Virus record (IMG/VR): IMGVR_UViG_3300043446_004613
Coordinates: 1 to 64,000 of that record
Reading direction: 5' to 3' (one strand)
DNA: 64,000 nucleotides
The notes below the pieces were generated by a model. That model had not been told where the DNA came from and ran no database searches. It was given only the letters and a program-made list of their open reading frames with translations. Numbering within the stretch: the first letter of the stretch is position 1; each line of letters opens with the position of its first letter. A program made the translations under genes and the position numbers. Below are positions 1-64,000 of the stretch, piece by piece.

Positions 1-462
1 ATGCACGCCATAGCTGAATACGAAGACTACCTGATCGAGGTTGATCGCCTCATCGAAGCCTGTACCTGCGACTGGTGCGGTGACGTGGCGGAGAAGCCGA
101 TCAAGAAGGAGTGGCTCTGCCGGAAGACCAAGAAGGATACGGTCAAGCATTACAAGTACTGGCGCGTATGCGCTAAATGCCTTTTTGCGGTGAACGTAAG
201 CAGGATGTACAGCAAGATGGTGTTTGATCTGACCGACATCCTCTCAGTTCAACCCATGAGCGTACCTTCCGGCCAGTTATTCTACATGGACTTTGTCCAT
301 ACGGCGCGGGAACCGATTGAGCGGGTAGTGCGACAAGCCATGCCGGGTGTAGACGCACGAGTCACGCGCATCGACGGGCAGAACGGCGAAATCCAAGTGG
401 ATGTAGAAAGCATACCGCCCAAGACGGCGGAGTACATCACTATCGACTACACTATCCCGTGA
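1..462 (+). CDS. Hypothetical Cys-rich protein carrying a gp23-like major capsid fragment and a tail-sheath-like C-terminus (may be 5'-truncated)
   Basis: CxCxxC and CxxC; DILSVQPMSVPSGQLFYMDF resembles the gp23-family motif; the C-terminal GEIQVDVESIPPKTAEYITIDYTI resembles a sheath C-terminus. Confidence 0.6.
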   Translation: MHAIAEYEDYLIEVDRLIEACTCDWCGDVAEKPIKKEWLCRKTKKDTVKHYKYWRVCAKCLFAVNVSRMYSKMVFDLTDILSVQPMSVPSGQLFYMDFVHTAREPIERVVRQAMPGVDARVTRIDGQNGEIQVDVESIPPKTAEYITIDYTIP

Positions 463-913
463 TCCCAGCCTGCTTGTAGGTCAGTTTGACCAGACCGGCG
501 TCGATGAGACGCTTACGATTGATCAGGTGCTGCGGGCGGACATCCAGCTTGTTTTCACCCATGTACTTCACGGCGAATCCATTCGTGACCAGTTCCTCAT
601 TGAGCACCTTGCCGGTCTTGGGATGGATGACCTCGCCCAGCAGGCGGCCAAACTTTTCGTTGTCATCGTTTAGCTTGTGCGTGCGCAGGACGATCCAGTT
701 GTCCGCGCTCTCGATGAAGTGTTTCACGAAATCCTTGCTGGCCAGCCCGAAGACCTTCTCAACGGCATCAGCGGTGCGACTTTCCGGCGTATCGATACCT
801 AGCAAGCGCACCTTCTGGTCGGCAAGGCGCACGTTGAATCCAAGGTCGATGTCGACTTCAATCGTATCGCCATCCACCACTTTGTTTACTTTCGCGTTGT
901 ATTCGTAAGGCAT
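452..913 (-). CDS. Thermonuclease (SNase-like nuclease)
   Basis: KVVDGDTI..D, VRLLGIDTPE and KFGRLLG motifs. Confidence 0.9.
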   Translation of the reverse strand: MPYEYNAKVNKVVDGDTIEVDIDLGFNVRLADQKVRLLGIDTPESRTADAVEKVFGLASKDFVKHFIESADNWIVLRTHKLNDDNEKFGRLLGEVIHPKTGKVLNEELVTNGFAVKYMGENKLDVRPQHLINRKRLIDAGLVKLTYKQAGITG

Positions 914-927
914 GAACTACATACATG

Positions 928-933
928 TAGTTA
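928..933 (+). promoter_or_regulatory. TAGTTA putative late-promoter motif
   Basis: 4 nt upstream of GTG 938; lies within an 8-bp inverted repeat at 915-932 between divergent genes. Confidence 0.55.
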
Positions 934-937
934 AGGC

Positions 938-1282
938 GTGAGCGCGAATATCATCGTAAACCGGCTACTTGAAAGCGATCTCGACGCACCGTCACCGGAC
1001 GTTAGTCCAGCGGAATTGGTCGCACCGAACTATAGACCTAAGCCGCGATCCAACGTCAGCCGGTTTGCAGAACCTTACCTTGAATTGAACGGCAGACTTG
1101 GTGAAGGCAAAGGTTTGACGCTGTCGTCCTATCTGGGCACGCAGCTATCCTTCAGCACCATCGCGAGCTACGGTAAACAGTACAAACTAGCACTTCAGCG
1201 GGCGATGGATGATTACGTCAATACCGGTTTAGCCCGTCAAGGTCGCTCCAGTCGTGGCGGCGTAGCTTACTACCCTGTCTGA
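938..1282 (+). CDS. Putative head-packaged protein with LLE tag
   Basis: Starts MSANIIVNRLLE|SDLDAP; TAGTTA upstream. Confidence 0.6.
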   Translation: MSANIIVNRLLESDLDAPSPDVSPAELVAPNYRPKPRSNVSRFAEPYLELNGRLGEGKGLTLSSYLGTQLSFSTIASYGKQYKLALQRAMDDYVNTGLARQGRSSRGGVAYYPV

Positions 1283-1304
1283 GCTTCCACAGTTACGCTT
1301 CAAC

Positions 1305-1541
1305 TCATTTACGCCGACTGTAGCTGACGCGCATGCTTGTGATGTACGGACGGCTGATCTCCGGGTCAACGGTGTAGCCTTCCGCTTCAAGGCGAGCGCG
1401 AGCTTCGGCGATGGCGCTGGCCTCATCCTCGAACGGAACGTAGTCCTGCACCACCGGCCCGCAGTAGCCCATGCGGCTGCCGAACAGGGCGATCTTGCCG
1501 TCGCTGATGGCGATCTGGGCTTCTTTGATTTCAGTACTCAT
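1305..1541 (-). CDS. Hypothetical protein
   Basis: ORF track; fits minus-strand gene packing. Confidence 0.5.
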   Translation of the reverse strand: MSTEIKEAQIAISDGKIALFGSRMGYCGPVVQDYVPFEDEASAIAEARARLEAEGYTVDPEISRPYITSMRVSYSRRK

Positions 1542-1656
1542 ATAGGTAAGTGTTTACATTGTACCCACCACCCGGTCGGCTCTTGGGTTACCTGCGTGAA
1601 CCCGTCCAGCGCAGCTAAACGCTCCATCTTCTGTTTTTCGTCGTAGGGCGTAGGTA

Positions 1657-1896
1657 TCAGCTGGGACGGATTTTATCCTTGGACAGATTCATCTGAGCGG
1701 CCACAGCCTGTACGGCGGCGTTCAGTTTGTGCGGTGTGATCTTAGGGTTGCCGTCGTTAGCGACCTGACAGTAACAGAGCAAACTCATCCCGCTCAGCAT
1801 AGCGGCGATGATCTCGCTTCTATGTTCCGGCGCGATCGGCGCGGTGTTGGCGTATTTGTTTACAGCGTCCGTGATTTGTTGTTCAAGGCTATTCAT
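1657..1896 (-). CDS. Hypothetical protein
   Basis: ATG at 1896 overlaps the upstream stop (ATGA coupling). Confidence 0.5.
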   Translation of the reverse strand: MNSLEQQITDAVNKYANTAPIAPEHRSEIIAAMLSGMSLLCYCQVANDGNPKITPHKLNAAVQAVAAQMNLSKDKIRPS

Positions 1897-2321
1897 GCAA
1901 GGTAGGCGAGCGCGAGTGCGTTGCAAAGTAGGTGGAGAGTGTTGTCGGTAATGATCAGCAACCAGATGCGCATCCAGATCGGCTTGATGTCGGACTTCAG
2001 CTTAGGCTTACCTTCCCATACGGGACAGACTTCCTCGTCGTAATAGCCGGTCATGCGGCACTCGTTCCACGGATAGTAACCGTTCGGCCCGATATGGTTC
2101 TTGGCCCAGATGACGCAGCGGGCCAGCCCGAAGCGGTCGATCAGGAAATGCGTGCCGTAGATGGCGAGCAAAGCCCACACCGAGTGGGTAAGCAGGATGA
2201 ACGGTAACGTGTAACAGAGACAGTGGACAGCGCAGGCTAGCGTGCTGTTGCGCTTGTTGGCTGCCATCCAATCGGACTGAAGAATGTAATCTCCGACGAG
2301 GTGGGCGATGAGTTGGTTCAC
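1893..2321 (-). CDS. DUF3307-like membrane protein
   Basis: HLVGDYILQSDWMA..K, HCLCY, THFLID and DNTLH motifs. Confidence 0.8.
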   Translation of the reverse strand: MNQLIAHLVGDYILQSDWMAANKRNSTLACAVHCLCYTLPFILLTHSVWALLAIYGTHFLIDRFGLARCVIWAKNHIGPNGYYPWNECRMTGYYDEEVCPVWEGKPKLKSDIKPIWMRIWLLIITDNTLHLLCNALALAYLA

Positions 2322-2509
2322 GTGTTCTTAGGTTTAATCCACGGGTGGTCGGTGTATCTCCAGTTGGTCATTGTGCGCTTCAACGCGCCACAGTCTGGAC
2401 ACCAATACACAACAACTGTACCCATGCCTTCCATAGAACTGCCTACATCAACTTTGTTGGTATGCTTGCAGCTGGGTCGTTGCGTAGGCTTTTTGGTGAG
2501 ATCGCTCAT
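2318..2509 (-). CDS. Small Zn-ribbon-like protein
   Basis: CxH...WCPDCG; start chosen downstream of the promoter motif. Confidence 0.5.
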   Translation of the reverse strand: MSDLTKKPTQRPSCKHTNKVDVGSSMEGMGTVVVYWCPDCGALKRTMTNWRYTDHPWIKPKNT

Positions 2510-2527
2510 GACGTAATCAGACTGAAG

Positions 2528-2557
2528 TGTATACACTTTGGCTTCTGATCCGTCAAC
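2528..2557 (-). promoter_or_regulatory. Early sigma70-like promoter (GTTGAC...TGTATACA)
   Basis: Matches the motif recurring at about 10 operon heads. Confidence 0.6.
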
Positions 2558-2565
2558 AAATTATT

Positions 2566-3180
2566 TCAATCTGTGGGGTAGAACGTGCGGTGCAGCCGAC
2601 GCATCTCGTCGGGGCTGAGGTGATGACCGGTCACCATGTCGTTCCGGGGATGGGGCAACGGCTTGTTCTCATGCTGCAAGCGCGGCGTCCAATAGAACTT
2701 GGCCTTGTTCTTCCGGCCCACCTCGCAGGCCCAGCCATCGTCGCAATCCGGGCAAGGTGTACGCGGCGGTGTCTTTACCATGCAATCGACCAGCCGTCGG
2801 CTGAACATCAGTCCGGCTCCGCCTGTGCTCCACTGATGCTCGGACATGATGTCACCGCCGATCATCTCCATTCCCGGCTGCCAGAACAGACTATCGAACC
2901 GTGCCGGTACGGCATAGGTGTCGTCGTCAACCCGGAACATGTAGTCGAACGTGAAATTGGCTGCCGCATAGCTGACTGCTGCGTGCATTTTATGGGGAAG
3001 CGCTTCGTAGTTGTCCTCCACGTACAGCTGGACTGTATTCGGCTCGTCGACCTTAGCGCCGTGCCCGACGTAGAACAGCGGCGTCATGTCTGGCAGCAGC
3101 TTGGTCAGCCACGTCTCCCGCTGCGCGGCCCGCCGGTCGGCGTTCTTGACGCAGGAGGCGATGAGGATCAGATAACGCAT
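2566..3180 (-). CDS. Glycosyltransferase, GT31/Fringe-like
   Basis: R.AQRETW, DNYEALPHK, FRVDDDTY (DxD) and GGAG motifs. Confidence 0.8.
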   Translation of the reverse strand: MRYLILIASCVKNADRRAAQRETWLTKLLPDMTPLFYVGHGAKVDEPNTVQLYVEDNYEALPHKMHAAVSYAAANFTFDYMFRVDDDTYAVPARFDSLFWQPGMEMIGGDIMSEHQWSTGGAGLMFSRRLVDCMVKTPPRTPCPDCDDGWACEVGRKNKAKFYWTPRLQHENKPLPHPRNDMVTGHHLSPDEMRRLHRTFYPTD

Positions 3181-3287
3181 TGCAGAAAAGCCAGCAGGAT
3201 CAAGAGCATGCCGATGCCCGCGCAAAGCAGAACGATGAGGATGCTCTGGCGGCGGGAGGGCCGGTTGTAGGAGCGTTCGTATTCCAT
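3168..3287 (-). CDS. 39-aa single-TM protein (not in ORF track)
   Basis: MEYERSYNRPSRRQSILIVLLCAGIGMLLILLAFLQCVI; TAGTTA 7 nt upstream. Confidence 0.5.
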   Translation of the reverse strand: MEYERSYNRPSRRQSILIVLLCAGIGMLLILLAFLQCVI

Positions 3288-3319
3288 GTTCTATTAACTA
3301 ACAGAACAGTATTTAGCGC

Positions 3320-4048
3320 ATGATCGTCGCTGTTGGAAACATGAATCGGGGAGTCGATCCCGTCCTGCTGCACCACTTCTACAAGCATTACACGGAGTGG
3401 GGCGTGAGTCGCTTTTACTGGGGTGTATACAGCGGTCGTGACAATCCTCACTGGGACTTGCTGGCTGACTGCTCAAAAGCGTACGACGCGGTGCTGATCC
3501 CGTGGATGGACGGTGTGTTCGAGAACAACAAGGACTTGGCTTTCTTCAACCATGTCCGGCAGCAGCTTGGCCCGGATGACTGGTACGTTCCGCACGACAC
3601 GGATGAGTTTGTCGTCGTACCGGGATACCGTAACTTAAACGACGTAGTAGCGGCTTGTGCCAAGGAGAGCGCGTCATGGGTCACCTCGGAACTGGTCGAC
3701 CGGATAACGATGAACGGTACGATCCCACCGGCTTTGACTATGGAGCCTTCCATCTGGCAGCAGTTCCCGCGCATCGGTACTGTGACCAAGCGGATTCAAC
3801 AATCGTGGACAGTCAAGGTAGCGCTGGCGCGATCAGACATTGCTGTCACCTCGGGTCACCATAAGATTGTCGGGAGCGCGATCCCGTTCAAAAAGACGGC
3901 GCAAACGCATCACTTCAAATGGTATGGTAACCTCTATGAACGCGAAGCGCAGAAGCTCTTGGGTTACGTCCAACAAAAGAAGCCGTGGATCACAGAGATC
4001 GCACGGCTTTTGACGTATATGAACTTGAACGATGGTCGCGTTACTTAG
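3320..4048 (+). CDS. Glycosyltransferase family 2-like (Glyco_tranf_2_4 type)
   Basis: HY..WGV..F, WYVPHDTDEF, GHH and HHFKW motifs. Confidence 0.75.
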   Translation: MIVAVGNMNRGVDPVLLHHFYKHYTEWGVSRFYWGVYSGRDNPHWDLLADCSKAYDAVLIPWMDGVFENNKDLAFFNHVRQQLGPDDWYVPHDTDEFVVVPGYRNLNDVVAACAKESASWVTSELVDRITMNGTIPPALTMEPSIWQQFPRIGTVTKRIQQSWTVKVALARSDIAVTSGHHKIVGSAIPFKKTAQTHHFKWYGNLYEREAQKLLGYVQQKKPWITEIARLLTYMNLNDGRVT

Positions 4049-5108
4049 CTGCCGGTAGCATGGTTTTTTGGCCTAACGGCGCGTGCTTCGGCGGAATAAG
4101 GTCGAGCAGTTCCCAGTAGTAGTCAACCACCGCGATACACTCACCCATGCGCGGTTGCCAACCTTCAGGAAGCCCGCGACTGGCGGCATACGCGTTGATG
4201 CAGTGCTTCGGCACAAAATTGTCGCCTAGCAGCTTGTCGGTATTCGCTAACGGAGTGTGGAGTACGAACCCAGCCTGAACAAACGCAGACAGTCCGAATT
4301 TCTTCGCTTCAGGCTGAACGGTGATAAAGTAAGAACCCTCTGATTCAGTCAGTTTGATACCGAGTTCAAGACGATCCAAGTGGCGTAAACGGATAAGACC
4401 GGTGGGCGGTGCAACTTTGTACGGACGACCCATCCAAGCAGTATATTCGTTTAATGCTTGAATGAGCTTGTGCTGCCGATTAGCAGCCAGTTTTGACCAT
4501 GCAAAGCAGAGGAAGGTCAAAGACCACATGGTAGCGTCATTCGCGGCGAAGTAAGTTTTCTTACGGGCGTTACGATTTCCAAGTATCGTGAACAACGTAG
4601 TCAGGTACTTGATGCGACCTTGTTCGCCAGATTGCATCCACTTACAAGACGCCGCACGTACTTCAGGCGTCGTTGCCGTTCTCTTGGGTGCTCTCGGCTT
4701 TAACGTTTCGAACGGCGCATCCGGCGCACTCTCTGACGCAACGACAGGCTCAGGTGCGGCAGGTGCGGCAGGTGCGGCAGGCGCGGAGCTTTCCGCGAGC
4801 GTATCAAACTGAGGAACAGGTGGCCGCTCGTTCAGTGCTAAAACACGCGCACACCCCGGCATAGGCACAGTCGGCGTGTTTATGTTTACCAGTTCTTGTG
4901 CGGCTGATGATGCAGCCCGATCGAAGTCGGCAAGGATACTCTGCAAGCGGTCGATCTTGCCTTCGAGCTTGCCGATGTCCTGATCGTACACCTTGATCTT
5001 TTCTTCAGCAGCCTGCTTTAGACTCTGGATGCCGAGAATGTTTTGTTTCGCCAGTTCAATTTCGGTTTGAACGGCCTTTTGTTGTTTGTCTAATGATAGG
5101 TTCATCAT
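4041..5108 (-). CDS. Hypothetical protein with N-terminal coiled coil and PAA linker
   Basis: 355-aa ORF; heptad-rich N-terminus; (PAA)n repeat. Confidence 0.65.
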   Translation of the reverse strand: MMNLSLDKQQKAVQTEIELAKQNILGIQSLKQAAEEKIKVYDQDIGKLEGKIDRLQSILADFDRAASSAAQELVNINTPTVPMPGCARVLALNERPPVPQFDTLAESSAPAAPAAPAAPEPVVASESAPDAPFETLKPRAPKRTATTPEVRAASCKWMQSGEQGRIKYLTTLFTILGNRNARKKTYFAANDATMWSLTFLCFAWSKLAANRQHKLIQALNEYTAWMGRPYKVAPPTGLIRLRHLDRLELGIKLTESEGSYFITVQPEAKKFGLSAFVQAGFVLHTPLANTDKLLGDNFVPKHCINAYAASRGLPEGWQPRMGECIAVVDYYWELLDLIPPKHAPLGQKTMLPAAK

Positions 5109-5317
5109 AATTCGTTAATGTTTAGAACGGCAATTCGATCGGATTTGCTCAAGCCCTTCAGGTACGTTTTACGCCAGCGTACGTCGAGGCTGTTATACTC
5201 TTCCCGCAGCCGCTTGATCCGGGTGCTGTCCCAGTCAGGATCGGTGCGCTCATAGCCACCACCAACGCCGCCACGGTTACTGCCGCGTGCGCGGCTGCTG
5301 CTATTTATTTTAGGCAT
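5105..5317 (-). CDS. Hypothetical protein
   Basis: Overlapping operon packing. Confidence 0.5.
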   Translation of the reverse strand: MPKINSSSRARGSNRGGVGGGYERTDPDWDSTRIKRLREEYNSLDVRWRKTYLKGLSKSDRIAVLNINEL

Positions 5318-5570
5318 ACCAGCTTATGTTGGTTCCGTGGTTTTTGTCGCGGAGTTCGATGGACTTTTTCATGTCGCTGCGGATGGCCCGCAGGGCCTGC
5401 TCAGCAGACATGCAACGGGCGTACCACTCCTTGTTTTCATCACGTAGCGCGTTCAGCTTTTTGGCCATAGCTTTGTTCTGCTGGAGCAGGTCGGCACGCG
5501 TGGCCGCTAGCTGTGGATGCAGCCGGAGCACGAGCCAGTGAACAAAGCGTTGAAGGTTACTCTCTTTCAT
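5310..5570 (-). CDS. Hypothetical coiled-coil protein
   Basis: Operon packing. Confidence 0.55.
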   Translation of the reverse strand: MKESNLQRFVHWLVLRLHPQLAATRADLLQQNKAMAKKLNALRDENKEWYARCMSAEQALRAIRSDMKKSIELRDKNHGTNISWYA

Positions 5571-6202
5571 CAGTTATCCTCCGGTTCGTCACCTGATATT
5601 TTCTTGATCTCTTCAGCGTGCTTTTCATAGACAGCGGCTGCGGCTTCGTGAAGCGTAGGTATATCAGCGCCTTCCGCCATTAACTTTTTGACGATAGTGG
5701 CAAGCTCGGCACGTGCTGCGGCAGGCAAGCGCACGCCAAGCACGCGGCCCGACCCGAACACACCGTCGGTTCTGTCAGTCAGTTTGTCCGGCCAGTTTGC
5801 GATGTATTTGGCTGATTCGATACCGTGCAACTTCAGCTGTTCAGCATTGTCTACAAGCACCTTGTTCCAGCGCTCAGTCGTAGGTTTGTCGAAGAGGTAG
5901 CTCATACCCAACGGAACGGCGTTCATCACGTCAAGCAGGTGAACTTCAAAAACCATCCAGCCACGATGGCGGGTTACGACAGCCGGAATTTTATCGACGC
6001 CGAACACGATGAGGTGTCCTTCCGCTGAGGTGACCGCCGTATCGCCAGCGCCAGTGAGCGCGTACCCGATCAGATCGTCAAACTCCGGCGTGTCACGTTC
6101 ACATTGGTTGTTGCACTCTTCACAGTTGTCTTTGCACTCATCGTGCGGTGACGTTTTATCCATTCTTGCCATACGTATTCCTAGAGCCAAAGGCGAACAC
6201 AC
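5570..6202 (-). CDS. Hypothetical protein
   Basis: 210-aa ORF; true start may be slightly downstream. Confidence 0.6.
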   Translation of the reverse strand: MCSPLALGIRMARMDKTSPHDECKDNCEECNNQCERDTPEFDDLIGYALTGAGDTAVTSAEGHLIVFGVDKIPAVVTRHRGWMVFEVHLLDVMNAVPLGMSYLFDKPTTERWNKVLVDNAEQLKLHGIESAKYIANWPDKLTDRTDGVFGSGRVLGVRLPAAARAELATIVKKLMAEGADIPTLHEAAAAVYEKHAEEIKKISGDEPEDN

Positions 6203-6363
6203 TCGCCGATGGTGGGGTGTTTGTGGACTTCGGTGTGTTCCACGGTTGTCTCAAAAATCTCAAACTTCTTCTCAGGAAGAACAGAGTGGGTGCAGGTGAC
6301 TTCGATGTCACCATGCTCCTTCTTGATGCGGCGCAGTTCGCGCATGAGGGCACTGATTTTCAT
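6181..6363 (-). CDS. Hypothetical protein
   Basis: MKISALMRELRRIKKEHGDIEV is a typical small phage protein N-terminus. Confidence 0.55.
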   Translation of the reverse strand: MKISALMRELRRIKKEHGDIEVTCTHSVLPEKKFEIFETTVEHTEVHKHPTIGECVRLWL

Positions 6364-6376
6364 TTTTATGCGTAGC

Positions 6377-6892
6377 TTATCTGGTCGGTTGACTGCGTTT
6401 ACGGGTTACAACTTCCTCAACCTCAATTAAAGTACTATTAGGGCACACAGCGTGCGCTGCTTCAGCTTTCGCCTTTACGCGGTATACGTAGCCCTTTTTA
6501 CGTAGTTCCTCTGGGTATACAACGATGAAAAAACGGCGTTTATGCTCACGGGTAACCTGCTTTGGCAGGCTGTCGCACGTTTTCCACGTCGTGCACAGTT
6601 CCTTGCTTACAGGGCATGTCAGTTCGCCGACGCGTCTGACGACACCCTGCTTCTCTAGCTCACACAGCCGCGCCACCGTATTGTTGCGATAGCCATCTGG
6701 AAATGTATACATGGACAGAACAAGCTTAGATATTTCATTATGCGTCAACCCAAGGTCTGGACGCTCTTCCTCATGCTTCCAGAGCGCAGAGTAGACCTGC
6801 CAGCGTCGCTCTGACAGCGTGCCGTCATACGTTATCTTCTGATACGTTTCAATGCTTGCTCGACTCATTGGTATTTCAAGATTACTTCCCAC
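6377..6892 (-). CDS. Winged-helix DNA-binding protein
   Basis: LT..EI...ARLCELEKQGVV pattern. Confidence 0.55.
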   Translation of the reverse strand: MGSNLEIPMSRASIETYQKITYDGTLSERRWQVYSALWKHEEERPDLGLTHNEISKLVLSMYTFPDGYRNNTVARLCELEKQGVVRRVGELTCPVSKELCTTWKTCDSLPKQVTREHKRRFFIVVYPEELRKKGYVYRVKAKAEAAHAVCPNSTLIEVEEVVTRKRSQPTR

Positions 6893-6941
6893 TTCGTGCC
6901 TTCCTTATTATCGCGGGCAGTTCGTTGCCATAATTAAACGC

Positions 6942-7706
6942 CTACTCAGCTACAGAATTCCACGTCCATCCGTGCCACGAGCCTTTTGCATGTTTATTAT
7001 GCGGAGACAGTTGCGAAAGTCCTCCCTGCGCTCGTGTACGACCAAATCTGTTAACGACACCAAGTTCATACTCAGTGAATAGCTCAGAGTGGTTTCGGAT
7101 AAAGTGGGCCAAATTCCGAAACTGGTACGTAACATTTGAAGGAGAACGTAAAAACCAAACTATGGCGCGGTTGTTTGTTTCAAATCTGCCTGTAAGCGGA
7201 CTGATGGCTCTTGCTGCCTCAGCTAGTTCGTGCCAGTTGCTTTTTTCACGGGCGTCGGCGGCGACTTTGGAAGACTTCAGGGATTGCGCAATACGTGCCG
7301 CTCTTTCTGGAGTAGCATTTATTTTAGCGTACTTTGCCTGCGTTTGACGTAAGCGCTCTTTTTCAGCTTCTGAGTGTGGCGTTTTCCGTAATACGCGACC
7401 CGAAAGTACCTTTGAAAGATGTGCTTTTCGATCAGCCGTCAAAGGGCCGCGTACAATTCCAGTTAGGGCCGCGCTAATTTTGGGAGCAGCTTTAAGATAG
7501 GCGCTTTTCGGCGTTGGCTTTCTGGTTCCACTGGCCCACTTCGCTTTCAGTGCAGCCGATAGCTTAGCACGCTGCTCAGGAGAGATGCTACGTGTTTTAC
7601 TTTCTAGTGCAGTAGCAGAGCAAACGGCTGAATTTACTTGTCGCTCGTCCACCATAGCATGAGGGCTGGTTTCTTGTTGGGTCATACCTGTTTTAGTCAC
7701 TGACAT
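6942..7706 (-). CDS. NUMOD3-repeat DNA-binding protein (homing-endonuclease-derived, no nuclease domain seen)
   Basis: SPEQRAKLSAALK, TADRKAHLSKVLSGR and HSEAEKERL repeats; C-terminal SP...Y.F.NL..F. Confidence 0.65.
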   Translation of the reverse strand: MSVTKTGMTQQETSPHAMVDERQVNSAVCSATALESKTRSISPEQRAKLSAALKAKWASGTRKPTPKSAYLKAAPKISAALTGIVRGPLTADRKAHLSKVLSGRVLRKTPHSEAEKERLRQTQAKYAKINATPERAARIAQSLKSSKVAADAREKSNWHELAEAARAISPLTGRFETNNRAIVWFLRSPSNVTYQFRNLAHFIRNHSELFTEYELGVVNRFGRTRAQGGLSQLSPHNKHAKGSWHGWTWNSVAE

Positions 7707-7989
7707 CTTTGATGCTTACAACTACACAACAACCAGCGTGCCACGCCGTTTCAACACAGCAATCTACGTCAGTCGGACGCACCTTTATGGCTTCATGGAT
7801 GTCCTTGTTATAGCTTCTAGGCACATAGCCGATCTGGACACCATCTTTGAGGACAGCGACAGCCCGAGCATCGTACGTGTTTTGCGGCTCAAGTGTGAGC
7901 GTGAGCCGATCACCGCGTTTAACTTGCGCGGTGCTAAACTGAGTTTGTTTATGGCTGATGCCAACGACTTGAAAATTGAACGTTTTCAT
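7693..7989 (-). CDS. HIRAN domain protein
   Basis: VVGISH...L.LEPQNTYDARAVAV...IGYVPR. Confidence 0.85.
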   Translation of the reverse strand: MKTFNFQVVGISHKQTQFSTAQVKRGDRLTLTLEPQNTYDARAVAVLKDGVQIGYVPRSYNKDIHEAIKVRPTDVDCCVETAWHAGCCVVVSIKDVSD

Positions 7990-7992
7990 CTG

Positions 7993-8268
7993 TTATTGCG
8001 CAGCTTTTAAGGTTACTTCCCACTTCGCGCCTTCCTTGTTCTCGCGGGCCGGGCGCAGCTTATCAGCCAACTTCTGTGTGAATTCCCAGTCCGGCAGCCG
8101 TACCTTGCCATCACGTTTGACAAGACGAAGACTCTTCCGGTCAAAGTCGATCACACGCACGATGGTAAGGGTATCCACGTGGCACAGTTCATTTTGATCG
8201 TCACGTTGGAAGATCAACACACGATCGCCTTGCAGGGCGAGCATGTCAGCGGGAGATGTGATATTCAT
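7993..8268 (-). CDS. Hypothetical protein
   Basis: Operon packing. Confidence 0.5.
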   Translation of the reverse strand: MNITSPADMLALQGDRVLIFQRDDQNELCHVDTLTIVRVIDFDRKSLRLVKRDGKVRLPDWEFTQKLADKLRPARENKEGAKWEVTLKAAQ

Positions 8269-8497
8269 AAGTTGCTTGGGCTTGAGCCAGAATTAGGTCA
8301 AACATAGCGAAATCAATTTTGTCGGTAGTCGTCTGCACGTATTGGAGCCAAGTGAGCGGACTGCTCACTTGCACGTCTGTCATCGGATAACCGGCTCGAC
8401 ATAGATCATCAATGTATACAACAAGCTGTCTCTTCAGCACTTCCTTTGGCGTTGCCAGTTCGTCGATATAGCGGTCAATGTCCGCGTCCAGATTCAT
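8246..8497 (-). CDS. Hypothetical protein
   Basis: Start reassigned to MNLDAD. Confidence 0.45.
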   Translation of the reverse strand: MNLDADIDRYIDELATPKEVLKRQLVVYIDDLCRAGYPMTDVQVSSPLTWLQYVQTTTDKIDFAMFDLILAQAQATYEYHISR

Positions 8498-8816
8498 CAC
8501 ATGATGCGCTCTGCTTGTTCCAGTTACGGCACCAGTCAATCCGGTTACGTTTGCACAGCCAGATGGCATGGAAGCCGACGAAGTTTATCCAGAGCAGCAG
8601 GCCGGAGATGCTGGCACCGAACAGCGCTCCACCGTAGTTTTGCCAGCGGTAGCAGCGCCAAGCGAGGTACAGGAACAGGCACAGCGTAGGCACCAGCATG
8701 ATCCATGCGATGCTGTGGACGCGAGCAAGCATGATGGTTGTGTGCCACTCTATTGCCGGACGTCCGCCGATCGTCGTCCGATAGAGCGGCGGGTTGTTGA
8801 TGTTGTTTTTGTTCAT
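8475..8816 (-). CDS. Membrane protein (2 TM)
   Basis: Two hydrophobic segments. Confidence 0.55.
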   Translation of the reverse strand: MNKNNINNPPLYRTTIGGRPAIEWHTTIMLARVHSIAWIMLVPTLCLFLYLAWRCYRWQNYGGALFGASISGLLLWINFVGFHAIWLCKRNRIDWCRNWNKQSASCDESGRGH

Positions 8817-8819
8817 AGA

Positions 8820-9185
8820 TCAACGCTTTTTCACGGACGCGAGCACCGCATCCAGTTGTTCATTGTGGTACGACCAGCGCGGTTGATCCTCAAACTTCAT
8901 ACGCTCGGCATGGAACTGCGCCTGATGCCAGAGTTCCTGATTGCGCAAGTTCCAGTGGTAGCTGCGGTAGTTGATCCAGCCGATCAAGACGTTGACCAGA
9001 ACACTCAGCACACTGTCGTCGGTCACAGGTAGCAGCCAAAGTTGCGCACTGGCCCAGCCAAACATCAGCAGGCACGCTCCTCCAAAAGCGTACGACATCA
9101 GACGGGCACGACGAGCCGCTTTACGGATTTTGCAGGTAATGGCAGCCCAGCCAGCAGCCGATTCCGCGTCAGCCCAGACACTCAT
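8820..9185 (-). CDS. Membrane protein (2 TM)
   Basis: Two hydrophobic segments. Confidence 0.55.
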   Translation of the reverse strand: MSVWADAESAAGWAAITCKIRKAARRARLMSYAFGGACLLMFGWASAQLWLLPVTDDSVLSVLVNVLIGWINYRSYHWNLRNQELWHQAQFHAERMKFEDQPRWSYHNEQLDAVLASVKKR

Positions 9186-9613
9186 GGAACCTCCGGTCTG
9201 TTGGCGTTGCGGTCGAGGGCGGCCAGCATCTCAGCCATGTTCTGGCACAGCTGCCAGCGGGCAGCTAGGTAGGCTTCACGACGTGTAGCATACATTATGC
9301 CGCAGCCTTGAGACGACGCTTCCGTCGTACTGCCTACACTGTGATAGTGTCCGCTTGAGCAGCCTTTGCTGACACAGCTGCCGACGCTCATGGACAGGCT
9401 TCCGTTGGCAAACCAGCCGACGAGTACACTGCCTTTGGCGTAGCGGTCTTTGAATTTGGCGGAGATGAGTTCGATGATCTCTTCGCTTGTATACGGAACC
9501 GGCTTAGGCTCATTCGGCCAGCAAAGCGCACGCTGAAGTTCCAGCTGGCGCTGCTGTGCGTTGAATTCATCTTGTGCCCATTTGGGCAGCTTTTGGAGTT
9601 TAGCGGGTGTCAT
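9182..9613 (-). CDS. Hypothetical protein
   Basis: KLPKWAQ N-terminus is common in phage proteins. Confidence 0.6.
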   Translation of the reverse strand: MTPAKLQKLPKWAQDEFNAQQRQLELQRALCWPNEPKPVPYTSEEIIELISAKFKDRYAKGSVLVGWFANGSLSMSVGSCVSKGCSSGHYHSVGSTTEASSQGCGIMYATRREAYLAARWQLCQNMAEMLAALDRNANRPEVP

Positions 9614-9903
9614 GATTTTGCTTTGCAGCGGTTCATCGCTTCAATCGCGGAATATTTCGGGGTGTGTTCACCGTTAGCTTTGACCGGGTCTTCGGTGAAC
9701 GGTACGATCTTGTAATCAATGCTCCGGCTACCTTCACACTGCCAGACAATCGTCAAAGCATAGCGGGCCAGTTCCATGTCGCGGTAGCAGGTAACGCCTT
9801 TGGCGGTGCCGACCCACCAGCCTTCATGGTGTCTGAGCGCGAACCAGCCGGGCCGGTTGACAGCGATCTTGGCCGCTAGTTCAGGTGGGATGTGATCGGA
9901 CAT
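9610..9903 (-). CDS. Hypothetical protein
   Basis: First gene after the early promoter. Confidence 0.55.
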   Translation of the reverse strand: MSDHIPPELAAKIAVNRPGWFALRHHEGWWVGTAKGVTCYRDMELARYALTIVWQCEGSRSIDYKIVPFTEDPVKANGEHTPKYSAIEAMNRCKAKS

Positions 9904-9911
9904 AGTGATGT

Positions 9912-9939
9912 TGTATACGAAGTAGGTTTCATCGTCAAC
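9912..9939 (-). promoter_or_regulatory. Early sigma70-like promoter
   Basis: GTTGAC-N-CGTATACA with upstream CATTTAGTTCAAATTT. Confidence 0.6.
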
Positions 9940-9951
9940 ATTAAATTTGAA

Positions 9952-10353
9952 CTAAATGATCGGCGTGCTCGTGATCGTAAAATCAAGTTCCGGCCCCGCC
10001 ATGCGCTCCCAGATCACAACACCTTCAGTCCTGTCGACTTCGGTTATGGATACTCCCGGACTGACGTACACTGAATCGTGAATAATTGCAGCGTTCGATT
10101 GCCGCAACGCGGCTGAGAGCAAATTGTCAGCTTGAATTGCGTACATCCGCTGGAGGGCTTGGTCTGCTTCATAACTCCAAGTAGCCTTCAGCTTGCGCGG
10201 GGCAGGTTTAGGTGGAACGTACGTATCAAGCAAATCAGCCACGTATCCGGCGGACGGGTCATCCGACAAGCCGACAGCGTGCTCAGTCCACGTCTTACTC
10301 AAGCGGGCGTGCAGACGGCGCTGGCATGTAACGTGTTTCTTATGGCTATTCAC
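9952..10353 (-). CDS. Paralog A: shared N-domain plus gp23-like capsid fragment
   Basis: GLSDDPSAGYVADLLDTYVPP followed by RKLKATWSYEADQALQRMYAIQADNLLS. Confidence 0.6.
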   Translation of the reverse strand: MNSHKKHVTCQRRLHARLSKTWTEHAVGLSDDPSAGYVADLLDTYVPPKPAPRKLKATWSYEADQALQRMYAIQADNLLSAALRQSNAAIIHDSVYVSPGVSITEVDRTEGVVIWERMAGPELDFTITSTPII

Positions 10354-10573
10354 GGCGGCGGTTCTTAATTACGACAAACGTCTTGCATGCAGACTCATTT
10401 GGCAGAAAGCTGATCACTGCGTCAGGTGGGAAGCCGTCCATCAGTGAAAATGTGACCGGCGGCCTGAGATCATCCAGCAAGTCTAAAACGTAGCACTCAT
10501 CCGGGTTTTCCCGGACGCTGTCGTCCAAGTTGCGCCACTTGCGCTTAACGTCAGTACTGCGTTTCAGGTTCAT
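10346..10573 (-). CDS. Paralog B: shared N-domain
   Basis: SVRENPDECYVLDLLDDLRPP. Confidence 0.55.
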   Translation of the reverse strand: MNLKRSTDVKRKWRNLDDSVRENPDECYVLDLLDDLRPPVTFSLMDGFPPDAVISFLPNESACKTFVVIKNRRRE

Positions 10574-10883
10574 CAAGATCAACTTCTAGTATTGAGCGGT
10601 AACGGGCTGCGTGTTCCCGCAGTGCTTGCTCAGCTGTATCCAGTCCCGCATTAAAAACCTGCTGTCCCAGTTGCGTGCTGCTCATGCCGTACAGAAGGCC
10701 GAAATTCAGAATCTTGTTCAGCTGATGATACGCATCTTTCGGCGGCTTCAGCGTATCAAGCAGTTCGGCGACGTACGTTTCGTCCGGGTCGTCCTTGATG
10801 CCATAGCCAAAGCGCGTCCAGTGCTGGCGCATCCGAGCGCGGAACATAGTGCGCTTATCGCGTCTTTGTCTACGAGTTGACAT
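10551..10883 (-). CDS. Paralog C: shared N-domain plus PolA motif-B-like fragment
   Basis: GIKDDPDETYVAELLDTLKPP followed by KILNFGLLYGMSSTQL. Confidence 0.6.
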   Translation of the reverse strand: MSTRRQRRDKRTMFRARMRQHWTRFGYGIKDDPDETYVAELLDTLKPPKDAYHQLNKILNFGLLYGMSSTQLGQQVFNAGLDTAEQALREHAARYRSILEVDLDEPETQY

Positions 10884-10893
10884 ATTAAAAAGC

Positions 10894-10987
10894 GAGCCTG
10901 CCTAATGCGCACTGCTGACGCGGTTCTGCTTCGCAGGGCGTTTAGAGTCAGGAAACCGCAAAAATTGACTCTGCATCAGGCAGGCTC
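10894..10987 (-). ncRNA. Structured RNA element (15-bp closing stem, two inner hairpins, possible pseudoknot)
   Basis: 10894-10908 pairs with 10973-10987; 10944-10950 pairs with 10966-10972; the loop segment 10954-10959 is complementary to 10920-10925. Confidence 0.5.
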
Positions 10988-11065
10988 AGATTGATCAACG
11001 TTCTACTTCGCGCTCATAGTCGATTTCCGCCATGAGTTGCGCTAACAAGGTGTCAGTGTAGTTGC

Positions 11066-11227
11066 TCACAGCGGTTTGCGGCGAAGGAGTCCACGAACGG
11101 TTGCAGCGGCCTGCTTGCTGGGATTCGCGAGTGCGTAAAGCGAGTGCTTCAGCCGGGCCATCGGTTTGGGGCTTTTGTTGTGCGCTTTGAGCTTGAGATC
11201 GTTAGGATTGAATTCGGTGACTTTCAT
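11066..11227 (-). CDS. Small basic protein
   Basis: Start MKVTEF downstream of the promoter. Confidence 0.5.
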   Translation of the reverse strand: MKVTEFNPNDLKLKAHNKSPKPMARLKHSLYALANPSKQAAATVRGLLRRKPL

Positions 11228-11249
11228 GGTGTTTAGCTTTCGTAGACGT

Positions 11250-11277
11250 TGTATACAATTTTTCAAGTGCCGTCAAC
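11250..11277 (-). promoter_or_regulatory. Early sigma70-like promoter
   Basis: GTTGAC-N14-TGTATACA. Confidence 0.6.
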
Positions 11278-11285
11278 TTTATTCG

Positions 11286-11873
11286 TCAATTAGCTTCTGA
11301 AGATAGCTGAACAATCCGCTTCTTGAGCGTATCAAGGCGCGGATCAGTCGCGGTCATGCCCATCTCGCGGTTGATGAATTCGTAAAGCGCTGTGTTCTCG
11401 GCACGCATCCGATTCACCAGTTCCGGTACTTTGAGCATGATAGGTGAATCCATCAGTGAACCGTCATCGGCAGTACAGGCTTCGTCGCCAAACGGATAAG
11501 CAATCCGCTTCAATAGCCCGAAGTAGTAGTCGGAGTTGCGACCGTACTGCTGGGCTGTTTCTTCCCAGCGAGCCGATTTTTCTTCCAGCTGCCGGATCAG
11601 ATCGTCACGCTTATGGAAGCCGCACAGGTAAGCCACAGTCAGGTCAGGGTCTTCTTCACGGGTAACGTGCTCGTAGTCGGTCGCAAAGAGCTTGGCAACC
11701 TCGCGCCAAGCCACGACCTGTTTGAGCTTCTTCTCGTCCGATACAAAGTCTTTCCACGCTGGCAGTGGATCACCGTTGAAGGCTTTGCCGCCGACTGCTT
11801 CACAGTACTTCGTGTACATCTTCTCCGCCATCTCGTCGACTTGCCGGAGGTATTTGGTGTCGATGGCACTCAC
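11286..11873 (-). CDS. Hypothetical protein
   Basis: 195 aa; YC..VGG.AFNGDPLP.W motif. Confidence 0.65.
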   Translation of the reverse strand: MSAIDTKYLRQVDEMAEKMYTKYCEAVGGKAFNGDPLPAWKDFVSDEKKLKQVVAWREVAKLFATDYEHVTREEDPDLTVAYLCGFHKRDDLIRQLEEKSARWEETAQQYGRNSDYYFGLLKRIAYPFGDEACTADDGSLMDSPIMLKVPELVNRMRAENTALYEFINREMGMTATDPRLDTLKKRIVQLSSEAN

Positions 11874-12043
11874 GCGGTGATTTCTTTTGTTTCAATAACG
11901 CGGATGAAAGGTGTTTCCACCACGGTGAGCAGCTTAGTGTCCGGGTAGCGGTCGCGCTGATCAGCTTGAGCGCACTCCAGACGGCGGTAAACGTGCCCGG
12001 TTTTACCGGACTCTGGCGGGTAGACAAGGATGTGATATTCCAT
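11870..12043 (-). CDS. 57-aa hypothetical protein (not in ORF track)
   Basis: MEYHILVYPP...; CTGTTCT motif 9 nt upstream; stop overlaps the next start. Confidence 0.45.
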   Translation of the reverse strand: MEYHILVYPPESGKTGHVYRRLECAQADQRDRYPDTKLLTVVETPFIRVIETKEITA

Positions 12044-12277
12044 ACGGCATTAAGAACAGATGTTGATGATAATGACGGCGATCAAAGAACCGACGGCGAA
12101 GAAAATGACCGTGGCAGCAAATTCAGCGATGGCGTTTGGATTTAGCACGGGGTTTACGTTTGGCGGCGGCAGCAAGAATCTCAACGTCACTCAGCACTTT
12201 ACGTTGTCGGGCGAGTTCATCGGCATCGATGCCGCAGAAGTGCATAATGACTTTGTCGTCTTTAGCGGATGTTTTAT

Positions 12278-13243
12278 TCATAGCGATTTGAGCAGTGTTA
12301 CATAGCGGTCAACAAACGTTTCAAGTCGACGTTCCTGCACCAATGTACGGTGCGCGTAAAGGCGGTCAATGCCGGTCGAAAGCGCAAGTGCTTTGTCGAT
12401 TACTTCCGGCAGGTCAGACCAGTCAGGCTTGCAGTAGAATACCGTTTTATCAGGTATGAAAGCTTCCGAACTGACTTCGGAAAAAGACGTATCAGGTTTG
12501 ATCAGGATACACATTGAGAGCAGAGCCTCAAAATCCCGGTAACACGTTTCGCCAAAACCCCACGGTGACACGCAGATTTTAGCCTGAATCATGCGTTTAG
12601 CGTACGCGTTCCAACTTGCCGGAGGTTTTCCTGACTTACCCAAGCAGGCATCCACGCGAAGGTTTTTGATTTCAGCCAGTTTCTGCATCAACAGGCTTCG
12701 ATGCGCAGTAAGCGACGACGTGCCTGCGAAGAAAATGTCAACGGGACGTTGTTTAACGCTAGGGCCACGCTTCGCCAGTTCGCTTTGACCGTACTGCTCG
12801 CTGCGACTGACCTGCTGAAGCATGCCGAAATGTACAAGTGATCGTATCTTGTGATACAGCGAGAGGACGGTTTTTTGGTAGCTGCCAAAATCCGGCTTAG
12901 TCAGAAGATCAGCGTGGCGCTCACGTACCCACTGATTTTCTGCCATACCTTTGTAGCCTTCAGGAGTAAACTTGGAGTATTTGTCGTACGATAAGACGTT
13001 AGACTGGCTCAATACATCAGTAACGACTAAAGCGCCGCTGTCGCACAGATGCGCCACGACGGTCGGTCGCGTATACGTAGCGGAGGGCCGCTTACAAATA
13101 ACGATGTCAAGGTCAGCCGCAGTTTCCGGCGCGGGATTGATGTTCAGCTGAATTCCACGAGCATCGAATAAACACAGACTGCGCTCAAAAAGGCTCAAAT
13201 ACAAGCTCAGCTGAATGTCTCTAGCGTATACGTTTATGCGCAT
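12278..13243 (-). CDS. GT-B glycosyltransferase
   Basis: DIFFAGT..R..L and SPWGFGETCYRDFEA...C.LIKP motifs. Confidence 0.75.
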   Translation of the reverse strand: MRINVYARDIQLSLYLSLFERSLCLFDARGIQLNINPAPETAADLDIVICKRPSATYTRPTVVAHLCDSGALVVTDVLSQSNVLSYDKYSKFTPEGYKGMAENQWVRERHADLLTKPDFGSYQKTVLSLYHKIRSLVHFGMLQQVSRSEQYGQSELAKRGPSVKQRPVDIFFAGTSSLTAHRSLLMQKLAEIKNLRVDACLGKSGKPPASWNAYAKRMIQAKICVSPWGFGETCYRDFEALLSMCILIKPDTSFSEVSSEAFIPDKTVFYCKPDWSDLPEVIDKALALSTGIDRLYAHRTLVQERRLETFVDRYVTLLKSL

Positions 13244-13830
13244 TTTTGGTAAACAGTGTAAAGACAAGCTACACGTGGCACTAGGCACATCGATTTAGTC
13301 TCACTAGGCAACGGCTCAGTCCAGTTCTGACGGAGGATCAGATAGCCTTTCGGCACAAGATGCGTGGCCATGTCCTCGATAAAGTATATCCAGTCATCGG
13401 CTGTCCAGCCCTTACTGTAGACAATACGGATGGATGTAATCGCAGCGTAAGTCCCGTTCAGTTCCAGCGGTGTTTGGGCCTTAACGGCGGCGATCTGTGT
13501 ATCAGCTATGCCGCAAGTTTCGCGGATAATCTGGAATCGTGGATCAGGCACATCAACCCCGGTAACCGTGCAACCTTTTAGCTCGCGCAACAGCCATAGC
13601 GTATAACCGGGGCCGCAGCCGATGTCACATACACGGCTGCCGTCACGGATGAACTTGGCAAGGATTTGGTGATCTTTTAGGTATTCGTCGTAAATCGATG
13701 TCCTCCAAGCCGTAGGGTCTACCCACTTGTCTACAACGTAGTCTTGCTGCACATAGGCAGCCCGCGCTTTGGCAACAATAGACAGGAAGGCACAGCGTAT
13801 GTCGTGCGTCATGACTCTAACTAGCGACAC
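13234..13830 (-). CDS. Class I SAM-dependent methyltransferase
   Basis: VCDIGCGPG, VTGVD and L.PKGYL motifs. Confidence 0.85.
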   Translation of the reverse strand: MSLVRVMTHDIRCAFLSIVAKARAAYVQQDYVVDKWVDPTAWRTSIYDEYLKDHQILAKFIRDGSRVCDIGCGPGYTLWLLRELKGCTVTGVDVPDPRFQIIRETCGIADTQIAAVKAQTPLELNGTYAAITSIRIVYSKGWTADDWIYFIEDMATHLVPKGYLILRQNWTEPLPSETKSMCLVPRVACLYTVYQKCA

Positions 13831-14048
13831 AACGGCATAAGTCCACGCTGCTTCAGAAAGGTCGAACTACTGACAAGAGCTTCCTGTAGCTTGTTCGCTC
13901 TGAGACTTTCAACGCAGACGTGCAGGGCAGTCCGGGTTGCTTGAAGTTCGGCGGCTAGATCGGCGGCGTTGTTTTCGGCGTTGTACGCCCGGTGCAAGGT
14001 GTTGGCGAGCCGTTCGCGCAGTTCAGTACTGTTGTCAAAGTTATTCAT
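13821..14048 (-). CDS. Hypothetical coiled-coil protein
   Basis: Operon packing. Confidence 0.5.
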   Translation of the reverse strand: MNNFDNSTELRERLANTLHRAYNAENNAADLAAELQATRTALHVCVESLRANKLQEALVSSSTFLKQRGLMPLCR

Positions 14049-14286
14049 GACCAGTCAGGCGGTCGACGAGGTTAGCGATGTCTTTGACGGTTTTGCACTC
14101 ATCTGCCTCACCATCAGTGATCTCGATGCGGTAGTGGTCTTCGATGGCCATAAGTGCTTCCAACCGGTCAAGTGAGTCGGAGATAACGTCGGCAAACAAG
14201 GCGTCATCGGCGATGCGTTCCGGTTTGCCGCTGATGTCGCATGAATGTACGGCGATGATTTCTTTAATGCGCTCGATGGTCTTCAT
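14041..14286 (-). CDS. acpP: Acyl carrier protein
   Basis: 81 aa, acidic; DSLD phosphopantetheine Ser motif; IED.Y.IEI.D.EA...TV.D. Confidence 0.85.
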   Translation of the reverse strand: MKTIERIKEIIAVHSCDISGKPERIADDALFADVISDSLDRLEALMAIEDHYRIEITDGEADECKTVKDIANLVDRLTGHE

Positions 14287-14918
14287 GCTTGTTTAGAACT
14301 TGCTGTTTCGTGTTTGGCGATAAAGTCACGTGTTTCCTGAACGTTGATTTCCAGAGCCTTTAAGCGTTGCGACAACGGCACCTGCGTATCATCCGGTAGC
14401 ACGAAGCCGCCCAGTAAGCGCAAAGCTTCCGCAAGAACGGCCTTGTCTAAAATGGTCACGACCTGATTCAACGCGTCGCGGTCGGCAGCCTGTTCGGGCG
14501 TCAAGTCGTAGCCGTCAGCTTTCCTGATCTCTTTGTACAGGTTGCTGAGCGAATCGAATAACTCACGGCGGACAAGCACGTAGTCGATCCCGTCAGTAGT
14601 AGTATCGGCATCGACCGGGCCGCCGTTCAAGGCGAGAATGGTGCTGACGATCTGGTTGTAGCTGTGACAGTGGGACGCTTTCTGAAAACTTGCCCGAGCG
14701 AGCGCCGGTAAATCAAGCGGTAGCGCTGTGTCGTGTTGACCGAGCGCATTTTTGATCTGGTGCAGCACGCTGGTGTACTCGCTGCGGATGCTGTCCAGCT
14801 GCTCCTGAATCTTGGTAGCCGCTGTAAGCATGTCAACGTCACCCGCTTTAAGCTGGGCGATCAGCCGTCCGATCTCTTTGTCTTGGGGTGCGTAGGAAAT
14901 AAGCATAACATCAGCCAT
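14283..14918 (-). CDS. Hypothetical helical protein
   Basis: 211-aa ORF. Confidence 0.6.
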   Translation of the reverse strand: MADVMLISYAPQDKEIGRLIAQLKAGDVDMLTAATKIQEQLDSIRSEYTSVLHQIKNALGQHDTALPLDLPALARASFQKASHCHSYNQIVSTILALNGGPVDADTTTDGIDYVLVRRELFDSLSNLYKEIRKADGYDLTPEQAADRDALNQVVTILDKAVLAEALRLLGGFVLPDDTQVPLSQRLKALEINVQETRDFIAKHETASSKQA

Positions 14919-15192
14919 TCAGTTTGTACCGGGTCAGCCAGTACGGGTCTTTCTCGCGGCGCGGTTCGACCGCGATCTTCTTTTTGTTCCGCAGCGAACT
15001 GACAACGTTCATGCTTACATTTTTGGTTTCGCCGCCTTTGCACAGGCCATCCTTCTGCAACCACGTGCGCGGATTCAATCCGTTGTTCAGGCCCAGTTCC
15101 CAGCCTTCGCGCATGTGCTGAAGGATTGCTTCGCCATTAAGAACGGCGCGTTTAACGATACCAACGCGTACATTTTGCTCGGTCATGCTCAT
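14911..15192 (-). CDS. Hypothetical protein
   Basis: Operon packing. Confidence 0.55.
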   Translation of the reverse strand: MSMTEQNVRVGIVKRAVLNGEAILQHMREGWELGLNNGLNPRTWLQKDGLCKGGETKNVSMNVVSSLRNKKKIAVEPRREKDPYWLTRYKLNG

Positions 15193-15195
15193 AAG

Positions 15196-15471
15196 CTATT
15201 TGGTTGAAACTTCCCAGTCGAGGTAATCGCTCTTGATCAGCGCGATGCCTTTCTTGACGCAGTCACCCATCGTGTCCCACGAGTAAACATGAAGTTTGCG
15301 TGCGCCGAGAGTACCTTCCGCAGGCAGCGTACCCCAAGCGTCCCAGCGGCAGACATCCCGATAGGCTACTTCCAGATTACTGTTCTGGTATATCATGTGC
15401 GCCTCGAACAGCGCACCTGTCTCCCGACAGAGCACTGTAGCTAGGCGTTCGCGTGTGGTTGGCTTGGGCAT
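15196..15471 (-). CDS. Hypothetical protein
   Basis: Operon packing. Confidence 0.55.
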   Translation of the reverse strand: MPKPTTRERLATVLCRETGALFEAHMIYQNSNLEVAYRDVCRWDAWGTLPAEGTLGARKLHVYSWDTMGDCVKKGIALIKSDYLDWEVSTK

Positions 15472-15473
15472 GG

Positions 15474-15863
15474 TCAGACGCTCTCGATGCTGACTGCATC
15501 TTTCGGCGTATAGGTGACTTTATACAGCTTGCCGTCGCGCACCATGTGGGCAATAACGGTGATACCGGACGGCAGCACCTGATAGTTGAAGCAGCTGCGC
15601 AGCGGCTGAAAACCTTCGTTCGCCAGTCTGGTGATCAGCATCTGACTGCGCTCAACAAACTTGTCGTAGTCGGCTTTTTCTTTTGCCGCTACCTTCTGTG
15701 CCTTAGCCTTAGCGTGGGCTTCGCGCTCCGCCGCCCATGCCATTTTCCAGCGGGCAAGCAAGCTGAGCTTTTTTGGCTGGGCGCTCGGGCCGGGATGCTG
15801 ATCACAGTTACCGTCGTGGTTATGGTCGCGGGAGCAGCATTGGGTTTTCTTTTCGGGATTCAT
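15474..15863 (-). CDS. Hypothetical protein
   Basis: CCxRDHNHDGNCDQH motif; start placed after the promoter. Confidence 0.55.
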   Translation of the reverse strand: MNPEKKTQCCSRDHNHDGNCDQHPGPSAQPKKLSLLARWKMAWAAEREAHAKAKAQKVAAKEKADYDKFVERSQMLITRLANEGFQPLRSCFNYQVLPSGITVIAHMVRDGKLYKVTYTPKDAVSIESV

Positions 15864-15874
15864 GTTGGTAATAC

Positions 15875-15903
15875 TGTATACACTGTTGGTATTGTCGGTC
15901 AAC
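15875..15903 (-). promoter_or_regulatory. Early sigma70-like promoter
   Basis: AAAATTT..GTTGAC-N15-TGTATACAGT. Confidence 0.6.
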
Positions 15904-15960
15904 TGTAAATTTTAATAGTCGCGCTCAGGCTTGAATTTAGGCGCAGTCGGCTTCCATTTG

Positions 15961-16341
15961 TCAGCACCTTCCAAACAGAAAACGTTCGCAGGCGAGCAAC
16001 TGAGGTGCCCATTCCAGATAGGCACCTTTCAGCGCGGCATCGCACAAGAACATCTCGTAGTCGCCGACGTGGTAGGCGTTCACATTCAGCACCTGATCCA
16101 TGTCGACAACCTGATTGCCAAATCCAAGATGCTTTTTAGTGTCATGCGGTGACTGGTAATAGTAGTTCGGCTTGTTCGGCACCGGACGGCTGTAATCGAT
16201 GCGCCAGTCGGTATTCACTTTTTCACCCAAGTCCCAGCGCAGCGTGACTTTCTTACGGTCTTTGCTGATCTTGGAGACGGTGCAGAACAACGGGCGTCGA
16301 GCAGCATCGCAGCGCATGGGTGATGCTCCAAATTTGCTCAT
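15961..16341 (-). CDS. Hypothetical protein
   Basis: ORF track. Confidence 0.55.
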   Translation of the reverse strand: MSKFGASPMRCDAARRPLFCTVSKISKDRKKVTLRWDLGEKVNTDWRIDYSRPVPNKPNYYYQSPHDTKKHLGFGNQVVDMDQVLNVNAYHVGDYEMFLCDAALKGAYLEWAPQLLACERFLFGRC

Positions 16342-16586
16342 ACTGCTGCACCTTTCTTGGCGATTAGCTTCTGCATGTATTGCTGCCGGAAAGCAAAGCC
16401 ATAGGCGTTGGTAAGGATACTGACGTGATAATTCCGAAGCTTGAGGCCATCCAATGTGACTTCATCGAGGGCGTCTAGGAGAGCTTTGCCGCTTAAACGC
16501 TTTTTGCCGCTCGCAACATGGGTAAATCCCAAGCGCACAGCTGCGTTGATGTAATTCTCCAGTGCTGCGTTGTCGTCTAAAGTCAT
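16338..16586 (-). CDS. Hypothetical protein
   Basis: First gene after the promoter. Confidence 0.5.
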   Translation of the reverse strand: MTLDDNAALENYINAAVRLGFTHVASGKKRLSGKALLDALDEVTLDGLKLRNYHVSILTNAYGFAFRQQYMQKLIAKKGAAV

Positions 16587-16594
16587 GGCCAAAC

Positions 16595-16622
16595 TGTATA
16601 CACAAGGTCTAAAGCAGTAAAC
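16595..16622 (-). promoter_or_regulatory. Early sigma70-like promoter
   Basis: GTTTAC-N14-TGTATACAGT with upstream CATTTAGTTAAAAT. Confidence 0.55.
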
Positions 16623-16684
16623 ACTATATTTTAACTAAATGCTTTACACGGCCAATCCACCAGCAGCACGCCAATCTTGAACTG

Positions 16685-16690
16685 TAGTTA
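16685..16690 (+). promoter_or_regulatory. TAGTTA putative late-promoter motif
   Basis: 7 nt upstream of ATG 16698. Confidence 0.55.
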
Positions 16691-16697
16691 GTAGTGC

Positions 16698-17114
16698 ATG
16701 AAAGGCGACACGATCAAATATAGCGAAGGCTACAAGTACCGCACGGAACAGACTTATACCGTCCAGACCGGGATTACCGGCTATTCGGTTTTTAATGCCT
16801 TTTACTCTCTTACCGCCAGCGGTCTGCTGACCATCGGCACCGGTTACGCATGGGACGGCCCAAGCGGCCCCTGCCCAGACTGGAAGTGTTTTCAGCGTTC
16901 GTCTCTGATCCATGATGTCCTGTATCAGATGATGCGCCGTGAACAGCTGCCGATCACCTGCTTTCACCCGGCAAATGTCGAATTCAAGGTCGCCAGTCTG
17001 GAAGACTGCAAGTTCTACGAGAAACCGGCGGTTTACATTGCATACGCGGCAGTCGAAAAATTCGGCATGCAGTTTGCCAAGGAACAGCCGGACATTATCC
17101 TGATTGCTCCGTAG
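16698..17114 (+). CDS. DUF1353-like protein
   Basis: GYAWDGPSGP...SLIHDVLYQ. Confidence 0.75.
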   Translation: MKGDTIKYSEGYKYRTEQTYTVQTGITGYSVFNAFYSLTASGLLTIGTGYAWDGPSGPCPDWKCFQRSSLIHDVLYQMMRREQLPITCFHPANVEFKVASLEDCKFYEKPAVYIAYAAVEKFGMQFAKEQPDIILIAP

Positions 17115-17151
17115 GCCAAGTAGTTAGAGCGCAGTAACACCGCAAAACGCT

Positions 17152-17610
17152 ATGATTTTTAACGACAATCCGATAACGACGTCCGTATTCAACGGCTATT
17201 GGATTACGACCGCCATCCTCGCTTTTCCAACTGGCACTAATAACAAAGGCTACATCCGCGCTGAATTCGCGCCGTACGATGGTACGCACGTACTTGCTTC
17301 AGGCGAGAAAGTGGAAAACATCTACCCGCTGACGGAAAAGATGACCGCCACGCCGTCACTGGCGGCAGCTGTCAATGCAGCCAAAGCGACCGCCACCCGT
17401 TTGTCCAAAAAGTCAGCTACCTGTACGCGCATCGGCGTAAGCGCTCCGGCTCCGGGTAAACAGGCGCGTGTTACGTTCATGTTTGATGACAAGAGCGTCT
17501 ATGCCGTACCGGATGCGTTCGACTTGATGACCAAGGACGCTGACTTTGCGTCAGTGTTCACGAACACAATGAACGAGATTGCCAAGCAGGCAGGTCTTCA
17601 GATTGGTTGA
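17152..17610 (+). CDS. Hypothetical protein, probably virion-associated
   Basis: TAGTTA at 17121-17126; located in the adhesin cluster. Confidence 0.6.
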   Translation: MIFNDNPITTSVFNGYWITTAILAFPTGTNNKGYIRAEFAPYDGTHVLASGEKVENIYPLTEKMTATPSLAAAVNAAKATATRLSKKSATCTRIGVSAPAPGKQARVTFMFDDKSVYAVPDAFDLMTKDADFASVFTNTMNEIAKQAGLQIG

Positions 17611-17690
17611 CTGCTGCTGACCTCAACAGCCCATGCTGACGGCGCACAGGTTGTTGGAACTAATAAACGGAAGCCGTAAAAAGATACGTT

Positions 17691-18014
17691 ATGAAACTGA
17701 CTTTAGACCACGTCAACGCGATTGAGACAGCAACCACAGCTTTCGGCGAAGCAGGCTTCAGCGCACTGCGCCGGGCAGTCGACCAGTACGACAAGATTTG
17801 CTGCGAGCAGTGCAAAGATAACTGGATGATCCGGCTGGCGAAGCTCAAACGCACCAACGAGGTGGCGTTTGCAAAAGTCTACGCCGTGCTGGAATCTGGA
17901 AAGCAACAGCAGCTGGACACGTTTATCGCCCAATACGCCGGAACAGACCTGCCGGAACCTGTCGAAGAGAAGAAGCTGAGCGAATTGATCGCTTCTGGCG
18001 CAGTAACCCTTTAA
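17691..18014 (+). CDS. Hypothetical protein
   Basis: ORF track. Confidence 0.55.
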   Translation: MKLTLDHVNAIETATTAFGEAGFSALRRAVDQYDKICCEQCKDNWMIRLAKLKRTNEVAFAKVYAVLESGKQQQLDTFIAQYAGTDLPEPVEEKKLSELIASGAVTL

Positions 18015-18028
18015 CAAAAAAAAAGATT

Positions 18029-18769
18029 GTGCAACGCTACGCATCAAACACATACCTACCCGGCTATCCCGGCGTGCGCATAATCCGTCGGCTCGACCCT
18101 CCGCCGCCGCAGGCTTCACCCTACATCCGGCCCAATGCCAGCATCTTCATGGCAGGTACTCCGCCGGAAGATTATATCTGGCAGAACAACACGCCGGACT
18201 TTTACGAGTACGTATCGCTGGATTTGTACACGTCGGGAATCGCAGAACCTTACAGCTTGGTGTGCTATGTTTCCGCGCTTCGGAGTAACTCCTACTTTTC
18301 AGACGCCGAACTGATAGCGCTGAGCTTTCCAAGTTTGACGTATATTGGTGATAACGTGTTCTTTGAAGGAAGTAACCTTGAGTCGCTTGATATGCCGAAT
18401 CTGGTTGCTTGCGGCGACATCACTTTTGATATTACCAGCACAAAACTTACCAGTGTGGTGCTGCCTTCGCTTGTTCAACCACCTACGATATTCGCTATCT
18501 CAAACAACTATAACGGACTGGAGACAATCAGTTTGCCGAGTTTGCAGGCTACCGACTACTGGTACCGAGCGCTGTTTACAGAGAATTCGCTTACGCAGGA
18601 GTGTGTTGATGCTTTGCTTGCCCAGTGGGTCAGCATCGGTCAAGACTTCGGCGAACTCTGGCTGTGCTACGGCAGCAACGCCGCACCTTCTGTCCAAGGA
18701 GAAATCGACGCCCAAACGTTGCGTGATCGTGGCATGCTTGTTTACACCAACCCTGATCACCTGCCATAA
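18029..18769 (+). CDS. LRR/receptor-L-like beta-solenoid protein
   Basis: Repeats L.SL..P.L; C-cap LTQECVDALLA...L.DRG..V.TN. Confidence 0.7.
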   Translation: MQRYASNTYLPGYPGVRIIRRLDPPPPQASPYIRPNASIFMAGTPPEDYIWQNNTPDFYEYVSLDLYTSGIAEPYSLVCYVSALRSNSYFSDAELIALSFPSLTYIGDNVFFEGSNLESLDMPNLVACGDITFDITSTKLTSVVLPSLVQPPTIFAISNNYNGLETISLPSLQATDYWYRALFTENSLTQECVDALLAQWVSIGQDFGELWLCYGSNAAPSVQGEIDAQTLRDRGMLVYTNPDHLP

Positions 18770-18770
18770 C

Positions 18771-19496
18771 ATGCAAAACTCACCCTACAGCTGGAGTCCA
18801 GAAACAATCGATTTTGCCGGTGCAGCCGGTTGGAATCTTGATACTGAGGGCAGTGGTATTGTAAACCTGCTTTATATTCCAACGACGCTTCGTTATCTGT
18901 ACTTCTATGGACAAAACAGTCTTGAGTCGTTTGAGGCACTTAACCTTGTACACGTAACGGATGGACTCTACATCTACTCAAATTCAGCGCTCACTACGAT
19001 TGCATTGCCCGAGCTTGTACTGGTAGAGGGTTATTTTGAACTTGATGCCTGTCCTTTGGTGACATCGCTAAGTTTGCCAAAGCTCGTAAGCGTCTACGAC
19101 TTCTACGTCTACGTCTCAAACGTGACAACGCTAAGTTTGCCAGAGCTTACTGAATCGCCGAACGAGTTTTCTGTCACCAGCTGTCCGAGTCTAACTTCGG
19201 TTGACTTACCGAAACTTACGACGTGCGACGCTTTTTACCTGAGCTATAATCCAGCACTGACCACGCTGAACGTTCCAGAGCTTGTTCCCAACAGCTGGTT
19301 CTATTTCTCAGCGTACGGCAGCGCTCTTTCTTCTGAATCCGTAAATGCCGTGCTGGCCCGCTGCGTAGCTTCGCTTGCTTGCGTTTCAGGTATTATGGAC
19401 TTCAGTGGCGGCACGAATCAGCTGCCGACAGGTCAAGGCTTGATCGACATGCAAACGCTTATCGATCGCGGTGTAGCAGTCAACATAAACACCTAG
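18771..19496 (+). CDS. LRR/receptor-L-like beta-solenoid protein (paralog)
   Basis: LTTL.LPEL repeats; same C-cap; start reassigned to MQNSPY. Confidence 0.7.
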   Translation: MQNSPYSWSPETIDFAGAAGWNLDTEGSGIVNLLYIPTTLRYLYFYGQNSLESFEALNLVHVTDGLYIYSNSALTTIALPELVLVEGYFELDACPLVTSLSLPKLVSVYDFYVYVSNVTTLSLPELTESPNEFSVTSCPSLTSVDLPKLTTCDAFYLSYNPALTTLNVPELVPNSWFYFSAYGSALSSESVNAVLARCVASLACVSGIMDFSGGTNQLPTGQGLIDMQTLIDRGVAVNINT

Positions 19497-19508
19497 GCGG
19501 ACTGTACC

Positions 19509-19946
19509 ATGACCGCGCCACAGCAGATTGTAGGACGGCTTCTTGAAGACGAAGTAAATCCGCAAGATTACATCGACGCACTGCCATTCAGTTTAGAAAT
19601 AAATCGTCTCGTCAAAGGGATCATGCGTGAAGCGCCGTACTGCATGGACGTGCCAGAAGAGAAGCAGAATTTTCTTAACTGGCTGGATAACAATTCGCAA
19701 TTATTACCGGACTTGGAGCGAGCCAAGGACATCATAACGGCGAATCAGTCGTGGTGCTTTGACAACGTCGAAGACGTAGCCCTGTTCATTTCGATGCTGA
19801 CCGGTAAAGTCCATACCGAAAATCCGTGCGAGCGCTGCGATGGTACCGGGGATGATCCAAATGATGTCGGCTACCTGTGCCCAGCGTGCTACGGGTGGGG
19901 CTACCAGCTTATCTCCGATCTCGGCTCCAAGGAACCTACACAATGA
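19509..19946 (+). CDS. LLE-tagged protein with DnaJ-type Zn finger
   Basis: IVGRLLE|DEVNPQDYID; CERCDGTG and CPACYGWG. Confidence 0.65.
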   Translation: MTAPQQIVGRLLEDEVNPQDYIDALPFSLEINRLVKGIMREAPYCMDVPEEKQNFLNWLDNNSQLLPDLERAKDIITANQSWCFDNVEDVALFISMLTGKVHTENPCERCDGTGDDPNDVGYLCPACYGWGYQLISDLGSKEPTQ

Positions 19947-20347
19947 AACCTAGATCAATCATATCCCGGATGCTTGAGGACGAAGAAGTCGATCGCTACG
20001 TCGACCAGTTGAAGTCCAGACCGAACATCAAGGATGTATTCGCAGCACTGGAAGCTGCGTTCGGTTTGGTAGACGGTTGGTGGCAGTACGTCAACGACCG
20101 CTGGCACGGCGGCCCGGTGCTAGTTGTGCTCGGAATCCCGACAACAAATACCGAAGACGTAAACGCTACGGCGATTGAGACACTGAGTCCGTTCGGTATT
20201 AAACCAGTAGACGTCTCGTATGACTTAGAGTTTGAGCAACTTTCCGTGTTTCTGCCGTTGGACAGTATCAACGCACCACCGCCAAAAACCAAAGAAGAGG
20301 CGGAAGAGGCTGACCTGTTCAGCGGTCGAGAGGAAGAAGGTAGTTAG
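19943..20347 (+). CDS. LLE-tagged protein
   Basis: MKPRSIISRMLE|DEEVDRYVD. Confidence 0.6.
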   Translation: MKPRSIISRMLEDEEVDRYVDQLKSRPNIKDVFAALEAAFGLVDGWWQYVNDRWHGGPVLVVLGIPTTNTEDVNATAIETLSPFGIKPVDVSYDLEFEQLSVFLPLDSINAPPPKTKEEAEEADLFSGREEEGS

Positions 20348-20355
20348 ACTGGAAC

Positions 20356-21003
20356 ATGAACATTCCGGTCACATACGTACCCGATCCACTCAAAGTGGAC
20401 GGCGGAGGAACGGTAGTGCCTCAAGCGCTGCCGAGCGCAGACATGCCTATCACCGTAATACCTGCGCCGGTCTTGCCTCCCGTGCCGCTTCCGCAGTTCT
20501 CGTGTACGTTGGTACCTGATCCGAACAAAGTCGATGGCGGTGGTATCGTCGAACCGCAGCCCGAACCTGTCTCCAACATTCCGGTGACCTATGTCCCTCC
20601 GCGTTCGACCACACTGCCGACAGTTTACTTCACAGCCGCGCCGACAAGCGGTGAAGCTCCGTTGAGTGTCGTGTTCACAAACGAAAGTACGCTAGGCGTC
20701 TATTTCACGTGGGATTTTGGTGATGGCACAACCAGTAACAGCGTATCGCCGACACACATCTATACCGGAACAGGTACGTACACGGTTGAATTAGCCGGTA
20801 TCGATGCAAGCGGTACGACGTACTACACCCGCGAGAACTACATCGCAGCAGTGAACAGCGCACCGCCAGCCCCGGTTGCTGACTTTACTGCTACGCCGTT
20901 AACCGGCGATGCTCCTTTGAGTGTTACGTTTACCAACCTGAGTACGAACGGAACGTACTTCACATGGGATTTCGGCGACGGCACCATCGTCAATAATCCT
21001 TGA
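20356..21003 (+). CDS. Pro-rich protein with 1.5 PKD domains
   Basis: PDP.KVDGGG twice; F.A.P..G.APL.V.FTN.S...WDFGDG twice; TAGTTA at 20341. Confidence 0.8.
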   Translation: MNIPVTYVPDPLKVDGGGTVVPQALPSADMPITVIPAPVLPPVPLPQFSCTLVPDPNKVDGGGIVEPQPEPVSNIPVTYVPPRSTTLPTVYFTAAPTSGEAPLSVVFTNESTLGVYFTWDFGDGTTSNSVSPTHIYTGTGTYTVELAGIDASGTTYYTRENYIAAVNSAPPAPVADFTATPLTGDAPLSVTFTNLSTNGTYFTWDFGDGTIVNNP

Positions 21004-21015
21004 CTACGCGCTACC

Positions 21016-22758
21016 ATGAATCCGACTCACCTCTATATCAGCGCTGGAACGTACACGGTCGTACTCACAGCTACCGGCCCTAGCGGAACCAGTACAAAAA
21101 CACGCACGAATTACGTTGTGGTCGCTGAACCGCCAGTGATCTACTGGAAAGGTATAAATTCGGACTGGAACGATCCGAATAACTGGTATCTAGATTCAGC
21201 TGGTACAGTTCCGTCGCCGTATGCCCCTTGGCTTGCTTCTGACGCTCACTATCTAGCTTCAGACTTGGCGCTGTGTGATTCAGCCATTGAAACGCCCGGA
21301 ATCACGAGCGTTTTAAGTGCTAATGTTACCGGTACGTGCAACCTGCACGTTGAGCTTAGTGGTGGTTCTGTATACAGCGGTAAATGGCAGAGCAACGATT
21401 TTTACGCTTACAGCGGATCAATTTACGGAGGTATGTACGAGTCGCTGTTGTTCGTCGATGGCGCTACGATTTATTCAGGTACGTTCAACTCGGAAGTTAA
21501 TTTAAGCAGCGGTGAAATATACGGCGGCACCTTCAACGGAATCGTATACACATCCGGTGAAATCTACGGTGGTACGTTTAACGATTACGTAGAAAACTCA
21601 AATAACATTTGGGGTGGAACATTCAACTCTGATTTCGTAAACGGCAGCGGCAGCTTCGTGTATGACGGCAATTTCAACGGTGCCGTCACCAATAACGCAG
21701 GTGCCGGATTCTACGGTGGATTTGTTACATCGTCCTCGTTTACAAACTACGGTACCGTATCTGGGCCTGATGTAGATTATCTGAGCATCACTGTAACAGC
21801 GTTGATGAACTATGGCTTCATTTGGGGAGGCTACTGGGCGATGACCAGTATATCGACGGAAAGCGGTGAAGTACATGGTGGCACTTTCTTGACGGCGGAT
21901 GCTAGTTTTACCGTATACAATACCGACTTCAGTTCGCAGGATTATCCGCTCGTATCAGACGGAGGTACTATCTACATCGATCTAGCAACATGCCTCAATG
22001 CCTACGATCCGACATTTCCGTTTAGCGGCATAAATGGAGGTCAAGTCGTATTAGTCGAACCGCCTAACGGGTTGCTCAATTCGCTGGAAGCTTACTGGAC
22101 ATTCAGCGCACCACCCGTAAACGGAGTCTATTATTACGATGTTACCGGTAACCACACGCTCGATGTAGCCGCTAATCAGCCATCAGATGCAACAGGTATT
22201 GTCGATACCGCGCTTGTTTTTGGACAAAACAGCCCTGATTACTTGGTCGGCGACGCTATCTTTGTCGGTATGGACTACGGGCACGACGCAGTGACAATCA
22301 ACTATTGGGCACAGTACCAGTCGACGATTATCGATAGCTCGTCGGCAGCTTATCAGCTATTAAACGTTGACCAGAACTCAGGTATTGCTACTTATCAAGC
22401 GTACTGCGACCCATCCGGTGATTTTGGATACTTCAAAAATGACGAAATCGGAACCGTTAACCTCAACGGCGATGTCTATGATCGCTGGATAATGTTTACA
22501 GCCGTTCGCTTATACATTGACAATAATGGCGGATACTGGCTGTTCTACGTTGATGGTGCTTTGGTGCTTGAAGGCTACGATAACGGCATATACAGTTACA
22601 CATCTACGCACTACTTAGGAAACGATTCATCTGAAGGTTATGGTTGGATTGGTTCTGTCTGCGGCTTAGGGATATGGTCAACAGCACTGAGCGTAACGCA
22701 GATAAATCAGCTGTACAACAACGGCAATGGTTTGTCGTACTCGCATTTTACTACTTGA
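21016..22758 (+). CDS. Virion adhesin/tail-fibre-like protein: half-PKD, beta-helix (IYGGTFN repeats) and LamG/ConA domain
   Basis: NPTHLY..AGTYTV.LT; GGTFN repeats; AYW.F...W.M.T.V...YVDG...IWS.ALS..QI.QLYNNGNG. Confidence 0.8.
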   Translation: MNPTHLYISAGTYTVVLTATGPSGTSTKTRTNYVVVAEPPVIYWKGINSDWNDPNNWYLDSAGTVPSPYAPWLASDAHYLASDLALCDSAIETPGITSVLSANVTGTCNLHVELSGGSVYSGKWQSNDFYAYSGSIYGGMYESLLFVDGATIYSGTFNSEVNLSSGEIYGGTFNGIVYTSGEIYGGTFNDYVENSNNIWGGTFNSDFVNGSGSFVYDGNFNGAVTNNAGAGFYGGFVTSSSFTNYGTVSGPDVDYLSITVTALMNYGFIWGGYWAMTSISTESGEVHGGTFLTADASFTVYNTDFSSQDYPLVSDGGTIYIDLATCLNAYDPTFPFSGINGGQVVLVEPPNGLLNSLEAYWTFSAPPVNGVYYYDVTGNHTLDVAANQPSDATGIVDTALVFGQNSPDYLVGDAIFVGMDYGHDAVTINYWAQYQSTIIDSSSAAYQLLNVDQNSGIATYQAYCDPSGDFGYFKNDEIGTVNLNGDVYDRWIMFTAVRLYIDNNGGYWLFYVDGALVLEGYDNGIYSYTSTHYLGNDSSEGYGWIGSVCGLGIWSTALSVTQINQLYNNGNGLSYSHFTT

Positions 22759-22759
22759 T

Positions 22760-23002
22760 ATGAACATGAACATTGTAAACGTAATCCCAAAAGCTGTGGA
22801 AATCGTTTCGGCACGTACTGAAACGTTCAGCACCATTAAATGGACGACGCTCGACGACGCTTTTAACTCCAAGCTGTTGATCATCGTCAACGGTCAAATC
22901 CGTATAACTGTTACGGGCCAAGACTACATCAGCCTCGGTGACTGGACAGATGCTACGATCAAGCAGCTGGTTTTAACGCGCTTGGGTCTTACGGAAGCGT
23001 AA
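22760..23002 (+). CDS. Small tail-fibre-associated protein
   Basis: GQDY..LGDWTD...LGL; follows the fibre-like gene. Confidence 0.55.
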   Translation: MNMNIVNVIPKAVEIVSARTETFSTIKWTTLDDAFNSKLLIIVNGQIRITVTGQDYISLGDWTDATIKQLVLTRLGLTEA

Positions 23003-23058
23003 GGACGAGTAAGTTCTGAAGCCTGATAGCGCCCTGACTGCTTAAAGCAGCGGTCAGG

Positions 23059-23226
23059 TCATCCCGCGCTGCCCATTTCTGCCTCGGTCTTGACCCATTC
23101 GGCACCGTTCTCATCGACGATGACGTACATGCCGTTTTCAAGGACAACATCGCCTTCCGGGGTTGTAACGGTAACAGGATCGCCGTCATGCTTGATGACT
23201 TGGCATTTGGATAGGTCAAGAGCCAT
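23059..23226 (-). CDS. Hypothetical protein
   Basis: VTTPEG...G.YVI motif. Confidence 0.45.
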   Translation of the reverse strand: MALDLSKCQVIKHDGDPVTVTTPEGDVVLENGMYVIVDENGAEWVKTEAEMGSAG

Positions 23227-23230
23227 AAAA

Positions 23231-23626
23231 TCAAAGGTCACGCTGCCGCCTAACGTCATACACCTCGTAGCTGTACTTGAAACCCATGCGTTCAGCCACT
23301 ACCCACATCGGATCGCAGCTGCCGTTCTTGGAACGTTCGCGCTTGATGTACCCGTTATCTTCCAGCCACTGGGCAGCTGTCCACTGGAACTGATCACCGT
23401 AACCGTATTCCATCGGTGTTGTGTGGACAAGCTTGTCGTTAACGTAGATGTCTGCGACGTGATAGGTGTTGCCATACGTGCGCTGGAACCAGCGCCGACC
23501 GACTACGTGAATGGAGTCGATCTTATGGTGTTTGTTCTCGATCTCGTGATAGATGAACGCCATCGGATCATTCGGATCAAACGAATCATCTTCCAGCAGT
23601 GTTTTGGCAATAGTGCTCGCGTTCAT
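23231..23626 (-). CDS. LLE-tagged protein
   Basis: MNASTIAKTLLE|DDSFDPNDP; RWF..TYGNTYH...YGYGDQ domain. Confidence 0.65.
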   Translation of the reverse strand: MNASTIAKTLLEDDSFDPNDPMAFIYHEIENKHHKIDSIHVVGRRWFQRTYGNTYHVADIYVNDKLVHTTPMEYGYGDQFQWTAAQWLEDNGYIKRERSKNGSCDPMWVVAERMGFKYSYEVYDVRRQRDL

Positions 23627-23829
23627 CTTAAAGCAAGGCCGCCGAGGCCCTTGATCAGTTCCTCTATTACATACGGAAGATCAAGCGGGTCTAGCGTCAT
23701 AGCCCGGTGCCCGCTGGCCGTGACGTAGTAGCTCAAGCGCTGACCATTGAACGGTGTGACGTAAATCCAGCCCTCACAACAGGCAATCTTGGTCTTACGG
23801 TTGCGTGAAATCGGCGGGGTCATACTCAA
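23623..23829 (-). CDS. Hypothetical protein
   Basis: Operon packing. Confidence 0.45.
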   Translation of the reverse strand: MSMTPPISRNRKTKIACCEGWIYVTPFNGQRLSYYVTASGHRAMTLDPLDLPYVIEELIKGLGGLALR

Positions 23830-24070
23830 CTAGCTGGCCGGACGTTTCCGGGTTCATTGAAACGAAGCACTCCGCCATGCCTAACTGCCAAGCGACTTCT
23901 GACGGATAGAGAAACTGCGCGGAAAGAAGCTGTTGGATGACACGGCTTGTCGCGCCCGGCTGCTCACTGTCCTGTACCAATGTCACACTGGGAGTCGATG
24001 AAGAATAGCGCAAGGCCGGGCGATTGCGCAGCAGTGCCTTGTTGACGGCGGTTTGGCGGGTGACAGTCAT
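23795..24070 (-). CDS. Hypothetical protein
   Basis: Operon packing. Confidence 0.4.
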   Translation of the reverse strand: MTVTRQTAVNKALLRNRPALRYSSSTPSVTLVQDSEQPGATSRVIQQLLSAQFLYPSEVAWQLGMAECFVSMNPETSGQLVEYDPADFTQP

Positions 24071-24249
24071 ATACGTTTCACTTTGTGGGCATCGACTTGC
24101 AACCAGACTTCGCCACGGGCCGGATTGCGTACGAGAACGCTCTCCTGACTGTGACTATCGACTTTGACTACGTAGCCACGCTCGCGCCCACCGGTAGAGC
24201 TTTCGTATTCGACCGGGTCGCCGGGTTGTAGAGGTTGCGGCTTGTTCAT
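24067..24249 (-). CDS. Small SH3/KOW-like protein
   Basis: LQPGDPVEY...G.VVKV. Confidence 0.5.
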   Translation of the reverse strand: MNKPQPLQPGDPVEYESSTGGRERGYVVKVDSHSQESVLVRNPARGEVWLQVDAHKVKRI

Positions 24250-24252
24250 AGC

Positions 24253-24567
24253 TTAATTACGGCTCCAGTTGTCACTGATACCCGGCATACGCTCTGTCAA
24301 TTTACCGGAACCAGCATCGGCAGCGGTGAGCACGGTGGCATTTGAAGCCGCAGCGTACTCGGTTGTGTAGCCCAGATGCTGGCAGACAATCGTGATGCGA
24401 TCATACATGTCATCCTTTGGGCCGCTGGTGCAGACCAGCTTTTTGTCGGTATGGTTTATCCGCCAGATGCTGCCGTTCATCGGGATGATCCAAGTCCCGC
24501 CGTTGTTGATGCGGGCGATATGCGAACGCGTCCATTCAATATCAGATGCGCGAGGTTTCCAGTTCAT
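24253..24567 (-). CDS. Hypothetical protein
   Basis: First gene after the promoter. Confidence 0.55.
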   Translation of the reverse strand: MNWKPRASDIEWTRSHIARINNGGTWIIPMNGSIWRINHTDKKLVCTSGPKDDMYDRITIVCQHLGYTTEYAAASNATVLTAADAGSGKLTERMPGISDNWSRN

Positions 24568-24575
24568 GTGGACAC

Positions 24576-24603
24576 TGTATACAGCATCGATTAGAGCGTC
24601 AAC
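24576..24603 (-). promoter_or_regulatory. Early sigma70-like promoter
   Basis: CATTTAGTAAAATTTTAGGTTGAC-N14-TGTATACAGT. Confidence 0.65.
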
Positions 24604-24624
24604 CTAAAATTTTACTAAATGTGC

Positions 24625-27600
24625 TCACGGCTCAAAACGCATGGCGCTGAGCACTTCATCGTACCATTTGCTGTAATGGATACCGATCCGCTCGATCACT
24701 TTTGCCTCTTCTTCTGGCGGGACACTGCTGGCCGCACAGCGCTCAAGGGCTGAGTCGAGATCACGAAGCATGGCCGCCGCGCTGTTCGGTGTCTCACAGT
24801 TGACGTCCTGAGCCGCGTTGAGCCAAGTCTTGTCGCGATAGTTGTACACCCGCACAACAGCTTCTACAGTGTTTCCGCCAAACAGCCAGAGATGGATGGC
24901 GTGCTGATTTCCGTCCGGCGCTTTGATGCCTTTGATCCAGCTGCGCGTCATTGCCGACTCGGTGTTGTTGAAGATAAAAACTTCATGTTTTTCACCGTTC
25001 TTGGGTACGCTCCAACCAAGCCGCTGAAGCTCTGTCAGCAGCGGATTCGCATCCAAGTTGCCGATAATTCCTTCGGGATCGTCAGGATCAGAAGATTCAG
25101 CTACCGGCCCTTTGGCCAGCGCTTTAGCACGGGCTTCTAGTGCGTCAATGCCGTTGATTAAATCGTAAAATGACAGGCTGTGCTCGTGCTCCATATCGCG
25201 CCAAGCCATACCATCAGCCAGCCAGAACGTGACATCGTAGATCGTATTCGCGTCGTCTGTTGCTATGGAGCCGCGACGGCTGATACCGAGCATTACCTCG
25301 CGCTGACGTCCGCTGAGTTCATTTCGCGGCCCGCAGAATATCTTGTAGATGAGATCAGCTTCGCGGGTGTAGCCGCGCTGTTTTAGCATGTCGCGCAAGT
25401 TCAGTAGGTGCTCAGCCCCCTCAGCAGATGGTTCATCAAATGATTCTGCGTTCTCGACGATGCGCGGTTGCGTCCAACGCTTTATGCAGGCGTTCAATGT
25501 ATCCGCCAGTTGTGGCAGGTCGCAGGTAACTTCAAAATGTGTCGGCATGTACGCCGAGTCGAAGAAGTACGCTAAGTAGATGTGATAGGCGTACTCGCCA
25601 GCCGCTGGTTTTGTGCGGCGGTCACGATCCACGTAAATGTAGCGAGCCGGATCGTTCTTGCCACGGCCCTGATAAATCAGTTTTTTCCACTCAAGCGTAA
25701 AGCGATCATCATAGTAGCGCACCGGCTCGAACCCAAGCCGAGTAAGCAGCGCACTGGCTTCCTCTTCCTGCGAAAATTGCTCCTTGTAGCGTTCAAGGTC
25801 GCCAGTGTCATCGACGTCAGCAGCGCTCTCTTCGACGGCTTCTTCGTAATCTGCCGGGAATAGTTCAGCGGAGCGCTGGTACACGAGCGATCGGATGTGT
25901 TCAGCCTCCGGGCTTTCGTAGGAGATGTCGTTGTTGTCGATGTACTGGGAGGACACTTCAGATGCAAGTTCGTCCGCCCGGCGCGGCGTGAGATCACCGC
26001 GTTTGTTCGCCTGTCGGTCAAATTCAGCAACGGCCTGCTGGGCCAGCAGCTTGTACGCGTTAGCCACTTCGGCTGCGTAGGCATCAACACTGGCCTGTGC
26101 GTCTACATCCTCACTTTCCGTGACGCTCACCTCTGGAGGCACAGTGAAGTACAAACCGAAATCGCCATCGCTGAACGGAGCGTAAAACTCGAATTTACGT
26201 GCTTGAGGGCATGCAGAACGGATAGCCAGTACACCGTCTTTTTTGGCTTTATCCGCAATAGCGTCATACTCTTTGTCCGGCATATCATACGTAAGTTCAA
26301 GCGGACTGTTCCACTCCATAAGATATATCGTGCTGGGAGTCGGGTTGCTTTCACTGTTCGGCGGAAACGCCGCTCGGCAGTAAACATACTCGTAGCCTGC
26401 TTGTTTCAGGTTACCGGCAGCCTCTTTCAGCGAAAATGCAACGGGAAGTTTGTCGATGTAGCCAGCTACATCGTCATCAGGAAGCTCAAAGCTTTCACGA
26501 ACCGGCTTGCGCGGAAAACGGACAAGTTCGTCACGCATGCTCGTGTCCCAGCGGCGAATTTCTTCTTCAGGCTCGTCATGTAAAAAGGCTAGTGACTCGA
26601 TGTCCGTTTCCCACCCGGCATCACGCATTGTCTTGATCCACTTCTGGTGAAACTTAGACTTACTGCCTTCATCCGGTAACGCAGTACCGGTTAGCTTTGT
26701 GGAGGTCTGGTCGGCGAGTTCACCAAGCTTTGCCAGCCATTTCCGGGCTACACCGGCTTTGCGCATCGATTTTGGCACGTACAGGCGGTCTATGTGAAAC
26801 GAGTCTTTGTTCGGTGTACCGCTGATCTTAACCCCGTTAGGCAGCGTCCAGTGATAATCTATCTGCACGGTGCCAGCGTTGTCTATTTCCTCAGCGTCCG
26901 TGCGCGTGGCCATAGCGGACATGGCCTCAATAAAAGGACTCTGGTAAACACTCATCTGGCGCTGAATGAACGGCTCGGGATCATCTTCTGATTCTTTGAT
27001 GTGCGCAACCATGCCGGGATGTTCGTTGAATACATCGGCACGCTTAGACGCGACAGTTGTATTCTGACTGATGAGCCACTCTTTAGGCGGAGGCTCTGAT
27101 GGTTGGAACAGTCGCTCTACATCATCAACATCTGTCTGCGTGAAACGATAAACGCCGATACGTTGGTCAACCGCAAAACCCTTCAGATCAATCATCTCGA
27201 TATTGAAATTAGGATAACGGTCGATTCGATGGGTGATACGTGTCGGGTAATAGTAGCAAACACCTCTACGATCGAGCTTAGGTGCTACGTACCAGCGATT
27301 CAAAAACTTCTGCGCCCGCTTATATTCATCCTTGTTTACGACGTCAACTGGAACCTCTGTATCGACATATTCCTGCGCATTGACGTCATCTTCCTGCGAC
27401 TCGTAGGTATTCACGTAGTTCATCCGAGACTCAGGCGTCAGCTGTGCTTTTGAGATCAGAAGAGAAAAGCCGGTTCCGGTAACATGCTTCCACGGCTCCA
27501 TCTTAATTCTATACGATGTAAGCTTGTGATCGGTACAAAACTTTTCCAGCTGATTGCGGAAAAACTCAGTTTCAAGCGGCTTGCCGTTTTCATCTTCCGC

Positions 27601-28737
27601 CCAGTAGCTGAAACCTTCGACCATAACCCATTCGACATAGCTGCTGACACGCTTGTGCGCCAAGCCGTAGTTGGTCAAGTCGTTGAGCAAGTCACCAAGG
27701 TCATGGACGTTCTCGATGTAAGTGTCCGGCGCGTCCAAATCCGCACTCTCTTGTACCACGTCGTTCGTCATCTCAATGGTGCCTGTGATACCAGTGTACT
27801 CACGGAGCGCCGCACAAAACTTCTTGAAATGCGCCTTACAGGCAGGCATGTCTTCCACAGGCGGCGCTTCGTCCGTCCAGCCCCGGTCAGGCGCGTTTAG
27901 ATAGTAGCCGCCGTAAAGTTTCAATGTCGGCTTAGGGAGCGCACCAATGTCGACATCTTCTGGATACTCAGGAAACTCAACCGTAAAGCGCCAGCCTGAG
28001 TAAGAGTCGTCCTCGTGTCGCACGACATAGCTGTCAAAATCAACGTAATGATCATTCTGACCTGCGAAGGTGCGGGTCAGGATGCTTTTAGGATCGTTGA
28101 TTTCATGCAAAAAGTTGCTCAACTGATTGGGTGTCTTGAAATCCAGCGTATGGCTGTCGACGTAGTCCTGCGCATCGACGTCATCTTCAGACTCGATTAT
28201 GTTAAGCTTGAACCACTCTTTAAGCGCATCCGTGCCGGTAAATTCGATCGACACGTCCAAGACGCGTTTACCAAGCTCGCTGACAAACTGGTAAGGATCA
28301 ATGCGAGGCTTGAAGTCTTTGAAGAACGGCTCCAGTGTACCGCTTGTGGTGCTGAGCCATTCATCAGTGCAGTCGATGATCCGTTGCGCCATCTGGGTAT
28401 TGCGGGCCGGGGCGTCGTTGGATAGGTAAACACTGCATACACGTTCACCACTGTCACCGTGGCCCTCGTCATTTACGTATAGACCGGCGTTGGTCAGCAT
28501 CATGATGACGTTTGTTTCAATATTTTCAACATCGCGGGCCAGCTGATTCCAGTCGACGCCTATCTGCGCCTCAGCAGCGTTTTGTTGAATCGTGTCTTCA
28601 TCTGACGTGTGGATGTGACAGCCAAAGCGGATGCGTGATAGATCGCCGATCCGTGTTTTGGCTTTAAGCCACGACACGTACTGATCAGGATCATCAAAGT
28701 TGTTTACAACATTTCCGCCGTCATCCATAATAAACAA
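24625..28737 (-). CDS. 1370-aa modular polyprotein (about 10 cassettes, one GNAT-like)
   Basis: Nine x-x-E|S(N) acidic linkers; IDRLYVPKSMRKAGVA GNAT motif. Confidence 0.75.
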   Translation of the reverse strand: MFIMDDGGNVVNNFDDPDQYVSWLKAKTRIGDLSRIRFGCHIHTSDEDTIQQNAAEAQIGVDWNQLARDVENIETNVIMMLTNAGLYVNDEGHGDSGERVCSVYLSNDAPARNTQMAQRIIDCTDEWLSTTSGTLEPFFKDFKPRIDPYQFVSELGKRVLDVSIEFTGTDALKEWFKLNIIESEDDVDAQDYVDSHTLDFKTPNQLSNFLHEINDPKSILTRTFAGQNDHYVDFDSYVVRHEDDSYSGWRFTVEFPEYPEDVDIGALPKPTLKLYGGYYLNAPDRGWTDEAPPVEDMPACKAHFKKFCAALREYTGITGTIEMTNDVVQESADLDAPDTYIENVHDLGDLLNDLTNYGLAHKRVSSYVEWVMVEGFSYWAEDENGKPLETEFFRNQLEKFCTDHKLTSYRIKMEPWKHVTGTGFSLLISKAQLTPESRMNYVNTYESQEDDVNAQEYVDTEVPVDVVNKDEYKRAQKFLNRWYVAPKLDRRGVCYYYPTRITHRIDRYPNFNIEMIDLKGFAVDQRIGVYRFTQTDVDDVERLFQPSEPPPKEWLISQNTTVASKRADVFNEHPGMVAHIKESEDDPEPFIQRQMSVYQSPFIEAMSAMATRTDAEEIDNAGTVQIDYHWTLPNGVKISGTPNKDSFHIDRLYVPKSMRKAGVARKWLAKLGELADQTSTKLTGTALPDEGSKSKFHQKWIKTMRDAGWETDIESLAFLHDEPEEEIRRWDTSMRDELVRFPRKPVRESFELPDDDVAGYIDKLPVAFSLKEAAGNLKQAGYEYVYCRAAFPPNSESNPTPSTIYLMEWNSPLELTYDMPDKEYDAIADKAKKDGVLAIRSACPQARKFEFYAPFSDGDFGLYFTVPPEVSVTESEDVDAQASVDAYAAEVANAYKLLAQQAVAEFDRQANKRGDLTPRRADELASEVSSQYIDNNDISYESPEAEHIRSLVYQRSAELFPADYEEAVEESAADVDDTGDLERYKEQFSQEEEASALLTRLGFEPVRYYDDRFTLEWKKLIYQGRGKNDPARYIYVDRDRRTKPAAGEYAYHIYLAYFFDSAYMPTHFEVTCDLPQLADTLNACIKRWTQPRIVENAESFDEPSAEGAEHLLNLRDMLKQRGYTREADLIYKIFCGPRNELSGRQREVMLGISRRGSIATDDANTIYDVTFWLADGMAWRDMEHEHSLSFYDLINGIDALEARAKALAKGPVAESSDPDDPEGIIGNLDANPLLTELQRLGWSVPKNGEKHEVFIFNNTESAMTRSWIKGIKAPDGNQHAIHLWLFGGNTVEAVVRVYNYRDKTWLNAAQDVNCETPNSAAAMLRDLDSALERCAASSVPPEEEAKVIERIGIHYSKWYDEVLSAMRFEP

Positions 28738-28740
28738 AAG

Positions 28741-29052
28741 TTAGTCCCAAATTGAAGCCATGTTCCGTTTGAGGCGCTTTATGGCGGTGTCCACCTGAAC
28801 CTCGTCATCAAGTTCTTCACAGGCAATGCGGAGCAAGGCGCGGTTGATCACGTGATCGGGAATATTGCCGATCACGGATTGAGACAAAGCTCCGGCCTGT
28901 TGCGCCTGTTCCCGCAGGAATTTGGCATGATCGAGAATATCACGGACATCGGCGATAAGCCACGCGTCATTGGTGAAATGTTCCATGCCAATGGCGCTTG
29001 GGTCATCAAGAGCGTCGTTCTCGACCAGTTTACGGACATATAGCGAACTCAT
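28741..29052 (-). CDS. LLE-type tagged protein
   Basis: MSSLYVRKLVE|NDALDDP; TAGTTA at 29057-29062. Confidence 0.6.
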   Translation of the reverse strand: MSSLYVRKLVENDALDDPSAIGMEHFTNDAWLIADVRDILDHAKFLREQAQQAGALSQSVIGNIPDHVINRALLRIACEELDDEVQVDTAIKRLKRNMASIWD

Positions 29053-29066
29053 GTTCTAACTATCGT

Positions 29067-29537
29067 ATGGACACAGAAATTAACGTGGATGAGGTGATGC
29101 GCCTGCTTCGTGGCGGCGTCAAGGCTAAGAACACCAAAAAACGGTGGGAACGCATCTTTGAGATGTACCACGAGGGTAAGTCCTTCGAGGAGATCGCAGA
29201 ATGGTACGGGCGGAGTGAGTCGACTGTCCGTCGCCTGCTTAAACGGGCGGCGATTGAGCGTGCCAAACAGCCCGGATTCGCATGGCCGATCGATGCGTCT
29301 GGTCGTAAAATCTGCGACATCCCGCACCCAATGCCGTTAGGTCAACATCCCGGCGAGTGGGAACATCCACGTGCCCGTCCACTGCTCAGAAAGCGGTTTT
29401 TGAAGACATTTAATCCGAAGACGCGCTTGATTGAGCGTAGTAAGCCTAAAATAAAGCACATGTGGTGTCCGGTGTGCCGTCGCCCGTTTCAGCGTTCACT
29501 TACGTTGGCTGAAGTATTCTCGGCTGAAACGTCATGA
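29067..29537 (+). CDS. Sigma70 region-4-like HTH protein
   Basis: EGKSFEEIAEWYGRSESTVRRLLKRA; C-terminal CPVC. Confidence 0.7.
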   Translation: MDTEINVDEVMRLLRGGVKAKNTKKRWERIFEMYHEGKSFEEIAEWYGRSESTVRRLLKRAAIERAKQPGFAWPIDASGRKICDIPHPMPLGQHPGEWEHPRARPLLRKRFLKTFNPKTRLIERSKPKIKHMWCPVCRRPFQRSLTLAEVFSAETS

Positions 29538-29882
29538 AGACGGCGGCTGCCACTTTTCAATCTGCATGATGGCCGCGTTGTAGTCTTCATGGGTTCCTAC
29601 CCAGCGCCAGTACCACGTATCAGGGTAGGCGTAGCAGATGGCTCGATAGCGTCGACCGAGACGGATAGACCACCAGCTTTTAGCCCGAGTGAGCTTCTTA
29701 AACTCAAGGCTGGGATCGAAAGGATTGGCACGCCACTGGGCAAATACCTCACGGGCTAGGTTTTGCACATCGCTGGGCAGTTTTGACAGGAGCTTGTCAA
29801 ATTCGCGGCTGCGCTTGGAGGCTTTGCCTGCGACTACGACAGTGTCATCAAGAAGCAGGTTTACGATCAGGTTCGCGTTCAT
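29532..29882 (-). CDS. ParE/RelE-superfamily toxin-like protein with N-terminal tag
   Basis: F.KL...LP..VQ..A......NPF.PSL.FKKL...WSIR.G..YRA...WVGTHEDYN. Confidence 0.75.
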   Translation of the reverse strand: MNANLIVNLLLDDTVVVAGKASKRSREFDKLLSKLPSDVQNLAREVFAQWRANPFDPSLEFKKLTRAKSWWSIRLGRRYRAICYAYPDTWYWRWVGTHEDYNAAIMQIEKWQPPSS

Positions 29883-30015
29883 AGGTGTCTTCTGTCAATA
29901 CAGGCGGCAGCGGAAACAAGTCCTTCGCCTCACTCAGACGGGGCTGTTCCGGGGTCAAACCGAACGCTTCACATACGACTGCGTCCGGCACGTTGTTCGA
30001 CTGCTTTGTGCTCAT
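29848..30015 (-). CDS. Small hypothetical protein
   Basis: Follows the early promoter. Confidence 0.4.
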   Translation of the reverse strand: MSTKQSNNVPDAVVCEAFGLTPEQPRLSEAKDLFPLPPVLTEDTYEREPDRKPAS

Positions 30016-30023
30016 GGCCGTAA

Positions 30024-30050
30024 TGTACATACAAGCGTAATTCGGTCAAC
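30024..30050 (-). promoter_or_regulatory. Early sigma70-like promoter (variant)
   Basis: AAAATTTTAAGTTGAC...TGTATGTACATT. Confidence 0.5.
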
Positions 30051-30107
30051 TTAAAATTTTAATAAAAAGCTTGTGCGAAAAAGCGGATCATGCTGTTCTT
30101 TTAGTAG

Positions 30108-30437
30108 ATGTCAGCACAATCAACATTGTTGTCGCGGTTTCGCAGCCTGCTTGGTGTACAACCGCATGTCCACATCGAGCCTATACGCTCATGGCCGAAA
30201 GGCGAGCACACTATGACCACCACCATGTCTAATCCAACTGTCGAACAGATCAAAGAAGTCCACGCCGCCGTCGCCAACATCTATGGTGAAGGTTTTGCCC
30301 GGAAAAACCCAGCAGTCGTCGCCCAGTTCATGCAGGCGCTCGCCACCGATAAGTTGGCGACCGAAGTCGGCGCTGTTCGTGCAATGCTTGAAGCAGGGAC
30401 AGGTGGAATCAACGTTGCACTCGAACATTCAGCGTAA
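30108..30437 (+). CDS. Hypothetical protein
   Basis: YGEGFARKNPAVVAQFM motif; CTGTTCT upstream. Confidence 0.55.
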   Translation: MSAQSTLLSRFRSLLGVQPHVHIEPIRSWPKGEHTMTTTMSNPTVEQIKEVHAAVANIYGEGFARKNPAVVAQFMQALATDKLATEVGAVRAMLEAGTGGINVALEHSA

Positions 30438-30664
30438 TGAAGTGGCCGGAACCAGCCTCATACCAGCTGTTTGATGGTACGAACTGCGGGAATGTGCTCG
30501 TGATCCGTGGCCGGGTAGTTCATACTACCTGTGACGCGTTCAAGCGCTTTTTAGGGCGCAAGTTCGACGCGGTTCCGCTGGAATTCAAAGCGGGTAGTTA
30601 CAACGATGGCTGTCAATCCGAGCAATCTGAAGAAAAGCACGCCGATACCGGAAGACCCAACTGA
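30437..30664 (+). CDS. Hypothetical protein
   Basis: TAATG coupling with the upstream gene. Confidence 0.4.
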   Translation: MKWPEPASYQLFDGTNCGNVLVIRGRVVHTTCDAFKRFLGRKFDAVPLEFKAGSYNDGCQSEQSEEKHADTGRPN

Positions 30665-33503
30665 CATCTCACAAGATGCGTTGGATACGGTATTGGATCG
30701 CGTTACTACCGTATGCTACCCGAAAGGAACTCGGGTTCGTATCTCTTCAAAAGTCCCGTCGCAGCGTCTGCGCGGAAAGACCGGCACAGTTACCGGCGCA
30801 TCCCAAACCATGTGCTGGGTGGCTATCGACGATTTTGTCGCTGCTGGTGACCCCGATCCATTTTACTTCGTGGATTCAGACGTTGAGCCGCTGAACGAAG
30901 CAGAAACTACAGACGCTCCAGAGAACTATTTGCCGAGCAACGATTACATCAGCGTGCTGGGCAACCTCGGCTACAAGTTTAACGGCTGGCGCTGGGAGAA
31001 GCTGCTGCCTTTTGGCCCTGCCACGCTGTTCATTTCGGTCAAAGACAACAGCAGCGAACTGTTTGGTGCTCAGGCTTTCATCGATGTCCGCTACGTCAGA
31101 TACGGCGTGTGTGAACGGGTGCAGAGCATGAGCGTGGATGTCTACGACGTTGTAGACGTGTTGCGCCAGATCGAACAGTTTGCGCTCAGCGGTGATGTTC
31201 AGACCTTTACCGACAAGCTCAAGGCCGCCAAGTTTAGCGACATACCCGTGACGGAACCAAACCGGCTGTTGAATCTGTTTGGCGAGTCGATCATGGAAGC
31301 TATCGACCCGGATGACCCGGAGAGCTACATCGATACGCTAAAGCAGCACGAAAGCGTGATTGATGCTTTCGTGCAGAAGGGCTGCACACTAAGTCGGCGC
31401 ATGTCTGCCGACCGTCCGAGTTATGAACTAGGGCTGATCCACGAACCAGACAAGACAAAGCCTTGGGTCTATTACACCGTGGTGCTTGAACCTGACAGCC
31501 CGACACGGTGGAACGTTTATGCAGGCGGTTACCGAGAATACACTGACTCACCTGATGACACTTACAGTCAAGGTTTTGACATCGACGGCACATGTTCGAT
31601 TGATGTCACTGCCCCGCTTGAGCCGCAGGTAGCCTCAATTCTAGCTGAAATCACAAAGCACGACGGCGAACTCAAGGATCGCGCTGTAGACGAGTCCGCA
31701 CCAGATAATCTCGACGCCACACCGGAGACTATCCAGCACGTCGTTGATACGACAGTCCTGATTCCTGATGAGAGCGATCCAAGTTCAGAAGACTGTCGCG
31801 AGTGCAAGGAACACGGCGGTGCGCCGGAAGGTGACAGACCATTCAAAGGTGATAACCTGTGCTGGGATTGTTACCGGCATCTGTATCCTGAGCCTGATGC
31901 AGAAGATGACGCCGTAGTTGAGAGTACTGAAACATGCCCTGATTGTGCCGGATCGGACGGTCGGCAAATCAATGGTACGTGGTACGTCAGCAGTCCTTGT
32001 GATGACTGCGGTGGTAGCGGCTTTGATGCGTCTGTCGATGGAGAATGTGCCCACTGTAAAGGTGTAGGTGAGCTACCCTGCTGTCGCTGTGAAGGTACAG
32101 GCAGCATAGCAGAATCAGTCGAGAAAGACCCCGACGTTGTAGATTACACGACGTACGCAGATAGCACACCCGACTTCAACTTTGTCCAGCTGATTGATCC
32201 GCAGAAAGTGCGCAAGCTGCTGCTCTCTTTTGGTTACCGGGCCGTCAACCTATCGCGCAGTCCGCGCACAACCGGTCTATGTGGGAGCGCGATCCCGAGG
32301 ACGCAAGAACGCCAGCAGGCGCTACAACGTGAAGAGCATCACGAAGAAGCGTACTTTCGCCATCACCTTGAACAAGGGTTGTTGAAACTTTACCCCAATC
32401 AGGCCGAGGAAGTATACAAGCCATTTGTCGGTAACATCTACAAGCTGTACCACAGTGTCATCATACATGTCTGGTGCATGGCGGAAAAACAGGCGATCTA
32501 CTTCGACATCCTGCCGGTCGACTCCAACATCTGGAAAAAAGGTAAGCGCACGCTTCCGTCTGATGACGTAAGTCGCTACGTGCGTGAAACTGAATCGGAG
32601 GACGATCCGCAGACTTACGTCGATGCCGCTAAACCGAACGTATACACTCTCTACGGACAAGTGGAGAACTACGACGCGCCGGTTGCACTGGGCGTGTTTA
32701 CCAGCTTACAGGCTGCGGTCGACCGTGCTCGCGAGCGGGATGCCTACGCAGAATTCGCTACCGTATGGGCGGACGAAGAGGTCATCAACTCGCTTGAAGA
32801 CTGGGATAAGCCGACCGTAAAAGCGGTACGCTACAGCGGCGTCAAGTACCTCATCACTCCAAACTGGCAAGTGATCCGCTCAGAAACACCTGACCGTATC
32901 ATCAGCGGTGTGCGCTACAGCAATCCTCCCGTGCAGGAAAGTGCAGACGATAACGTTGATCTCGACGCAGAGCAGTACGTTCAAACCACGGCAAATATAG
33001 ATGAATTCCTATCTGGCCTAGGCTGGTCACGGGATGCCGGATCATCGTACTACCGCAAACGGTTCCAGCTGCCTACCATTTACCGACTCGGTGGCCTTGT
33101 TTTTACAGCTATTGAGTTCATTCTAGCTGTTGATCTGGAAAACGATCTGGCTGCACCGTGGTTGACCCTCTACTTTGACAACGAGCAGGGGAATAATCTC
33201 ATGTCGCGTTCGTGGCGACTTCCGATGCAGGAAGTGAAGGGTGAAACTGAAGACGATGAGGATTGGTTAAACCGTGATGTCACGCTTCGGCGCTTCGCAC
33301 ACGCGCTTCCAAGTGTCATCGCTAACGTTGACTGGCCGCGTACGAATAAGCGGCTTGCCCGCGAGATCGAACAGGACATCCAGCCAACCGCAGCTGTCAT
33401 GGGACGTCACCTTACGCTTAAAGCCAGCAGCCGCGTGGAGCAGGCTGTGCAAGAACTAATCGATTGCCTCAGCCACAAGGCAAAAACACTCTACGGTACT
33501 TAG
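30606..33503 (+). CDS. 965-aa modular polyprotein (KOW/SH3-like, Zn-finger and DnaJ-CXXCXGXG cassettes)
   Basis: Seven [VIL]-x-E linkers; TAGTTA at 30595-30600. Confidence 0.75.
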   Translation: MAVNPSNLKKSTPIPEDPTDISQDALDTVLDRVTTVCYPKGTRVRISSKVPSQRLRGKTGTVTGASQTMCWVAIDDFVAAGDPDPFYFVDSDVEPLNEAETTDAPENYLPSNDYISVLGNLGYKFNGWRWEKLLPFGPATLFISVKDNSSELFGAQAFIDVRYVRYGVCERVQSMSVDVYDVVDVLRQIEQFALSGDVQTFTDKLKAAKFSDIPVTEPNRLLNLFGESIMEAIDPDDPESYIDTLKQHESVIDAFVQKGCTLSRRMSADRPSYELGLIHEPDKTKPWVYYTVVLEPDSPTRWNVYAGGYREYTDSPDDTYSQGFDIDGTCSIDVTAPLEPQVASILAEITKHDGELKDRAVDESAPDNLDATPETIQHVVDTTVLIPDESDPSSEDCRECKEHGGAPEGDRPFKGDNLCWDCYRHLYPEPDAEDDAVVESTETCPDCAGSDGRQINGTWYVSSPCDDCGGSGFDASVDGECAHCKGVGELPCCRCEGTGSIAESVEKDPDVVDYTTYADSTPDFNFVQLIDPQKVRKLLLSFGYRAVNLSRSPRTTGLCGSAIPRTQERQQALQREEHHEEAYFRHHLEQGLLKLYPNQAEEVYKPFVGNIYKLYHSVIIHVWCMAEKQAIYFDILPVDSNIWKKGKRTLPSDDVSRYVRETESEDDPQTYVDAAKPNVYTLYGQVENYDAPVALGVFTSLQAAVDRARERDAYAEFATVWADEEVINSLEDWDKPTVKAVRYSGVKYLITPNWQVIRSETPDRIISGVRYSNPPVQESADDNVDLDAEQYVQTTANIDEFLSGLGWSRDAGSSYYRKRFQLPTIYRLGGLVFTAIEFILAVDLENDLAAPWLTLYFDNEQGNNLMSRSWRLPMQEVKGETEDDEDWLNRDVTLRRFAHALPSVIANVDWPRTNKRLAREIEQDIQPTAAVMGRHLTLKASSRVEQAVQELIDCLSHKAKTLYGT

Positions 33504-33506
33504 AAT

Positions 33507-34220
33507 ATGCAGCTGAGCGAAGGTTTTAAGCAGCCAGAGAATTTTGACCCCGTAGCGGACGGTTCCGGGTGGGTCATGTATGCCGGTGCGAATGATTGGG
33601 AAGTCGGCACCACGGCAGTCAGCGTCATTTTTCCGAGCGACGAACAGAATCAGCGTGTCTGGATGACCGTCAAGCAGCGCTTCGACGGCGATGCCGAAGC
33701 ACCGGTTAAAGAGCATCCCGCGATCAAGGAGCATGGCGATAAGGCATGGCGTACGTGGAAGCGCGAAGCGATTGCCGCCTACCGTAACAAGAACAACGGG
33801 ACGCGCACATGGATGGACGCCTTCAAAGCGGCGTTGAAAACCAAGGCCATGAGTCCTTACGTCAAGGACTGGGGTATTGAGCGTACCAAGTGGGATAACG
33901 TCAAGGAGCACGCAGGGGTGATCGTCGCCAAGCTTTTGGAATCGGATGTCGATGATCCGTCGCCTAACCCCGACGAGATTGACCGACTTCTGCCGACCAA
34001 GACTTTCACCATGAAAGGCAGTAGCTTGCTGCATGCTCCCGGCCTGATTGATTTTGCCAAACGGCGCTGGCGCGAGCGCAGCCGTAAAGCTAAGCAGAAC
34101 GCGCTCGACATCTTGAAGGCATGGCAGCTACCACAAGAGGACGCCGAAGCGATTCTCAACGGAAAAGCAACGATAGAGACGCAAGGCGACGATGCCGTCG
34201 TGACCATTCAAAAGTATTAA
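33507..34220 (+). CDS. Two-cassette LLE-tagged protein
   Basis: Internal IVAKLLE|SDVDDPSPNPDEID; TACTTA at 33497-33502. Confidence 0.65.
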   Translation: MQLSEGFKQPENFDPVADGSGWVMYAGANDWEVGTTAVSVIFPSDEQNQRVWMTVKQRFDGDAEAPVKEHPAIKEHGDKAWRTWKREAIAAYRNKNNGTRTWMDAFKAALKTKAMSPYVKDWGIERTKWDNVKEHAGVIVAKLLESDVDDPSPNPDEIDRLLPTKTFTMKGSSLLHAPGLIDFAKRRWRERSRKAKQNALDILKAWQLPQEDAEAILNGKATIETQGDDAVVTIQKY

Positions 34221-34228
34221 AGGATTTT

Positions 34229-34256
34229 GTTGACTTAGTCACGGTGTTTGTATACA
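34229..34256 (+). promoter_or_regulatory. Early sigma70-like promoter
   Basis: ATTTTGTTGAC-N14-TGTATACA. Confidence 0.6.
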
Positions 34257-34265
34257 CATAAGCCG

Positions 34266-34784
34266 ATGACGGACACTGAACTGCAAATTGAACGCGCAAC
34301 TTGGGTCGTAAAGCTCAAGGGCGACATCATCAGCGCCGGTTTCCTTGTAACTGAATCTTCCACCGCCACGCAGACACTGATCACCATAAATCATCCTTCT
34401 GTTCCACACTGGAATAGCGAAATGATTGTTGAATCCGTACGTGGACGTAACCGCATCCTGCTGGATAGATCATCTTTTAGTACATGTAGCGACAACAACC
34501 GGCATAAAATTCGTGAGTATGTCAAGCTGACGATGGTGCTTTACCGGTTCAAGGAGGACAGCGCAAAAATGTGGTCAGAACGGCAGGACAAAGAAATCGG
34601 TAACCTGTCAGAGATTCCGGGTATCGATGCACAAATCATCACCAGCGGCCCGAACAAGGGCTGCTACAGTATAAAACTATCACCGGGCAACCCGCTGGAA
34701 CGTCTGACTCTGGATCAGTACAAGGCGTTGCACGTATTCATCATAGGACTCCAAAAATGCTCCCTTACAATCCAGAAAGTCTAA
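34266..34784 (+). CDS. Hypothetical protein
   Basis: First gene after the promoter. Confidence 0.55.
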   Translation: MTDTELQIERATWVVKLKGDIISAGFLVTESSTATQTLITINHPSVPHWNSEMIVESVRGRNRILLDRSSFSTCSDNNRHKIREYVKLTMVLYRFKEDSAKMWSERQDKEIGNLSEIPGIDAQIITSGPNKGCYSIKLSPGNPLERLTLDQYKALHVFIIGLQKCSLTIQKV

Positions 34785-35143
34785 GCGCAATGCGTGAACG
34801 CGTACAGCACGCGATTGATCGTGTATACGACGCTACCAGTCAGTTTGATACGCTTCGTCCCGGAGAACAGCGCGAGAACGTGTTTGATTTTGAAGATGGT
34901 GTGCGTGCTATCATCTCCATCGACAGTGTAAAAGATAATCCTTTCCTTCACTGCTCTTACAGCCTCAGTTCAGAGTCAAAGTTGACGATGTGGCAGTTCG
35001 TCGACCACGTGGAAACAATTCCAAACCAGCTGTGGCCGGATACTGTTTTGACGCTGATGCACTGTTTTGCGACTCAGCGTGCTTTCCACTTCATCTACAG
35101 CATCCCGCAGGCGTGGAAAAATCACCTGACCTGCGTGGTCTAG
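34757..35143 (+). CDS. Hypothetical protein
   Basis: VFDFEDG.R.IIS...LH.S.S motif. Confidence 0.6.
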   Translation: MLPYNPESLSAMRERVQHAIDRVYDATSQFDTLRPGEQRENVFDFEDGVRAIISIDSVKDNPFLHCSYSLSSESKLTMWQFVDHVETIPNQLWPDTVLTLMHCFATQRAFHFIYSIPQAWKNHLTCVV

Positions 35144-35150
35144 CTTTGCA

Positions 35151-35807
35151 GTGAACAACGTCAACACCGCTTCTCGGTACGATGACATCGACTCACCGTC
35201 GGTGGTTATCCCACGTGTCATGGATGTCGAAGGCATGTTGAAACGCATGGGGTTCAAACAGTTTCCGGGCGAGCACCGTTGGAATAACAGCGCATGGATC
35301 AACAACGTGCCTCTATTTGGCGGCGGCTGCCCTGCCCGCATTGGTGTGCGGAACATCAGCCACATGGGTATTTCTGCCACACTATCGGATTCGTGGAACA
35401 ACCTGTCACTTAGAATAAGGTTCGGTTACCCGGTGAGTAAACCTAGAAAATCCAAGATAATTCTAGGTTTTAAGGAGATGCTTGACGGAGTAAGCAAACA
35501 CTACTCTCTGACTGATGACGATTACCTGCTGAAGTTTGAGCGCTTGATGACTAAGGTGATCGGTAATTTCAGCACAAAACGCCTTAGCCTTTATGAAGCT
35601 GTAGATTCAGAAGGTGGTATCGCTTTGTATAAGCACGTTCCGTGCTGGGAGGCTTTACCGCGTGCGCTAGAGTGTGCTCTAGGTGACCTTAGTGAACCGG
35701 CTGATCCTGATCGCTGGTTTGGGCTTGATCCGGTAAAGCCTGTGAAGCGAGCAGAACGCTCTACGGCTCTTCTGCCTGCAACCCGCCGGGGACTTGTAAC
35801 CAGATAG
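35151..35807 (+). CDS. Hypothetical protein resembling a stand-alone polyprotein cassette
   Basis: DDIDSP...MLKRMGF.....W. Confidence 0.55.
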   Translation: MNNVNTASRYDDIDSPSVVIPRVMDVEGMLKRMGFKQFPGEHRWNNSAWINNVPLFGGGCPARIGVRNISHMGISATLSDSWNNLSLRIRFGYPVSKPRKSKIILGFKEMLDGVSKHYSLTDDDYLLKFERLMTKVIGNFSTKRLSLYEAVDSEGGIALYKHVPCWEALPRALECALGDLSEPADPDRWFGLDPVKPVKRAERSTALLPATRRGLVTR

Positions 35808-36468
35808 CTTTATTCCTGATTACGGCATTACAGGCGTCGTAGTTGCACCGTACCTTTTTGTAAAGCGCTGCGGGCTTGAACCCAGTGCCGGTCGAAATCC
35901 AAGTTTCATAGTAGCTGCGGGTAACCGTATCGGGCCGTTCGGGCGCTTGAATGGTTCGGATGTAGCTTGCACTAGCCCACCAGAAGTTACCGGAAAAGAA
36001 CTGACCGTTGAAATTTATGCCGCAGCAGTTGGCAGCACTTAACCGGCGCAGGCACGTTTGATAATCGGTAAGGCAGGCAAAATTCATCAGATCGCGCCAG
36101 CCTTTGACGCCAGCAGCACTAGGACGTGTTAAACCTGTCTCAGACACTACACCTTTTGAGTGGAAATATAGAACACGAGCGTCATGTAGTAAGCAGTAGT
36201 CGTGAAGCAGCTTTAGCGTAGGGTACTCGAACTTGTTGCCTCTACCAGAGTGTATACGCAATTTATCGTAGCCGCTAAACATCTGGCCGAATTCCACTAA
36301 AGCAGAGGCGTCTTTTGCCTGAACCCCGCAGACTACTGTCGAAGCTTCGTCATACAGACCGCTCTCTTGCATTAAACGGAACTGTTCAGAGACTATTTCT
36401 TTCCAGTTGTTTACAAGATACACGTGGTAGAAAACAGCAATAGGCTCATGTATACTCAGGCTTATCAT
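35761..36468 (-). CDS. Putative glycosyltransferase-like protein
   Basis: FEYPTL, VLYFHSKG, WR..M and FSGNFWWA...YI motifs, as in large-virus glycosylation clusters. Confidence 0.6.
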   Translation of the reverse strand: MISLSIHEPIAVFYHVYLVNNWKEIVSEQFRLMQESGLYDEASTVVCGVQAKDASALVEFGQMFSGYDKLRIHSGRGNKFEYPTLKLLHDYCLLHDARVLYFHSKGVVSETGLTRPSAAGVKGWRDLMNFACLTDYQTCLRRLSAANCCGINFNGQFFSGNFWWASASYIRTIQAPERPDTVTRSYYETWISTGTGFKPAALYKKVRCNYDACNAVIRNKAIWLQVPGGLQAEEP

Positions 36469-38419
36469 CTGGAAAATTCTTCAGATTTACGGAAAGGTTA
36501 ACGTACCAACGCGGGTACGTCTTGTCTGCTGCTTCACCTACCCAAAGTTTGGAAGACGTGACTTTCATCACCCCGTTTTCTTCCAGCCATTGGATAACGA
36601 ACGCTTTGAATCGCCGGGCAAAGTCGTCCTTATCGTACGGAAAATAGAGGGTCGCTGTGACTAAGCCACCCTTGCCGCTGATGTCGATCGCATCGTAACG
36701 TACGCCGGTTGGGTGCCACTTCCAGAGCGCTTCGCAGACGTCTTTATCCCAGTCGGTTTGAGCCACCACCTGCGAGATCACGCTATCTGGATCGTCAAGG
36801 CTCTCTCCCATCGCTAGTGCCGACTTGAACGTATTGAACTCAATCGTTGGATTCTTACGCAGAACCCCGATGATCTTCACGCTACCCATCTGAACAAATC
36901 CTTTGTCCTCTAGCCACTGTTCAACGTAGTCAACAAGTTGCTTACGCCAGTCAATAAAACCGTAGCGACCATTCTGCATACCAGTCAAACGCGGCAAGCG
37001 TAGGCTTTCGTCGCGCTGGCATTGAAGTGTCCAATGGTACGCCCCTTTTAGAGCCATGAACGGTTCGCGATGGACTGAAACGCTACTGTAAAACGGCGTG
37101 AGCATCCGGCGCAGTTCACCTTCCAAGCGCTCGTACTTGGGCTGTTTGCTGTCATCTTCGGGATGAATGTAGGCAGTGACATCGTCAACATCTTCGGACT
37201 CGTTCACGTAAGGAAAAGAGTCTTCAAATTTAGAGACATCGACGTAAAGATAGATTGGAGCTTCCAGCTGGCTTGCTTGTACAAGAGTGGTCGCTGCTAT
37301 GCCGTTTGTGCGTAAGGCGCTGAAGACTGCTGGACTTTTAATGTTCAGCGGAAACCGGTACGTATTGAGCGGCATCATGCTGGTTTGCTCGCGCTTGCGC
37401 TTGTACAGCATCGCATGTCGAAAAGCGTCGGCCTGCTGATAAGGCGTCAGAGCTACCCACAGCGCAGCCGCGTCATTAACGGTAGTGATTACATTAGACT
37501 GATTAGGGTTTATAGCGCGGAAATCGATGCGGATTTGACCCCGAAAGCTGTTCAAAAAACTACCCAGAGTTGCATCCGGTGAATCAACATCCAAACTCTC
37601 GTAATTGTAACCTAAATACTTATCGGGCGTCAGCTTCAGCTTACGCTTGCTTTCAAGCTCGCGGCGGATAAAGGCCCGAACTTGATCCATTGCGTTGTCC
37701 GCAACTTTCCAAACGTCAATACCGCCATACAGATCAAGGCCGCCCGGTGACCACCAAGGCCCGCCGTCCGTAGGCCGTTCCATAAGTGTGGACGCGTAGT
37801 AGCTGGATACAAACTGACCTTCATCGAATTTCGTGATGTCGTAAAAATCGACAAGAGGCTTAGGTTTGCCTTCGGCGTAGCTATCTTTCCAATGGAGCAC
37901 AACACGGAATTTCCGCTTATCGTACGCTGTGCCGGGTGCTTCGTTCGTCACTTCGATGGAAGGTTCGTAATCTTCCAGAAAAGCACTTGGATCATCCAAG
38001 TCCTCCGACTCGCGCACCGGACGACCTGTTTTAGCGACGTGGATCGCTAGGATGAACTCAAGGGCTTCGTCAAACGACTTGCACGCCTTGGATTCACTGT
38101 CGCGGAATCCGGCAACAGCCACCCACGGGTAATCCTGCCAGTTTTTACGCGCCTCTTCGGACGGAGCATCCGCAGCATCTGTCGTGTAAATTTCACCAAT
38201 GAACGTTTGGTAACTTTGCGTACCAAATGTTATCTCGTTTGGCTTACCGGCAGGAGCAGGTGTTCCGGGTACCTTTCTGTAGACGTTCCAGTGCTGACCT
38301 TCCTGTTCTAATTCAATGTCTGGATAGCGCGTTTTGGCCAAACGATCGATTTCGCCCAACGGGTCAAAATCATCGTCGGCGCTCTCAAGGATGCGGTTTG
38401 CAAGTATACGTCCAGTCAC
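36446..38419 (-). CDS. 657-aa modular polyprotein (5 cassettes)
   Basis: N-terminal LANRILE|S plus four E|S acidic linkers; TACTTA at 38424-38429. Confidence 0.75.
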   Translation of the reverse strand: MTGRILANRILESADDDFDPLGEIDRLAKTRYPDIELEQEGQHWNVYRKVPGTPAPAGKPNEITFGTQSYQTFIGEIYTTDAADAPSEEARKNWQDYPWVAVAGFRDSESKACKSFDEALEFILAIHVAKTGRPVRESEDLDDPSAFLEDYEPSIEVTNEAPGTAYDKRKFRVVLHWKDSYAEGKPKPLVDFYDITKFDEGQFVSSYYASTLMERPTDGGPWWSPGGLDLYGGIDVWKVADNAMDQVRAFIRRELESKRKLKLTPDKYLGYNYESLDVDSPDATLGSFLNSFRGQIRIDFRAINPNQSNVITTVNDAAALWVALTPYQQADAFRHAMLYKRKREQTSMMPLNTYRFPLNIKSPAVFSALRTNGIAATTLVQASQLEAPIYLYVDVSKFEDSFPYVNESEDVDDVTAYIHPEDDSKQPKYERLEGELRRMLTPFYSSVSVHREPFMALKGAYHWTLQCQRDESLRLPRLTGMQNGRYGFIDWRKQLVDYVEQWLEDKGFVQMGSVKIIGVLRKNPTIEFNTFKSALAMGESLDDPDSVISQVVAQTDWDKDVCEALWKWHPTGVRYDAIDISGKGGLVTATLYFPYDKDDFARRFKAFVIQWLEENGVMKVTSSKLWVGEAADKTYPRWYVNLSVNLKNFPDDKPEYT

Positions 38420-38423
38420 AGAA

Positions 38424-38441
38424 TAAGTACCTACGTAGTTA
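38424..38441. promoter_or_regulatory. Back-to-back TACTTA(-)/TAGTTA(+) motifs
   Basis: 4 and 7 nt upstream of the divergent starts at 38419 and 38449. Confidence 0.6.
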
Positions 38442-38448
38442 GAACATA

Positions 38449-39003
38449 ATGAATAAGAAAGCAGCCCAAATTGTAAGCAACCTTCTTGAGTACGGTGTCG
38501 ATCCCGACGCGCCCCGTCCGGGCGGCCCGGAAGACCCGTGGCGTCAGTCCAGCGGCCCGCTGCCGCCGTTCACCGTAAAAGCCCGCCCCGGTCACGAAGA
38601 TGAAGTGATTGACGAGATTCCAGCAGAAGAAGATGAAGCTCCGGTCAAGCCTGCACCAAAGCCTAACAAGCACTTGGGGCGCTTCAACATCACTTTTCCG
38701 CCGTCAATGGAATCGGTGCCAAGTGCCCGCTCTTTGCTGCATGAACTGGGCGGCCACTACTGCACCACGTGCCGCAAGCCGACGGAAGGCTCATTCGACC
38801 CCAAGAGCAAAAAGGTCGTCTGTAAACACTGCGGTAACGAACTTGTCTATCCCAAGTCTTCGTCACTTCGTTCACGCGAGGTCGTTCACGGAAAATCTGC
38901 CAATGAATCGTTGAAGAAAGCCTGCTGGAAAGGTTACGAGGCTGTCGGCACCAAAAAGAAAGGCGGGCGCACGGTGCCAAACTGCGTCCCGAAAAAGAAA
39001 TGA
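38449..39003 (+). CDS. LLE-tagged protein with Zn ribbon and CWKGY...VPNCVP module
   Basis: IVSNLLE; CTTC..CKHC; ACWKGYEAVGTKKKGGRTVPNCVP as in T4-like phage proteins. Confidence 0.7.
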   Translation: MNKKAAQIVSNLLEYGVDPDAPRPGGPEDPWRQSSGPLPPFTVKARPGHEDEVIDEIPAEEDEAPVKPAPKPNKHLGRFNITFPPSMESVPSARSLLHELGGHYCTTCRKPTEGSFDPKSKKVVCKHCGNELVYPKSSSLRSREVVHGKSANESLKKACWKGYEAVGTKKKGGRTVPNCVPKKK

Positions 39004-39254
39004 AGACTATTCTTACCGCCGCTGTAGCGCTGACCTTGCTGATCTCAGCAGGCTGCGCATCACACAACGCTGTCCTTGAGACAGACGGCAAGTACCTGTA
39101 CCGGCTGGCTAGTGCCAAGCCCGGCGAGGTAAAGCTGTACGTGCGCGTAGGTTCGGAGTCAAAAACGAATCGCTACTACATGAAGACGCTGGAGTCAGAG
39201 ATTCACACAAACCAGCTTCCCATGTTCCGGTCAACGCCGTGGCCTATTGAATGA
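39000..39254 (+). CDS. Lipoprotein
   Basis: Signal peptide plus ISAGC lipobox. Confidence 0.6.
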   Translation: MKTILTAAVALTLLISAGCASHNAVLETDGKYLYRLASAKPGEVKLYVRVGSESKTNRYYMKTLESEIHTNQLPMFRSTPWPIE

Positions 39255-40486
39255 TGGAAACGCGCCACCAGCGCCTCATGGCGATATTGACGCCACTTCA
39301 GCGAGTCATGCTCGATCTGGACGTGGCCGTCACTGGTGTACCGATAGAGCAGGCCGTCACGCAATACCACCATTACCCGAAAACGGTTGAAGACTGGCTC
39401 AACGAACCCGGCGGTAACCCGGAGTGGTACTTGTCTGACGGAGGGTATAGCCGGATAATCTGGATGCCCTACGCGGATAACGTGAACGACAACCACCTAT
39501 TTTTGACAGACAACAGCACGACTAAAGCAAAAGCTCGCTGGGAGAACGCGCTGACTCAACGCAAAGCTGCCTTAAACCTGCTTCACGCTGAACTAGGCAG
39601 ACTAGAAGAAAGCAGTGATGACGATCCAAATACTTTCCTAACGCATTACCGGCCACTTCCGACGGTCAGGCTGCATACCGGCGAGGTTGTTCCAAAGTAC
39701 TGGCGGTGCTTAGACACCATTTGGTACTGCGGTGGTCAGGATGACGATGACTGTATACGTGAAGATGAAATCGTAACTGTCGATCCTAGTGAATATGAAA
39801 GTTTCAGGTTCAAGGCCGACGAGTTGGCGTTCAACGAGCACGCTTCACGCTACGGCCCGTGGAACCGGGATGACTTTGAACCGCTGACGTTGGAAGAGAT
39901 TGACGCTATGAACTTAAAAGAGTCAACTGAACGTCCTGAATTTAAGCCCGGTGCTTTTGGTCGCCCCAAGCGCAAAGACCCGCGCTATCCGACTGATTTG
40001 CGCTATCCTAACGATCCGCACGCACAGGTAGTTCATGAGCTTGGCGGCAAGCTGGTTTACGCGCCGCTTCCGTCACGCGCCAAGTGGAACGCCATGCTTG
40101 CAGCCTACGCACCCGGCTGTGGCTCACCAACACCCTATCCCGGCACCGGCGGCACCGCCCCATGCGGTTCTAAGGTGGAAGGTAAACTGTTTCTGTGCCC
40201 GCACTGTGAGTCATCAAACCTAACAACGGAATCGATCACGAGCGTGCTCTGCGAAGATGGCGCTTCACCTTTCAGCAAGCAGCGCGTCAAGCTCCAGTAC
40301 CGGCCCTATACGTTCGGAGAGGATTGGAAATGGTTTTGGGTGCTACTGCCGGAAGACGGACGGGCTGCGCTGGCTAACGGCGAAGCTGACACGCGGGCAG
40401 CTGCCTCAGTGCAGGCACGGCTAAAGGCACGTCAACTGCGTATGATCGTTGATAAGGTCGAGGTTGTTTTCTCGCACAAAGACTAA
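39251..40486 (+). CDS. 411-aa modular polyprotein
   Basis: LEE|SSDDDPNTFL, LKE|S and TTE|SITSVLCED linkers. Confidence 0.65.
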   Translation: MMETRHQRLMAILTPLQRVMLDLDVAVTGVPIEQAVTQYHHYPKTVEDWLNEPGGNPEWYLSDGGYSRIIWMPYADNVNDNHLFLTDNSTTKAKARWENALTQRKAALNLLHAELGRLEESSDDDPNTFLTHYRPLPTVRLHTGEVVPKYWRCLDTIWYCGGQDDDDCIREDEIVTVDPSEYESFRFKADELAFNEHASRYGPWNRDDFEPLTLEEIDAMNLKESTERPEFKPGAFGRPKRKDPRYPTDLRYPNDPHAQVVHELGGKLVYAPLPSRAKWNAMLAAYAPGCGSPTPYPGTGGTAPCGSKVEGKLFLCPHCESSNLTTESITSVLCEDGASPFSKQRVKLQYRPYTFGEDWKWFWVLLPEDGRAALANGEADTRAAASVQARLKARQLRMIVDKVEVVFSHKD

Positions 40487-40827
40487 GTCAGCAAGTCGGT
40501 ATCGGCACTGAACTGAACAGTACGGTTCACTTTGCCTTTAACCTCTGGGCCGGGAACCACAGAGAGCTTTCGAGCCGATAGTCCGTGAAGCTCCAGCAAT
40601 GCTTCGATTTCAGCCTTTGCTTTCAAGTACGTGGTGTTGTTGTGGATCACTTTGAAGTGTACAAGCTGACCCTGCGGGCGCGGCCACGCTGTTCCATACT
40701 GATCATGGAGATCGATGATAAAATCCGCTAGGTTGGCTTCTTGTAAAATCACAGCATAACTACGGCCATGTTGGAGGCTACGGCGTATTTTGGCTGCGAG
40801 AGGTCGATCTTTAGGTCGACTAGCCAA
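40483..40827 (-). CDS. Hypothetical protein
   Basis: ORF track. Confidence 0.45.
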   Translation of the reverse strand: MASRPKDRPLAAKIRRSLQHGRSYAVILQEANLADFIIDLHDQYGTAWPRPQGQLVHFKVIHNNTTYLKAKAEIEALLELHGLSARKLSVVPGPEVKGKVNRTVQFSADTDLLT

Positions 40828-41312
40828 GAACCATCCATAAACACGTAGTGCGGGCGAGCGAAAGCTTCAAACACAGCACGGATTACCCCGCTTTTATTGT
40901 AGTTGTAGTCGTGACCGCCGATGTAGCGCCGAGTTTTGCTACTCCACGCTTGGATGTCAGCAACAATATTTTCATACTTATGGCTGGCATCGATGTAAAC
41001 AAGATCAAATGACTGTGCGGCAAACGTTGCGGCGGCATCCGTAGACTTTGCCTTAACTTTGCGCATTTTTGGGTGAATATTTAGGTCAAATAGCATCTCT
41101 GCATCGTCCTTGTTGCTCCAAGAATCAACGCAAGTAACAGAACGAACACGATCACATGACGCAAACAAGTTGGCAGACTCTCCGATCCATGATCCGACTT
41201 CTACGATGTCTAGTTCAGTTCCTTCAAGGCGCTCAATCAGATCAAGAAGTCCGCAGCGTCCACGTTGACCGCCACGTTGCAGTTTCAGCTTAGAGTCTGA
41301 CTTGATTATCAC
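40749..41312 (-). CDS. Methyltransf_24-type SAM methyltransferase
   Basis: VEVGSWIGES, DLVYIDASHKYE..D and GHDY motifs. Confidence 0.85.
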   Translation of the reverse strand: MIIKSDSKLKLQRGGQRGRCGLLDLIERLEGTELDIVEVGSWIGESANLFASCDRVRSVTCVDSWSNKDDAEMLFDLNIHPKMRKVKAKSTDAAATFAAQSFDLVYIDASHKYENIVADIQAWSSKTRRYIGGHDYNYNKSGVIRAVFEAFARPHYVFMDGSWLVDLKIDLSQPKYAVASNMAVVML

Positions 41313-41316
41313 AGCA

Positions 41317-42618
41317 CTATTGTTGATTAGACGGCACTTCGCAGCGGTGTGACCCGGTTTCTATGTCATCGTGTGAAATTAGCTTACCACAATTTTCGCA
41401 CGGATACGTAGGTGTTGAGTCGAGATGTCTGTACTCCAGCTTATGTCCGTTAGGGCACTCGTAGCAGTCGAGATCGTCAGGGTCACCGGCTTCAATACCG
41501 TCGAAACCTGCGCGTAGATAGCTGAAATCATTCAGCAAGCTACCTGTTTCGCCGCAAGCAGGGCAGCGAACAATAGGAAAACTGACACCACCGTCTACGT
41601 CTGGCTCAACAAATTCCAGTCTATGCGGAACTTCAAGCGTCCTTACGTCAATATTTTCAATATCACGCTCGCTAGGATCGTCAATATCTTCCAACAAGCC
41701 TGAACGGTAGACAGCTTCTTTCAATTTTGTATACGTCGCCGCATCAAAAGCGTCGCCAACATCAAGGGTAAGCGCTGCTACCGGCATTTTTGAGCGAAGA
41801 TGATCCAAAATATCCAGAGGGACGCCGCGCAATCGTAGAGCATCCCAGTCAATGTCTGCTCCGGCTTCGAGCACGTGTCGGTTTTCCTTCAGTGCCGGTA
41901 GAATAAGGCTTTCATAGCGCCACATTGCGTCTGAAACGCGCAAAAGGCACTCTAAAACCGGGGTAAGCTGCCGTCGATTGTGCGCTCTTTCCAGAGCCGA
42001 GCTAGTGCTCTCAAAAATTTTAGCCGTGATGCTTGCTGCTTTAGGTAGATTTTCGGCTAGGCGTTTGGCAAAGGCAGGTGCCGCAGCGCCGGTTAACCGG
42101 ATATGGTGACCGTAAACTGCATCTGGAGCTTGAAGAACGTTGCTTGTGGGGTAACCAAGTGCTTCGGCTTCCTCAATCAACTCTTCAACGATGCCGCCGA
42201 CGTCGTGTACACGGCTCGCTGCTGCCGCGATGGCGAGGCGGTCGGTACCGTTCAAGCTGCCCAGTGCGTTTACAGGCGTCCATTCGACCTTAGTGACGTC
42301 ACCACCACCCGGTTTGGCCTTGGTGTTAGGTTCAACGATGGCGTAGTAGAGCGTGACCGGCAGTTTCCGCGCCGCATGGCTGGCCAAAAAGAGCGGTTGA
42401 GGGTCGACATCCATGCCTGTCTCTTCTCTGACTTCACGCTTGCAGGATTCGACACCTGATTCGGCACCGTTGGCATGACCTCCCGGTATGCTCCAACGTC
42501 CGATTTCATCGGCAACCAGTGCAACTTCCAGTCTGTCGTTTGTTTTGCGCAGGACAACGCATAGGTACGATTGATCGTCCGTATCGGTCATCTTCTGGAT
42601 CAAAGCTTCTGCGCTCAT
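41317..42618 (-). CDS. Nudix hydrolase plus degenerate dTMP-kinase-like domain plus Zn-finger cassette
   Basis: GGH....ES....KREVREETG Nudix box; LL..SD.......ILPALK...VL; LLE|DIDDP; CPAC, CPNGH and CENC. Confidence 0.75.
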   Translation of the reverse strand: MSAEALIQKMTDTDDQSYLCVVLRKTNDRLEVALVADEIGRWSIPGGHANGAESGVESCKREVREETGMDVDPQPLFLASHAARKLPVTLYYAIVEPNTKAKPGGGDVTKVEWTPVNALGSLNGTDRLAIAAAASRVHDVGGIVEELIEEAEALGYPTSNVLQAPDAVYGHHIRLTGAAAPAFAKRLAENLPKAASITAKIFESTSSALERAHNRRQLTPVLECLLRVSDAMWRYESLILPALKENRHVLEAGADIDWDALRLRGVPLDILDHLRSKMPVAALTLDVGDAFDAATYTKLKEAVYRSGLLEDIDDPSERDIENIDVRTLEVPHRLEFVEPDVDGGVSFPIVRCPACGETGSLLNDFSYLRAGFDGIEAGDPDDLDCYECPNGHKLEYRHLDSTPTYPCENCGKLISHDDIETGSHRCEVPSNQQ

Positions 42619-43751
42619 ATCATGTAAAGGTCTATGGTGGTAGAACCGGTTACCGTGAATGTGTAAGGGTTCGAGGTGATCGTTACACCGTTGATGATCC
42701 AGTGATCAAACTGCCACGACAACGCCCCTACGATCTGTGCCGTCAATACCGCAGTAAATGCGTTTGAAAACGCTGTTGCATAGAGGCCGCCGTTTCGCAA
42801 AATCTCTAAATCCCACACACTACCGCCATGAGTATCGGTTAGATTGCAGTAGTCAGCTATTACGTTAGCGGTTTGGCTGTCCGTCGATGGGGTATAATGA
42901 TCAAATGTCCCTAGTGTATAGTATGGACTAGAAGCGCTGTACAGGTACAAGGCTGTTCCATATTTTCCGATTCCGTCTACGTTTGAAACGTTACGTATAC
43001 GAGCATTGATGCAGGAGGCAAGAATGACGTTATACGAACCCAGTTCAGCGAGCATCGAAGCGTAGGTCAGGCTGTGACCGGGAAGGGTATTAGGCCCTTG
43101 ACGGTCAGAATCAGTCACCAGTACGAACACGACGGCGGCTCCGACTCTGAACGTGTATGGGCCGTGCCCTGTAGCAGTATCACCTGCACCAGTCAGTGCA
43201 GCGTCCATCGCTTGGTAACCATCTTCAATGTTACCGAGAGTATTAAGGTTAAGCGCAGCTGCTTGTAGCTGAACAGCTGTTCCCCAATCACCGGTTCCAA
43301 CGACAAGTTTGTAGGCACGATCAGAATTAGTGGTGCTGGCATATCCCATGAGCGCGTACTTGTTTTGCGTTACTGTTCCAATTCCAGCCGCTAAAAGAGC
43401 AGCTTCCAGCTGACTCGGCATTGTTGTAAGCCAACTGTGCTCAGTTGACATAGAGCCAGACTCGTCGACTAGAAACACAATATCGACGTAATTGTCACCA
43501 GCCGGTTTTGGCTCACCGATAGCTGTCAGCGTGACGGATGTACCGGCAGGGTATTCACCCAACCCGGTTACGACCGCAGAATCTGTCGGATGAATTGTTG
43601 CGGTCAAAACGTACGTGGGATTGTACGCTGTGATGTAGTTCGTTTTAACAACCGTATCCGTGTTGTAGCGCCCAACGCCTGTTAGCGACACGGTGAATAT
43701 ACCAGCGGCGCTGTACGTGTGGATCGGATTTCTGTCGTGACTGGTTGACAT
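42615..43751 (-). CDS. Half-PKD plus vWA domain inserted in an InlB-B-repeat-like domain
   Basis: NPIHTYSAAG.FTVSL; DIVFLVDESGSM MIDAS; EDG; VLVTD. Confidence 0.8.
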   Translation of the reverse strand: MSTSHDRNPIHTYSAAGIFTVSLTGVGRYNTDTVVKTNYITAYNPTYVLTATIHPTDSAVVTGLGEYPAGTSVTLTAIGEPKPAGDNYVDIVFLVDESGSMSTEHSWLTTMPSQLEAALLAAGIGTVTQNKYALMGYASTTNSDRAYKLVVGTGDWGTAVQLQAAALNLNTLGNIEDGYQAMDAALTGAGDTATGHGPYTFRVGAAVVFVLVTDSDRQGPNTLPGHSLTYASMLAELGSYNVILASCINARIRNVSNVDGIGKYGTALYLYSASSPYYTLGTFDHYTPSTDSQTANVIADYCNLTDTHGGSVWDLEILRNGGLYATAFSNAFTAVLTAQIVGALSWQFDHWIINGVTITSNPYTFTVTGSTTIDLYMI

Positions 43752-43754
43752 AAG

Positions 43755-46400
43755 TTAATCGCCAAAGTCCCAAGTCCACGAAGCGCCGCCTCCGTTGGTT
43801 GAGAGGTTTGTGAAATTGACTACCAAAGGTAGTGTGCCTGCGGTCGGCGCGGCCACAAAATCAACGTCAAGGTACGGGATCGGCACTGCGTCAGACGGCA
43901 GCGTGAAACCCAAGCACTCAGGCATCCAGAACTCCGCCTGAGCAACGTAAAGTCCGTACTGAACCATCCAAGGCTGGCAGGTAACGACAATCGGTACGGA
44001 CTGGGCCGTATCGTACGCTGCCAGTACGGTGTCGGTGGCGTCATCGTAGTACAGTCCACGAGGCATCAGTACGGGTTTGCCGACATGGCCTGCTTGACTG
44101 AGCTTGAACGCTCCGACCTGCGCTACTGAACCGCCAGAGTAGTCTGTACCGGCAGACACGACGCCGTAGAACTTCTGTCCGTCAGTGTACGTCGTACCGT
44201 TGTACGTTACCGGCCCGACTGTCACTTCGTACTGATGTCCAGCGGTAATGCCGTCAGTAGGAATAGACGGCATTGAGCGTAAACGCGGATTGTAGATTTC
44301 GCAGAAGGCCATCCAGTTTTCGGTGCTCTCGTTTGACCAGACCGAACCGGTACCGCTAAATGTGGGTACGTCCGTACCGTAGGCTTTGACCGCCATCGTG
44401 TAGCCTTGCTGGATAGCCCGCTCAGCCCGATCAAGACATTCCTGACGCCAACCCTGAAAGCCTGCACTTAGCGGGGTAGTGTCGTACTCGTACATGCGCT
44501 GAACCTGAATCTGCTCGATGCGTACGGGCAAGGAAGGCTCATCGGTATAGTTCAGCACAAGGCTCTGTGCGCCGCTGCTCGAGGAAGCGACGGAGAACTG
44601 CCAACGGAATACGGAGGGCGTACGGTTTTCACCGAGAGCGTCCATCACGGCGTGGCTGCCTGCAAATGTACCGCTGATTGCGTAACGTCCGTACTGGGCC
44701 TTGCTCTCAAACACCAGCTTGCGGATATGCAACTGGCCTGTACCGCCTGTCCACTGGATAGGGTATTGGAACTGGCCGTTGTCGCGTACATCCATGACGG
44801 CAATCGGGCTGGTTACAACATCACCGTTCTGACCGCTAAAGGGAAGCGGCGCTACGTTCTGAACAACCGGTACAGCTTCAGAACCGGTTGCGATGTAATC
44901 CGCTTTGACGCGGAAGCCTGTTGTTTCGCCCGAGATATTGGTGTACTCCATCCACGTGTAGTACGGGCCTGCCGGAAGCGAAACGAGAAAGTTTATGGCA
45001 CTTTGGCGCACACTGCTATCCGTTGCACCGTACTGCGAGTACGTCGTGACAGCAGAAGTACCGGCAAACACCTCTCCGGGCAGATACAGTGATCCGCTGT
45101 AGTAAATGCCGTCACCGCCATCGACCATGTACAACTTGTCAGCAATACTGCCGCTTGGCACGTTGATCTCAAAGGTAGCGCCGCCGAGTGTACCGGTCGT
45201 ACTGGAGATGTTGGCGATACCTGCAAGCTCTACCCGGCCATTCGGCTGGGCGAGCACGCTCAACCGGTACGCGCCCGGCGTTACCGACCCGTCCAGCGTG
45301 ATGTCCATGACGGCTGGTACGGTGAAGCTGGCGCAGTCGTACTGCATCACTCCGCCGTAGACAGCGTCATTATTGGTGTAATTCAGGTACATCTCAGTGT
45401 CCTGCAAACCGACGCCCTTCGGCGCAAGCTGCCCAGCTTTGCCGCGCCAGTACTGCGCGTCTTTACGGTCAGGAATTTGCGTGAGAGTTTCAACGGTTTG
45501 ACCTACCTCGATACCCGGAATCGCTAGAGCATAGATTTGCGGAACATGTACTTCGTCCACACGTTCGCGCTGCCACTGGAGCGTCTTTTCGGCGATGTTG
45601 TAGATGATCTGATTTGCGCCGGGGAGCGCTGGTTCGGTCTGAAATACCCGGTGTGTACCGTCATCGTTGATGAGCGCGTAAATGTCCGGCTCACGCTGTA
45701 CCGTCCCGTACGATTCAATCTGGGTGTACAGACGGAGAGCGTGCTCAAATGGATTCTTCAGCACCTGACATAACTGGGCCACGTAACCGGCCAGCTGGTT
45801 ATCGCGGTCAGCGAGATTGCGGTCAGGTGTCTTGAAAAGATCGCGATTAAGAGGCAACGCCGGATTTATGTCGGCGCGGGCAGGCGTGCCTTCGCCCAAT
45901 GACCAGATGCTGGTGGATGGGATGATGGTGCCGGTTGCGTCTGAAAGCGGAATAGACGGATCGGCAAATGTAGCGTTGCAGGCCCGCGCCAGCACTTCGT
46001 ACACGATAGCGTCACGGCCATAAAGGTCAGCATCAGCGTAGCGGGCAGCGTCGTACGGGACGCTGACATTCGTGACGTGCCGCAGCTGAGTATTGAGTTG
46101 ACCAGCTTGATCCTCTGAAAAAGGCAGATTTGTTTCCGCCGGGCCTTGTAAAGTCGGCTTCAGTACGGAGTAGTTCCAAACGTCGCCTACTTGAACGGAT
46201 ACCTCAACGACAGCAGCGCCGACCATTAGGTCGCGGTAAGCCAGCTGACGGTCGCGCTGCTGGTACACCTTGGCGTCAAACGGCAGGTCAGGATTGACCG
46301 GCGCGAGGGTGCCGCTCAACGGTGCGACGTGCGTACCGGATTCCCATTTGATGGTGTTCCGTAACGCGAGTACTAAAGCGCTCTCTAGCTGATCAGACAT
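43755..46400 (-). CDS. Large virion structural protein ending in half-PKD
   Basis: 881 aa, beta-rich; C-terminal DF.AAPTAGTLPLVVNFTNLST...WTWDFGD*. Confidence 0.7.
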   Translation of the reverse strand: MSDQLESALVLALRNTIKWESGTHVAPLSGTLAPVNPDLPFDAKVYQQRDRQLAYRDLMVGAAVVEVSVQVGDVWNYSVLKPTLQGPAETNLPFSEDQAGQLNTQLRHVTNVSVPYDAARYADADLYGRDAIVYEVLARACNATFADPSIPLSDATGTIIPSTSIWSLGEGTPARADINPALPLNRDLFKTPDRNLADRDNQLAGYVAQLCQVLKNPFEHALRLYTQIESYGTVQREPDIYALINDDGTHRVFQTEPALPGANQIIYNIAEKTLQWQRERVDEVHVPQIYALAIPGIEVGQTVETLTQIPDRKDAQYWRGKAGQLAPKGVGLQDTEMYLNYTNNDAVYGGVMQYDCASFTVPAVMDITLDGSVTPGAYRLSVLAQPNGRVELAGIANISSTTGTLGGATFEINVPSGSIADKLYMVDGGDGIYYSGSLYLPGEVFAGTSAVTTYSQYGATDSSVRQSAINFLVSLPAGPYYTWMEYTNISGETTGFRVKADYIATGSEAVPVVQNVAPLPFSGQNGDVVTSPIAVMDVRDNGQFQYPIQWTGGTGQLHIRKLVFESKAQYGRYAISGTFAGSHAVMDALGENRTPSVFRWQFSVASSSSGAQSLVLNYTDEPSLPVRIEQIQVQRMYEYDTTPLSAGFQGWRQECLDRAERAIQQGYTMAVKAYGTDVPTFSGTGSVWSNESTENWMAFCEIYNPRLRSMPSIPTDGITAGHQYEVTVGPVTYNGTTYTDGQKFYGVVSAGTDYSGGSVAQVGAFKLSQAGHVGKPVLMPRGLYYDDATDTVLAAYDTAQSVPIVVTCQPWMVQYGLYVAQAEFWMPECLGFTLPSDAVPIPYLDVDFVAAPTAGTLPLVVNFTNLSTNGGGASWTWDFGD

Positions 46401-46402
46401 AG

Positions 46403-46834
46403 TCAGTAATAAAATTTGGCAGCACCGCTGGCGGCGATTGCTAGATCAATGTTGCTGGTGTTGTTGCTGACGACCACCGCGTAAATTCCGGGAGTTTCAA
46501 TAACGCATGGAGCGAACGGATTCACAGTACAGCTGGATTCGGTGACACCTGCGAAAGCCAGCGGGCTGGTGATTGGCGGATAATTGACACTGGAAGCGCG
46601 GTAGATTCCGACAGAGCAGCTACCCAACGCACTGTTCAAGTATGCAGGCGTGACACCGGGCGTCAGCACGGCAATCAGTGAACAAGTCAATGACCGGATG
46701 ACAAGGCGCTGATTAAGCCCAAGCTCGTAGCGGCACACGACCATCTGCTTGCCGCTGCGCACTTCGGTTTGCGCGAAGGCCATCGGCAGGTCAAATACCC
46801 GATTAAACCGGTTAGTTGTGATGAATCCGTTCAT
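46403..46834 (-). CDS. Putative virion structural protein (paralog of 46831-47319)
   Basis: Shared N-terminus (T.N..N.V.D.P.A...T..R.G) and TPG.Y...S.N...ID.....SG.A. Confidence 0.65.
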   Translation of the reverse strand: MNGFITTNRFNRVFDLPMAFAQTEVRSGKQMVVCRYELGLNQRLVIRSLTCSLIAVLTPGVTPAYLNSALGSCSVGIYRASSVNYPPITSPLAFAGVTESSCTVNPFAPCVIETPGIYAVVVSNNTSNIDLAIAASGAAKFYY

Positions 46835-47319
46835 GCGCTGTCTAGTTCAAGGCGGGCACTGCCGCTCACAGAAATACGAAAATCGATCGATGTCGTGAGC
46901 GGGATGACCGGCGACGTATCAGTGGACGGCTGCATATTACTGGAAATGATCCAAGAATACACGCCGGGAGTTGTCAGTAGCACAGCGGACGACGGATCGC
47001 GAGTGTAGACACCGAGGTCATAAGCGACCAGCACGTCCAGACCGCCAGCGGCACCGGGTGAGCCGGTGATGTAATCGCGCCGGAGGGCTAGATAAGCTAA
47101 TCCGAGGTTGCCGTAGATCAAGTTACCGCTGGTGATGTTTGCCGTGTTTACGGTCGAGCCGGAGATGGCGATGTTGGCCATTCGGTAGCTCAGGCGCATC
47201 GGTGCTTCGATTTTGACCGTAGCAGCAACAATCCAGTCGCCCATGCGCAAGTCAGTCGATGACAGCGCGATTGGAATATCAACCACGTTGTTCAGCTGGT
47301 TTTCAGTTAAGTAGGCCAT
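46831..47319 (-). CDS. Putative virion structural protein
   Basis: Paralog of the adjacent gene. Confidence 0.65.
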   Translation of the reverse strand: MAYLTENQLNNVVDIPIALSSTDLRMGDWIVAATVKIEAPMRLSYRMANIAISGSTVNTANITSGNLIYGNLGLAYLALRRDYITGSPGAAGGLDVLVAYDLGVYTRDPSSAVLLTTPGVYSWIISSNMQPSTDTSPVIPLTTSIDFRISVSGSARLELDSA

Positions 47320-47322
47320 AAA

Positions 47323-48438
47323 TTAAACAGCAGGCGGTCGCTTCACGATCGCGTTCCAAATTTGCTTTTCCTGCTCTTCGGTAAAGCCGTGCAGGTGGTA
47401 CGCTAACTCTGTCTCCACCCCCGTGCGGTAATCCTGACTTACGCCGTCGGAATACCATACGCCGACGTGAAAGTGACTGGATGACTGGCGCGTCGCGCAT
47501 TCTTTCTTTAAGAACTTGATCGCTTTATCGGCGGCAGTGATACCTTCAGAATAATCAAATTCATCCGGCTCCATGCTGACACCTTCCTCGTCTATCCAAC
47601 CCGTTTCTTCATAATCTCCGTTCGCCGCACTTTCGGGGCTTACTTTATAGTACGAAATAGTGATACGCGGGCCGGGTAAATCTGGCATGCTGGCGACAAA
47701 CTCAGCCGGGTCGTCGGGATCAGCGCTCTCGCCGATAAATGAATCGACATGCCAGCTTGAAGCCAGTCCGCGCAGCGGCTCACACAGACGCATGAAGTCA
47801 TCTAGGTACGCCTGACGGGATTTGCGCCGCTTCATCATAACACATACCTGTTTGGCAACAGCGTAGACGGCGTCCCGACGCGGGATGTAGTCCGCATCGC
47901 TCTCGAACGGCACTATGACAACAGCGTCACCGTAGTATCCGACCGTGAAGATCAATTTCAATTCGCCACCCGCGACATAGTCACGTGGATTACCGGTATT
48001 ATGATTCGTGTGGGACGAAAGCCGGAACTCGTTGTAGCGCGTACCGTAGTCAATGAGCAGCCGCCAGCTTTCGCTTCCGTAGTGCCCGCGTGAGTATTCT
48101 TCCTCCTCCATACCCCAGTTGGAAGGTAGTTCTAGGTCGTGAATATAGTCAATCGGGCTGACGTCTTCTTCCGACTCGCCAAGGTTATTCGGATGCAGCG
48201 GGTCAAACCAGATGCCGCAGTCGCCGCAATCAACCAAGCCTTCATCATCCGGCTCGGTCACCTTAGTGCTCTTGCATGCCGGGCAGTGACCGGGAAAAAT
48301 CCGGTCAAGGGCGGCCTGCGGATCGAACGCATCGACCGCGTTGTCGAGCAAACTGCGCACAACGTCGCGAGCTTCAGCAATCGTCACCGAACGCTGAATC
48401 GAAGCTAGAAAATCGAGATTGGCAGGTGTCTTAGACAT
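47323..48438 (-). CDS. 371-aa modular polyprotein (3 cassettes)
   Basis: VVRSLLD; LGE|SEEDVSPIDYI; IGE|SADPDDPAEFV; Zn ribbon. Confidence 0.7.
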   Translation of the reverse strand: MSKTPANLDFLASIQRSVTIAEARDVVRSLLDNAVDAFDPQAALDRIFPGHCPACKSTKVTEPDDEGLVDCGDCGIWFDPLHPNNLGESEEDVSPIDYIHDLELPSNWGMEEEEYSRGHYGSESWRLLIDYGTRYNEFRLSSHTNHNTGNPRDYVAGGELKLIFTVGYYGDAVVIVPFESDADYIPRRDAVYAVAKQVCVMMKRRKSRQAYLDDFMRLCEPLRGLASSWHVDSFIGESADPDDPAEFVASMPDLPGPRITISYYKVSPESAANGDYEETGWIDEEGVSMEPDEFDYSEGITAADKAIKFLKKECATRQSSSHFHVGVWYSDGVSQDYRTGVETELAYHLHGFTEEQEKQIWNAIVKRPPAV

Positions 48439-48754
48439 TCAAGATACCTTCGGCAGCCAGCCGTGTTTTGGTTGGGATACGGAGTTCAGTACCTTCCGGC
48501 ACCGCCACTAACGGGTCGATGATGTTGTTTACACTCGCGATGACCCACCACAGCGCCGGAGTGTTGTAGAAAGAGTTGGCCAGCAGGTCTAGGCGCGGCA
48601 CACCAGCAGAAGGCATCACCCAAAGCTCGTCCGTGTAATTCTGGACGACTGCGGGGTGCATAAGGCCAAACACGACGTTTTCACCACCCAAGTCATAGAC
48701 CGGGGTCTTTGAAAACATCGAGTACTGCGGTAGTTCTATGCGTTGACCAGCCAT
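48431..48754 (-). CDS. LysM-like baseplate wedge/tail protein
   Basis: RLDLLA..FY..P.LWWVIA.VNNI.DP....G..LRIP; TAGTTA at 48761-48766. Confidence 0.8.
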   Translation of the reverse strand: MAGQRIELPQYSMFSKTPVYDLGGENVVFGLMHPAVVQNYTDELWVMPSAGVPRLDLLANSFYNTPALWWVIASVNNIIDPLVAVPEGTELRIPTKTRLAAEGILNV

Positions 48755-48767
48755 ACGCTTTAACTAC

Positions 48768-50945
48768 CTAAGCCCTGAATACCTTAGTGCTGGTGTACCC
48801 TTTGCTTGGTAACGGGATGTCCACAGGCGGTGCTTCCGACGACAACTGCACCTGTTGGCCGGTGTAAAGTGTCGGAGAATTCTGGCTCATGATCGTCATT
48901 TTCTCATCCGCGTTGACCGCGTTGAAGAAAGCTCCGGCGGCGGCGTCGGTTGTATCTTTTGACCCGTCTGGCGGATGATCGAACTTCTTATCCATCTCCA
49001 GCAGGTTTTCCGCCTCACGGATCATCTGAGGATTGCGGTGCAGCCGGATGCGGTGTTCTTCAAATCCGGCACGCCAAGCAGTATACACTGACTTGTCCCG
49101 GTCGAGTGACAGCTTGTCGGTAGCAAAGTTTTTAGCCTGAAGTTCCTGAAGGGGAAGTTCGGACTGGTACATGTCCGCCGTAATCAACCCGAAGCGGTAT
49201 CCGCAGACGTCGCGGAGCCAGAAGAAAAAGTCGCGTATCTTGGCGATGCTGATCGGCTTGTTCTGCCCGGCGCAGATTGTCAGGATGAAATCATATTCAA
49301 CGACAAGCCGGTAATCGGAAAAAGGCTGACCGTCGCGTACCAAGCCGTCGACCTTCTGGCTGCCTGCAAGATGGCAGATCGCCACCCCGGCCAGTGTTTG
49401 GGTCGCCAAGTCGATGTGCGCATAACGAAGCGCCTGCGGGTGACGGATCGGTTGGATACGTGAGGATACGCGGGTTAGAAACGTCTTGTGGTTCAGGTAG
49501 TCCCACGCGTGCTTTTTGTCCTCCATGCTCAACGGAATGTGACCGACACCGGGCATGAGCGGATCAGGCACCTTCTCTTCAACCGATACCGCTAGGCAGT
49601 GCTCGATGTCGATTAGGCTTGGGAATAAGCGGTGAGCACCTCCAACGCTGATACCTGACAGGTTTTGCAGCTGCGCTTTGCAGTTACGCCGAAAAGCTTC
49701 GATGTAAAACTTAGGCACCAGTTCCGTCCGTGCGCCGTTAGGCGGCTCTTCGTGGATGTCGGTTCCTATCTTGGAGCCGTCTTCTTTATACCAGCCGCTC
49801 AACATGTACGGCTCCATGTTTTTCAAGCCATACGCGACACGGAACCAGTGATGATCCGGGCCGATACCCGGTAGTGCGTGCCGTTTGATCTTGTAGACGG
49901 CGTTGCGGATGACCAGCTGACTGACCTCTTCTTCGGCGACGCCGGGAGCCAGTGTGCGGTTGTTGATTTCGCGCACGCGATTAGCTTCGTCGATTTCGGA
50001 TACAACCTTTTCAGTGAAGCTCGATTCGTCCGCCGCTGAAGAGGCGATGATGGAGAGCGCCGGAAGAAACGTGGCTACCTTCTGGAAACGGTTGGCGATA
50101 CGTGTGCGCACTTGATCGTAAAGCTCGTACGCTTTCAAGTCCGGGTCTTTTTCCAGACGGAAGTTACCTTCGTCCAGCCCGATACCGACAAGGTTACGAC
50201 CCAGCACGTGCTGGCCTTTTGAACCGGCAGTCAGCCAGATACGCGAGCTTCCGCCGTCAGGCAGGGTATGCTGCATCGGGATGCGGTAGCTGCTGTAATC
50301 GCTTTCCGGGTCAAACCCGCAGATTTCGATGAAATAGGCGCTATCAGCCATGAAGCTCATCGCGGTACCAAACGCGGTATCTTTCACAGCTTCTTTCGTA
50401 ACGGACAGCAGGTTGTATACGATATTGGAGTTACGGTTCAGACCGAAATAGTTCTGCGGATTCTTCAAGAGCGTAGACAGCATCAAACGGTACAGAATCA
50501 GCGTCACCATGATGACAGTCTTTCCGATACCGAGTGATCCGGTGATGACCATGTTATGGATTTTGCTCTCCAAATCCATGTGTTCGTTCAGCAGGCTTAT
50601 CCATGCAGGCCACATGCCTTCGTTTTCACCGGGCACGTGTCGCCACGTCTTTCCGAGGTAAAAATCGTCTTCAATGAACTCCTTGATCGTTGGCGGTTTT
50701 CGGATGTAGTCGAAGTGCCACAGCTGCTGGATCACCGCTTGATCCATCCGCTGGTTCTTGGCAGCCGCTTCCAGCATAGCCTTAGCAATACCTTGCAGGC
50801 GCTGCCATTCAAGGTCGGTCAGCGACGGATCACGCCTATCAAAGATAAACGGGCGCTCGCCTGCCAAGACTTGCTCAGCATGCCGTTCGGCGCGTTCCGT
50901 GGGCATAGGGTGAACCACGGTTTTCTTCTCGTTCGTACCAGTCAT
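48768..50945 (-). CDS. terL: Terminase large subunit
   Basis: Walker A GSLGIGKT, Walker B GIGLDE, RNaseH-like HIDLA, TADMYQS and DHPPDGSKDTTDA. Confidence 0.9.
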   Translation of the reverse strand: MTGTNEKKTVVHPMPTERAERHAEQVLAGERPFIFDRRDPSLTDLEWQRLQGIAKAMLEAAAKNQRMDQAVIQQLWHFDYIRKPPTIKEFIEDDFYLGKTWRHVPGENEGMWPAWISLLNEHMDLESKIHNMVITGSLGIGKTVIMVTLILYRLMLSTLLKNPQNYFGLNRNSNIVYNLLSVTKEAVKDTAFGTAMSFMADSAYFIEICGFDPESDYSSYRIPMQHTLPDGGSSRIWLTAGSKGQHVLGRNLVGIGLDEGNFRLEKDPDLKAYELYDQVRTRIANRFQKVATFLPALSIIASSAADESSFTEKVVSEIDEANRVREINNRTLAPGVAEEEVSQLVIRNAVYKIKRHALPGIGPDHHWFRVAYGLKNMEPYMLSGWYKEDGSKIGTDIHEEPPNGARTELVPKFYIEAFRRNCKAQLQNLSGISVGGAHRLFPSLIDIEHCLAVSVEEKVPDPLMPGVGHIPLSMEDKKHAWDYLNHKTFLTRVSSRIQPIRHPQALRYAHIDLATQTLAGVAICHLAGSQKVDGLVRDGQPFSDYRLVVEYDFILTICAGQNKPISIAKIRDFFFWLRDVCGYRFGLITADMYQSELPLQELQAKNFATDKLSLDRDKSVYTAWRAGFEEHRIRLHRNPQMIREAENLLEMDKKFDHPPDGSKDTTDAAAGAFFNAVNADEKMTIMSQNSPTLYTGQQVQLSSEAPPVDIPLPSKGYTSTKVFRA

Positions 50946-51225
50946 TGATTGTAAAGCCTTTGTCGGTCAGCAGGTATACCAGCTTCGGCTTGGGAAGTCC
51001 GGGTATCATACGAAATGTGTTTGTACGCCGCAGCATCCCACGTTTTACCAAGAAGCTCAGCTTCATAGCTGCCAGCATCTGCATCGATCGAACGGGTTTG
51101 TGCGGCCACATTATCGCAGCGAACTCCCGAGCCGATAGCTGCACGTGCTGTGCAATTATCCGTAGTGTTTTTATGACAAACGGAGTGCATGGATAAGGTA
51201 TTCTTGGATCGCGACGTCTACACAT
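50875..51225 (-). CDS. Winged-helix protein
   Basis: SAREFA..MWP...L..LVKRG.L...Y.LTDKG. Confidence 0.55.
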   Translation of the reverse strand: MCRRRDPRIPYPCTPFVIKTLRIIAQHVQLSAREFAAIMWPHKPVRSMQMLAAMKLSFLVKRGMLRRTNTFRMIPGLPKPKLVYLLTDKGFTINDWYEREENRGSPYAHGTRRTAC

Positions 51226-51664
51226 TCCAGTTGTTCAGTAACGCTTTTTGTTCAGCAGCGCGGCGTTCGGCCTCGGAACGAAACAGATAAACCGCACACT
51301 GGCCTGCATATACTTTGGCTAACTCGCCCAGCGCAGGTAAAATCTTTGCGCCGTTCACCAGCTGCCAGCTGTAGTGGCTGGTGAAAGCGATAGCTAGTTC
51401 GTATACGTGGTAGTCGCGCAGAGCACGCACCGCACGTTCACCTGCTGTATACGTCAAATAGGGCAGCACGTCGTTGCTTTTCTGCGTCGATTTCTTCGAC
51501 GTTCCGAGCATGAGCATGTGCTGGTCGAACCAAGTATCGGGCGGAAACGTCTCGACACGGTTTGGCTCTTCAAGGGAATAGCCAACCATCTGGCCGTCCA
51601 TGAAATGGAACCAGAGGCTGGTTGTGCTTCCAAAGCCTGCCAAACATTCTTTGCTTGCTGTCAT
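51218..51664 (-). CDS. Hypothetical protein
   Basis: CCGTTCT motif upstream. Confidence 0.55.
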   Translation of the reverse strand: MTASKECLAGFGSTTSLWFHFMDGQMVGYSLEEPNRVETFPPDTWFDQHMLMLGTSKKSTQKSNDVLPYLTYTAGERAVRALRDYHVYELAIAFTSHYSWQLVNGAKILPALGELAKVYAGQCAVYLFRSEAERRAAEQKALLNNWNV

Positions 51665-51683
51665 TACAACAAAGAACGGAAAA

Positions 51684-52523
51684 TCAGGTCGTATGCGCGG
51701 GAGTTACTTCAATTTTCGCAGGAGCCGTGTCTTCCTCGAAATCTTCCGGCGGGTCTGGTGGCGGTTCTGGTGGAACAGCTTGGGCCAGCTGCGCATCAAG
51801 CTGCTTCTGGAGCTTGTGCAACGTCTTACGGATGATTTCGCGACCTTGCGGCGTTGTGCCTTCCCACATCTTTTTGGACTCTTCGTCGGAAACCTTACGA
51901 GCCGAATCCGCTTTTTCAAGAGTCGAGTTGATGTCTACAGCTTTAGCGTTTGAATCGATAGAATCCATCAGCTTAGGCAGGTCTTCGTTTACGGTGCGCC
52001 ACAACACGATCGACTCACTGGTGGAAATCTTGCCGTACGTGGAAGCGTTGTTGATGGCTCGCAAAGACCGGTCACGCACCGTCAGGTAGGTTTGAACAGC
52101 TTCAAGATCAGAGTAGAGCTTCAGTGTCTTAACGATGTCGACCTTTTCCAGCACGCCGGTAGCGATCAGCTTCAAGAACGGTACGGCCTTCTCGATGCTT
52201 TCTCCGGTGATGAACGCGTTCAACGCGTGCTTGAGATGCTCATTGACGACGCTCGGAGGCTCCGGCGGCGGTATCTTAGGATCAAGCGCCGCCTTGGCGA
52301 TGACATTATTCAGTACGTCGTCAGGTGACGTAGGCAGGACAAGAGAAGGCGTGCCCATCTCAGCCTTGCGGGCAGAGATTACTTCGCAGTTCGTCCCAGA
52401 CATTTTAACTTCCGGCGGTTTAACCTCCGGTGCGGCGATGTCTTTTGTAACCGCTGGCTGTTTAGGCTTGCGGGTTTTTGGTCTTGGGTGAACTTTCGGT
52501 TTTTGCTTATCCGCGTCAGCCAT
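51684..52523 (-). CDS. Hypothetical helical protein (terminase small subunit candidate)
   Basis: Position upstream of terL only. Confidence 0.45.
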   Translation of the reverse strand: MADADKQKPKVHPRPKTRKPKQPAVTKDIAAPEVKPPEVKMSGTNCEVISARKAEMGTPSLVLPTSPDDVLNNVIAKAALDPKIPPPEPPSVVNEHLKHALNAFITGESIEKAVPFLKLIATGVLEKVDIVKTLKLYSDLEAVQTYLTVRDRSLRAINNASTYGKISTSESIVLWRTVNEDLPKLMDSIDSNAKAVDINSTLEKADSARKVSDEESKKMWEGTTPQGREIIRKTLHKLQKQLDAQLAQAVPPEPPPDPPEDFEEDTAPAKIEVTPAHTT

Positions 52524-52711
52524 TAGCCACAGAGGTTCTGTTTGACTGCGGCGCGGCGATTTTCAGGAACCGGCTGGCCGTTGCTTTCAGCAAGCTGGTT
52601 GCGCTTGGCTGCTTCAGACGCAGCTTCGTGCTGCGATACCGGGGCAGTCACACGCTGTCCATTTTGGATGACGACGAATTTACCGTCTGTCGGGTTGTTT
52701 ACGTTTTCCAT
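52523..52711 (-). CDS. Hypothetical protein
   Basis: CTGTTCT upstream; TAATG coupling. Confidence 0.55.
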   Translation of the reverse strand: MENVNNPTDGKFVVIQNGQRVTAPVSQHEAASEAAKRNQLAESNGQPVPENRRAAVKQNLCG

Positions 52712-52783
52712 ACAGGTCTATAGAACAGAATATCGCGGTTACTTTGGGCCATCAACAGCGAAGACCCTCACAGTAGTTACAGC

Positions 52784-53035
52784 GTGAACGCGACACCGCT
52801 TGATATGTTCAGAACCAAACCCGCCGTTGATACGGAGGATTTGGCCTTGTCGTTCATTGAGGAAGAAGTCGGACGTTTCGACTGGGTCAACAACTGGCCT
52901 AAGATAAAGGAGTCAGGTAATGCCCGCTGGCGCGTGCAGAACTGGCTGGACGCCTTGGGAGTCGAACACAGCGCCGACGAGATTGTTTCCTACTTGGATA
53001 AGCTCGTGGCCGAGCGGACAGGTCGTTGGCTCTGA
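52784..53035 (+). CDS. Hypothetical protein
   Basis: TAGTTA at 52774-52779. Confidence 0.55.
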   Translation: MNATPLDMFRTKPAVDTEDLALSFIEEEVGRFDWVNNWPKIKESGNARWRVQNWLDALGVEHSADEIVSYLDKLVAERTGRWL

Positions 53036-53058
53036 CCGGGTCGCCTCATCCGTAAACA

Positions 53059-53514
53059 ATGACGAAAAGACTAACTCCGCTGGGGCTGGCGCTATTGCTG
53101 GCCGTAACCCTCGTTCCAATCACCGGCTGTGAAACCACACAAGACGCGGTTCAACGTGCGCAGATCATTGACGATACAGCCATTCTGTTGCGTAGCGCTG
53201 CTCGTAACGGCGCGATGCTGGCAATCGAAGATCACCCGGAATCAGCAAAGTACTTTGAACTGGCGCGTGCAGTCATTGCCGATTTTGCCACAGGCACGGA
53301 CTATTCACCTGATGCGTTCAAAGCGGCCATGCAGGCAAATATCAAGCAGTTGAACGACAAGTGGGTTAAGTTTGGCGTATACAACGTCACTGACTTGTAC
53401 GAGCTTTACTATGGTCGCTATGTGCGCGATCAGGTCAACGGTAACGTTGTCGCGAATAAATTCCTGAACGCTATTCAGGAAGGCTTTAAGCAGGCGCTAG
53501 AATCTAAGCCGTAA
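53059..53514 (+). CDS. Lipoprotein
   Basis: Signal peptide plus ITGC lipobox. Confidence 0.7.
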   Translation: MTKRLTPLGLALLLAVTLVPITGCETTQDAVQRAQIIDDTAILLRSAARNGAMLAIEDHPESAKYFELARAVIADFATGTDYSPDAFKAAMQANIKQLNDKWVKFGVYNVTDLYELYYGRYVRDQVNGNVVANKFLNAIQEGFKQALESKP

Positions 53515-53537
53515 GTATACAGCACTGGCTATTGACG

Positions 53538-54365
53538 CTAACTGCTGGCGCTTACAGGACGACAGCAGTTAGCGTCGATATGGTGGGAATCACTCACCAC
53601 TGTCCATTTTTTGTGGTCAATGATGTGCTTGATGTACGGTTGGTATTCTGCGCTTGGCCGATTGTTGTTTTTACCCTTGCACTGAATGATACCGCCATCG
53701 TGTACTTCGAGCGTCACGTGCGGTTTGTTGTGCAGGTCACGCAGGCTGTAGTAGTCGTAGTTTTCAGCCGTACGGAAGCGGTTAAAATAGGTGCCATTAC
53801 CGATGCAATGGTTCATAAGGCGACCTTCGCGCTCAAACTGAAGTGTGCTGACCAGCTTAACCCAGCTGATGTGATCGTCGTAGCGGAAAATCGTAACGGG
53901 CTTGTCGGTCACATAATTCCATACGTTTTCCGATACATCCTTATACCAGAGGATAGAAGCATCAACCGCAACAGGGAAAGCGATGCGGTCAAGACGGCGC
54001 AACCGTGTATCGGTCGGCTTTAAGCTGTTAAACCAGATGACGATAATGTCCAAGCACTGCCACAGGTTGCGGCGGCGAACTTGAATCGGGTCAAACCAGT
54101 ATATCAGCTGTCCGGCAGCGAGACTGCTTACTGCCCATGCAGGAAGACTAGCAGCAGGAAAGTATTTGTAGGCCGAGTCTTCTTTTTCAAAGCGCTCGTC
54201 GTCAGTCAACAGCCGGTAATTGGCGTTTACGTCCTTTTCCGGCAATTTGCTGATGATGTGATTACGTGCTACCGACATGACCCAGCGGCTGGCCGGTTCA
54301 TGTACGCAGCGGGCCGCGTAGCGGCGAAGTTCGCGTTCAATGTCAGCGACGTTGAGTACATTCAT
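53538..54365 (-). CDS. PcfJ-like domain protein
   Basis: EG..MNHCIG..Y, YSLRD...PHVTLE and QCKGKNN motifs. Confidence 0.8.
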   Translation of the reverse strand: MNVLNVADIERELRRYAARCVHEPASRWVMSVARNHIISKLPEKDVNANYRLLTDDERFEKEDSAYKYFPAASLPAWAVSSLAAGQLIYWFDPIQVRRRNLWQCLDIIVIWFNSLKPTDTRLRRLDRIAFPVAVDASILWYKDVSENVWNYVTDKPVTIFRYDDHISWVKLVSTLQFEREGRLMNHCIGNGTYFNRFRTAENYDYYSLRDLHNKPHVTLEVHDGGIIQCKGKNNNRPSAEYQPYIKHIIDHKKWTVVSDSHHIDANCCRPVSASS

Positions 54366-54372
54366 GCCGGAA

Positions 54373-54402
54373 TGTATACATTACGGCAGGCAGCCAGTTC
54401 AA
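54373..54402 (-). promoter_or_regulatory. Early-type promoter (variant)
   Basis: AAAATTTTACTTGAAC...TGTATACATT, 7 nt before ATG 54365. Confidence 0.5.
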
Positions 54403-54434
54403 GTAAAATTTTATGATGACTGTTAAAAACGTGT

Positions 54435-55691
54435 CTACGCAGGCTGAGGCTGACCGATAACGCCACGCAAACGAGCTTCACCTTGATTACCGTTACGATA
54501 TGCCTGAACAGCGCGGGCAAGTTCGCTGCTGCCGCGTTTAAGCAATTCCATAGGGAAACGCTGCGCATCAGCAAAAAGAGGCGCGACATTGCGGGCTTCT
54601 TCCGCAGTGATCTGGCTGTTGTAAGGATTGCGCACCTGTCCTGACTCGAAATGCGCCAGCACATAGGGACGGTCGTTTCGATCGGCAAAATAAAGTGGGC
54701 CTTGGTTTGCGTAAGTGTCCGCATGGCTACCTTTAGTACACCAAGTAGGCCAGTACCCTTCACCGTTTTCAGCGGGTGTTAGATTGCCCATTCGCCACAA
54801 CGCAGCGTCAACAGCACGACGGCTGAACGCTTTGACTGTTTCCGGGAAAATGGTTTTGCGCAACGTATATTCGCCATGCTGTGCAATCGTCTTGCCGTCT
54901 TTGGTGAACACCCACGGCTTTTCTTTCACTTCAACCGTGAAGTCAGCTGACTTTTTAAGGACGTCACGGAAACCGGCAACATCGTCGGCTTTCATGCCTT
55001 TGAGGCGGTCAAGCAGAGCATCCGCTTCCTGACCGTTGATGATCTCAACCTGCTCTTCACGGTTCATGGTCGCCATGTTCTTGTTGCGGTTGTTCTGATA
55101 GAAATTTGACAACACCGCCTGATAATTCAGGAAATTAACGACATTGTTTAGCCTAATGAAAAGCTCACGGCGGCGTGTTTGGATTGGATCAAAATGATGC
55201 AGTTCCTTCTCGTCGTTTCCTGCTGCCGTCATCCACGGCTGGAGTTCGCTCTTGGTCGGCGGTTCGCCAAAAGCACGCTTGGCTTTAGCCTTGGTCGGCT
55301 TGAATTTTTGGAACGACTGCTCGATGTCTTTCTGCACGACTGGCTCGTGCAGCGCCGTCGTGTAAGTGCGCTTCTCAGGATCGTACTCTTCGCGCACAGG
55401 CAGCGGGCTTTTCGGTGATTCAGATTCCGGCTTTCCGTGCGCCATCCAACCGCCCTTCGGAGAGTAGTAATACTTGCTTGAACCATGAGGGCGAGGCTCG
55501 GCTTTCGCCACATACGGTTCTTTAAGGAGACGGTCAATGTTTACAAGAAAATAGCGGGGTACGCGCTTGAACCATCCCTGAGCGCGTGGGTCGCTGAGCT
55601 TGGCAGCAAGCTTGTTGATCTCGTTATCAATGTCTTTGACGTTGATCACGTTCAATTCCAGCAGCAAATCGACAAGTATATTAGCGTTCAC
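54435..55691 (-). CDS. LLE-tagged paralog of the PcfJ-like protein
   Basis: Start reassigned to GTG 55691 (MNANILVDLLLE), TAGTTA 4 nt upstream; shares NV.DI..E and FDPIQ.RRR.L; TWCT..Y..QGPLY. Confidence 0.7.
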   Translation of the reverse strand: MNANILVDLLLELNVINVKDIDNEINKLAAKLSDPRAQGWFKRVPRYFLVNIDRLLKEPYVAKAEPRPHGSSKYYYSPKGGWMAHGKPESESPKSPLPVREEYDPEKRTYTTALHEPVVQKDIEQSFQKFKPTKAKAKRAFGEPPTKSELQPWMTAAGNDEKELHHFDPIQTRRRELFIRLNNVVNFLNYQAVLSNFYQNNRNKNMATMNREEQVEIINGQEADALLDRLKGMKADDVAGFRDVLKKSADFTVEVKEKPWVFTKDGKTIAQHGEYTLRKTIFPETVKAFSRRAVDAALWRMGNLTPAENGEGYWPTWCTKGSHADTYANQGPLYFADRNDRPYVLAHFESGQVRNPYNSQITAEEARNVAPLFADAQRFPMELLKRGSSELARAVQAYRNGNQGEARLRGVIGQPQPA

Positions 55692-55706
55692 GCAGTAACT
55701 ACTGAT

Positions 55707-56165
55707 ATGATTGATAGTTCCACGTTTGATGCTCGGTTGAATACCTGCCGGGCCTGTGAATTTTGGCGCGGGGTATGCGTAAAAGGGCACGCTTTGCGGG
55801 GCGACCTAGGCTGTCCCGACAAGAAGTTTGAGGGCATAAATGGTGCCGGTTACGTAGTAAGCCTGCCTTTTGCAGAACGGCAGCTACCGGCAGTAAGCGC
55901 GTCAGGCTGCTGCGGTTCGGTAGCGGAGCAGGAGATAAAACCAATGTCGTGGCGACAGGTTTGGGATCATTTTACAGCGTCGATGAAGACGTGGTCAGCT
56001 TCTGGGTTTGAGCTTGCCGACAATAGCTTGTATCTGCACCGCTTGAGCGTTTGCCACAACTGTCCTAAAAGCCAGTACCAGTGGTATCAATGTCGTCAGT
56101 GTAAATGCCTTGTTTACACAAAAACAAAGTTGAGTACAGAAAGCTGCCCGCTTGGTTTCTGGTAG
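55707..56165 (+). CDS. Cys-rich protein with two metal-binding modules (DUF6171-like)
   Basis: R...C..C...C..C.C....K......CP...W. Confidence 0.65.
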   Translation: MIDSSTFDARLNTCRACEFWRGVCVKGHALRGDLGCPDKKFEGINGAGYVVSLPFAERQLPAVSASGCCGSVAEQEIKPMSWRQVWDHFTASMKTWSASGFELADNSLYLHRLSVCHNCPKSQYQWYQCRQCKCLVYTKTKLSTESCPLGFW

Positions 56166-56173
56166 TTAAAAGC

Positions 56174-56533
56174 ATGAAGTTTTACACATTTGCTGCTGTC
56201 ATCGCCGCGCTCGTTGTAGCGGCCATCTATTCCCACAACTGGGACTTGGCTATCAGCATCGTAACGCCAGTCATCGTTACGTCTATCGCGAAATACATCC
56301 CAAAACTTCCTAAATGGGCGCTTCCCGTGAGCACGCCGCTGATCGGAATGGTGCTCGGTATCGTGCTGGATAAGCTCGGAGCAGCTAGTCTCAGCTGGTT
56401 CGATACCGCCAAAGCTGGTGCGCTGGCGGTTTTTATACGTGAATCTTGGAACCAAGCTGTCACAAAGCAGATGGCTGAGCCTGACGCGCCTGCCCAAGTT
56501 CCCACCGTCACTTCGTCAGGTAGCAACGGCTGA
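56174..56533 (+). CDS. Multi-TM membrane protein, holin-like
   Basis: 3-4 hydrophobic segments; TAGTTA at 56163-56168. Confidence 0.55.
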   Translation: MKFYTFAAVIAALVVAAIYSHNWDLAISIVTPVIVTSIAKYIPKLPKWALPVSTPLIGMVLGIVLDKLGAASLSWFDTAKAGALAVFIRESWNQAVTKQMAEPDAPAQVPTVTSSGSNG

Positions 56534-57166
56534 AGTCAATATGCCATTGATAAACGTAAGCTGGTAGTGGGTTTGGCCGTTACGCGAATCACCGGCCCAA
56601 ACTGTGTATGTTCCGCTGAGGCCTATGCTCAATCTATTCATGGCTTGTTGAGCTACAGAACCAGCAGAAGTTGCAGTTACCTGTGCTTGTTGAGCTAAAT
56701 TCGTACCGGTAACAGCAATCTCATAAGCGGACTGAGCTAAATTCGTACCGGTAACAGCAATCTCATAAGCGGACTGAGCTAAATTCGTACCGGTAACAGC
56801 AATCTCATAAGCGGACTGAGCTAAATTCGTACCGGTAACAGCAATCTCATAAGCGGACTGAGCTAAATTCGTACCGGTAACAGCCAGTTCGTAGGCCAAG
56901 TCAGCGGTTGTTGTTCCGTTACTATCGCACGACGAGTACTCGTAAAGCAGCGACAGGATCGACCACTTGGATGACGTCTGCGGATTCTCGTTGGTGTTGT
57001 CTACAACGCAGATGTACATGGCACTACCGTAAGTGACAACGTCCATCTGGGATGCGCTGTATGCGGTAGAACCTGACCAAAGGCCGGTGTAGTTGTAATC
57101 ACCGACGTTGTCGACGTAACGCGTGGTCTTACTCGCGTCTGCAAAGCTGTATACACAGATGTTCAT
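56516..57166 (-). CDS. Fibre-like protein: CBM5/12-like domain plus 14-aa coiled repeats
   Basis: W...TAY....V.Y....Y.C......P.....W; (LAQSAYEIAVTGTN)n; FINGIL C-terminus. Confidence 0.65.
   Translation of the reverse strand: MNICVYSFADASKTTRYVDNVGDYNYTGLWSGSTAYSASQMDVVTYGSAMYICVVDNTNENPQTSSKWSILSLLYEYSSCDSNGTTTADLAYELAVTGTNLAQSAYEIAVTGTNLAQSAYEIAVTGTNLAQSAYEIAVTGTNLAQSAYEIAVTGTNLAQQAQVTATSAGSVAQQAMNRLSIGLSGTYTVWAGDSRNGQTHYQLTFINGILTSAVAT
56691..56884. repeat. 42-bp perfect tandem repeat, about 4.6 copies
   Basis: Unit tgagctaaattcgtaccggtaacagcaatctcataagcggac. Confidence 0.95.
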
Positions 57167-57324
57167 AAGCGCTGGAAAATCAATACAAGGTTGTTTAGGT
57201 GTACGAAAGTAGACGCAAGCGTATAACCAGCTACGGCGTTAATGTGGCACAGATCAGCAATCGCTTTATCAAGCTCAATTCCTGTCTTAGCCATATCGAT
57301 GCGTTGGACAACTACGTCGGTCAT
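57163..57324 (-). CDS. 53-aa protein (not in ORF track)
   Basis: MTDVVVQRIDMAK...LVLIFQRL; ATGA overlaps at both ends. Confidence 0.6.
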   Translation of the reverse strand: MTDVVVQRIDMAKTGIELDKAIADLCHINAVAGYTLASTFVHLNNLVLIFQRL

Positions 57325-57890
57325 TGGATAGCTCCTGTGCCTTTCAAAGCAGATTTGACGGTTTCAAGCTTAACCATCGAGGTATTGGCTTCCATCAGGA
57401 ACGCTACGAAATCGGCATATCCTGCCTGCTTAGCCGCCTCGTCAAATTTGGCGCGGTCAGTTGCATTTTTGTAGGCGTCAGACAGTTCGGCCTTGCTGGA
57501 CAGCGTCGAGGTGTTTACCGCAGGTATGCTATTCACTGATGAGGTAACGGCTTTGGCTACCGCCGGATCAAGCGCTCCATCAGCATCCTTGGCAAACATC
57601 AGCACGGACTGCTCAACCGCTTTCCGGCCTACCGCCATGCGTTGGTATAGGCCGCCATTGCCGGTGACGTTCCGGTAGTTGATCTCTGTGATCACGTCCG
57701 GGCCGTTGGTCGGTACGAGCGCAAATTCATTGCGGGCGTAGCCGAACTTCAGCTGATACATCTGAGTGCTTGGATTTTGAGACAGGTCAAAGCCAAGCAC
57801 AGTCTGGGTGCTGACCATCACTTTATTCTGAAGGGCTGAACAGCCGATCAGAAGCGCTGCGCCAACGCATGCAATCGCGGTTTTTACCAT
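57321..57890 (-). CDS. Lipoprotein
   Basis: LIGC lipobox. Confidence 0.7.
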   Translation of the reverse strand: MVKTAIACVGAALLIGCSALQNKVMVSTQTVLGFDLSQNPSTQMYQLKFGYARNEFALVPTNGPDVITEINYRNVTGNGGLYQRMAVGRKAVEQSVLMFAKDADGALDPAVAKAVTSSVNSIPAVNTSTLSSKAELSDAYKNATDRAKFDEAAKQAGYADFVAFLMEANTSMVKLETVKSALKGTGAIQ

Positions 57891-57891
57891 G

Positions 57892-58137
57892 TTACTTAAA
57901 ATCTTGAAACACGTAGCGGGTTTTTACTTCAGTGACCTCACTGGTTGCGTACCCGACGACACAGTTCACGGTAGGCTTTGTTAAAAAACCAAAACCGACG
58001 ACAGTCGTTTTTGTATTCACTACGTCGTACTGATTCGTTTTAATATCCGTCCAGCCGATGCCGACGATAGGCAGGCAGCGCTTGGAGGCGCACCCGCATA
58101 TAAGCAGGGATGCAGCACATATCAAAATCAGTCTCAC
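57892..58137 (-). CDS. Lipoprotein
   Basis: ICGC lipobox; TACTTA upstream. Confidence 0.6.
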   Translation of the reverse strand: MRLILICAASLLICGCASKRCLPIVGIGWTDIKTNQYDVVNTKTTVVGFGFLTKPTVNCVVGYATSEVTEVKTRYVFQDFK

Positions 58138-58141
58138 AACC

Positions 58142-58156
58142 TAAGTACGGTAGTTA
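58142..58156. promoter_or_regulatory. Back-to-back TACTTA(-)/TAGTTA(+) motifs
   Basis: 4 and 5 nt from the divergent starts. Confidence 0.6.
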
Positions 58157-58161
58157 TCTCG

Positions 58162-58578
58162 ATGAAACGCGTGTACACAGACAATCGGATGCCCGGTGTT
58201 GAGATCGTGAACCACGGAAAGGCCGTGTTTGAGGTCTATAAAGACAACCGACTCCACTCAGCTTTTGACTCGTATGAGCGCCCAGACGGCACGGTAACCG
58301 AAGAGTTTGCTTTCCGCCGTGCGACCAAATGGTTTGACCGTGTCTGTGAAACCGGCGAATTCAAGCGTGTTCAGATTCCAGACGATCTGGATCATACGGA
58401 TATTCTCAACTCAGCTGAGAAGGCTACTTCTCGTCAGATTGACGCGCTCATGGCGCAGGAAAAAGCTGAAACCGATCCCAACCGGAAAAGTCAGCTGCGG
58501 AAACGCTTATTGCAGATGATGGCGCAAGAAGAGTCATTGGCTGAATCCGTCGTCAGCCATCTACTCGAAGAGCGCTGA
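58162..58578 (+). CDS. Protein with C-terminal LLE tag
   Basis: Ends LAE|SVVSHLLEER. Confidence 0.6.
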   Translation: MKRVYTDNRMPGVEIVNHGKAVFEVYKDNRLHSAFDSYERPDGTVTEEFAFRRATKWFDRVCETGEFKRVQIPDDLDHTDILNSAEKATSRQIDALMAQEKAETDPNRKSQLRKRLLQMMAQEESLAESVVSHLLEER

Positions 58579-58777
58579 GTTTTTCAAGAAACGCGGCATA
58601 CGCACTGGCAGGTATAATAACGGAACTGCGTGTTCCACCGGTAAACTCGGTGATCCTAATAAAGCGTCCGCGATGATTTTCTTTAAGCGCGAACGTTAGC
58701 GTCTTGCGGTCAACCACAAGCTCCAGCACTTCCAAAGTGTGCTCTTGAGCGCTGTATTTATGCTGTTTACTCGACAT
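58553..58777 (-). CDS. PUR-family (DUF3276-like) ssDNA/RNA-binding protein
   Basis: RKT..F.LKEN.RGRF.RITE..GG.R..IIPA. Confidence 0.8.
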   Translation of the reverse strand: MSSKQHKYSAQEHTLEVLELVVDRKTLTFALKENHRGRFIRITEFTGGTRSSVIIPASAYAAFLEKLSALRVDG

Positions 58778-58796
58778 AAGATAAATACACCAAAAC

Positions 58797-59399
58797 ATGA
58801 AACAAATAGCCCTAGTATGCGTTGCAGCGATTTCACTGGTCGGCTGTACAACCTCAACCAAGAAAGTGGGTAACGTCGGCAGCACCGAATTTTACTCACT
58901 TCATTCTGGCAACTTTGACGGGCCTAACTTTACGGCGCTGGTCAGCAAGAACGCGGACGGTACCGTGGTCGTGAACTACGTATTCGGCAGCGCTGGTATC
59001 GGTTCATCCATCGTGTCCGCAGGCGGCCAGATTGCATCTTCAGCGGCTATGGGTGTATCGATGCCGCGCAGCGGAGACAACATCAGCGTAAACGGAGGCA
59101 CTGTAAACACCACGGCCAACGGCGGCAGTTCAACATCGTCATCAACATCAAGCAGCCACAGTTCAAGCCACAACAATAACTCAAACAACAGCAGTGCAAC
59201 CGGCGGTGCCGGTGGCTCTGGTGGCAACGGAGGATCAGGCGGTGCCGGTGGCTCTGGTGGCAACGGAGGATCAGGCGGTGCCGGTGGCTCTGGTGGCAAC
59301 GGCAATGGCGGTAATGGCAATGCAGGCGGCAATGGTAACAACGGTATTGGAAACGGTACCGATCCACAGCCTCCCGGCAACCCACCTCAGAACGATTAG
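58797..59399 (+). CDS. Gly/Ser-rich lipoprotein
   Basis: LVGC lipobox; GGAGGSGGNGGS repeats; C-terminal GNNGIGNGTDPQPPGNPPQND. Confidence 0.7.
   Translation: MKQIALVCVAAISLVGCTTSTKKVGNVGSTEFYSLHSGNFDGPNFTALVSKNADGTVVVNYVFGSAGIGSSIVSAGGQIASSAAMGVSMPRSGDNISVNGGTVNTTANGGSSTSSSTSSSHSSSHNNNSNNSSATGGAGGSGGNGGSGGAGGSGGNGGSGGAGGSGGNGNGGNGNAGGNGNNGIGNGTDPQPPGNPPQND
59202..59302. repeat. 36-bp tandem repeat, about 2.8 copies
   Basis: Unit ggcggtgccggtggctctggtggcaacggaggatca. Confidence 0.9.
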
Positions 59400-59926
59400 T
59401 GTTGTATCACGTGGCCCGGAATAGCGTGTCCGTGCTCGTCAAAGTATAGGCCGACTGTAGGCGGTACGATTGACGGACGATTTTCGTTAGCTACCGGCGC
59501 GGACTGAATGACTAAGATATTCGTAGTCACTACCGGCTGGAATAGCTGCACAACATTTGTAACCGTTACAGTGTGCGCTTCTACCGTTACATTCGTTATG
59601 TACGACATCACTGTATTCGTGGTGTAAACAGTTACGACGTTGGTTGATACGGTTGCCGCGCTAGGCACCGGTTTAAGTAGATCGGTTAGTGCGGTTAAAG
59701 GCAGTCCGTGGGTTCCTAGAAGCCATGAAAGTAGGCCGGTACCGAGCGCACCGGCAAGGCTACCGAGCAGCCGTTTAGGACTGGATGTGATCCAGAGCCA
59801 AAGACGTTTGATCCGCCGGAAAAGGAACTGCCAGAGATTGATTATGCTGTCCAGAAGCGCGTTGATGCGCGGGCAGACGAATGGACAAATTTGTTTACGC
59901 CGATTTGCAAGCCAGTTAAGGATCAT
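59396..59926 (-). CDS. Membrane protein with TN/V-rich beta segment
   Basis: One TM followed by TNVVTVYTTNTV... Confidence 0.55.
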   Translation of the reverse strand: MILNWLANRRKQICPFVCPRINALLDSIINLWQFLFRRIKRLWLWITSSPKRLLGSLAGALGTGLLSWLLGTHGLPLTALTDLLKPVPSAATVSTNVVTVYTTNTVMSYITNVTVEAHTVTVTNVVQLFQPVVTTNILVIQSAPVANENRPSIVPPTVGLYFDEHGHAIPGHVIQH

Positions 59927-60333
59927 TGCGGTTCTTGTGGTTTATACAGGCGAGTCACAGTCCAGTTCTCTGGGCTGCTCCACATATATGTCCACGAACT
60001 CGCGCCAACATAACTACCGTTGCTGTCGTAACCGGTCACGCTGACCAGCGTTTTGTCGTAACACGGTTCCAGCGAAAAGTGCGGCATGCTGTACAATCCG
60101 TACTGATTATACCCGTAAGCCGGGCCAGACGGAAAATAGCTGTTACTGTTTTTGACCACCATAACACAGCCATTCGTCAGATCGCACACGTAGTCGCCAT
60201 TTTGGTAGACTTTAAGCGTGTAACCGCTGTTGTTTACCAGCGTCGACTTTGGCAGTTCCAGCACGGTAGACGTATACTTGAATGAAGCGCATCCAGTCAG
60301 CAGGACAAGCGGCAGTAGCAGTAGTGTTTTCAC
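59923..60333 (-). CDS. Lipoprotein
   Basis: GTG start MKTLLLLPLVLLTGC. Confidence 0.65.
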   Translation of the reverse strand: MKTLLLLPLVLLTGCASFKYTSTVLELPKSTLVNNSGYTLKVYQNGDYVCDLTNGCVMVVKNSNSYFPSGPAYGYNQYGLYSMPHFSLEPCYDKTLVSVTGYDSNGSYVGASSWTYMWSSPENWTVTRLYKPQEPQ

Positions 60334-60530
60334 CGACGAACCTTTCCAGTGCCTTGGCACATGTCGCACGTATGCGGCGTGTCGCCGTAGCGTGCCATGA
60401 CCTCAGTAGAATAACGGCCTTCTCCGGCGCACTGAGGGCAGCGCCGACGGAAGGGCCAGCCGGTTAGTTCCCACATGACCCACATGCGGAACCGGTCGCG
60501 TAAATTTGAGATGGTGTAGCTGATGTTCAA
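60330..60530 (-). CDS. Small DnaJ-type Zn-finger protein
   Basis: CPQCAGEG and CDMCQGTG. Confidence 0.6.
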   Translation of the reverse strand: MNISYTISNLRDRFRMWVMWELTGWPFRRRCPQCAGEGRYSTEVMARYGDTPHTCDMCQGTGKVRR

Positions 60531-60979
60531 GAATGGTGTTTATGCTCGATGTCGACCACGGCCCCAGCTAAGCGCTGCGACTTTGCAGCCAGCCGGATGC
60601 GCCGGTCTGCCGCCGCGATTGCCCGACGTTCGCGACTGACTTTGAGTTTTTCTTTGCGTTCACGCGCACGCTCAAGCTGGGCACGCAGAGCGCGGTTACG
60701 GAGTCCCCATGCGTAGATGTCCTTCAGATTTAAGCGTACTTCTTGCCGCGTGCCTTTGGGGTAAAGCACCAGCTGGTCAACGGCGACAAGACCGACAACA
60801 AGTTTGCGGTGTTTATCACGGCCATACTGGCCTCCGAGCGTGTCGCGGGTTTGACGCCAGACATCGCTGGTAGCGACTTTGGTTTCAGGAGAGCCTTCAG
60901 CCGTGCGTTTGATGGTAAGTTTGCCGTTCGGGCCTTTGACCCGGACAGCGATAATTTTGGTTTTGCCGATCTCAATCAT
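60527..60979 (-). CDS. Hypothetical basic protein
   Basis: Start placed after the early promoter. Confidence 0.55.
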   Translation of the reverse strand: MIEIGKTKIIAVRVKGPNGKLTIKRTAEGSPETKVATSDVWRQTRDTLGGQYGRDKHRKLVVGLVAVDQLVLYPKGTRQEVRLNLKDIYAWGLRNRALRAQLERARERKEKLKVSRERRAIAAADRRIRLAAKSQRLAGAVVDIEHKHHS

Positions 60980-60988
60980 GCCGCATAG

Positions 60989-61016
60989 TGTATACAGCGG
61001 CATATAACGAGTCAAC
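60989..61016 (-). promoter_or_regulatory. Early sigma70-like promoter
   Basis: AAATTTTGGTGTTGAC-N14-TGTATACACT. Confidence 0.65.
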
Positions 61017-61024
61017 ACCAAAAT

Positions 61025-61321
61025 TTAATTATCCTCAAGCAGCACAGCAACAATCGACTGGGCGGACTCGCGCATGGACTTTTCACCACGACACTTCCAC
61101 TTCTTACGGGAAAGTGCGTTGGGGCTGTTGGGATCGTTGCGCCAGTTGCCCTTGATGTGTGCGGAGCGTGCGCAGTAGGCGTCACCCTTGCTCGTGCCGG
61201 GACGGATGCGGTCGCCGCCGTCCTTGGCCTTACCAGCCTGTCCGTAGCGGACAGTCTTAGTGCGACCTGTTTCCGGGTTTTTGACGACTTTCTTAAAACG
61301 TTTTTTGACGGTGTCAGCCAT
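61025..61321 (-). CDS. DUF6321-like basic protein with C-terminal LLE tag
   Basis: KTVRYGQAG...YCARS...SRKKWKC; ends MRE|SAQSIVAVLLEDN; TAGTTA upstream. Confidence 0.65.
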   Translation of the reverse strand: MADTVKKRFKKVVKNPETGRTKTVRYGQAGKAKDGGDRIRPGTSKGDAYCARSAHIKGNWRNDPNSPNALSRKKWKCRGEKSMRESAQSIVAVLLEDN

Positions 61322-61327
61322 AGCGCT

Positions 61328-62155
61328 CTAACTACGTATGGCCGATAATATTTTAATCACCCGGTCGATAATGTCCGCATCACCCGAGGTGGCGTAATCA
61401 TCTGCGTAGAGGACGTCGCAGATACGGTTATAGGCTGCCGTGGTCAGGCGACGCTCACCGTTTCGAGCAGGATATTCCGGCGAATTGGTGTAGTACTCCA
61501 GTTCGCGCAGGCGCTCGGCAATACGGCCCAGTCCGGCGACAGCATCGTCACGTCGATCGAGCGTGGATTGCCGACTTAAACGGCGCAGCTTTCGGGCAAT
61601 GACTTTCAAAAGCTGGATTATTTCCTGCCGAGCTTCGGCGTTATTCAGCGCTATTGCGTTCCAGCTTTCCGCGTTTCTTTTGGCTACGGAATCAGCAAAG
61701 TCACTTACGTAGTTCTCAGCGTCCACTTCATCTTCCAACAAGGTATTAGCCAATGACTCGACGTTGAAACGTTTACGTATGCCAGAAACGTGCTCCTGCT
61801 CTTTGGCAATCTCCATATCGCGACGCTCCGCGTATTTTTGGGCTAAGCGCTGGATAGCGGTTTTTATCGTAGCCTGTATACCGGCGGGCAGCTTGGCGGC
61901 ATGCAGCTTGCCGCCGATAAGACCGACGAAAGCTTCGTAAGCTTGCTCCGGCTCCAGTTCAAGGATGCGTTCAACAGTGGCCGGTTTAACTTCGACCTGC
62001 TTGCTTCCGAGATAGTTGTACAGCGCCTGTAGCACATTATCCGGGCGATCATCACGATCCAGCGCCTGTTTGAGCGCAAGGTACTGTGGCGTCCAAATAC
62101 CTGTTGGATTTGTCGGGCCGGACAAATCGCTAAAATTGGCAGCAAAAGCTTTCAT
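61328..62155 (-). CDS. Two-cassette LLE-tagged protein
   Basis: NVE|SLANTLLE|DEVDAENYVSD; TAGTTA at 62162-62167. Confidence 0.65.
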   Translation of the reverse strand: MKAFAANFSDLSGPTNPTGIWTPQYLALKQALDRDDRPDNVLQALYNYLGSKQVEVKPATVERILELEPEQAYEAFVGLIGGKLHAAKLPAGIQATIKTAIQRLAQKYAERRDMEIAKEQEHVSGIRKRFNVESLANTLLEDEVDAENYVSDFADSVAKRNAESWNAIALNNAEARQEIIQLLKVIARKLRRLSRQSTLDRRDDAVAGLGRIAERLRELEYYTNSPEYPARNGERRLTTAAYNRICDVLYADDYATSGDADIIDRVIKILSAIRS

Positions 62156-62164
62156 CTGGTGTAA

Positions 62165-62353
62165 CTACCAGTTCAGCGCATCTTCGTACTTGCGCATCAA
62201 CTGCTCGATATAGCCGCGTTCATCGTCAGTGTAATGCTCCTTGTCGAGGCTTTTAGCTATAAATTGCTGTTCAGATTCGGTCAACTCAAGCTCTGAGTCG
62301 GAGAGCTTTATCAAAAAGTTGCCGCGAATCTGGTCGGTGTCGTAGTAGCTCAT
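62165..62353 (-). CDS. Hypothetical protein
   Basis: Operon packing. Confidence 0.55.
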   Translation of the reverse strand: MSYYDTDQIRGNFLIKLSDSELELTESEQQFIAKSLDKEHYTDDERGYIEQLMRKYEDALNW

Positions 62354-62868
62354 TTTCGGATACTGCCGCTAATGTAGGACTTCAAGCCCGGTTTTTGGCG
62401 AACGTACATCTGATCTGTCACTGGCCGCCAGACCCGCAACTTAAAGCGGTGCTCAACCCGATTCCACATATCATCAAAAGGCGGCGTGCTGGCAGGATCG
62501 GTGTACTGCTTCGCCCATTCAGTCATGCGCCCGCGTGCGTAAGGTGAAACCCACATGGCGTGTGTACCCCATGATCCGGTTGGCCCGCAGCGACAAAGCA
62601 CGCCGATGTACACAAGATCGTGATCGTGACAGTGCTTCAGTGGGGCTAGAAAGTTATCGGCAACAATCAGGCAGTCATCCTCGAAAACAAGAACGTCTTC
62701 GTCTGGAGCTAGGCTATTGTAGATGCCGAAATGACTGCGGCGACAGCCTTCCCGGCCATCATCCATCATCACGGCAGGCCAGATTTGAGCGTTCGCACGT
62801 TGCACCAGTTGCTGCACCATGTCGGAACGCTCAGTACACTTAGTATCGTGTATAACGTACGTTTTCAC
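62350..62868 (-). CDS. Glycosyltransferase family 25-like
   Basis: YVI....ER, GC..SH, LVFEDD and GTHA motifs. Confidence 0.75.
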   Translation of the reverse strand: MKTYVIHDTKCTERSDMVQQLVQRANAQIWPAVMMDDGREGCRRSHFGIYNSLAPDEDVLVFEDDCLIVADNFLAPLKHCHDHDLVYIGVLCRCGPTGSWGTHAMWVSPYARGRMTEWAKQYTDPASTPPFDDMWNRVEHRFKLRVWRPVTDQMYVRQKPGLKSYISGSIRK

Positions 62869-62889
62869 AGGGTCTTCGATGTGACGTCG

Positions 62890-63126
62890 TCAAGACCAGT
62901 CAATAACGCACGGGCCGATGGCGTATACAGCCACTTTAGCTTTACGCTCTTGCGCGTCTGCGATGTAGGCAAACACGTCGGCGGATTTAAGCACAACACA
63001 CACCGGCTCATCACCCGGCGCAATACCTGTGTAGTCTTTGGCTATAAATCCGTTGGCTTCGCACATGCGCCAACGTGAAAGATCAGCGGCGGCGGCACTC
63101 AGTTTATTTTCAGTTTCTTTGTTCAT
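62890..63126 (-). CDS. Hypothetical protein
   Basis: Start MNKETEN with CTGTTCT 7 nt upstream. Confidence 0.55.
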   Translation of the reverse strand: MNKETENKLSAAAADLSRWRMCEANGFIAKDYTGIAPGDEPVCVVLKSADVFAYIADAQERKAKVAVYAIGPCVIDWS

Positions 63127-63311
63127 GTTTGATAGAACAGCATCTGGTTGATTTATTTCGTGCTTGTCAATGATTGACGTCAGGTTGAGCCATGAACGCG
63201 GCACCCTCGGCAGTTTTCATCCAGCGATCTAACCGGCTAAAATAGACCGGCACTTTCAACGGACGCTGAGGACGCTTAACTTTACGAAAAAATTCGCGCT
63301 CTGTTAGAGGT

Positions 63312-63986
63312 TTACGCTTGCGGGACATTTTCCACCTCCGGGGCGTTGATCAAGACCGGTTCGATCCAAGTCAAACGTTTTGGTGACGCATCGTTCCAAG
63401 GCTTCGGGCCGAAGGGTTGATTACGCATGTGGCCGCGCCGCCAGTGCATGCGAGGAGATGCGTGAGCGCCGGGTGCTCCTGAACTTTCGACACGCTGCGC
63501 CTTGTAGTCCCAACCGATGCAGTTCGGCTGCCAAAGTGCTTCCTGTTCAATCGCACCTTTACGGTTGCGCTTTTCCGGGCGCTGCAAGGCTCCAAGCTTG
63601 ATGACATGAGGCCGGGCAGTCATGGCCAACAACAGCTTGATCGCAAACATCTGAACTTTTGCGTTGAACTGCTTATCTTCGGCGTCGGTCGGAAAGCCGT
63701 CACGGCATGCGTTTAGCGTATCCGGTGAAAGTTGCTCTTCAAGATACGTTGCATCTTCAAACGGAGCGCTATCCATGTCGCGGATGTTCATGTGCGTCGG
63801 AAAACTTCCGACATAGTCCATAGGAATAGCGCCGTCGTTTCCAACCACGATACTGACAATATTGATGCGCTCTGACTGGTTATCGATCTTGTTGAGCGCG
63901 TCCAGCGGGATGTCACAGGCAGGCATGTTTTTAAGGCACTGCGGATAAATGCCGATCGGACTGCGCGTAACGCTGATAAATGGCAC
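63312..63986 (-). CDS. Conserved phage protein (SPRxHWRRGH motif); may extend beyond the window
   Basis: HASPRMHWRRGHMRNQ..G...WIEPVLIN. Confidence 0.65.
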   Translation of the reverse strand: MPFISVTRSPIGIYPQCLKNMPACDIPLDALNKIDNQSERINIVSIVVGNDGAIPMDYVGSFPTHMNIRDMDSAPFEDATYLEEQLSPDTLNACRDGFPTDAEDKQFNAKVQMFAIKLLLAMTARPHVIKLGALQRPEKRNRKGAIEQEALWQPNCIGWDYKAQRVESSGAPGAHASPRMHWRRGHMRNQPFGPKPWNDASPKRLTWIEPVLINAPEVENVPQA

Positions 63987-64000
63987 GGCATAGCCAAAGT

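Follow-up and report, generated by a model that had tools for sequence, protein, structure and literature searches.

Why would a phage carry a small, free-standing gene whose product resembles pieces of its own capsid and tail proteins? The question is raised by the first open reading frame of a 64,000-nt stretch of DNA (the window), which covers the first 64 kb of the 211,113-bp IMG/VR virus record IMGVR_UViG_3300043446_004613. Based on the sequence alone, the original prediction described this ORF (1..462, + strand) as a chimera in which a Cys-rich N-terminal part is followed by a capsid segment resembling the Gol peptide of T4 gp23 and by a C-terminus resembling that of a contractile tail sheath. 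It was further proposed to be a second, independent example of structural-protein epitopes grafted into a small protein, possibly acting as a decoy against Lit-like or other sensors of capsid or sheath. We therefore asked whether the gene is complete, whether the resemblances exceed chance, and what such a protein might do.

The gene is complete and belongs to an uncultured freshwater jumbo phage

The source record is classed as linear and 93% complete. A near-identical 110-kb JGI contig (L003) joins the end of the record to its start through about 9.05 kb that the record lacks, indicating that the genome is about 220 kb and circular or circularly permuted. The only sequencing runs found to hold the sequence were DNA runs of a freshwater metagenome; no RNA run did. 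The phage encodes a T4-type major capsid protein of 487 aa at 129,216-130,679 (Pfam Gp23, 107 bits), preceded by a coiled-coil scaffold-like gene, as well as a 765-aa tail sheath at 150,671-152,968, a PolA polymerase, and a GroES-like co-chaperonin. No cultured phage is close, with the sheath being only 22-29% identical to that of any isolate.

ORF 1..462 (+) encodes 153 aa (ATG at 1-3, TGA at 460-462). Both segments singled out by the original prediction are present in the translation, with AVNVSRMYSKM...FYMDF at aa 63-98 and GEIQVDVESIPPKTAEYITIDYTI at aa 129-152. Cysteines lie at positions 21, 23, 26, 40, 57 and 60. Because the ORF begins at the first base of the record, it could have been a truncated or spurious reading frame. 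However, the same 153-aa gene is internal in L003 and in a second contig, L004, where an in-frame TGA lies 30 nt upstream with no start codon in between. The four nucleotide differences from L003 consist of three synonymous changes and one V63M substitution. The sequence upstream, which had been named beforehand as a test of whether the ORF is part of a degraded capsid/sheath locus, contains a divergent 299-aa pectate-lyase/beta-helix gene, and intact capsid and sheath genes lie at 129 and 151 kb. The gene is thus free-standing and is not a decayed capsid/sheath locus. No sigma-70-like promoter was found upstream. At its 3' end the reading frame is overlapped by 11 nt by a convergent gene (452..913, - strand) encoding a 153-aa staphylococcal-nuclease-like protein (Pfam SNase, E 6e-13; PHROG 452, E 3e-36). 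In other phages the next gene is on the same strand and overlaps the family gene, so the nuclease gene is not part of the family unit and is probably an insertion.

The central segment is homologous to the major capsid protein

Single-sequence evidence for the capsid likeness was modest but consistent. The protein matched Pfam Gp23 (PF07068) with 19.5 bits (E 7e-4) in one stretch, aa 77-107 against positions 21-49 of the 376-position profile, which is below the gathering score of 24.4. PHROG 138 (major head protein) was matched at E 0.002, and in a tblastn search of 50,697 phage genomes 19 of the 20 listed hits lay in gp23-type capsid genes, the best at E 8e-4. Pairwise alignments showed 45% identity over 40 aa with the capsid protein of Microcystis phage Mel-JY01 (E 1e-9), 30% over 82 aa with that of RM378, 30% over 70 aa with that of a Karamvirus, and 33% over 46 aa with the phage's own capsid protein (E 1e-4). 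A single-sequence search of the PDB also returned PH domains of protein kinase D (E 1.2e-3), but this match was not reproduced by the family profile and was rejected as chance.

The question was settled at the level of the family. An exhaustive phmmer search of 1.84 billion representatives identified 36 proteins at E<=1e-3. Two of these are tandem-repeat junk, and the other 34 are small proteins of 110-240 aa that align over aa 9-110 at about 30-45% identity. The family consensus reads D..DP...L..LI...TCEWCG ... W.CR..K..GY.SKHWK.WR.C..C ... F.KWIFP.I.NM.....L..L..VQPM..P....FYMD.V, the last part of which nearly spells FDKWIFPIIANMSENDVIDQLVALQPMAGPVSQIVYMDIV of the phage's own capsid protein. 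Eleven of the 34 members hit Pfam Gp23 on their own, the best at E 1.3e-7. Comparison of the family with four diverse capsid proteins using hhalign gave 97.8% probability (E 9e-13) over 49 columns, matching residues 89-137 of the phage's own capsid protein, and the family HMM found that protein at 54.6 bits (E 8e-16) among all 1582 ORFs of the genome. In the window protein, the capsid-like segment spans aa 59-104 (175..312, +) and is homologous to residues 96-138 of the phage's own capsid protein and to about residues 108-140 of T4 gp23, with the core motif VQPMSVPSGQLFYMDF at aa 83-98 (nt 247-294). Because the RM378 alignment spans aa 17-98, we considered that the zinc-ribbon part might also derive from the capsid propeptide, but hhalign aligned only family columns 71-119, and we do not claim this.

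Against the PDB, the four best hits of the family profile were T4 gp23 sequences aligned at residues 108-140 (AFDICGVQPMNSPTGQVFALR...), although the E-value of 0.25 is not significant by itself. The aligned stretch shares VQPM..P.GQ.F, the most conserved stretch of gp23-type capsid proteins, and is the region of gp23 in which the original prediction places Gol. In T4, residues up to L106 are disordered and inward-facing in the prohead, are thought to contact the scaffold, and later become the N-arm, with the ordered shell fold starting at L106 (PMC9546572). The 29-residue Gol peptide lies in the first quarter of gp23, is described as the most conserved part of the protein, and on its own binds domains II and III of EF-Tu to license the Lit protease of e14 (PMC3014915). 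Relative to gp23-type capsid proteins, including paralogues such as T4 gp24, the window protein has clear local homology to the N-arm and first P-domain strand, but only about 45 of roughly 490 residues are shared and the models show no A or P domain and no HK97 fold. It cannot be a shell subunit.

The C-terminal module probably resembles the end of the tail sheath

The evidence for the sheath-like module (aa 119-152; 355..456, +), which resembles residues 716-761 of the phage's own 765-residue sheath, is weaker. BLASTP against the phage's own proteome of 1582 ORFs placed the capsid protein first and the sheath second among non-self hits, with the sheath match being 48% identical over 25 aa (aa 128-152 against sheath residues 730-754) at an E-value of only 0.15. 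An HMM was built from the last 110 residues of 114 sheath homologues. The window protein scored 7.4 bits, which was reached by 3 of 5000 shuffles, while a fuller family member, P0021, scored 21.3 bits over 57 collinear residues against a shuffle maximum of 12.2. In that alignment, VRGRRAEGIMIDDANWR...QLVVDASFIPPETAENIKIDFTVKEDGA matches ERGLEEYELVVDDRNNT...EVIVDLELIPTDVAERIYINATVRESGA. A curated alignment of the module from 11 members gave P 4.8e-5 by hhalign against the sheath C-terminus (68%, 37 columns, both at the very C-terminus), or P 1.2e-3 without P0021. In the reverse direction, an HMM of the module built without the window protein found window aa 119-152 at 19.3 bits (E 8e-5), with the sheath as the next best hit. 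On the other hand, a genome-wide scan with PF17482 (Phage_sheath_1C) found only the real sheath at 152.7 kb, and Pfam scans of the tails of other members gave no sheath-family match. We conclude that the likeness is probable but not proven. In the solved sheath of Vibrio phage XM1, the C-terminus pairs with the N-terminus of a neighbour, and the resulting 'handshake' sheet docks on the C-terminal domain of the ring below (PMC10457771).

Both segments are predicted to be carried by a small zinc-ribbon protein

An AF2 model computed with the family alignment was confident for aa 5-72. It contains an N-terminal helix at aa 5-21 (13..63, +; pLDDT 67-95; family motif D..DP...L..LI), a hairpin at aa 36-42 and 48-55 (pLDDT 85-97), and helices at aa 58-72 and 77-82. 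The hairpin belongs to a predicted four-Cys zinc ribbon at aa 21-60 (61..180, +), with two CxxC knuckles on the hairpin. Within this ribbon, C23 and C26 are invariant in both of our family alignments (A1 and A2), C57 and C60 are invariant in A2 and at least 90% conserved in A1, and H50 and W54 are likewise conserved in at least 90% of members. The VQPM...FYMD motif and the C-terminus were left at pLDDT 50-63, with the core motif unstructured at about 60. Confidence was lowest in the variable linker at aa 105-118 (313..354, +), where pLDDT fell below 50 at aa 108-113 and the sequence is not alignable across the family. The picture was the same for P0021, except that its C-terminal module formed two beta-hairpins (pLDDT 62-82) that do not pack against the capsid-like motif. 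A fold search against 48,161 PDB chains gave nothing above Z 3.5, with the best matches being weak treble-clef, ZAD, RING or FYVE domains, and the ESM Atlas gave nothing usable. The grafts thus look like displayed, partner-dependent segments on a small zinc-ribbon carrier. One co-fold of the protein with E. coli EF-Tu, using the family alignment, returned no answer (score 0.00) and is evidence neither for nor against binding.

The family is syntenic, fast-evolving and accompanied by other grafts

Family genes lie in a syntenic block of small same-strand genes, and the window gene lies far from the head and tail modules. A gene of 74-75 aa located just upstream in five phages is 59-72% identical among them, whereas the family itself is only 30-45% identical. 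In the window phage, a pectate-lyase gene has been inserted upstream and, probably, the nuclease gene downstream. The predicted Zn ligands and QPM are the most conserved columns, but the tails following the capsid-like motif are hypervariable: some members stop early, about a third carry the sheath-like module of 35-55 residues, and others carry pieces of the downstream gene. For example, member P0032 ends with the C-terminus of the downstream gene seen in two other sequences, L017 and L025. The tails of members P0025, P0027, P0033 and P0011 contain NPCGE..L.P and N.NGR.Y motifs resembling the ribonucleotide-reductase active-site loop and the T4 gp21 motif, but this was not confirmed by Pfam or tblastn, and the window phage has neither motif. 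The family appears to be restricted to metagenomes. Searches of family members against isolate genomes by tblastn found capsid genes but no family member among 50,697 sequenced phages, and a search for related loci returned only two viral loci. There was no match above threshold in Pfam, PHROGs, NCBIfam or PADLOC, the only PADLOC row being PbeC at E 0.016.

Other small ORFs of the same phage carry further grafts. ORF 9952..10353 (-) matches residues 271-345 of the phage's own capsid protein, the strand plus spine helix, at a pairwise E of 3e-8. Its N-terminal 61 aa are paralogous to ORF 10551..10883 (-), the C-terminal part of which matches PolA models around the O-helix (Pfam E 1.7e-4; NCBIfam E 5e-4 at positions 718-759 of 889) but does not match the phage's own PolA. 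In a second phage contig, a 278-aa ORF with a CCHC knuckle and a spine-helix-like segment lies 2.3 kb from the family gene and scores 27.1 bits against Pfam Gp23, which is above the cut-off. The phenomenon is therefore recurrent in this clade. Mosaic small ORFs also occur elsewhere in the genome, but the weak capsid likeness of ORF 169843..170520 is probably chance, because this ORF is a Cpn10/GroES-type co-chaperonin.

Discussion

The observation behind the original prediction is confirmed: the protein does combine a Cys-rich N-terminal part, a segment homologous to the conserved region of gp23-type capsid proteins, and, less certainly, a C-terminus resembling the end of a contractile sheath. 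'Chimera' is an accurate description of this architecture, although 'grafted epitopes' understates the finding, since the architecture is conserved in a syntenic, fast-evolving gene family and is not a one-off accident. The interpretation that accompanied it is only partly supported. The remark about a second, independent example fits ORF 9952..10353, and the decoy idea is plausible, but nothing in our data shows decoy activity, EF-Tu binding or any link to Lit, and a plain decoy against Lit is unlikely as stated because the Gol peptide is itself the activator (PMC3014915). What the analysis establishes is a complete gene for a member of an undescribed family, found in a clade of uncultured jumbo myophages of about 220 kb with T4-type capsids, together with its homology to the capsid protein. 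The sheath likeness is moderately supported, while anything said of metal binding, of an interaction with EF-Tu or another partner, of an effect on Lit, or of the role of the protein in infection is inference from sequence and models.

Our preferred, though tentative, reading is competitive molecular mimicry. The family keeps the same residues that are conserved in capsid proteins, even though they lie outside any HK97 fold and are not folded in the models, and the constraint is most simply a shared binding partner. In this view the likeliest partner would be a host factor or immune sensor that engages newly made, unassembled capsid protein, either of the EF-Tu/Lit type, which reads the Gol peptide, or of the CapRel or Avs type, which read the P-domain. 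The small protein would then compete with or pre-empt that interaction in counter-defence or host take-over. CapRelSJ46 contacts the beta-sheet and spine helix of the P-domain of its trigger capsid protein (PMC9712102), and several STAND families sense capsid proteins (bioRxiv 10.64898/2026.01.04.697583). The accessory-like location, the fast evolution and the multiple grafts support this reading. However, for Lit and CapRel, binding of the capsid segment is what activates the system, so that a simple mimic would trigger rather than block them. No sensor of tail sheath is known, and the sheath-like module, whose likeness is only moderately significant, is absent from many members. Small accessory proteins that interfere with recognition of a conserved structural protein do exist, such as DSAD1, which acts against the tail-tube sensor DSR2 (PMC11087589), but DSAD1 is not known to be a copy of the sensed protein, whereas here the putatively sensed segments themselves are carried.

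The main rival, which we consider somewhat less likely, is an assembly cap or chaperone that binds the phage's own structural proteins. Both grafts correspond to the arms through which capsid and sheath subunits link to their neighbours, which fits an assembly role equally well. They could dock by beta-augmentation onto the sites that normally receive a neighbour's arm, thereby holding subunits back from premature polymerization or terminating or regulating their lattices. Proteins such as the sheath initiator gp25/TssE and tail terminators engage the sheath handshake by strand mimicry, but we found no sequence or fold match to them. The grafts also resemble the clade's own proteins more than generic models (54.6 bits for the family HMM against the phage's own capsid protein versus 19.5 bits for the window protein against Pfam). 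Arguing against this model, the gene lies in a block of small variable genes that is not the tail module, the sheath-like module is missing or replaced in many orthologues although the sheath C-terminus itself is 60-86% conserved across the clade, and the PolA-like graft in another small ORF does not fit an assembly role. It is less likely still that the fragments were captured once by illegitimate recombination and now serve merely as structural strands of a protein with an unrelated function, for example a zinc-ribbon nucleic-acid binder. The fusion of tails with neighbouring genes and the mosaic small ORFs are compatible with such exaptation, but after divergence to 30-45% identity QPM remains as conserved as the predicted Zn ligands, and AF2 does not pack the motif into a fold. 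More doubtful again is a prohead-targeted internal protein, in which the capsid-like segment would bind the scaffolding core in the manner of the capsid protein's N-terminus, so that the zinc-ribbon protein is packaged and perhaps ejected into the host. T4 loads internal proteins using short N-terminal targeting sequences (PMC9958956), and jumbo phages package many proteins, but here the graft is internal, extends into a P-domain strand that belongs to the shell fold and not to the scaffold-facing arm, and the model does not explain the sheath-like module. Chance resemblance or an annotation artefact is excluded for the capsid-like part and overall very improbable, given the internal copies of the gene, the 34 representatives and the profile-level statistics.

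A more speculative and, on present evidence, unlikely possibility is that this clade runs a 'display' strategy in which several small carrier proteins each present a piece of a conserved core protein: the first P-domain strand of the capsid protein plus the sheath C-terminus by ORF 1..462, the P-domain strand and spine helix by ORF 9952..10353, and a PolA O-helix-like piece by ORF 10551..10883. Alone or assembled into a split pseudo-P-domain, these would occupy host sensors of nascent structural and replication proteins without triggering them, which would be a multi-epitope counter-defence of a kind not yet described.

Structural-protein mimicry or partial paralogy in phage accessory proteins is already known in kind. 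What is new is an undescribed family that keeps a free-standing copy of this capsid stretch outside any capsid fold and with the same conserved residues. The Gol region is the textbook case of a capsid peptide read by a bacterial suicide system, and capsid proteins are now known to trigger many defences, including Lit, CapRel and several Avs families. Conservation of the stretch in this setting most simply implies that it has a trans-acting partner, and the old suggestion that gp23-type capsid proteins generally engage a host factor such as EF-Tu therefore becomes directly testable with a small soluble protein. If the family turns out to be a counter-defence, it would be a first example of a phage copying its own sensed epitopes, and if it is an assembly cap, it would be a new kind of regulator that uses the linking arms of both capsid and sheath.

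Capsid- and polymerase-like segments in other small ORFs

A 133-aa ORF at window positions 9952..10353 (-) was found to resemble the phage's own capsid protein, with its aa 54-133 aligning to capsid residues 271-345, which comprise the strand plus spine helix (KLK..WS.EADQ.LQ.MY.I.A). The pairwise comparison gave an E-value of 3e-8, while the match to the Pfam Gp23 profile was weaker (profile positions 148-180, E 0.014), and a word-index search found no wider family for this ORF. The first 61 aa are shared (E 1e-9) with a 110-aa ORF at 10551..10883 (-). This second ORF ends in a segment resembling the O-helix/motif B region of PolA (LNKILNFGLLYGMSSTQLG), with scores of E 1.7e-4 against Pfam and E 5e-4 against the NCBIfam Pol I models. 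Although these models were matched, no significant match was detected between this ORF and the phage's own PolA. A capsid-like segment was also identified in a second jumbo-phage contig, IMGVR_UViG_3300032053_000117 (L018), where a 278-aa ORF at positions 1213-2049 lies 2.3 kb from that phage's member of the small zinc-ribbon protein family. This ORF has a CCHC zinc knuckle and a segment resembling the capsid spine helix, and its Pfam Gp23 score of 27.1 bits is above the cut-off.

Comparison of the phage's proteins with one another pointed to further possible mosaic ORFs. A 215-aa ORF at 20356..21003 (+) looks like a mosaic of terminal segments from three large, presumably tail-fibre, proteins, as it matches the C-terminus of the protein encoded at 43755..46400 (-) twice at 61-63 % identity, as well as the N-termini of those encoded at 21016..22758 (+) and 42615..43751 (-). 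In the same own-proteome search, a 198-aa ORF at 13234..13830 (-) was found to share 42 % identity over 40 aa with a 574-aa protein encoded at 166333..168057 (-) of the full virus record (E 0.002), and this may be another short graft. A phmmer search of the PDB with the family protein itself matched aa 34-85 (window positions 100..255) to the PH domains of protein kinase D2 and D3 (E 1.2e-3 and 0.02), but because the family profile does not reproduce this result, the match is probably due to chance.

Variable tails and genomic setting of the family gene

The tails of some orthologues (family members P0025, P0027, P0033, P0011, and P0032) carry other shared motifs (NPCGE..L.P and N.NGR.Y) or, as a fusion in P0032, the C-terminus of the downstream gene. 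The motifs may resemble the ribonucleotide-reductase active-site loop and the T4 gp21 motif, although this resemblance was not confirmed and remains tentative. In the phage studied here, the family gene is flanked by a staphylococcal-nuclease-like gene at window positions 452..913 (-) and by a pectate-lyase/beta-helix gene at positions 9051-9950 (-) of a near-identical contig (L003). This arrangement was observed in this phage only. In relatives the family gene is flanked by same-strand small genes, so both genes look like insertions. The virus record lacks about 9.05 kb that joins its last base to its first in L003 (positions 951-10000 of that contig), indicating that the genome is about 220 kb and circular or permuted. 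The missing piece holds about 20 small ORFs in addition to the pectate-lyase-like gene.

A GroES-type co-chaperonin

The phage also encodes a 225-aa Cpn10/GroES-type co-chaperonin at positions 169843-170520 of the virus record (Pfam E 9.5e-11). A weak likeness of this protein to residues 416-449 of the capsid protein was detected, but it is probably due to chance. The presence of the co-chaperonin suggests that the capsid protein of this phage is folded by host GroEL, as T4 gp23 is with gp31.

What the first reader, a model, noticed from the sequence alone, without database searches (positions are those of the whole stretch)
928..62167. TA(G/C/T)TTA motif 4-9 nt upstream of virion and tagged genes: putative late promoter making leaderless mRNAs
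Seen: TAGTTA at 928(+), 3295(-), 16685(+), 17121(+, 25 nt upstream), 20341(+), 29057(-), 30595(+), 38436(+), 48761(-), 52774(+), 55696(-), 56163(+), 58151(+), 61329(-) and 62162(-); TACTTA at 33497(+), 38424(-) and 58142(-); TATTTA at 3310(+) and 58782(-). There is no obvious Shine-Dalgarno. The motif marks structural, lysis-like and LLE-tagged genes and is not found at this spacing before early-promoter operon heads, which independently supports the packaged-cargo model. Inference: a single-element late promoter analogous to, but different from, T4 TATAAATA, placing the transcription start at or near the start codon.
Basis: partly seen in the sequence, partly recalled or inferred. Interest (0 to 1): 0.65.

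Follow-up and report, generated by a model that had tools for sequence, protein, structure and literature searches.

The report
Start-codon-abutting late promoter of jumbo phage
A 7-base signal, G-TA-n-TTA, sits 4-9 bases before the start codons of virion genes in an uncultured freshwater T4-like giant phage and its relatives. It is most likely a late promoter read by a phage-encoded sigma factor, and it would make messenger RNAs with almost no leader.

Summary
All 20 listed sites exist. In the window, 16 of 19 TAGTTA copies lie 4-9 nt before an ORF-opening ATG or GTG, against a 7.2% background (P=4e-16). TAGTTA is the top-scoring hexamer of all 4096.

The window belongs to a 211-kb distant T4-superfamily phage from a freshwater metagenome. 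Genome-wide, 41 of 58 copies behave the same way. TAGTTA is also the top hexamer in three related contigs with 49-61% GC, and it is kept upstream of orthologous genes while the flanks diverge.

The consensus is G-TA-N-TTA followed by RRR-Y-R, with nothing conserved further upstream. It precedes baseplate, portal, sheath, neck and tail-fibre genes.

The phage has no RNA polymerase of its own that I could detect. It does have one divergent sigma factor, which matches T4 gp55 and sigma region 2 in both fold and profile searches.

Its sigma70-type early promoters sit exactly 6 nt before ATG. A second motif, GTTCT(T/A)A, sits before replication genes in the same register. Shine-Dalgarno sequences are rare everywhere in the genome.

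Best reading: a single-element late promoter that yields leaderless or 1-5-nt-leader mRNAs. No RNA data exist, so the transcription start is inferred. I rate it a new variant of a known kind.

The parts
928..933 (+). Class A motif G-TAGTTA, 4 nt before GTG 938 (ORF 938-1282, N-terminal NRLLE tag)
3295..3300 (-). TAGTTA (T, not G, precedes), 7 nt before ATG 3287; the ORF is only 39 aa, so this is a weaker case
3310..3315 (+). Variant G-TATTTA, 4 nt before ATG 3320 (ORF 3320-4048); back to back with 3295-
13818..13823 (-).
16685..16690 (+). G-TAGTTA, 7 nt before ATG 16698 (ORF 16698-17114); head of a divergent unit
17121..17126 (+). G-TAGTTA-GAGC-G, 25 nt before ATG 17152. It keeps the RRGC-R downstream signature, so it is probably a promoter with a 21-nt SD-less leader
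20341..20346 (+). G-TAGTTA, 9 nt before ATG 20356 (ORF 20356-21003); the upstream ORF's TAG stop overlaps the motif's 3' end
24254..24259 (-).
29057..29062 (-). TAGTTA, 4 nt before ATG 29052 (ORF 28741-29052, N-terminal KLVE tag)
30595..30600 (+). G-TAGTTA, 5 nt before ATG 30606 (965-aa ORF 30606-33503)
33497..33502 (+). Variant G-TACTTA, 4 nt before ATG 33507 (ORF 33507-34220); overlaps the TAG stop of the 965-aa ORF
38424..38429 (-). Variant G-TACTTA, 4 nt before GTG 38419 (657-aa ORF 36446-38419, NRILE tag); divergent partner of 38436+ in a 29-nt intergenic region
38436..38441 (+). G-TAGTTA, 7 nt before ATG 38449 (ORF 38449-39003, SNLLE tag)
40757..40762 (-).
48761..48766 (-). G-TAGTTA, 6 nt before ATG 48754; the ORF 48431-48754 is a homologue of T4 baseplate wedge gp53
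52774..52779 (+). G-TAGTTA, 4 nt before GTG 52784 (ORF 52784-53035); divergent head
55696..55701 (-). G-TAGTTA, 4 nt before GTG 55691 (ORF 54435-55691, DLLLE tag); the longest-ORF start at 55790 is probably wrong
56163..56168 (+). G-TAGTTA, 5 nt before ATG 56174 (ORF 56174-56533, hydrophobic N-terminus)
58142..58147 (-). Variant G-TACTTA, 4 nt before GTG 58137 (ORF 57892-58137); back to back with 58151+ in a 24-nt gap
58151..58156 (+). G-TAGTTA, 5 nt before ATG 58162 (ORF 58162-58578)
58782..58787 (-). Variant G-TATTTA, 4 nt before ATG 58777 (ORF 58553-58777)
61329..61334 (-). G-TAGTTA, 7 nt before ATG 61321 (ORF 61025-61321)
62162..62167 (-). G-TAGTTA, 6 nt before ATG 62155 (ORF 61328-62155)
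24574..24602 (-). Early sigma70-type promoter: AT-rich UP element, TTGACG, 17 nt, TACAGT, then 6 nt and ATG 24567. This is the internal calibrator for leaderless geometry
30022..30049 (-). Early promoter: TTGACC, 16 nt, TACATT, then 6 nt and ATG 30015
60987..61015 (-). Early promoter: TTGACT, 17 nt, TACACT, then 7 nt and ATG 60979
15873..15902 (-). Early promoter: TTGACC, 18 nt, TACAGT, then 9 nt and ATG 15863
12051..12057 (-). Class B motif GTTCTTA, 7 nt before ATG 12043. This second start-abutting motif class precedes replication genes elsewhere in the genome
14293..14299 (-). Class B motif GTTCTAA, 6 nt before ATG 14286
16632..16637 (-). TAGTTA copy not next to a start (T precedes); lies in the AT-rich upstream part of an early-like promoter
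60011..60016 (-). G-TAGTTA copy with no start codon within 30 nt; the only unexplained full 7-mer in the window

Best explanation
G-TA-N-TTA (most often GTAGTTA, followed by RRR-Y-R) is the -10-type core of the late promoters of this phage. The phage is a distant member of the T4 superfamily.

Proposed mechanism: host core RNA polymerase carries the phage's own divergent sigma factor (P0001, 336 aa, genome 114960-115970 minus strand, outside the window). The sigma's region-2 domain recognises this single element, and no -35 element is needed. Transcription starts at about the fifth base after the motif.

The start codon lies 4-9 nt after the motif. The mRNAs would therefore begin with AUG or GUG at spacing 4 (about 40% of sites), or carry a leader of only 1-5 nt with no Shine-Dalgarno sequence. 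They would be translated by a leaderless-type route.

Shown here: the motif, its position, its gene class, its conservation in relatives, the sigma-like fold, the lack of a detectable phage RNA polymerase, and the identical geometry of the early promoters.

Inferred: that P0001 is the protein that reads this motif, the exact transcription start, and the mode of translation.
For: 1. Position. 41/58 copies genome-wide and 16/19 in the window lie just upstream of ORF starts; TAGTTA ranks first of 4096 hexamers.
2. Replication in relatives. TAGTTA is again the top hexamer in related contigs G001, G002 and G003 (13/18, 16/25, 19/31; GC 58, 61 and 49%). GTAGTTA is strongly strand-biased there.
3. 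Orthologous upstream regions keep the motif while flanks and spacer diverge. TATTTA or TACTTA in one genome aligns with TAGTTA in another.
4. Gene class. The motif precedes homologues of T4 gp53, gp13 and sheath, and baseplate wedge, portal and tail fibre. DNA polymerase, primase, gp41, gp47 and UvsW carry GTTCT(T/A)A instead.
5. Context. A start-abutting motif of any class precedes 33/52 divergent heads but only 3/66 genes whose start overlaps the upstream gene. Back-to-back motifs fill 24-29-nt divergent gaps.
6. There is no conservation from -55 to -2, as at T4 late promoters (PMC2988020).
7. Start-site signature. Pyrimidine at +4 (75%) and purine at +5 (83%) appear even at sites where the start codon is at least 6 nt away. 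GTG starts are 22/40 at spacing 4 but 5/53 at larger spacings. Only 4/104 sites have a spacing below 4.
8. Calibrator. Canonical early promoters in the five genomes place the -10 hexamer exactly 6 nt before ATG in 18 cases.
9. Sigma. P0001 hits the gp55 family phrog_234 at E=8e-5. Its model aligns to sigmaE region 2 bound to -10 DNA (4lup_A, Z 11.5, rmsd 2.2 A over 91 residues) and to T4 gp55 (7d7c_F, Z 10.9, rmsd 3.3 A over 120 residues). All top fold hits are sigma factors.
10. No T7-type or multisubunit RNA polymerase domains were found.
11. Copies away from starts are depleted: 15 observed against about 35 TAGTTA copies expected in total.
Against: - No transcript 5' ends are available. Only DNA runs of one freshwater sample hold this sequence.
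- The sigma assignment rests on weak sequence evidence and on the fold of a helical domain. Pfam Sigma70_r2 does not detect P0001, and hhalign against a single gp55 sequence fails.
- Nothing ties P0001 to motif A rather than to motif B.
- With spacing 4, the element would lie at -10 to -5. That is 1-2 nt closer to +1 than a canonical -10 hexamer or T4's TATAAATA.
- Leaderless GUG starts are poorly used in E. coli; the host is unknown.
- The major capsid protein and prohead protease genes have no motif of their own.
- One motif-bearing gene is a radical-SAM enzyme, not an obvious virion protein.
Confidence: 0.65

Rival explanations
1. The motif acts in the mRNA as a non-Shine-Dalgarno translation-initiation signal. 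It would be a ribosome- or factor-binding site for late messages that are transcribed from promoters further upstream.
For: - It lies where a ribosome-binding site would lie, and SD sequences are nearly absent from the genome.
- About half of the sites sit in 1-30-nt gaps inside co-directional gene strings.
- A few sites lie 15-25 nt from the start.
Against: - It is specific to a temporal and functional gene class, and a different motif serves replication genes.
- It is nearly absent from translationally coupled genes (3/66).
- In divergent gaps of 24-29 nt, no other promoter-like element is available for either gene.
- The Y-R signature is anchored to the motif, not to the start codon, and GTG is enriched only at spacing 4.
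- The canonical early promoters occupy the same place.
- Copies outside start regions are depleted.
Confidence: 0.12
2. The motif is the DNA binding site of a late activator or repressor. It would overlap the core promoter, while host sigma70 or another factor supplies promoter recognition.
For: - The related class B motif often occurs as a palindrome (GTTCTAAGAAC at genome 68975 and 168812), as operators do.
- Some A sites form the palindrome TAACTACGTAGTTA (genome 87557/87565 and 103662/103670).
- P0001 has a weak Mor-like helix-turn-helix in its C-terminal part.
Against: - Most A sites are single and asymmetric, with a strict orientation relative to the gene.
- No sigma70-type -10 or -35 accompanies them.
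- The palindromic A cases are explained by divergent gene pairs.
Confidence: 0.1
3. The motif is an RNA-processing site. A phage or host endoribonuclease would cut polycistronic late transcripts there, producing short-leader mRNAs.
For: - Its position just upstream of many internal genes of co-directional strings.
- There is a precedent of sequence-specific phage endoribonucleases, such as T4 RegB (from my own knowledge, not tested here).
Against: - It occurs at divergent heads, where no upstream same-strand transcript is expected.
- It does not explain the sigma-like protein, the class specificity or the parallel with the early promoters.
Confidence: 0.06
4. Chance or a compositional artefact. 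For example, TAG and TAA stop codons of upstream genes could pile up before start codons.
For: The motif contains TAG and, with a following A or G, TAA or TAG in a second frame. Several upstream ORFs do end inside it (for example 20341+ and 33497+).
Against: - The 59 permutations of the same letters show 6.8% association against 71% for TAGTTA.
- The non-stop positions G-1, T5 and T6 are conserved.
- The motif is present at divergent heads that have no upstream ORF.
- The result is replicated in three other genomes.
Confidence: 0.01

Closest known systems
T4 late promoters (TATAAATA) read by gp55 with gp33 and the gp45 sliding clamp
   Same: - A single short element about one helical turn from the start site, with no -35 element (PMC2988020).
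- It is placed before virion genes.
- The phage belongs to the T4 superfamily: Gp23, Portal_T4, Peptidase_S77 and gp25 families are present.
- It has a phage-encoded sigma region-2 protein that aligns structurally with gp55.
   Different: - The sequence is G-TA-N-TTA, not TATAAATA.
- It lies 4-9 nt from the start codon. In T4 (tested on T4 DNA here) TATAAATA lies 14-32 nt away, with an SD sequence in between.
- The sigma is 336 aa with extra C-terminal helical domains, against 185 aa for gp55.
- No gp45-type clamp was found.
- The replicative polymerase gene matches phrog_17, annotated only as 'DNA polymerase'; its polymerase family was not determined here. The weak DNA_pol_A hit belongs to a different protein, encoded inside the window.
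'-10 region adjacent to ORF' leaderless expression in Deinococcus-Thermus and Actinobacteria
   Same: - A promoter -10 element lies 6-7 bp before the ORF and no SD is present (PMC12340547; PMC3160421). ATG- or GTG-initiated leaderless mRNAs are translated in mycobacteria (PMC4633059).
- This phage's early -10 hexamers (TACAGT, TACACT) resemble the commonest Deinococcus form, TACACT, and show the same 6-nt spacing.
   Different: - Here the pattern is in a phage and in three promoter classes.
- Two of those classes (G-TA-N-TTA and GTTCTWA) are not TANNNT elements.
- The late element sits about 2 nt closer to the start codon.
Short start-site-proximal late promoters of phiKZ and AR9 jumbo phages (non-virion RNA polymerase)
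   Same: A jumbo phage with a short late-promoter motif close to the transcription start and no -35 element.
   Different: - Those phages encode their own multisubunit RNA polymerases; none was detected here.
- No leaderless phiKZ transcript was detected in an early-infection dRNA-seq study (PMC8244752).
- AR9 5' UTRs are 26-491 nt long (PMC5312081).
Lambda cI mRNA from PRM (classic phage leaderless mRNA)
   Same: The transcript begins with the start codon, so a 5'-terminal AUG is used for initiation (10.1101/2023.09.02.556006).
   Different: That is a single gene under a host sigma70 promoter. Here there are dozens of transcription-unit heads in all temporal classes.

Membership tests
T4-type late transcription system (gp55/gp33/gp45 + TATAAATA) | A gp55-family sigma (region-2-only protein of about 185 aa) | tested here: inconclusive
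   P0001 hits phrog_234 at E=8e-5 over profile positions 60-155. Its model aligns to gp55 chain 7d7c_F with Z 10.9, rmsd 3.3 A over 120 residues. However, it is 336 aa with extra domains, and hhalign against the T4 gp55 sequence finds nothing.
T4-type late transcription system (gp55/gp33/gp45 + TATAAATA) | An 8-bp TATAAATA promoter element | tested here: not met
   The consensus is G-TA-N-TTA.
T4-type late transcription system (gp55/gp33/gp45 + TATAAATA) | No -35 or other upstream element | tested here: met
   Information content is at most 0.15 bit at every position from -55 to -2 in 94 pooled sites.
T4-type late transcription system (gp55/gp33/gp45 + TATAAATA) | A gp45 sliding clamp and the gp33 co-activator | tested here: not met
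   phrog_223 (gp45) gives no hit in the genome at E<=1. gp33 was not searched for. The record is 93% complete, so absence is not proven.
T4-type late transcription system (gp55/gp33/gp45 + TATAAATA) | Drives virion (late) genes | tested here: met
   It lies before homologues of gp53, gp13, sheath, baseplate wedge, portal and tail fibre. Timing of expression was not tested.
Sigma70-family sigma factor | Region 2 fold that binds the -10 element | tested here: met
   Model residues 19-120 align to sigmaE region 2 bound to -10 DNA (4lup_A): Z 11.5, rmsd 2.2 A, 91 of 91 residues. All top Foldseek and VIA rows are sigma factors. Caveat: Z below about 13 is less secure for helical domains.
Sigma70-family sigma factor | Sequence match to Pfam Sigma70_r2 or r4 | tested here: not met
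   PF04542 gives no hit in the genome. The only Pfam hit on P0001 is a sub-threshold Mor helix-turn-helix at E=0.0013.
Leaderless mRNA genes | The transcription start coincides with the first base of the start codon | not testable with these tools
   No RNA run holds the sequence. The start is inferred only from geometry.
Leaderless mRNA genes | A promoter -10 element about 6-7 nt upstream of the start codon, with no SD | tested here: met
   Early promoters have a 6-nt spacing in 18 cases across five genomes. Class A sites are spaced 4-9 nt. An SD core is present in 1/84 motif-bearing genes.

The most novel reading that the evidence does not exclude
This would be a whole uncultured clade of 200-245-kb T4-superfamily phages that runs its entire gene-expression programme on leaderless or near-leaderless mRNAs. 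More than 290 homologues of the sigma protein are found in metagenomes.

The early, replication and late classes would each use a different promoter element fused to the start codon, and SD-dependent initiation would be dispensed with. The late class would be read by a new three-domain relative of gp55 that recognises G-TA-N-TTA without a sliding clamp. The phage's own initiator-type tRNA (and perhaps its tmRNA) would support this mode of translation.
Probability: 0.4. Interest if true: 0.78.

Novelty: new variant of a known kind. Interest (0 to 1): 0.62.

Why it matters
T4 is the textbook case for late transcription and for SD-led phage translation. This distant relative appears to keep the logic: one short element, a phage sigma and no -35. 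But it has a different consensus, apparently no clamp, and promoters fused to start codons.

If confirmed, the finding would give four things:
- A new sigma and promoter pair for studying how region-2-type sigmas read DNA.
- The first phage lineage, to my knowledge, in which leaderless mRNAs are the rule across all temporal classes.
- A practical rule for annotating gene starts and temporal classes in an abundant group of uncultured freshwater jumbo phages. Several longest-ORF starts in the window are corrected by the motif.
- A hint about the translation habits of the unknown host.

Tried and rejected
**RNA evidence.** The look-up of sequencing runs returned only two DNA runs of one freshwater sample, which is probably the source. 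I therefore did not use read laying, because contigs of DNA runs cannot show RNA 5' ends.

**Close annotated relatives.**
- Megablast of 20 kb against the phage collection found nothing.
- The major capsid protein is less than 30% identical to any cultured phage.
- tblastn of the sigma protein against cultured phages found nothing.

**Phage RNA polymerases and extra sigmas.**
- No T7-type polymerase (PF00940) and no beta or beta' domains (PF00562, PF00623) were found. The PF00940 control rang nowhere, so that particular negative is weak.
- There was no hit for phrog_12791 or Pfam Sigma70_r2.
- A profile of the P0001 family finds no paralogue in six-frame ORFs.

**Sequence-level link of P0001 to solved structures or to gp55.** phmmer and hmmsearch against PDB found nothing. 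hhalign against T4 gp55 found nothing. Only the PHROG profile and the fold comparison support the link.

**Host identification.**
- A search for close relatives of the phage HU-like protein in genomes found none.
- The anticodon arm of the phage initiator-type tRNA matches 108 genomes from many phyla, which is uninformative.

**Terminator test.** My first terminator scan was far too permissive. The stricter scan found clean hairpin plus T-run terminators directly abutting only class B motifs (genome 105316+, 174638-), none abutting class A.

**Not tested.** From memory, GUAGUUA may be complementary to a segment of 16S rRNA helix 18. I could not test this without the host, and a 7-mer match in a 1.5-kb rRNA is expected by chance in roughly one case in ten.

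**Not needed.** No alternative genetic code was needed.

Full report
**What the window is**

The window is the first 64 kb of a 211,113-bp virus record (93% complete by CheckV, 52% GC). Only two DNA runs of one freshwater metagenome sample hold it, and no RNA run does. It has no near relative among cultured phages.

Family scans of its proteins show a distant member of the T4 superfamily:
- Pfam Gp23 (major capsid), Portal_T4, Peptidase_S77 (prohead protease) and GPW_gp25.
- PHROG tail sheath, UvsX-like recombinase, SbcC- and SbcD-like nuclease subunits, primase and helicases.

The major capsid protein is under 30% identical to that of any cultured phage. Most large proteins encoded in the window have no PHROG hit.

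**The observation**

- Of the 19 TAGTTA copies in the window, 16 lie 4-9 nt upstream of an ATG or GTG that opens an ORF.
- One copy (17121+) lies 25 nt upstream, and two (16632-, 60011-) are not next to a start.
- The three TACTTA and two TATTTA sites are each 4 nt from a start. A TAATTA at 24254- behaves the same way.

In the window TAGTTA scores 16/19 against a background of 7.2% for all hexamers (P=3.9e-16) and ranks first of 4096. GTAGTTA occurs 15 times against 5.07 +/- 2.09 expected from dinucleotide-preserving shuffles.

In the whole genome, 41 of 58 copies are followed within 3-10 nt by an ORF start. The figure is 6.9% for all hexamers and 6.8% for the 59 permutations of the same letters (P=1e-34). 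Copies away from starts are depleted: 15 remain, against about 35 TAGTTA copies expected in total.

**Anatomy of the motif**

I pooled 104 start-associated sites from this genome and four related contigs.
- A G precedes the hexamer in 86% of sites.
- The four bases after it are R-R-R-Y, followed by a purine.
- Nothing is conserved from -55 to -2.

A scan of natural single-base variants shows which positions matter:
- T2, A3, T6 and A7 of GTAGTTA are required.
- T5 is strongly preferred.
- Position 4 accepts any base. The fractions with a start 3-10 nt downstream are G 83/114, A 13/20, C 8/15 and T 21/36.

The spacing to the start codon is 4 nt (40 sites), 5 (18), 6 (13), 7 (12), 8 (4) and 9 (6). 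Only 4 sites are below 4.

The pyrimidine-purine step at +4/+5 is also present at sites where the start codon is 6 or more nt away (75% and 83%). It is therefore anchored to the motif, not to the start codon. GTG is the start codon at 22 of 40 spacing-4 sites but at only 5 of 53 sites with larger spacing. Both facts are what one expects if RNA polymerase starts at the fifth base after the motif. That base is the first base of the start codon at spacing 4.

**Which genes carry it**

Local phmmer against T4 proteins and PHROG scans place the motif before homologues of:
- baseplate wedge gp53 (window 48431-48754),
- neck protein gp13,
- tail sheath (15 nt away),
- a gp6-type baseplate wedge subunit,
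- the portal,
- a tail fibre protein.

A second motif, yGTTCT(T/A)A, lies in the same register, 5-8 nt from the start. It precedes DNA polymerase, primase, the gp41 helicase, the gp47 nuclease subunit, UvsW and a GroES-like protein.

The capsid protein and prohead protease genes have no motif of their own and lie inside a longer string.

**Context**

I counted start-abutting motifs of any class by gene context:
- 33 of 52 heads of divergent gene pairs,
- 29 of 63 genes separated from the upstream gene by 1-30 nt,
- 3 of 66 genes whose start overlaps the upstream gene.

Divergent pairs separated by only 24-29 nt (38424-/38436+ and 58142-/58151+ in the window, 87557-/87565+ elsewhere) consist of little more than two motifs back to back. 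For class B, two clean intrinsic terminators run directly into the motif and the ATG (genome 105316+, 174638-). A transcript for the downstream gene must then begin within about 13 nt of its start codon. I found no such case for class A.

**An internal calibrator**

The phage also has canonical sigma70-type early promoters. They consist of an AT-rich upstream element, TTGACN, 16-18 nt, then TAC(A/G)NT. In the five genomes, the -10 hexamer is followed by exactly 6 nt and then ATG in 18 cases, by 7 nt in 5, by 8 nt in 5 and by 9 nt in 2.

Six bases between the -10 hexamer and +1 is the standard geometry of such promoters (established knowledge). These early transcripts should therefore begin with AUG. 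Four such promoters lie in the window (15902-, 24602-, 30049-, 61015-). Placing the promoter against the start codon is thus the general habit of this clade, and the late motif occupies the place that a -10 element occupies at early genes.

By contrast, on T4 DNA fetched here TATAAATA lies 14-32 nt from the ATG, with a Shine-Dalgarno sequence in between.

SD cores are rare throughout this genome: 1/84 motif-bearing genes, 17/155 others and 4.6% of random ATGs. The absence of SD supports SD-independent translation in general. It is not evidence that is specific to the late genes.

**Relatives**

Homologues of the sigma-like protein (62-73% identical) lie on IMG/VR contigs of 34-129 kb with 49-61% GC.
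- GTAGTTA is over-represented and strongly strand-biased in all of them, for example 18 forward against 2 reverse, with 3 and 1 for the reversed control.
- In the three longest contigs TAGTTA is again the top hexamer just upstream of ORF starts (13/18, 16/25, 19/31; P from 4e-10 to 3e-15). GTTCTA and GTTCTT follow.
- Upstream of orthologous genes the motif is kept while flanks and spacer length change.
- TATTTA or TACTTA in this genome corresponds to TAGTTA in orthologous positions, for example upstream of genes at genome 157345, 93759 and 69003.

**Who reads it**

- No T7-type or multisubunit RNA polymerase domain is detectable. The early promoters imply use of the host enzyme.
- The gp55 family profile phrog_234 hits one ORF, genome 114960-115970 on the minus strand (P0001, 336 aa), at E=8e-5.
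- Its family has more than 290 members in metagenomes, on contigs of up to 245 kb. One member is labelled as a sigma-24 family protein by its source.
- No cultured phage has it.
- An AlphaFold model built on 36 homologues has mean pLDDT 77.
- Every top Foldseek row is a sigma factor.
- The N-terminal domain aligns to sigmaE region 2 bound to its -10 element (4lup_A: Z 11.5, rmsd 2.2 A, 91 residues) and to T4 gp55 in the late open complex (7d7c_F: Z 10.9, rmsd 3.3 A, 120 residues).
- Sequence-only links fail, and helical folds give middling Z scores easily. I therefore treat 'sigma factor' as well supported and 'gp55 orthologue' as open.
- The gene lies in a string headed by class B-like motifs, which fits a cascade from early to replication class to late.
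- No paralogue exists, and no gp45-type clamp was found.
- That P0001 reads motif A rather than motif B is an inference.

**Mechanism proposed**

Host core polymerase plus P0001 recognises G-TA-N-TTA as a sole, -10-type element and starts at about the fifth base downstream. The products are mRNAs that begin with AUG or GUG or carry a 1-5-nt leader. These would be translated without an SD. A few sites (sheath gene, 17121+) would give leaders of 11-21 nt.

The rivals are:
- an mRNA-level translation signal (0.12),
- an operator for a late regulator (0.10),
- an RNA-processing site (0.06),
- a compositional artefact (0.01).

Each is weighed in its own section of this report. The decisive missing datum is the position and chemistry of the RNA 5' ends.

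**Comparison with what is known**

The system works like T4 late transcription (PMC2988020). It fails two defining features of that family, the TATAAATA sequence and the clamp, and its sigma is larger.

The promoter-against-ORF arrangement is known in Deinococcus-Thermus and Actinobacteria (PMC12340547, PMC3160421, PMC4633059). The early -10 hexamers here (TACAGT, TACACT) even resemble the commonest Deinococcus form. I could not identify the host, though.

Jumbo phages with their own polymerases differ. No leaderless phiKZ transcript was detected in an early-infection dRNA-seq study, and AR9 5' UTRs are 26-491 nt long (PMC8244752, PMC5312081).

I found no paper in the library that describes this motif or a T4-like phage with start-codon-abutting promoters. 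That is an absence in a limited library, not proof of novelty.

**Verdict**

- I rate the feature a new variant of a known kind and of moderate to high interest.

Noticed in passing
window 12051-12057(-), 14293-14299(-), 47509-47515(-); genome 97398+, 98474+, 105657+, 169882+, 174625-, 176365-, 185315+: A second start-abutting motif, yGTTCT(T/A)A, lies 5-8 nt before ATG. It precedes DNA polymerase, primase, gp41, gp47, UvsW and GroES-like genes and is conserved in relatives. It is sometimes palindromic (GTTCTAAGAAC at genome 68975 and 168812). It is probably the replication-class (middle) promoter or an operator; its reader is unknown.
   Followed up: partly
window 15873-15902(-), 24574-24602(-), 30022-30049(-), 60987-61015(-); about 30 more in five genomes: Early sigma70-type promoters have an AT-rich UP element (TAAAATTTTATG), TTGACN, 16-18 nt and TAC(A/G)NT. 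The ATG lies exactly 6 nt after the -10 hexamer in 18 cases, which predicts truly leaderless early mRNAs.
   Followed up: yes
genome 99969-100045(+) = L004:15969-16045; genome 100235-100652(+) = L004:16235-16652: A phage-encoded initiator-type tRNA-Met (C1 opposite A72; acceptor and T arms look, from memory, much like E. coli tRNA-fMet; two of the three anticodon-stem G:C pairs) starts 5 nt after the -10 hexamer of an early promoter. A full-length tmRNA follows it (Rfam RF00023, 127.5 bits, E=4e-51). An own initiator tRNA may be linked to leaderless translation.
   Followed up: partly
window ORFs 938-1282(+), 28741-29052(-), 36446-38419(-), 38449-39003(+), 54435-55691(-): Products of several motif-bearing genes share an N-terminal tag of the form ..(I/L)xN(R/L)(L/I)(L/V)E.. 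at residues about 8-14. Examples are MSANIIVNRLLESD, MTGRILANRILESADDD and MNANILVDLLLELN. This recalls T4 capsid-targeting sequences cut by the prohead protease after LxE (from my own knowledge).
   Followed up: partly
whole genome: Shine-Dalgarno cores are almost absent: 18 of 239 genes against 4.6% of random ATGs. No SD-like k-mer is enriched upstream of starts. The host probably does not rely on SD pairing.
   Followed up: yes
window 13812, 40752, 55691, 56174 (starts set by the motif) against longest-ORF starts 13830, 40827, 55790, 56105: The motif suggests that the longest-ORF start is wrong for several genes. The tag alignment of 54435-55691 supports the motif-defined start.
   Followed up: partly
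window 1-462(+): The ORF at the very start of the record has a weak, sub-threshold match to the Gp23 capsid family (E=7e-4, 19.5 bits). It may be a fragment or a vertex-protein-like paralogue at the contig end.
   Followed up: no
genome about 130,700-130,745: A strong bidirectional intrinsic terminator (CCCCGCAGGAAACTGCGGGG flanked by T and A runs) lies directly after the major capsid gene. An early-type promoter (130857+) follows it, 6 nt before ATG 130891.
   Followed up: no
window 60011-60017(-): This is the one full GTAGTTA copy in the window with no start codon within 30 nt. It could be an internal or antisense promoter, or a chance copy.
   Followed up: no

What the first reader, a model, noticed from the sequence alone, without database searches (positions are those of the whole stretch)
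938..62155. Shared ~12-aa amphipathic 'LLE' tag resembling a capsid-targeting sequence, used at N-termini, internally and at C-termini
Seen at N-termini: MSANIIVNRLLE (938), MTAPQQIVGRLLE (19509), MKPRSIISRMLE (19943), MNASTIAKTLLE (23626), MSSLYVRKLVE (29052), MNANLIVNLLLD (29882), MTGRILANRILE (38419), MNKKAAQIVSNLLE (38449), MNANILVDLLLE (55691). Seen internally: VIVAKLLE (33507 ORF), SLANTLLE (61328 ORF), DVVRSLLD (48438 ORF), SGLLE (Nudix). Seen at C-termini: AESVVSHLLEER* (58162) and RESAQSIVAVLLEDN* (61025). The protein bodies are unrelated. Established knowledge: T4 internal proteins carry a ~10-aa capsid targeting sequence ending in Glu that gp21 removes. Inference: this is a portable packaging tag; C-terminal copies preceded by their own E|S site would be an unusual placement and suggest position-independent targeting.
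Basis: partly seen in the sequence, partly recalled or inferred. Interest (0 to 1): 0.85.

Follow-up and report, generated by a model that had tools for sequence, protein, structure and literature searches.

The report
Portable cleavable address tag on phage proteins
An uncultivated 211-kb jumbo phage puts the same roughly 12-residue helix, always separated from the protein body by a Glu-Ser bond, on the start, middle or end of many unrelated accessory proteins; it most likely acts as a cleavable label for loading cargo into the virion, but no experiment yet shows this.

Summary
A motif M-[SNT]-A-x-x-[IVL]-[VA]-x-x-L-L-[ED] occurs 14 times in the window: 9 at exact N-termini, 3 internal and 2 C-terminal. 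A simple pattern gives 13 hits against 0.9 expected. The protein bodies share no detectable similarity.

It is part of a larger grammar. The tag is followed by an acidic junction, hydrophobic-x-E-S-(D/E)n-D-P-x-x-[YF]-hydrophobic. The same junction, without the helix, splits the giant ORFs of 1367, 965 and 657 aa into modules (18 observed, 1.3 expected).

Relatives show the tag is an add-on. Most homologues of one body lack it. One family of 62 clusters carries it at the C-terminus. Modules are swapped, fused or lost exactly at junctions.

The Glu sits at the tag-body boundary in either orientation. N-terminal tags read tag-LLE|S-body. C-terminal tags read body-E|S-tag, with no Glu needed after the LL.

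Replication, recombination, tail and terminase proteins lack the tag.

Best reading (about 0.4): a T4-CTS-like targeting helix, removed by a Glu-specific maturation protease that also cuts the polyproteins. Neither the protease nor the capsid genes were found, and there is no proteomics. I rate it a new variant of a known kind, interest 0.7.

The parts
938..1000 (+). N-terminal tag MSANIIVNRLLE plus junction S-DLDAPSPD of a 114-aa protein (938-1282)
   Evidence: JGI gene call of the same length
19509..19553 (+). N-terminal tag MTAPQQIVGRLLEDE of a 145-aa protein with a CxxC zinc ribbon
19943..19984 (+). N-terminal tag MKPRSIISRMLEDE of a 134-aa protein; its start overlaps the preceding stop (ATGA)
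23585..23626 (-). N-terminal tag MNASTIAKTLLEDD of a 131-aa protein; the body is a phrog_6246 domain
   Evidence: AF2 model has helix 3-12, loop, helix 21-31, then a confident body
29011..29052 (-). N-terminal variant tag MSSLYVRKLVEND followed by ALDDPS, on a 103-aa protein
29841..29882 (-). N-terminal tag MNANLIVNLLLDD on a 116-aa protein with a ParE-like toxin domain
   Evidence: (PF24732, E 4.6e-13)
36446..38419 (-). 657-aa multi-module protein. N-terminal tag MTGRILANRILE|S. Junctions at aa 10, 135, 405 and 537 meet the criterion; a further ES junction at aa 273 (NYES-LDVDSP) has only two acidic residues in the next eight and does not
   Evidence: most multi-module relatives keep an MTARxIANRLLE-like N-terminus
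38449..38496 (+). N-terminal tag MNKKAAQIVSNLLEYG of a 184-aa zinc-ribbon protein; divergent from 38419 with only 29 nt between the two starts
55650..55691 (-). N-terminal tag (GTG start) MNANILVDLLLELN of a 418-aa protein; conserved in the L003 and L005 orthologues
33912..33968 (+). Internal tag AGVIVAKLLE|S plus junction DVDDPSPN, at aa 136-154 of the 237-aa ORF 33507-34220
61727..61762 (-). Internal tag VE|SLANTLLE|DE in the 275-aa ORF 61328-62155. Orthologues end here, so the window protein is a fusion with an extra C-terminal domain
48337..48372 (-). Near-N-terminal tag ARDVVRSLLD|N in the 371-aa ORF 47323-48438 (terminase operon). Junctions at aa 86 and 235; the middle module is absent from the L004 and L005 orthologues
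58540..58575 (+). C-terminal tag AESVVSHLLEER, then stop, on ORF 58162-58578; an ES lies two residues before the Ala
61028..61063 (-). C-terminal tag (RE|S)AQSIVAVLLEDN, then stop, on the 98-aa ORF 61025-61321
24625..28728 (-). 1367-aa untagged ORF divided by seven junctions of the form hydrophobic-x-E-S-acidic (aa 177, 325, 577, 743, 869, 965, 1209); it starts with DDPDQYV
30606..33503 (+). 965-aa untagged ORF. ES-acidic junctions at aa 501 and 776; D-x-DDP junction sites near aa 234 (E-A) and 666 (E-S)
39602..39637 (+). Junction LEES-SDDDPNTF in ORF 39251/39308-40486
41317..42618 (-). Nudix protein (433 aa). Degenerate N-terminal tag MSAEALIQKMTD; junction LLEDIDDPSE near aa 307, after which the L004 orthologue no longer aligns

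Best explanation
The tag is a cleavable address label. A two-to-three-turn amphipathic helix (S/N/T cap, then A-x-x-I/V-V-x-x-L-L) docks otherwise unrelated accessory proteins to one common phage-encoded receptor. That receptor is most likely the scaffolding core or inner surface of the procapsid.

A maturation protease that cuts after Glu, as the T4 gp21 and phiKZ gp175 type does, then severs the Glu-Ser bond between tag and body. It cuts tag-LLE|S-body at N-termini and body-E|S-tag at C-termini. It also cuts the same hydrophobic-x-E|S-acidic junctions inside multi-module proteins, releasing the modules as separate cargo that travels with the DNA.

Shown here: the motif, its non-randomness, its portability, the boundary rule that holds in both orientations, module exchange at junctions, and which proteins carry it. 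Inferred: the docking, the cleavage, the identity of the receptor and the capsid as destination.
For: 1. Form. The tag is about 12 residues, starts exactly at M-x-A and ends in L-L-E. This matches the description of the T4 CTS and its L/I-x-E processing site. It also resembles the conserved N-terminus of SPN3US gp53/gp54, MANFVKSKLARE|S, and the phiKZ gp93 site SLE-13.

2. Boundary rule. In 62 cluster representatives of the C-terminally tagged family, ES precedes the tag in 58. Only 16 have E or D after the LL. N-terminal tags of the 38419 family have E after the LL in 19 of the 21 that the pattern scored. Independent C-terminal tags on unrelated bodies also have an upstream ES.

3. Junction enrichment. 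[ILVM]xES followed by at least 3 acidic residues in the next 8 occurs 18 times against 1.3 expected. The ES dipeptide occurs 113 times against 76. The control patterns SE, EA, DS, [ILVM]xDS and [ILVM]xSE are not enriched. When sites are selected on ES plus acidity alone, P3 is I/L/V in 17 of 26 sites (65%), against a 23% ILVM background.

4. Portability. The 23626 body is a widespread 88-100-aa stand-alone domain. Only a few homologues carry the tag, and no cultured-phage homologue covers it. Module 2 of the 657-aa protein exists as untagged 90-170-aa proteins. Fusion, fission and module loss occur at junctions.

5. Cargo-like carriers. These include a ParE-like toxin domain, a Nudix protein, zinc ribbons and multi-module proteins. 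Eight consecutive tagged genes lie in relative L006.

6. Context. Tagged genes sit in operons with a tail-assembly chaperone and PKD proteins (16.7-22.8 kb) and with the terminase.

7. Absences. The tag is missing from ligase, PolA, DnaB, RecA-like, helicase, RusA, tubulin, baseplate J, TerL and PKD proteins, and from two clusters of small genes.

8. The genome has a T4 gp13-like neck protein. This hints at T4-like morphogenesis.
Against: No prohead protease, major capsid protein, portal or scaffold was recognised in the window or in about 77 kb of flanking genome. The only peptidase-like hits are an M20/M28-type enzyme and a weak 'PhageMetallopep' match without an HExxH motif.

At least 22 tagged proteins in about 141 kb is many more than T4's handful of CTS proteins.

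The long acidic D-D-P stretch after the Ser is not a known feature of gp21 or gp175 sites, so it may serve another purpose.

Some tags end in Asp, which blocks processing in T4.

In the C-terminally tagged family the hydrophobic residue is at P2, not P3.

Tagged proteins show no charge bias.

There is no proteomic, structural or genetic evidence.
Confidence: 0.4

Rival explanations
1. The tag is a docking motif for a hub that is not the capsid. It would recruit many accessory proteins to one phage or host partner in the infected cell, such as a chaperone, an assembly platform or a compartment. Nothing is cut, and the acidic D-D-P stretch is only a flexible spacer.
For: Short helical motifs joined by disordered linkers at either terminus are typical of hub binding. 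The AF2 model shows helix 3-12 at lower confidence (pLDDT 72-80), separated by a loop from a confident body. The number of carriers is high, at least 22 in about 141 kb. No capsid protease was found.
Against: It does not explain why Glu marks the tag-body boundary in both orientations but is dispensable after the LL of C-terminal tags. It does not explain why the same hydrophobic-x-E-S junction recurs between modules that have no helix. No candidate hub was identified.
Confidence: 0.25
2. The tag and junction are a lineage-specific building convention. A capping helix plus an acidic linker would have been inherited with modules as they were shuffled, serving only to keep modules soluble and independent, with no addressing role.
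For: Junctions coincide with points of module exchange. The D-D-P-x-x-Y-hydrophobic part stays at the N-terminus of stand-alone modules, for example the start of the 1367-aa ORF and of P0062, P0068 and P0079. This suggests it belongs to the downstream module.
Against: The tag is kept at a free C-terminus, where there is nothing to link, in 60 of 62 family members at 45-100% identity. It has been added to a domain that normally stands alone. Codons differ between copies, so conservation is selected at the protein level. The ES enrichment is specific, since the controls are flat.
Confidence: 0.15
3. The tag is an import or localisation signal for a phage-made compartment, such as a phage nucleus.
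For: The genome encodes a tubulin/TubZ-like protein, as nucleus-forming jumbo phages do.
Against: DNA ligase, PolA, DnaB, the RecA-like protein, the helicase and RusA all lack the tag. In known nucleus-forming phages no linear import signal exists (PMC11087766). No chimallin was identified.
Confidence: 0.07
4. The pattern is chance, a compositional bias or a gene-calling artefact.
For: The search patterns were written after seeing the data.
Against: Enrichment over shuffles is 14-fold overall and about 100-fold at N-termini. The motif is replicated independently in relatives and in two large protein families. An unrelated phage gives no hits. Public gene calls agree on the protein lengths, hence the starts.
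Confidence: 0.01

Closest known systems
T4 capsid targeting sequence (CTS) of IPI/IPII/IPIII and Alt, removed by prohead protease gp21
   Same: A 10-19-residue N-terminal propeptide with an amphipathic character. It ends at a hydrophobic-x-Glu processing site. It sits on divergent, fast-evolving internal proteins and suffices to carry foreign cargo (PMC9026906; PMC5694885). Alt is also processed at its C-terminus.
   Different: No sequence homology was established and no gp21 homologue was found. Here the same tag is also used internally and at C-termini. It is followed by a long acidic D-D-P junction and occurs on many more proteins.
Propeptides of phiKZ/SPN3US giant-phage head and ejection proteins (gp175/gp245 protease)
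   Same: These are giant phages that cleave after Glu. Diverged paralogues gp53/gp54 share a conserved N-terminal 15-mer, MANFVKSKLARE|SVE. Long proteins are cut at several sites.
   Different: Their motif is S/A/G-x-E, whereas here P3 is mostly I/L/V. Their propeptides are often longer than 100 residues, and the conserved N-terminus is shared by paralogues only, not by unrelated bodies.
P1 DarB N-terminal packaging signal
   Same: An N-terminal stretch (30 residues are sufficient) directs a large anti-restriction protein and a reporter into the capsid (PMC9024508).
   Different: There is no consensus among the Dar proteins, no cleavage grammar is described, and it is N-terminal only.
Encapsulin cargo-loading peptides and microcompartment encapsulation peptides (recalled from my own knowledge, not tested here)
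   Same: Short portable peptides at either terminus, joined to unrelated cargo by flexible linkers, that bind the inside of a shell. Encapsulin shells have the phage HK97 fold.
   Different: They are not removed by proteolysis and have different sequences. They are cellular compartments, and no such shell gene was seen here.
Polyvalent proteins of phages and conjugative elements (Iyer et al. 2017, PMC5512222)
   Same: Multi-domain effector proteins, proposed to be packaged, injected and proteolytically separated into domains. This fits the 657-, 965- and 1367-aa modular ORFs.
   Different: Those use MuF or portal fusions and embedded peptidase domains. No shared short tag or conserved junction motif is described for them.

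Membership tests
T4-type capsid targeting sequence | Short (10-19 residue) propeptide at the extreme N-terminus | tested here: met
   Nine window proteins start M-x-A-x-x-hydrophobic-V-x-x-L-L-E. Met lies exactly 4 residues before the first hydrophobic residue in 9 of the 13 N-terminal tags aligned from this genome, 9 from the window and 4 from flanking loci.
T4-type capsid targeting sequence | Propeptide ends in the gp21 processing logo (L/I-x-E) | tested here: met
   Of 20 aligned tags from this genome (window plus flanks), 16 end in L-L-E-like sequence with E at the last position and 4 have D. D is reported to block processing in T4.
T4-type capsid targeting sequence | A gp21-family prohead protease encoded by the phage | tested here: inconclusive
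   None was found by Pfam or PHROGs in the window, nor among the precomputed Pfam hits for about 77 kb of flanks. About 70 kb of the genome was not seen. A T4 gp13-like neck protein is present.
T4-type capsid targeting sequence | Carrier proteins are found inside the capsid with the propeptide removed | not testable with these tools
   This needs virion proteomics, and no cultured relative exists: the terminase is at most 27% identical to any cultured phage.
T4-type capsid targeting sequence | N-terminal placement only | tested here: not met
   There are three internal and two C-terminal copies in the window. A 62-member family carries it at the C-terminus.
phiKZ/SPN3US-type head-protein propeptides | Cleavage motif S/A/G-x-E | tested here: not met
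   P3 is I/L/V in 17 of 26 window junctions (65%) and L in the tags. P1 Glu is shared.
Encapsulin / microcompartment cargo peptides | A cognate shell protein encoded nearby | tested here: not met
   No encapsulin or microcompartment shell family appears among the Pfam hits of 97 window proteins. The 25 best of 34 matched families were shown, and the rest are weaker than about 1e-4.
Polyvalent proteins (Iyer et al. 2017) | Two or more effector-type modules in one polypeptide, encoded among late or packaging genes | tested here: met
   The 657-aa ORF has about five modules, and one of them also exists as stand-alone proteins. The 1367-aa ORF has seven junctions. Tagged genes lie in the terminase and tail operons.
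Polyvalent proteins (Iyer et al. 2017) | A MuF or portal anchoring domain, or an embedded processing peptidase | tested here: not met
   No such Pfam hit was obtained. No HExxH or GDSG motif occurs in the window proteins.

The most novel reading that the evidence does not exclude
A broad clade of uncultivated jumbo phages uses one position-independent, cleavable zip-code helix together with a universal hydrophobic-x-E|S-acidic-D-P junction. With these it loads dozens of modular effectors into the procapsid, including toxin-like and Nudix modules, and cuts them into separate modules. This would be a phage polyprotein-plus-cargo-peptide system in which new cargo is recruited simply by fusing it to the tag at either end.
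Probability: 0.3. Interest if true: 0.85.

Novelty: new variant of a known kind. Interest (0 to 1): 0.7.

Why it matters
If the tag is a cleavable address label, the known capsid-targeting principle (T4 CTS, P1 DarB) becomes a general, sequence-readable code. The injected or packaged proteome of an uncultivated phage clade could then be read directly from its genome.

It would also flag many proteins of unknown function as likely early-acting effectors. It would show polyprotein-style processing in a tailed phage. And it would offer a compact tag that works at either end for loading foreign proteins into large capsids.

Even if the destination is not the capsid, the result still points to an undiscovered hub. 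A conserved short motif on about one in ten genes, with a Glu-Ser boundary that holds in either orientation, implies such a partner.

Tried and rejected
- Nearest cultured relatives: none. DNA and protein searches of the phage collection gave no match for a 20-kb stretch or the 965-aa ORF. The terminase is at most 27% identical to any cultured phage.
- Pfam, PHROGs and PDB sequence searches of the large ORFs returned nothing useful. Three protein-atlas searches were uninformative.
- A census of the tag in large databases failed. A region-restricted homology search returned only the query itself. A degenerate-pattern scan of IMG/VR returned only this genome and a near-identical contig. A short profile cannot reach significance against billions of proteins, so I did not try one.
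- Searching for the protease and capsid genes used all 12 contig look-ups. It covered contig positions of about 60-127 kb and 14.6 kb upstream. It found replication, recombination, lysozyme, baseplate, tubulin and gp13-like genes but no head module.
- The peptidase hits are an M20/M28-type enzyme and a weak metallopeptidase match without HExxH.
- A fold search with the 23626 model found no significant match; the best E was 0.03.
- Rejected: a DNA repeat or recombination cassette, because codons differ. The terminase 'IAKAMLE' as a tag, because it is not conserved. A charge bias of the carriers. A replisome or nuclear-import tag.
- The second structure prediction and the read-mapping tools were not used, because they would not distinguish between the hypotheses.

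Full report
SOURCE. The window is the first 64 kb of a 211-kb viral contig, IMGVR_UViG_3300043446_004613, which is JGI Ga0451716_0000011. It has no close cultured relative. The large terminase (48768-50945, minus strand) is at most 27% identical to any terminase in the phage collection. A 20-kb DNA stretch and the 965-aa ORF gave no match at all. There are no tRNAs or Rfam hits.

Public gene calls give the same protein lengths for 938, 38419 and 55691.
- Aligning 20 copies from this genome gives the logo M(-4)-[NSTK]-A-x-x-[IVL]-[VA]-x-x-L-L-[ED]-[DSNE]-[DE].
- On 115 gene calls, the pattern [ILV][IVA]xx[LM]L[ED] occurs 13 times against 0.90 in within-protein shuffles. It occurs 7 times in the first 18 residues (0.07 expected) and twice in the last 13 (0.03 expected).
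- An HMM of the core separates the 14 window copies from everything else in the window. It also finds copies it was not built from: in relatives L003, L004 and L005 (terminase 64-77% identical), in L006, and in this genome outside the window.
- Twenty-five kb of an unrelated 595-kb phage gave no hit.
- Codons differ between copies, so selection acts on the peptide.
- The bodies have no mutual BLAST similarity. They include a ParE-like toxin domain, CxxC zinc ribbons, a phrog_6246 domain and a 418-aa protein of unknown function whose neighbour is weakly PcfJ-like. A Nudix protein carries a degenerate copy.

THE TAG IS HALF OF A LARGER GRAMMAR.
- After the tag comes an acidic, proline-containing stretch and then a second short helix, for example LLE-S-DVDDPSPNPDEIDRLL.
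- The same junction, hydrophobic-x-E-S-(D/E)n-D-P-x-x-[YF]-hydrophobic, recurs without the helix inside large proteins. There are seven in the 1367-aa ORF and three more in the 657-aa ORF beyond the one after its tag. There are two ES-acidic plus two D-x-DDP sites in the 965-aa ORF, two in the 371-aa ORF, and one each in the Nudix and 392-aa ORFs.
- [ILVM]xES followed by at least 3 acidic residues in the next 8 occurs 18 times against 1.3 expected.
- ES (113 against 76) and [ILVM]xES (41 against 17) are enriched. SE, EA, DS, [ILVM]xDS and [ILVM]xSE are not.
- When sites are chosen only by ES plus acidity, P3 is I/L/V in 17 of 26 window sites (65%), against a 23% ILVM background.
- An AF2 model of the 23626 protein (38-sequence alignment, mean pLDDT 91) shows helix 3-12 (the tag, pLDDT 72-80), a loop, helix 21-31 and then a very confident body.

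THE TAG IS PORTABLE, AND JUNCTIONS ARE MODULE BOUNDARIES.
- The 23626 body (GRRWFQRTYGNTYH...) is a widespread 88-100-aa stand-alone domain. Of the 18 homologues aligned, out of 38 found, only about five carry a tag-like N-terminus. No homologue in cultured phages covers the tag.
- The 657-aa protein has 59 relatives. About 21 of the 31 longer ones (30-46% identical) keep an MTARxIANRLLE-like N-terminus that the pattern recognises, and several more do by eye. Their module content varies. Module 2 also exists as untagged 90-170-aa proteins.
- The 275-aa ORF 61328-62155 carries the tag internally. Its orthologues in L003 and L005 stop right after the tag, so the window gene is a fusion.
- The middle module of the 371-aa ORF, which lies between its two junctions, is missing from the L004 and L005 orthologues. 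The L004 orthologue stops aligning with the Nudix protein at about residue 303, just before its junction.
- Relative L006 has eight consecutive genes that all carry the tag.

THE GLU-SER BOUNDARY HOLDS IN BOTH ORIENTATIONS. This is the most informative result.
- All 62 cluster representatives of the C-terminally tagged family (45-100% identical, on contigs up to 240 kb) contain a tag-like pattern near the C-terminus. Sixty of the 62 end within four residues of the L-L.
- ES precedes the tag in 58 of the 62. The residue after the L-L is E or D in only 16.
- In N-terminal tags of the 38419 family, that residue is E in 19 of the 21 tags the pattern scored.
- Unrelated C-terminal tags also have an upstream ES: RE|SAQSIV, TE|SRAQRIV and EE|SLAESVV.
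- So the Glu belongs to the tag-body boundary, not to the tag's own surface. This is what a scissile bond predicts, and what a pure binding helix does not.

WHO CARRIES THE TAG.
- In about 141 kb of this genome there are at least 22 tags.
- Carriers are small accessory proteins or multi-module proteins. Several lie in operons with a tail-assembly chaperone and PKD proteins, or with the terminase.
- Proteins without the tag: NAD-ligase, PolA, DnaB, the RecA-like protein, the ResIII helicase, RusA, tubulin, baseplate J, TerL, the PKD tail proteins and the gp13-like neck protein.
- Two clusters of small genes also lack it: window 4-16 kb and the 14.6 kb upstream of the window.

MECHANISM. I commit, at about 0.4, to a cleavable address label. 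The helix would dock cargo to a common receptor, most plausibly the procapsid core. A Glu-specific maturation protease would then remove the tag and cut the junctions.
- This matches the T4 CTS in length, position and terminal hydrophobic-x-Glu.
- It matches the rule that T4, phiKZ, 201phi2-1 and SPN3US head proteases all cut after Glu.
- It also fits the polyvalent-protein concept of packaged, processed multi-domain effectors.
- It remains inference. No protease, capsid or scaffold gene was found in what I could read. The acidic D-D-P stretch has no precedent in those cleavage sites. Some tags end in Asp. There is no proteomics.
- Rivals: a non-capsid hub-docking motif (0.25), a lineage-specific linker convention (0.15), a compartment import signal (0.07, disfavoured because replication proteins lack the tag) and chance (0.01).

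NOVELTY. Literature searches found the T4, P1 and phiKZ/SPN3US precedents, but nothing that describes this motif, its use at both termini, or the junction grammar. I file it as a new variant of a known kind. It resembles capsid-targeting and cargo-loading peptides, and membership of the T4 CTS family is not established.

Noticed in passing
window 43749-43757 (minus strand) and 21001-21018 (plus strand): Two PKD domains are split in frame by a stop codon between adjacent ORFs...WTWDFGD-TAA-L-MSTSHDRNPIHTY and ...WDFGDGTIVNNP-TGA-LRAT-MNPTHLY. The L004 orthologue is one continuous 1181-aa ORF without that PKD insert. This could be programmed readthrough, a split domain or a recent disruption. 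Stop-codon usage gives no sign of global recoding (TGA 60, TAA 28, TAG 26).
   Followed up: partly
L004 14-4336 (terminase orthologue): The L004 terminase ORF is 1441 aa against 725 aa here. It has two large insertions, between residues about 157-509 and 1028-1377, possibly inteins.
   Followed up: no
L020 18265-19395; L023 19258-20028; window 63312 to beyond the window end: Outside the window the genome encodes a tubulin/TubZ-like protein and a T4 gp13-like neck protein. A 357-aa AcrVA2-like protein starts inside the window and runs off its end.
   Followed up: partly
L006 782-5284 (ENA ERZ27282949 k141_370278): Eight consecutive plus-strand genes all carry the tag, seven at the N-terminus and one internally. 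Several are paralogues, and the arrangement recalls a hypervariable cargo locus.
   Followed up: partly
window 9952-10302 and 10551-10832 (minus strand): A paralogue pair begins ...GLSDDPSAGYVADLLDTYVP and ...GIKDDPDETYVAELLDTLKP. This is the D-D-P-x-x-x-Y-V half of the junction followed by an LLD helix, in the reverse order to the tag.
   Followed up: no
window 38420-38448: Two tagged genes (38419 minus strand, 38449 plus strand) diverge with only 29 nt between their start codons, so their promoters must lie inside coding sequence.
   Followed up: no
window 39000-39254, 57321-58137, 58797-59399, 59923-60333: A cluster of small ORFs carries lipoprotein-type signal peptides (hydrophobic stretch, then Cys), suggesting a Gram-negative host envelope.
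   Followed up: no
window 38449-39003 (C-terminus) and 61025-61321 (N-terminus): A basic motif...GTKKKGGRTVPNCVPKKK at the end of one tagged protein and KNPETGRTKTVRYGQAG at the start of another, matches the ends of several PHROG families of unknown function, phrog_9737, 4359 and 727.
   Followed up: no
window 29532-29882 (minus strand): A ParE-like toxin domain (PF24732, E 4.6e-13) is fused to the tag. I did not look for a partner antitoxin gene.
   Followed up: no
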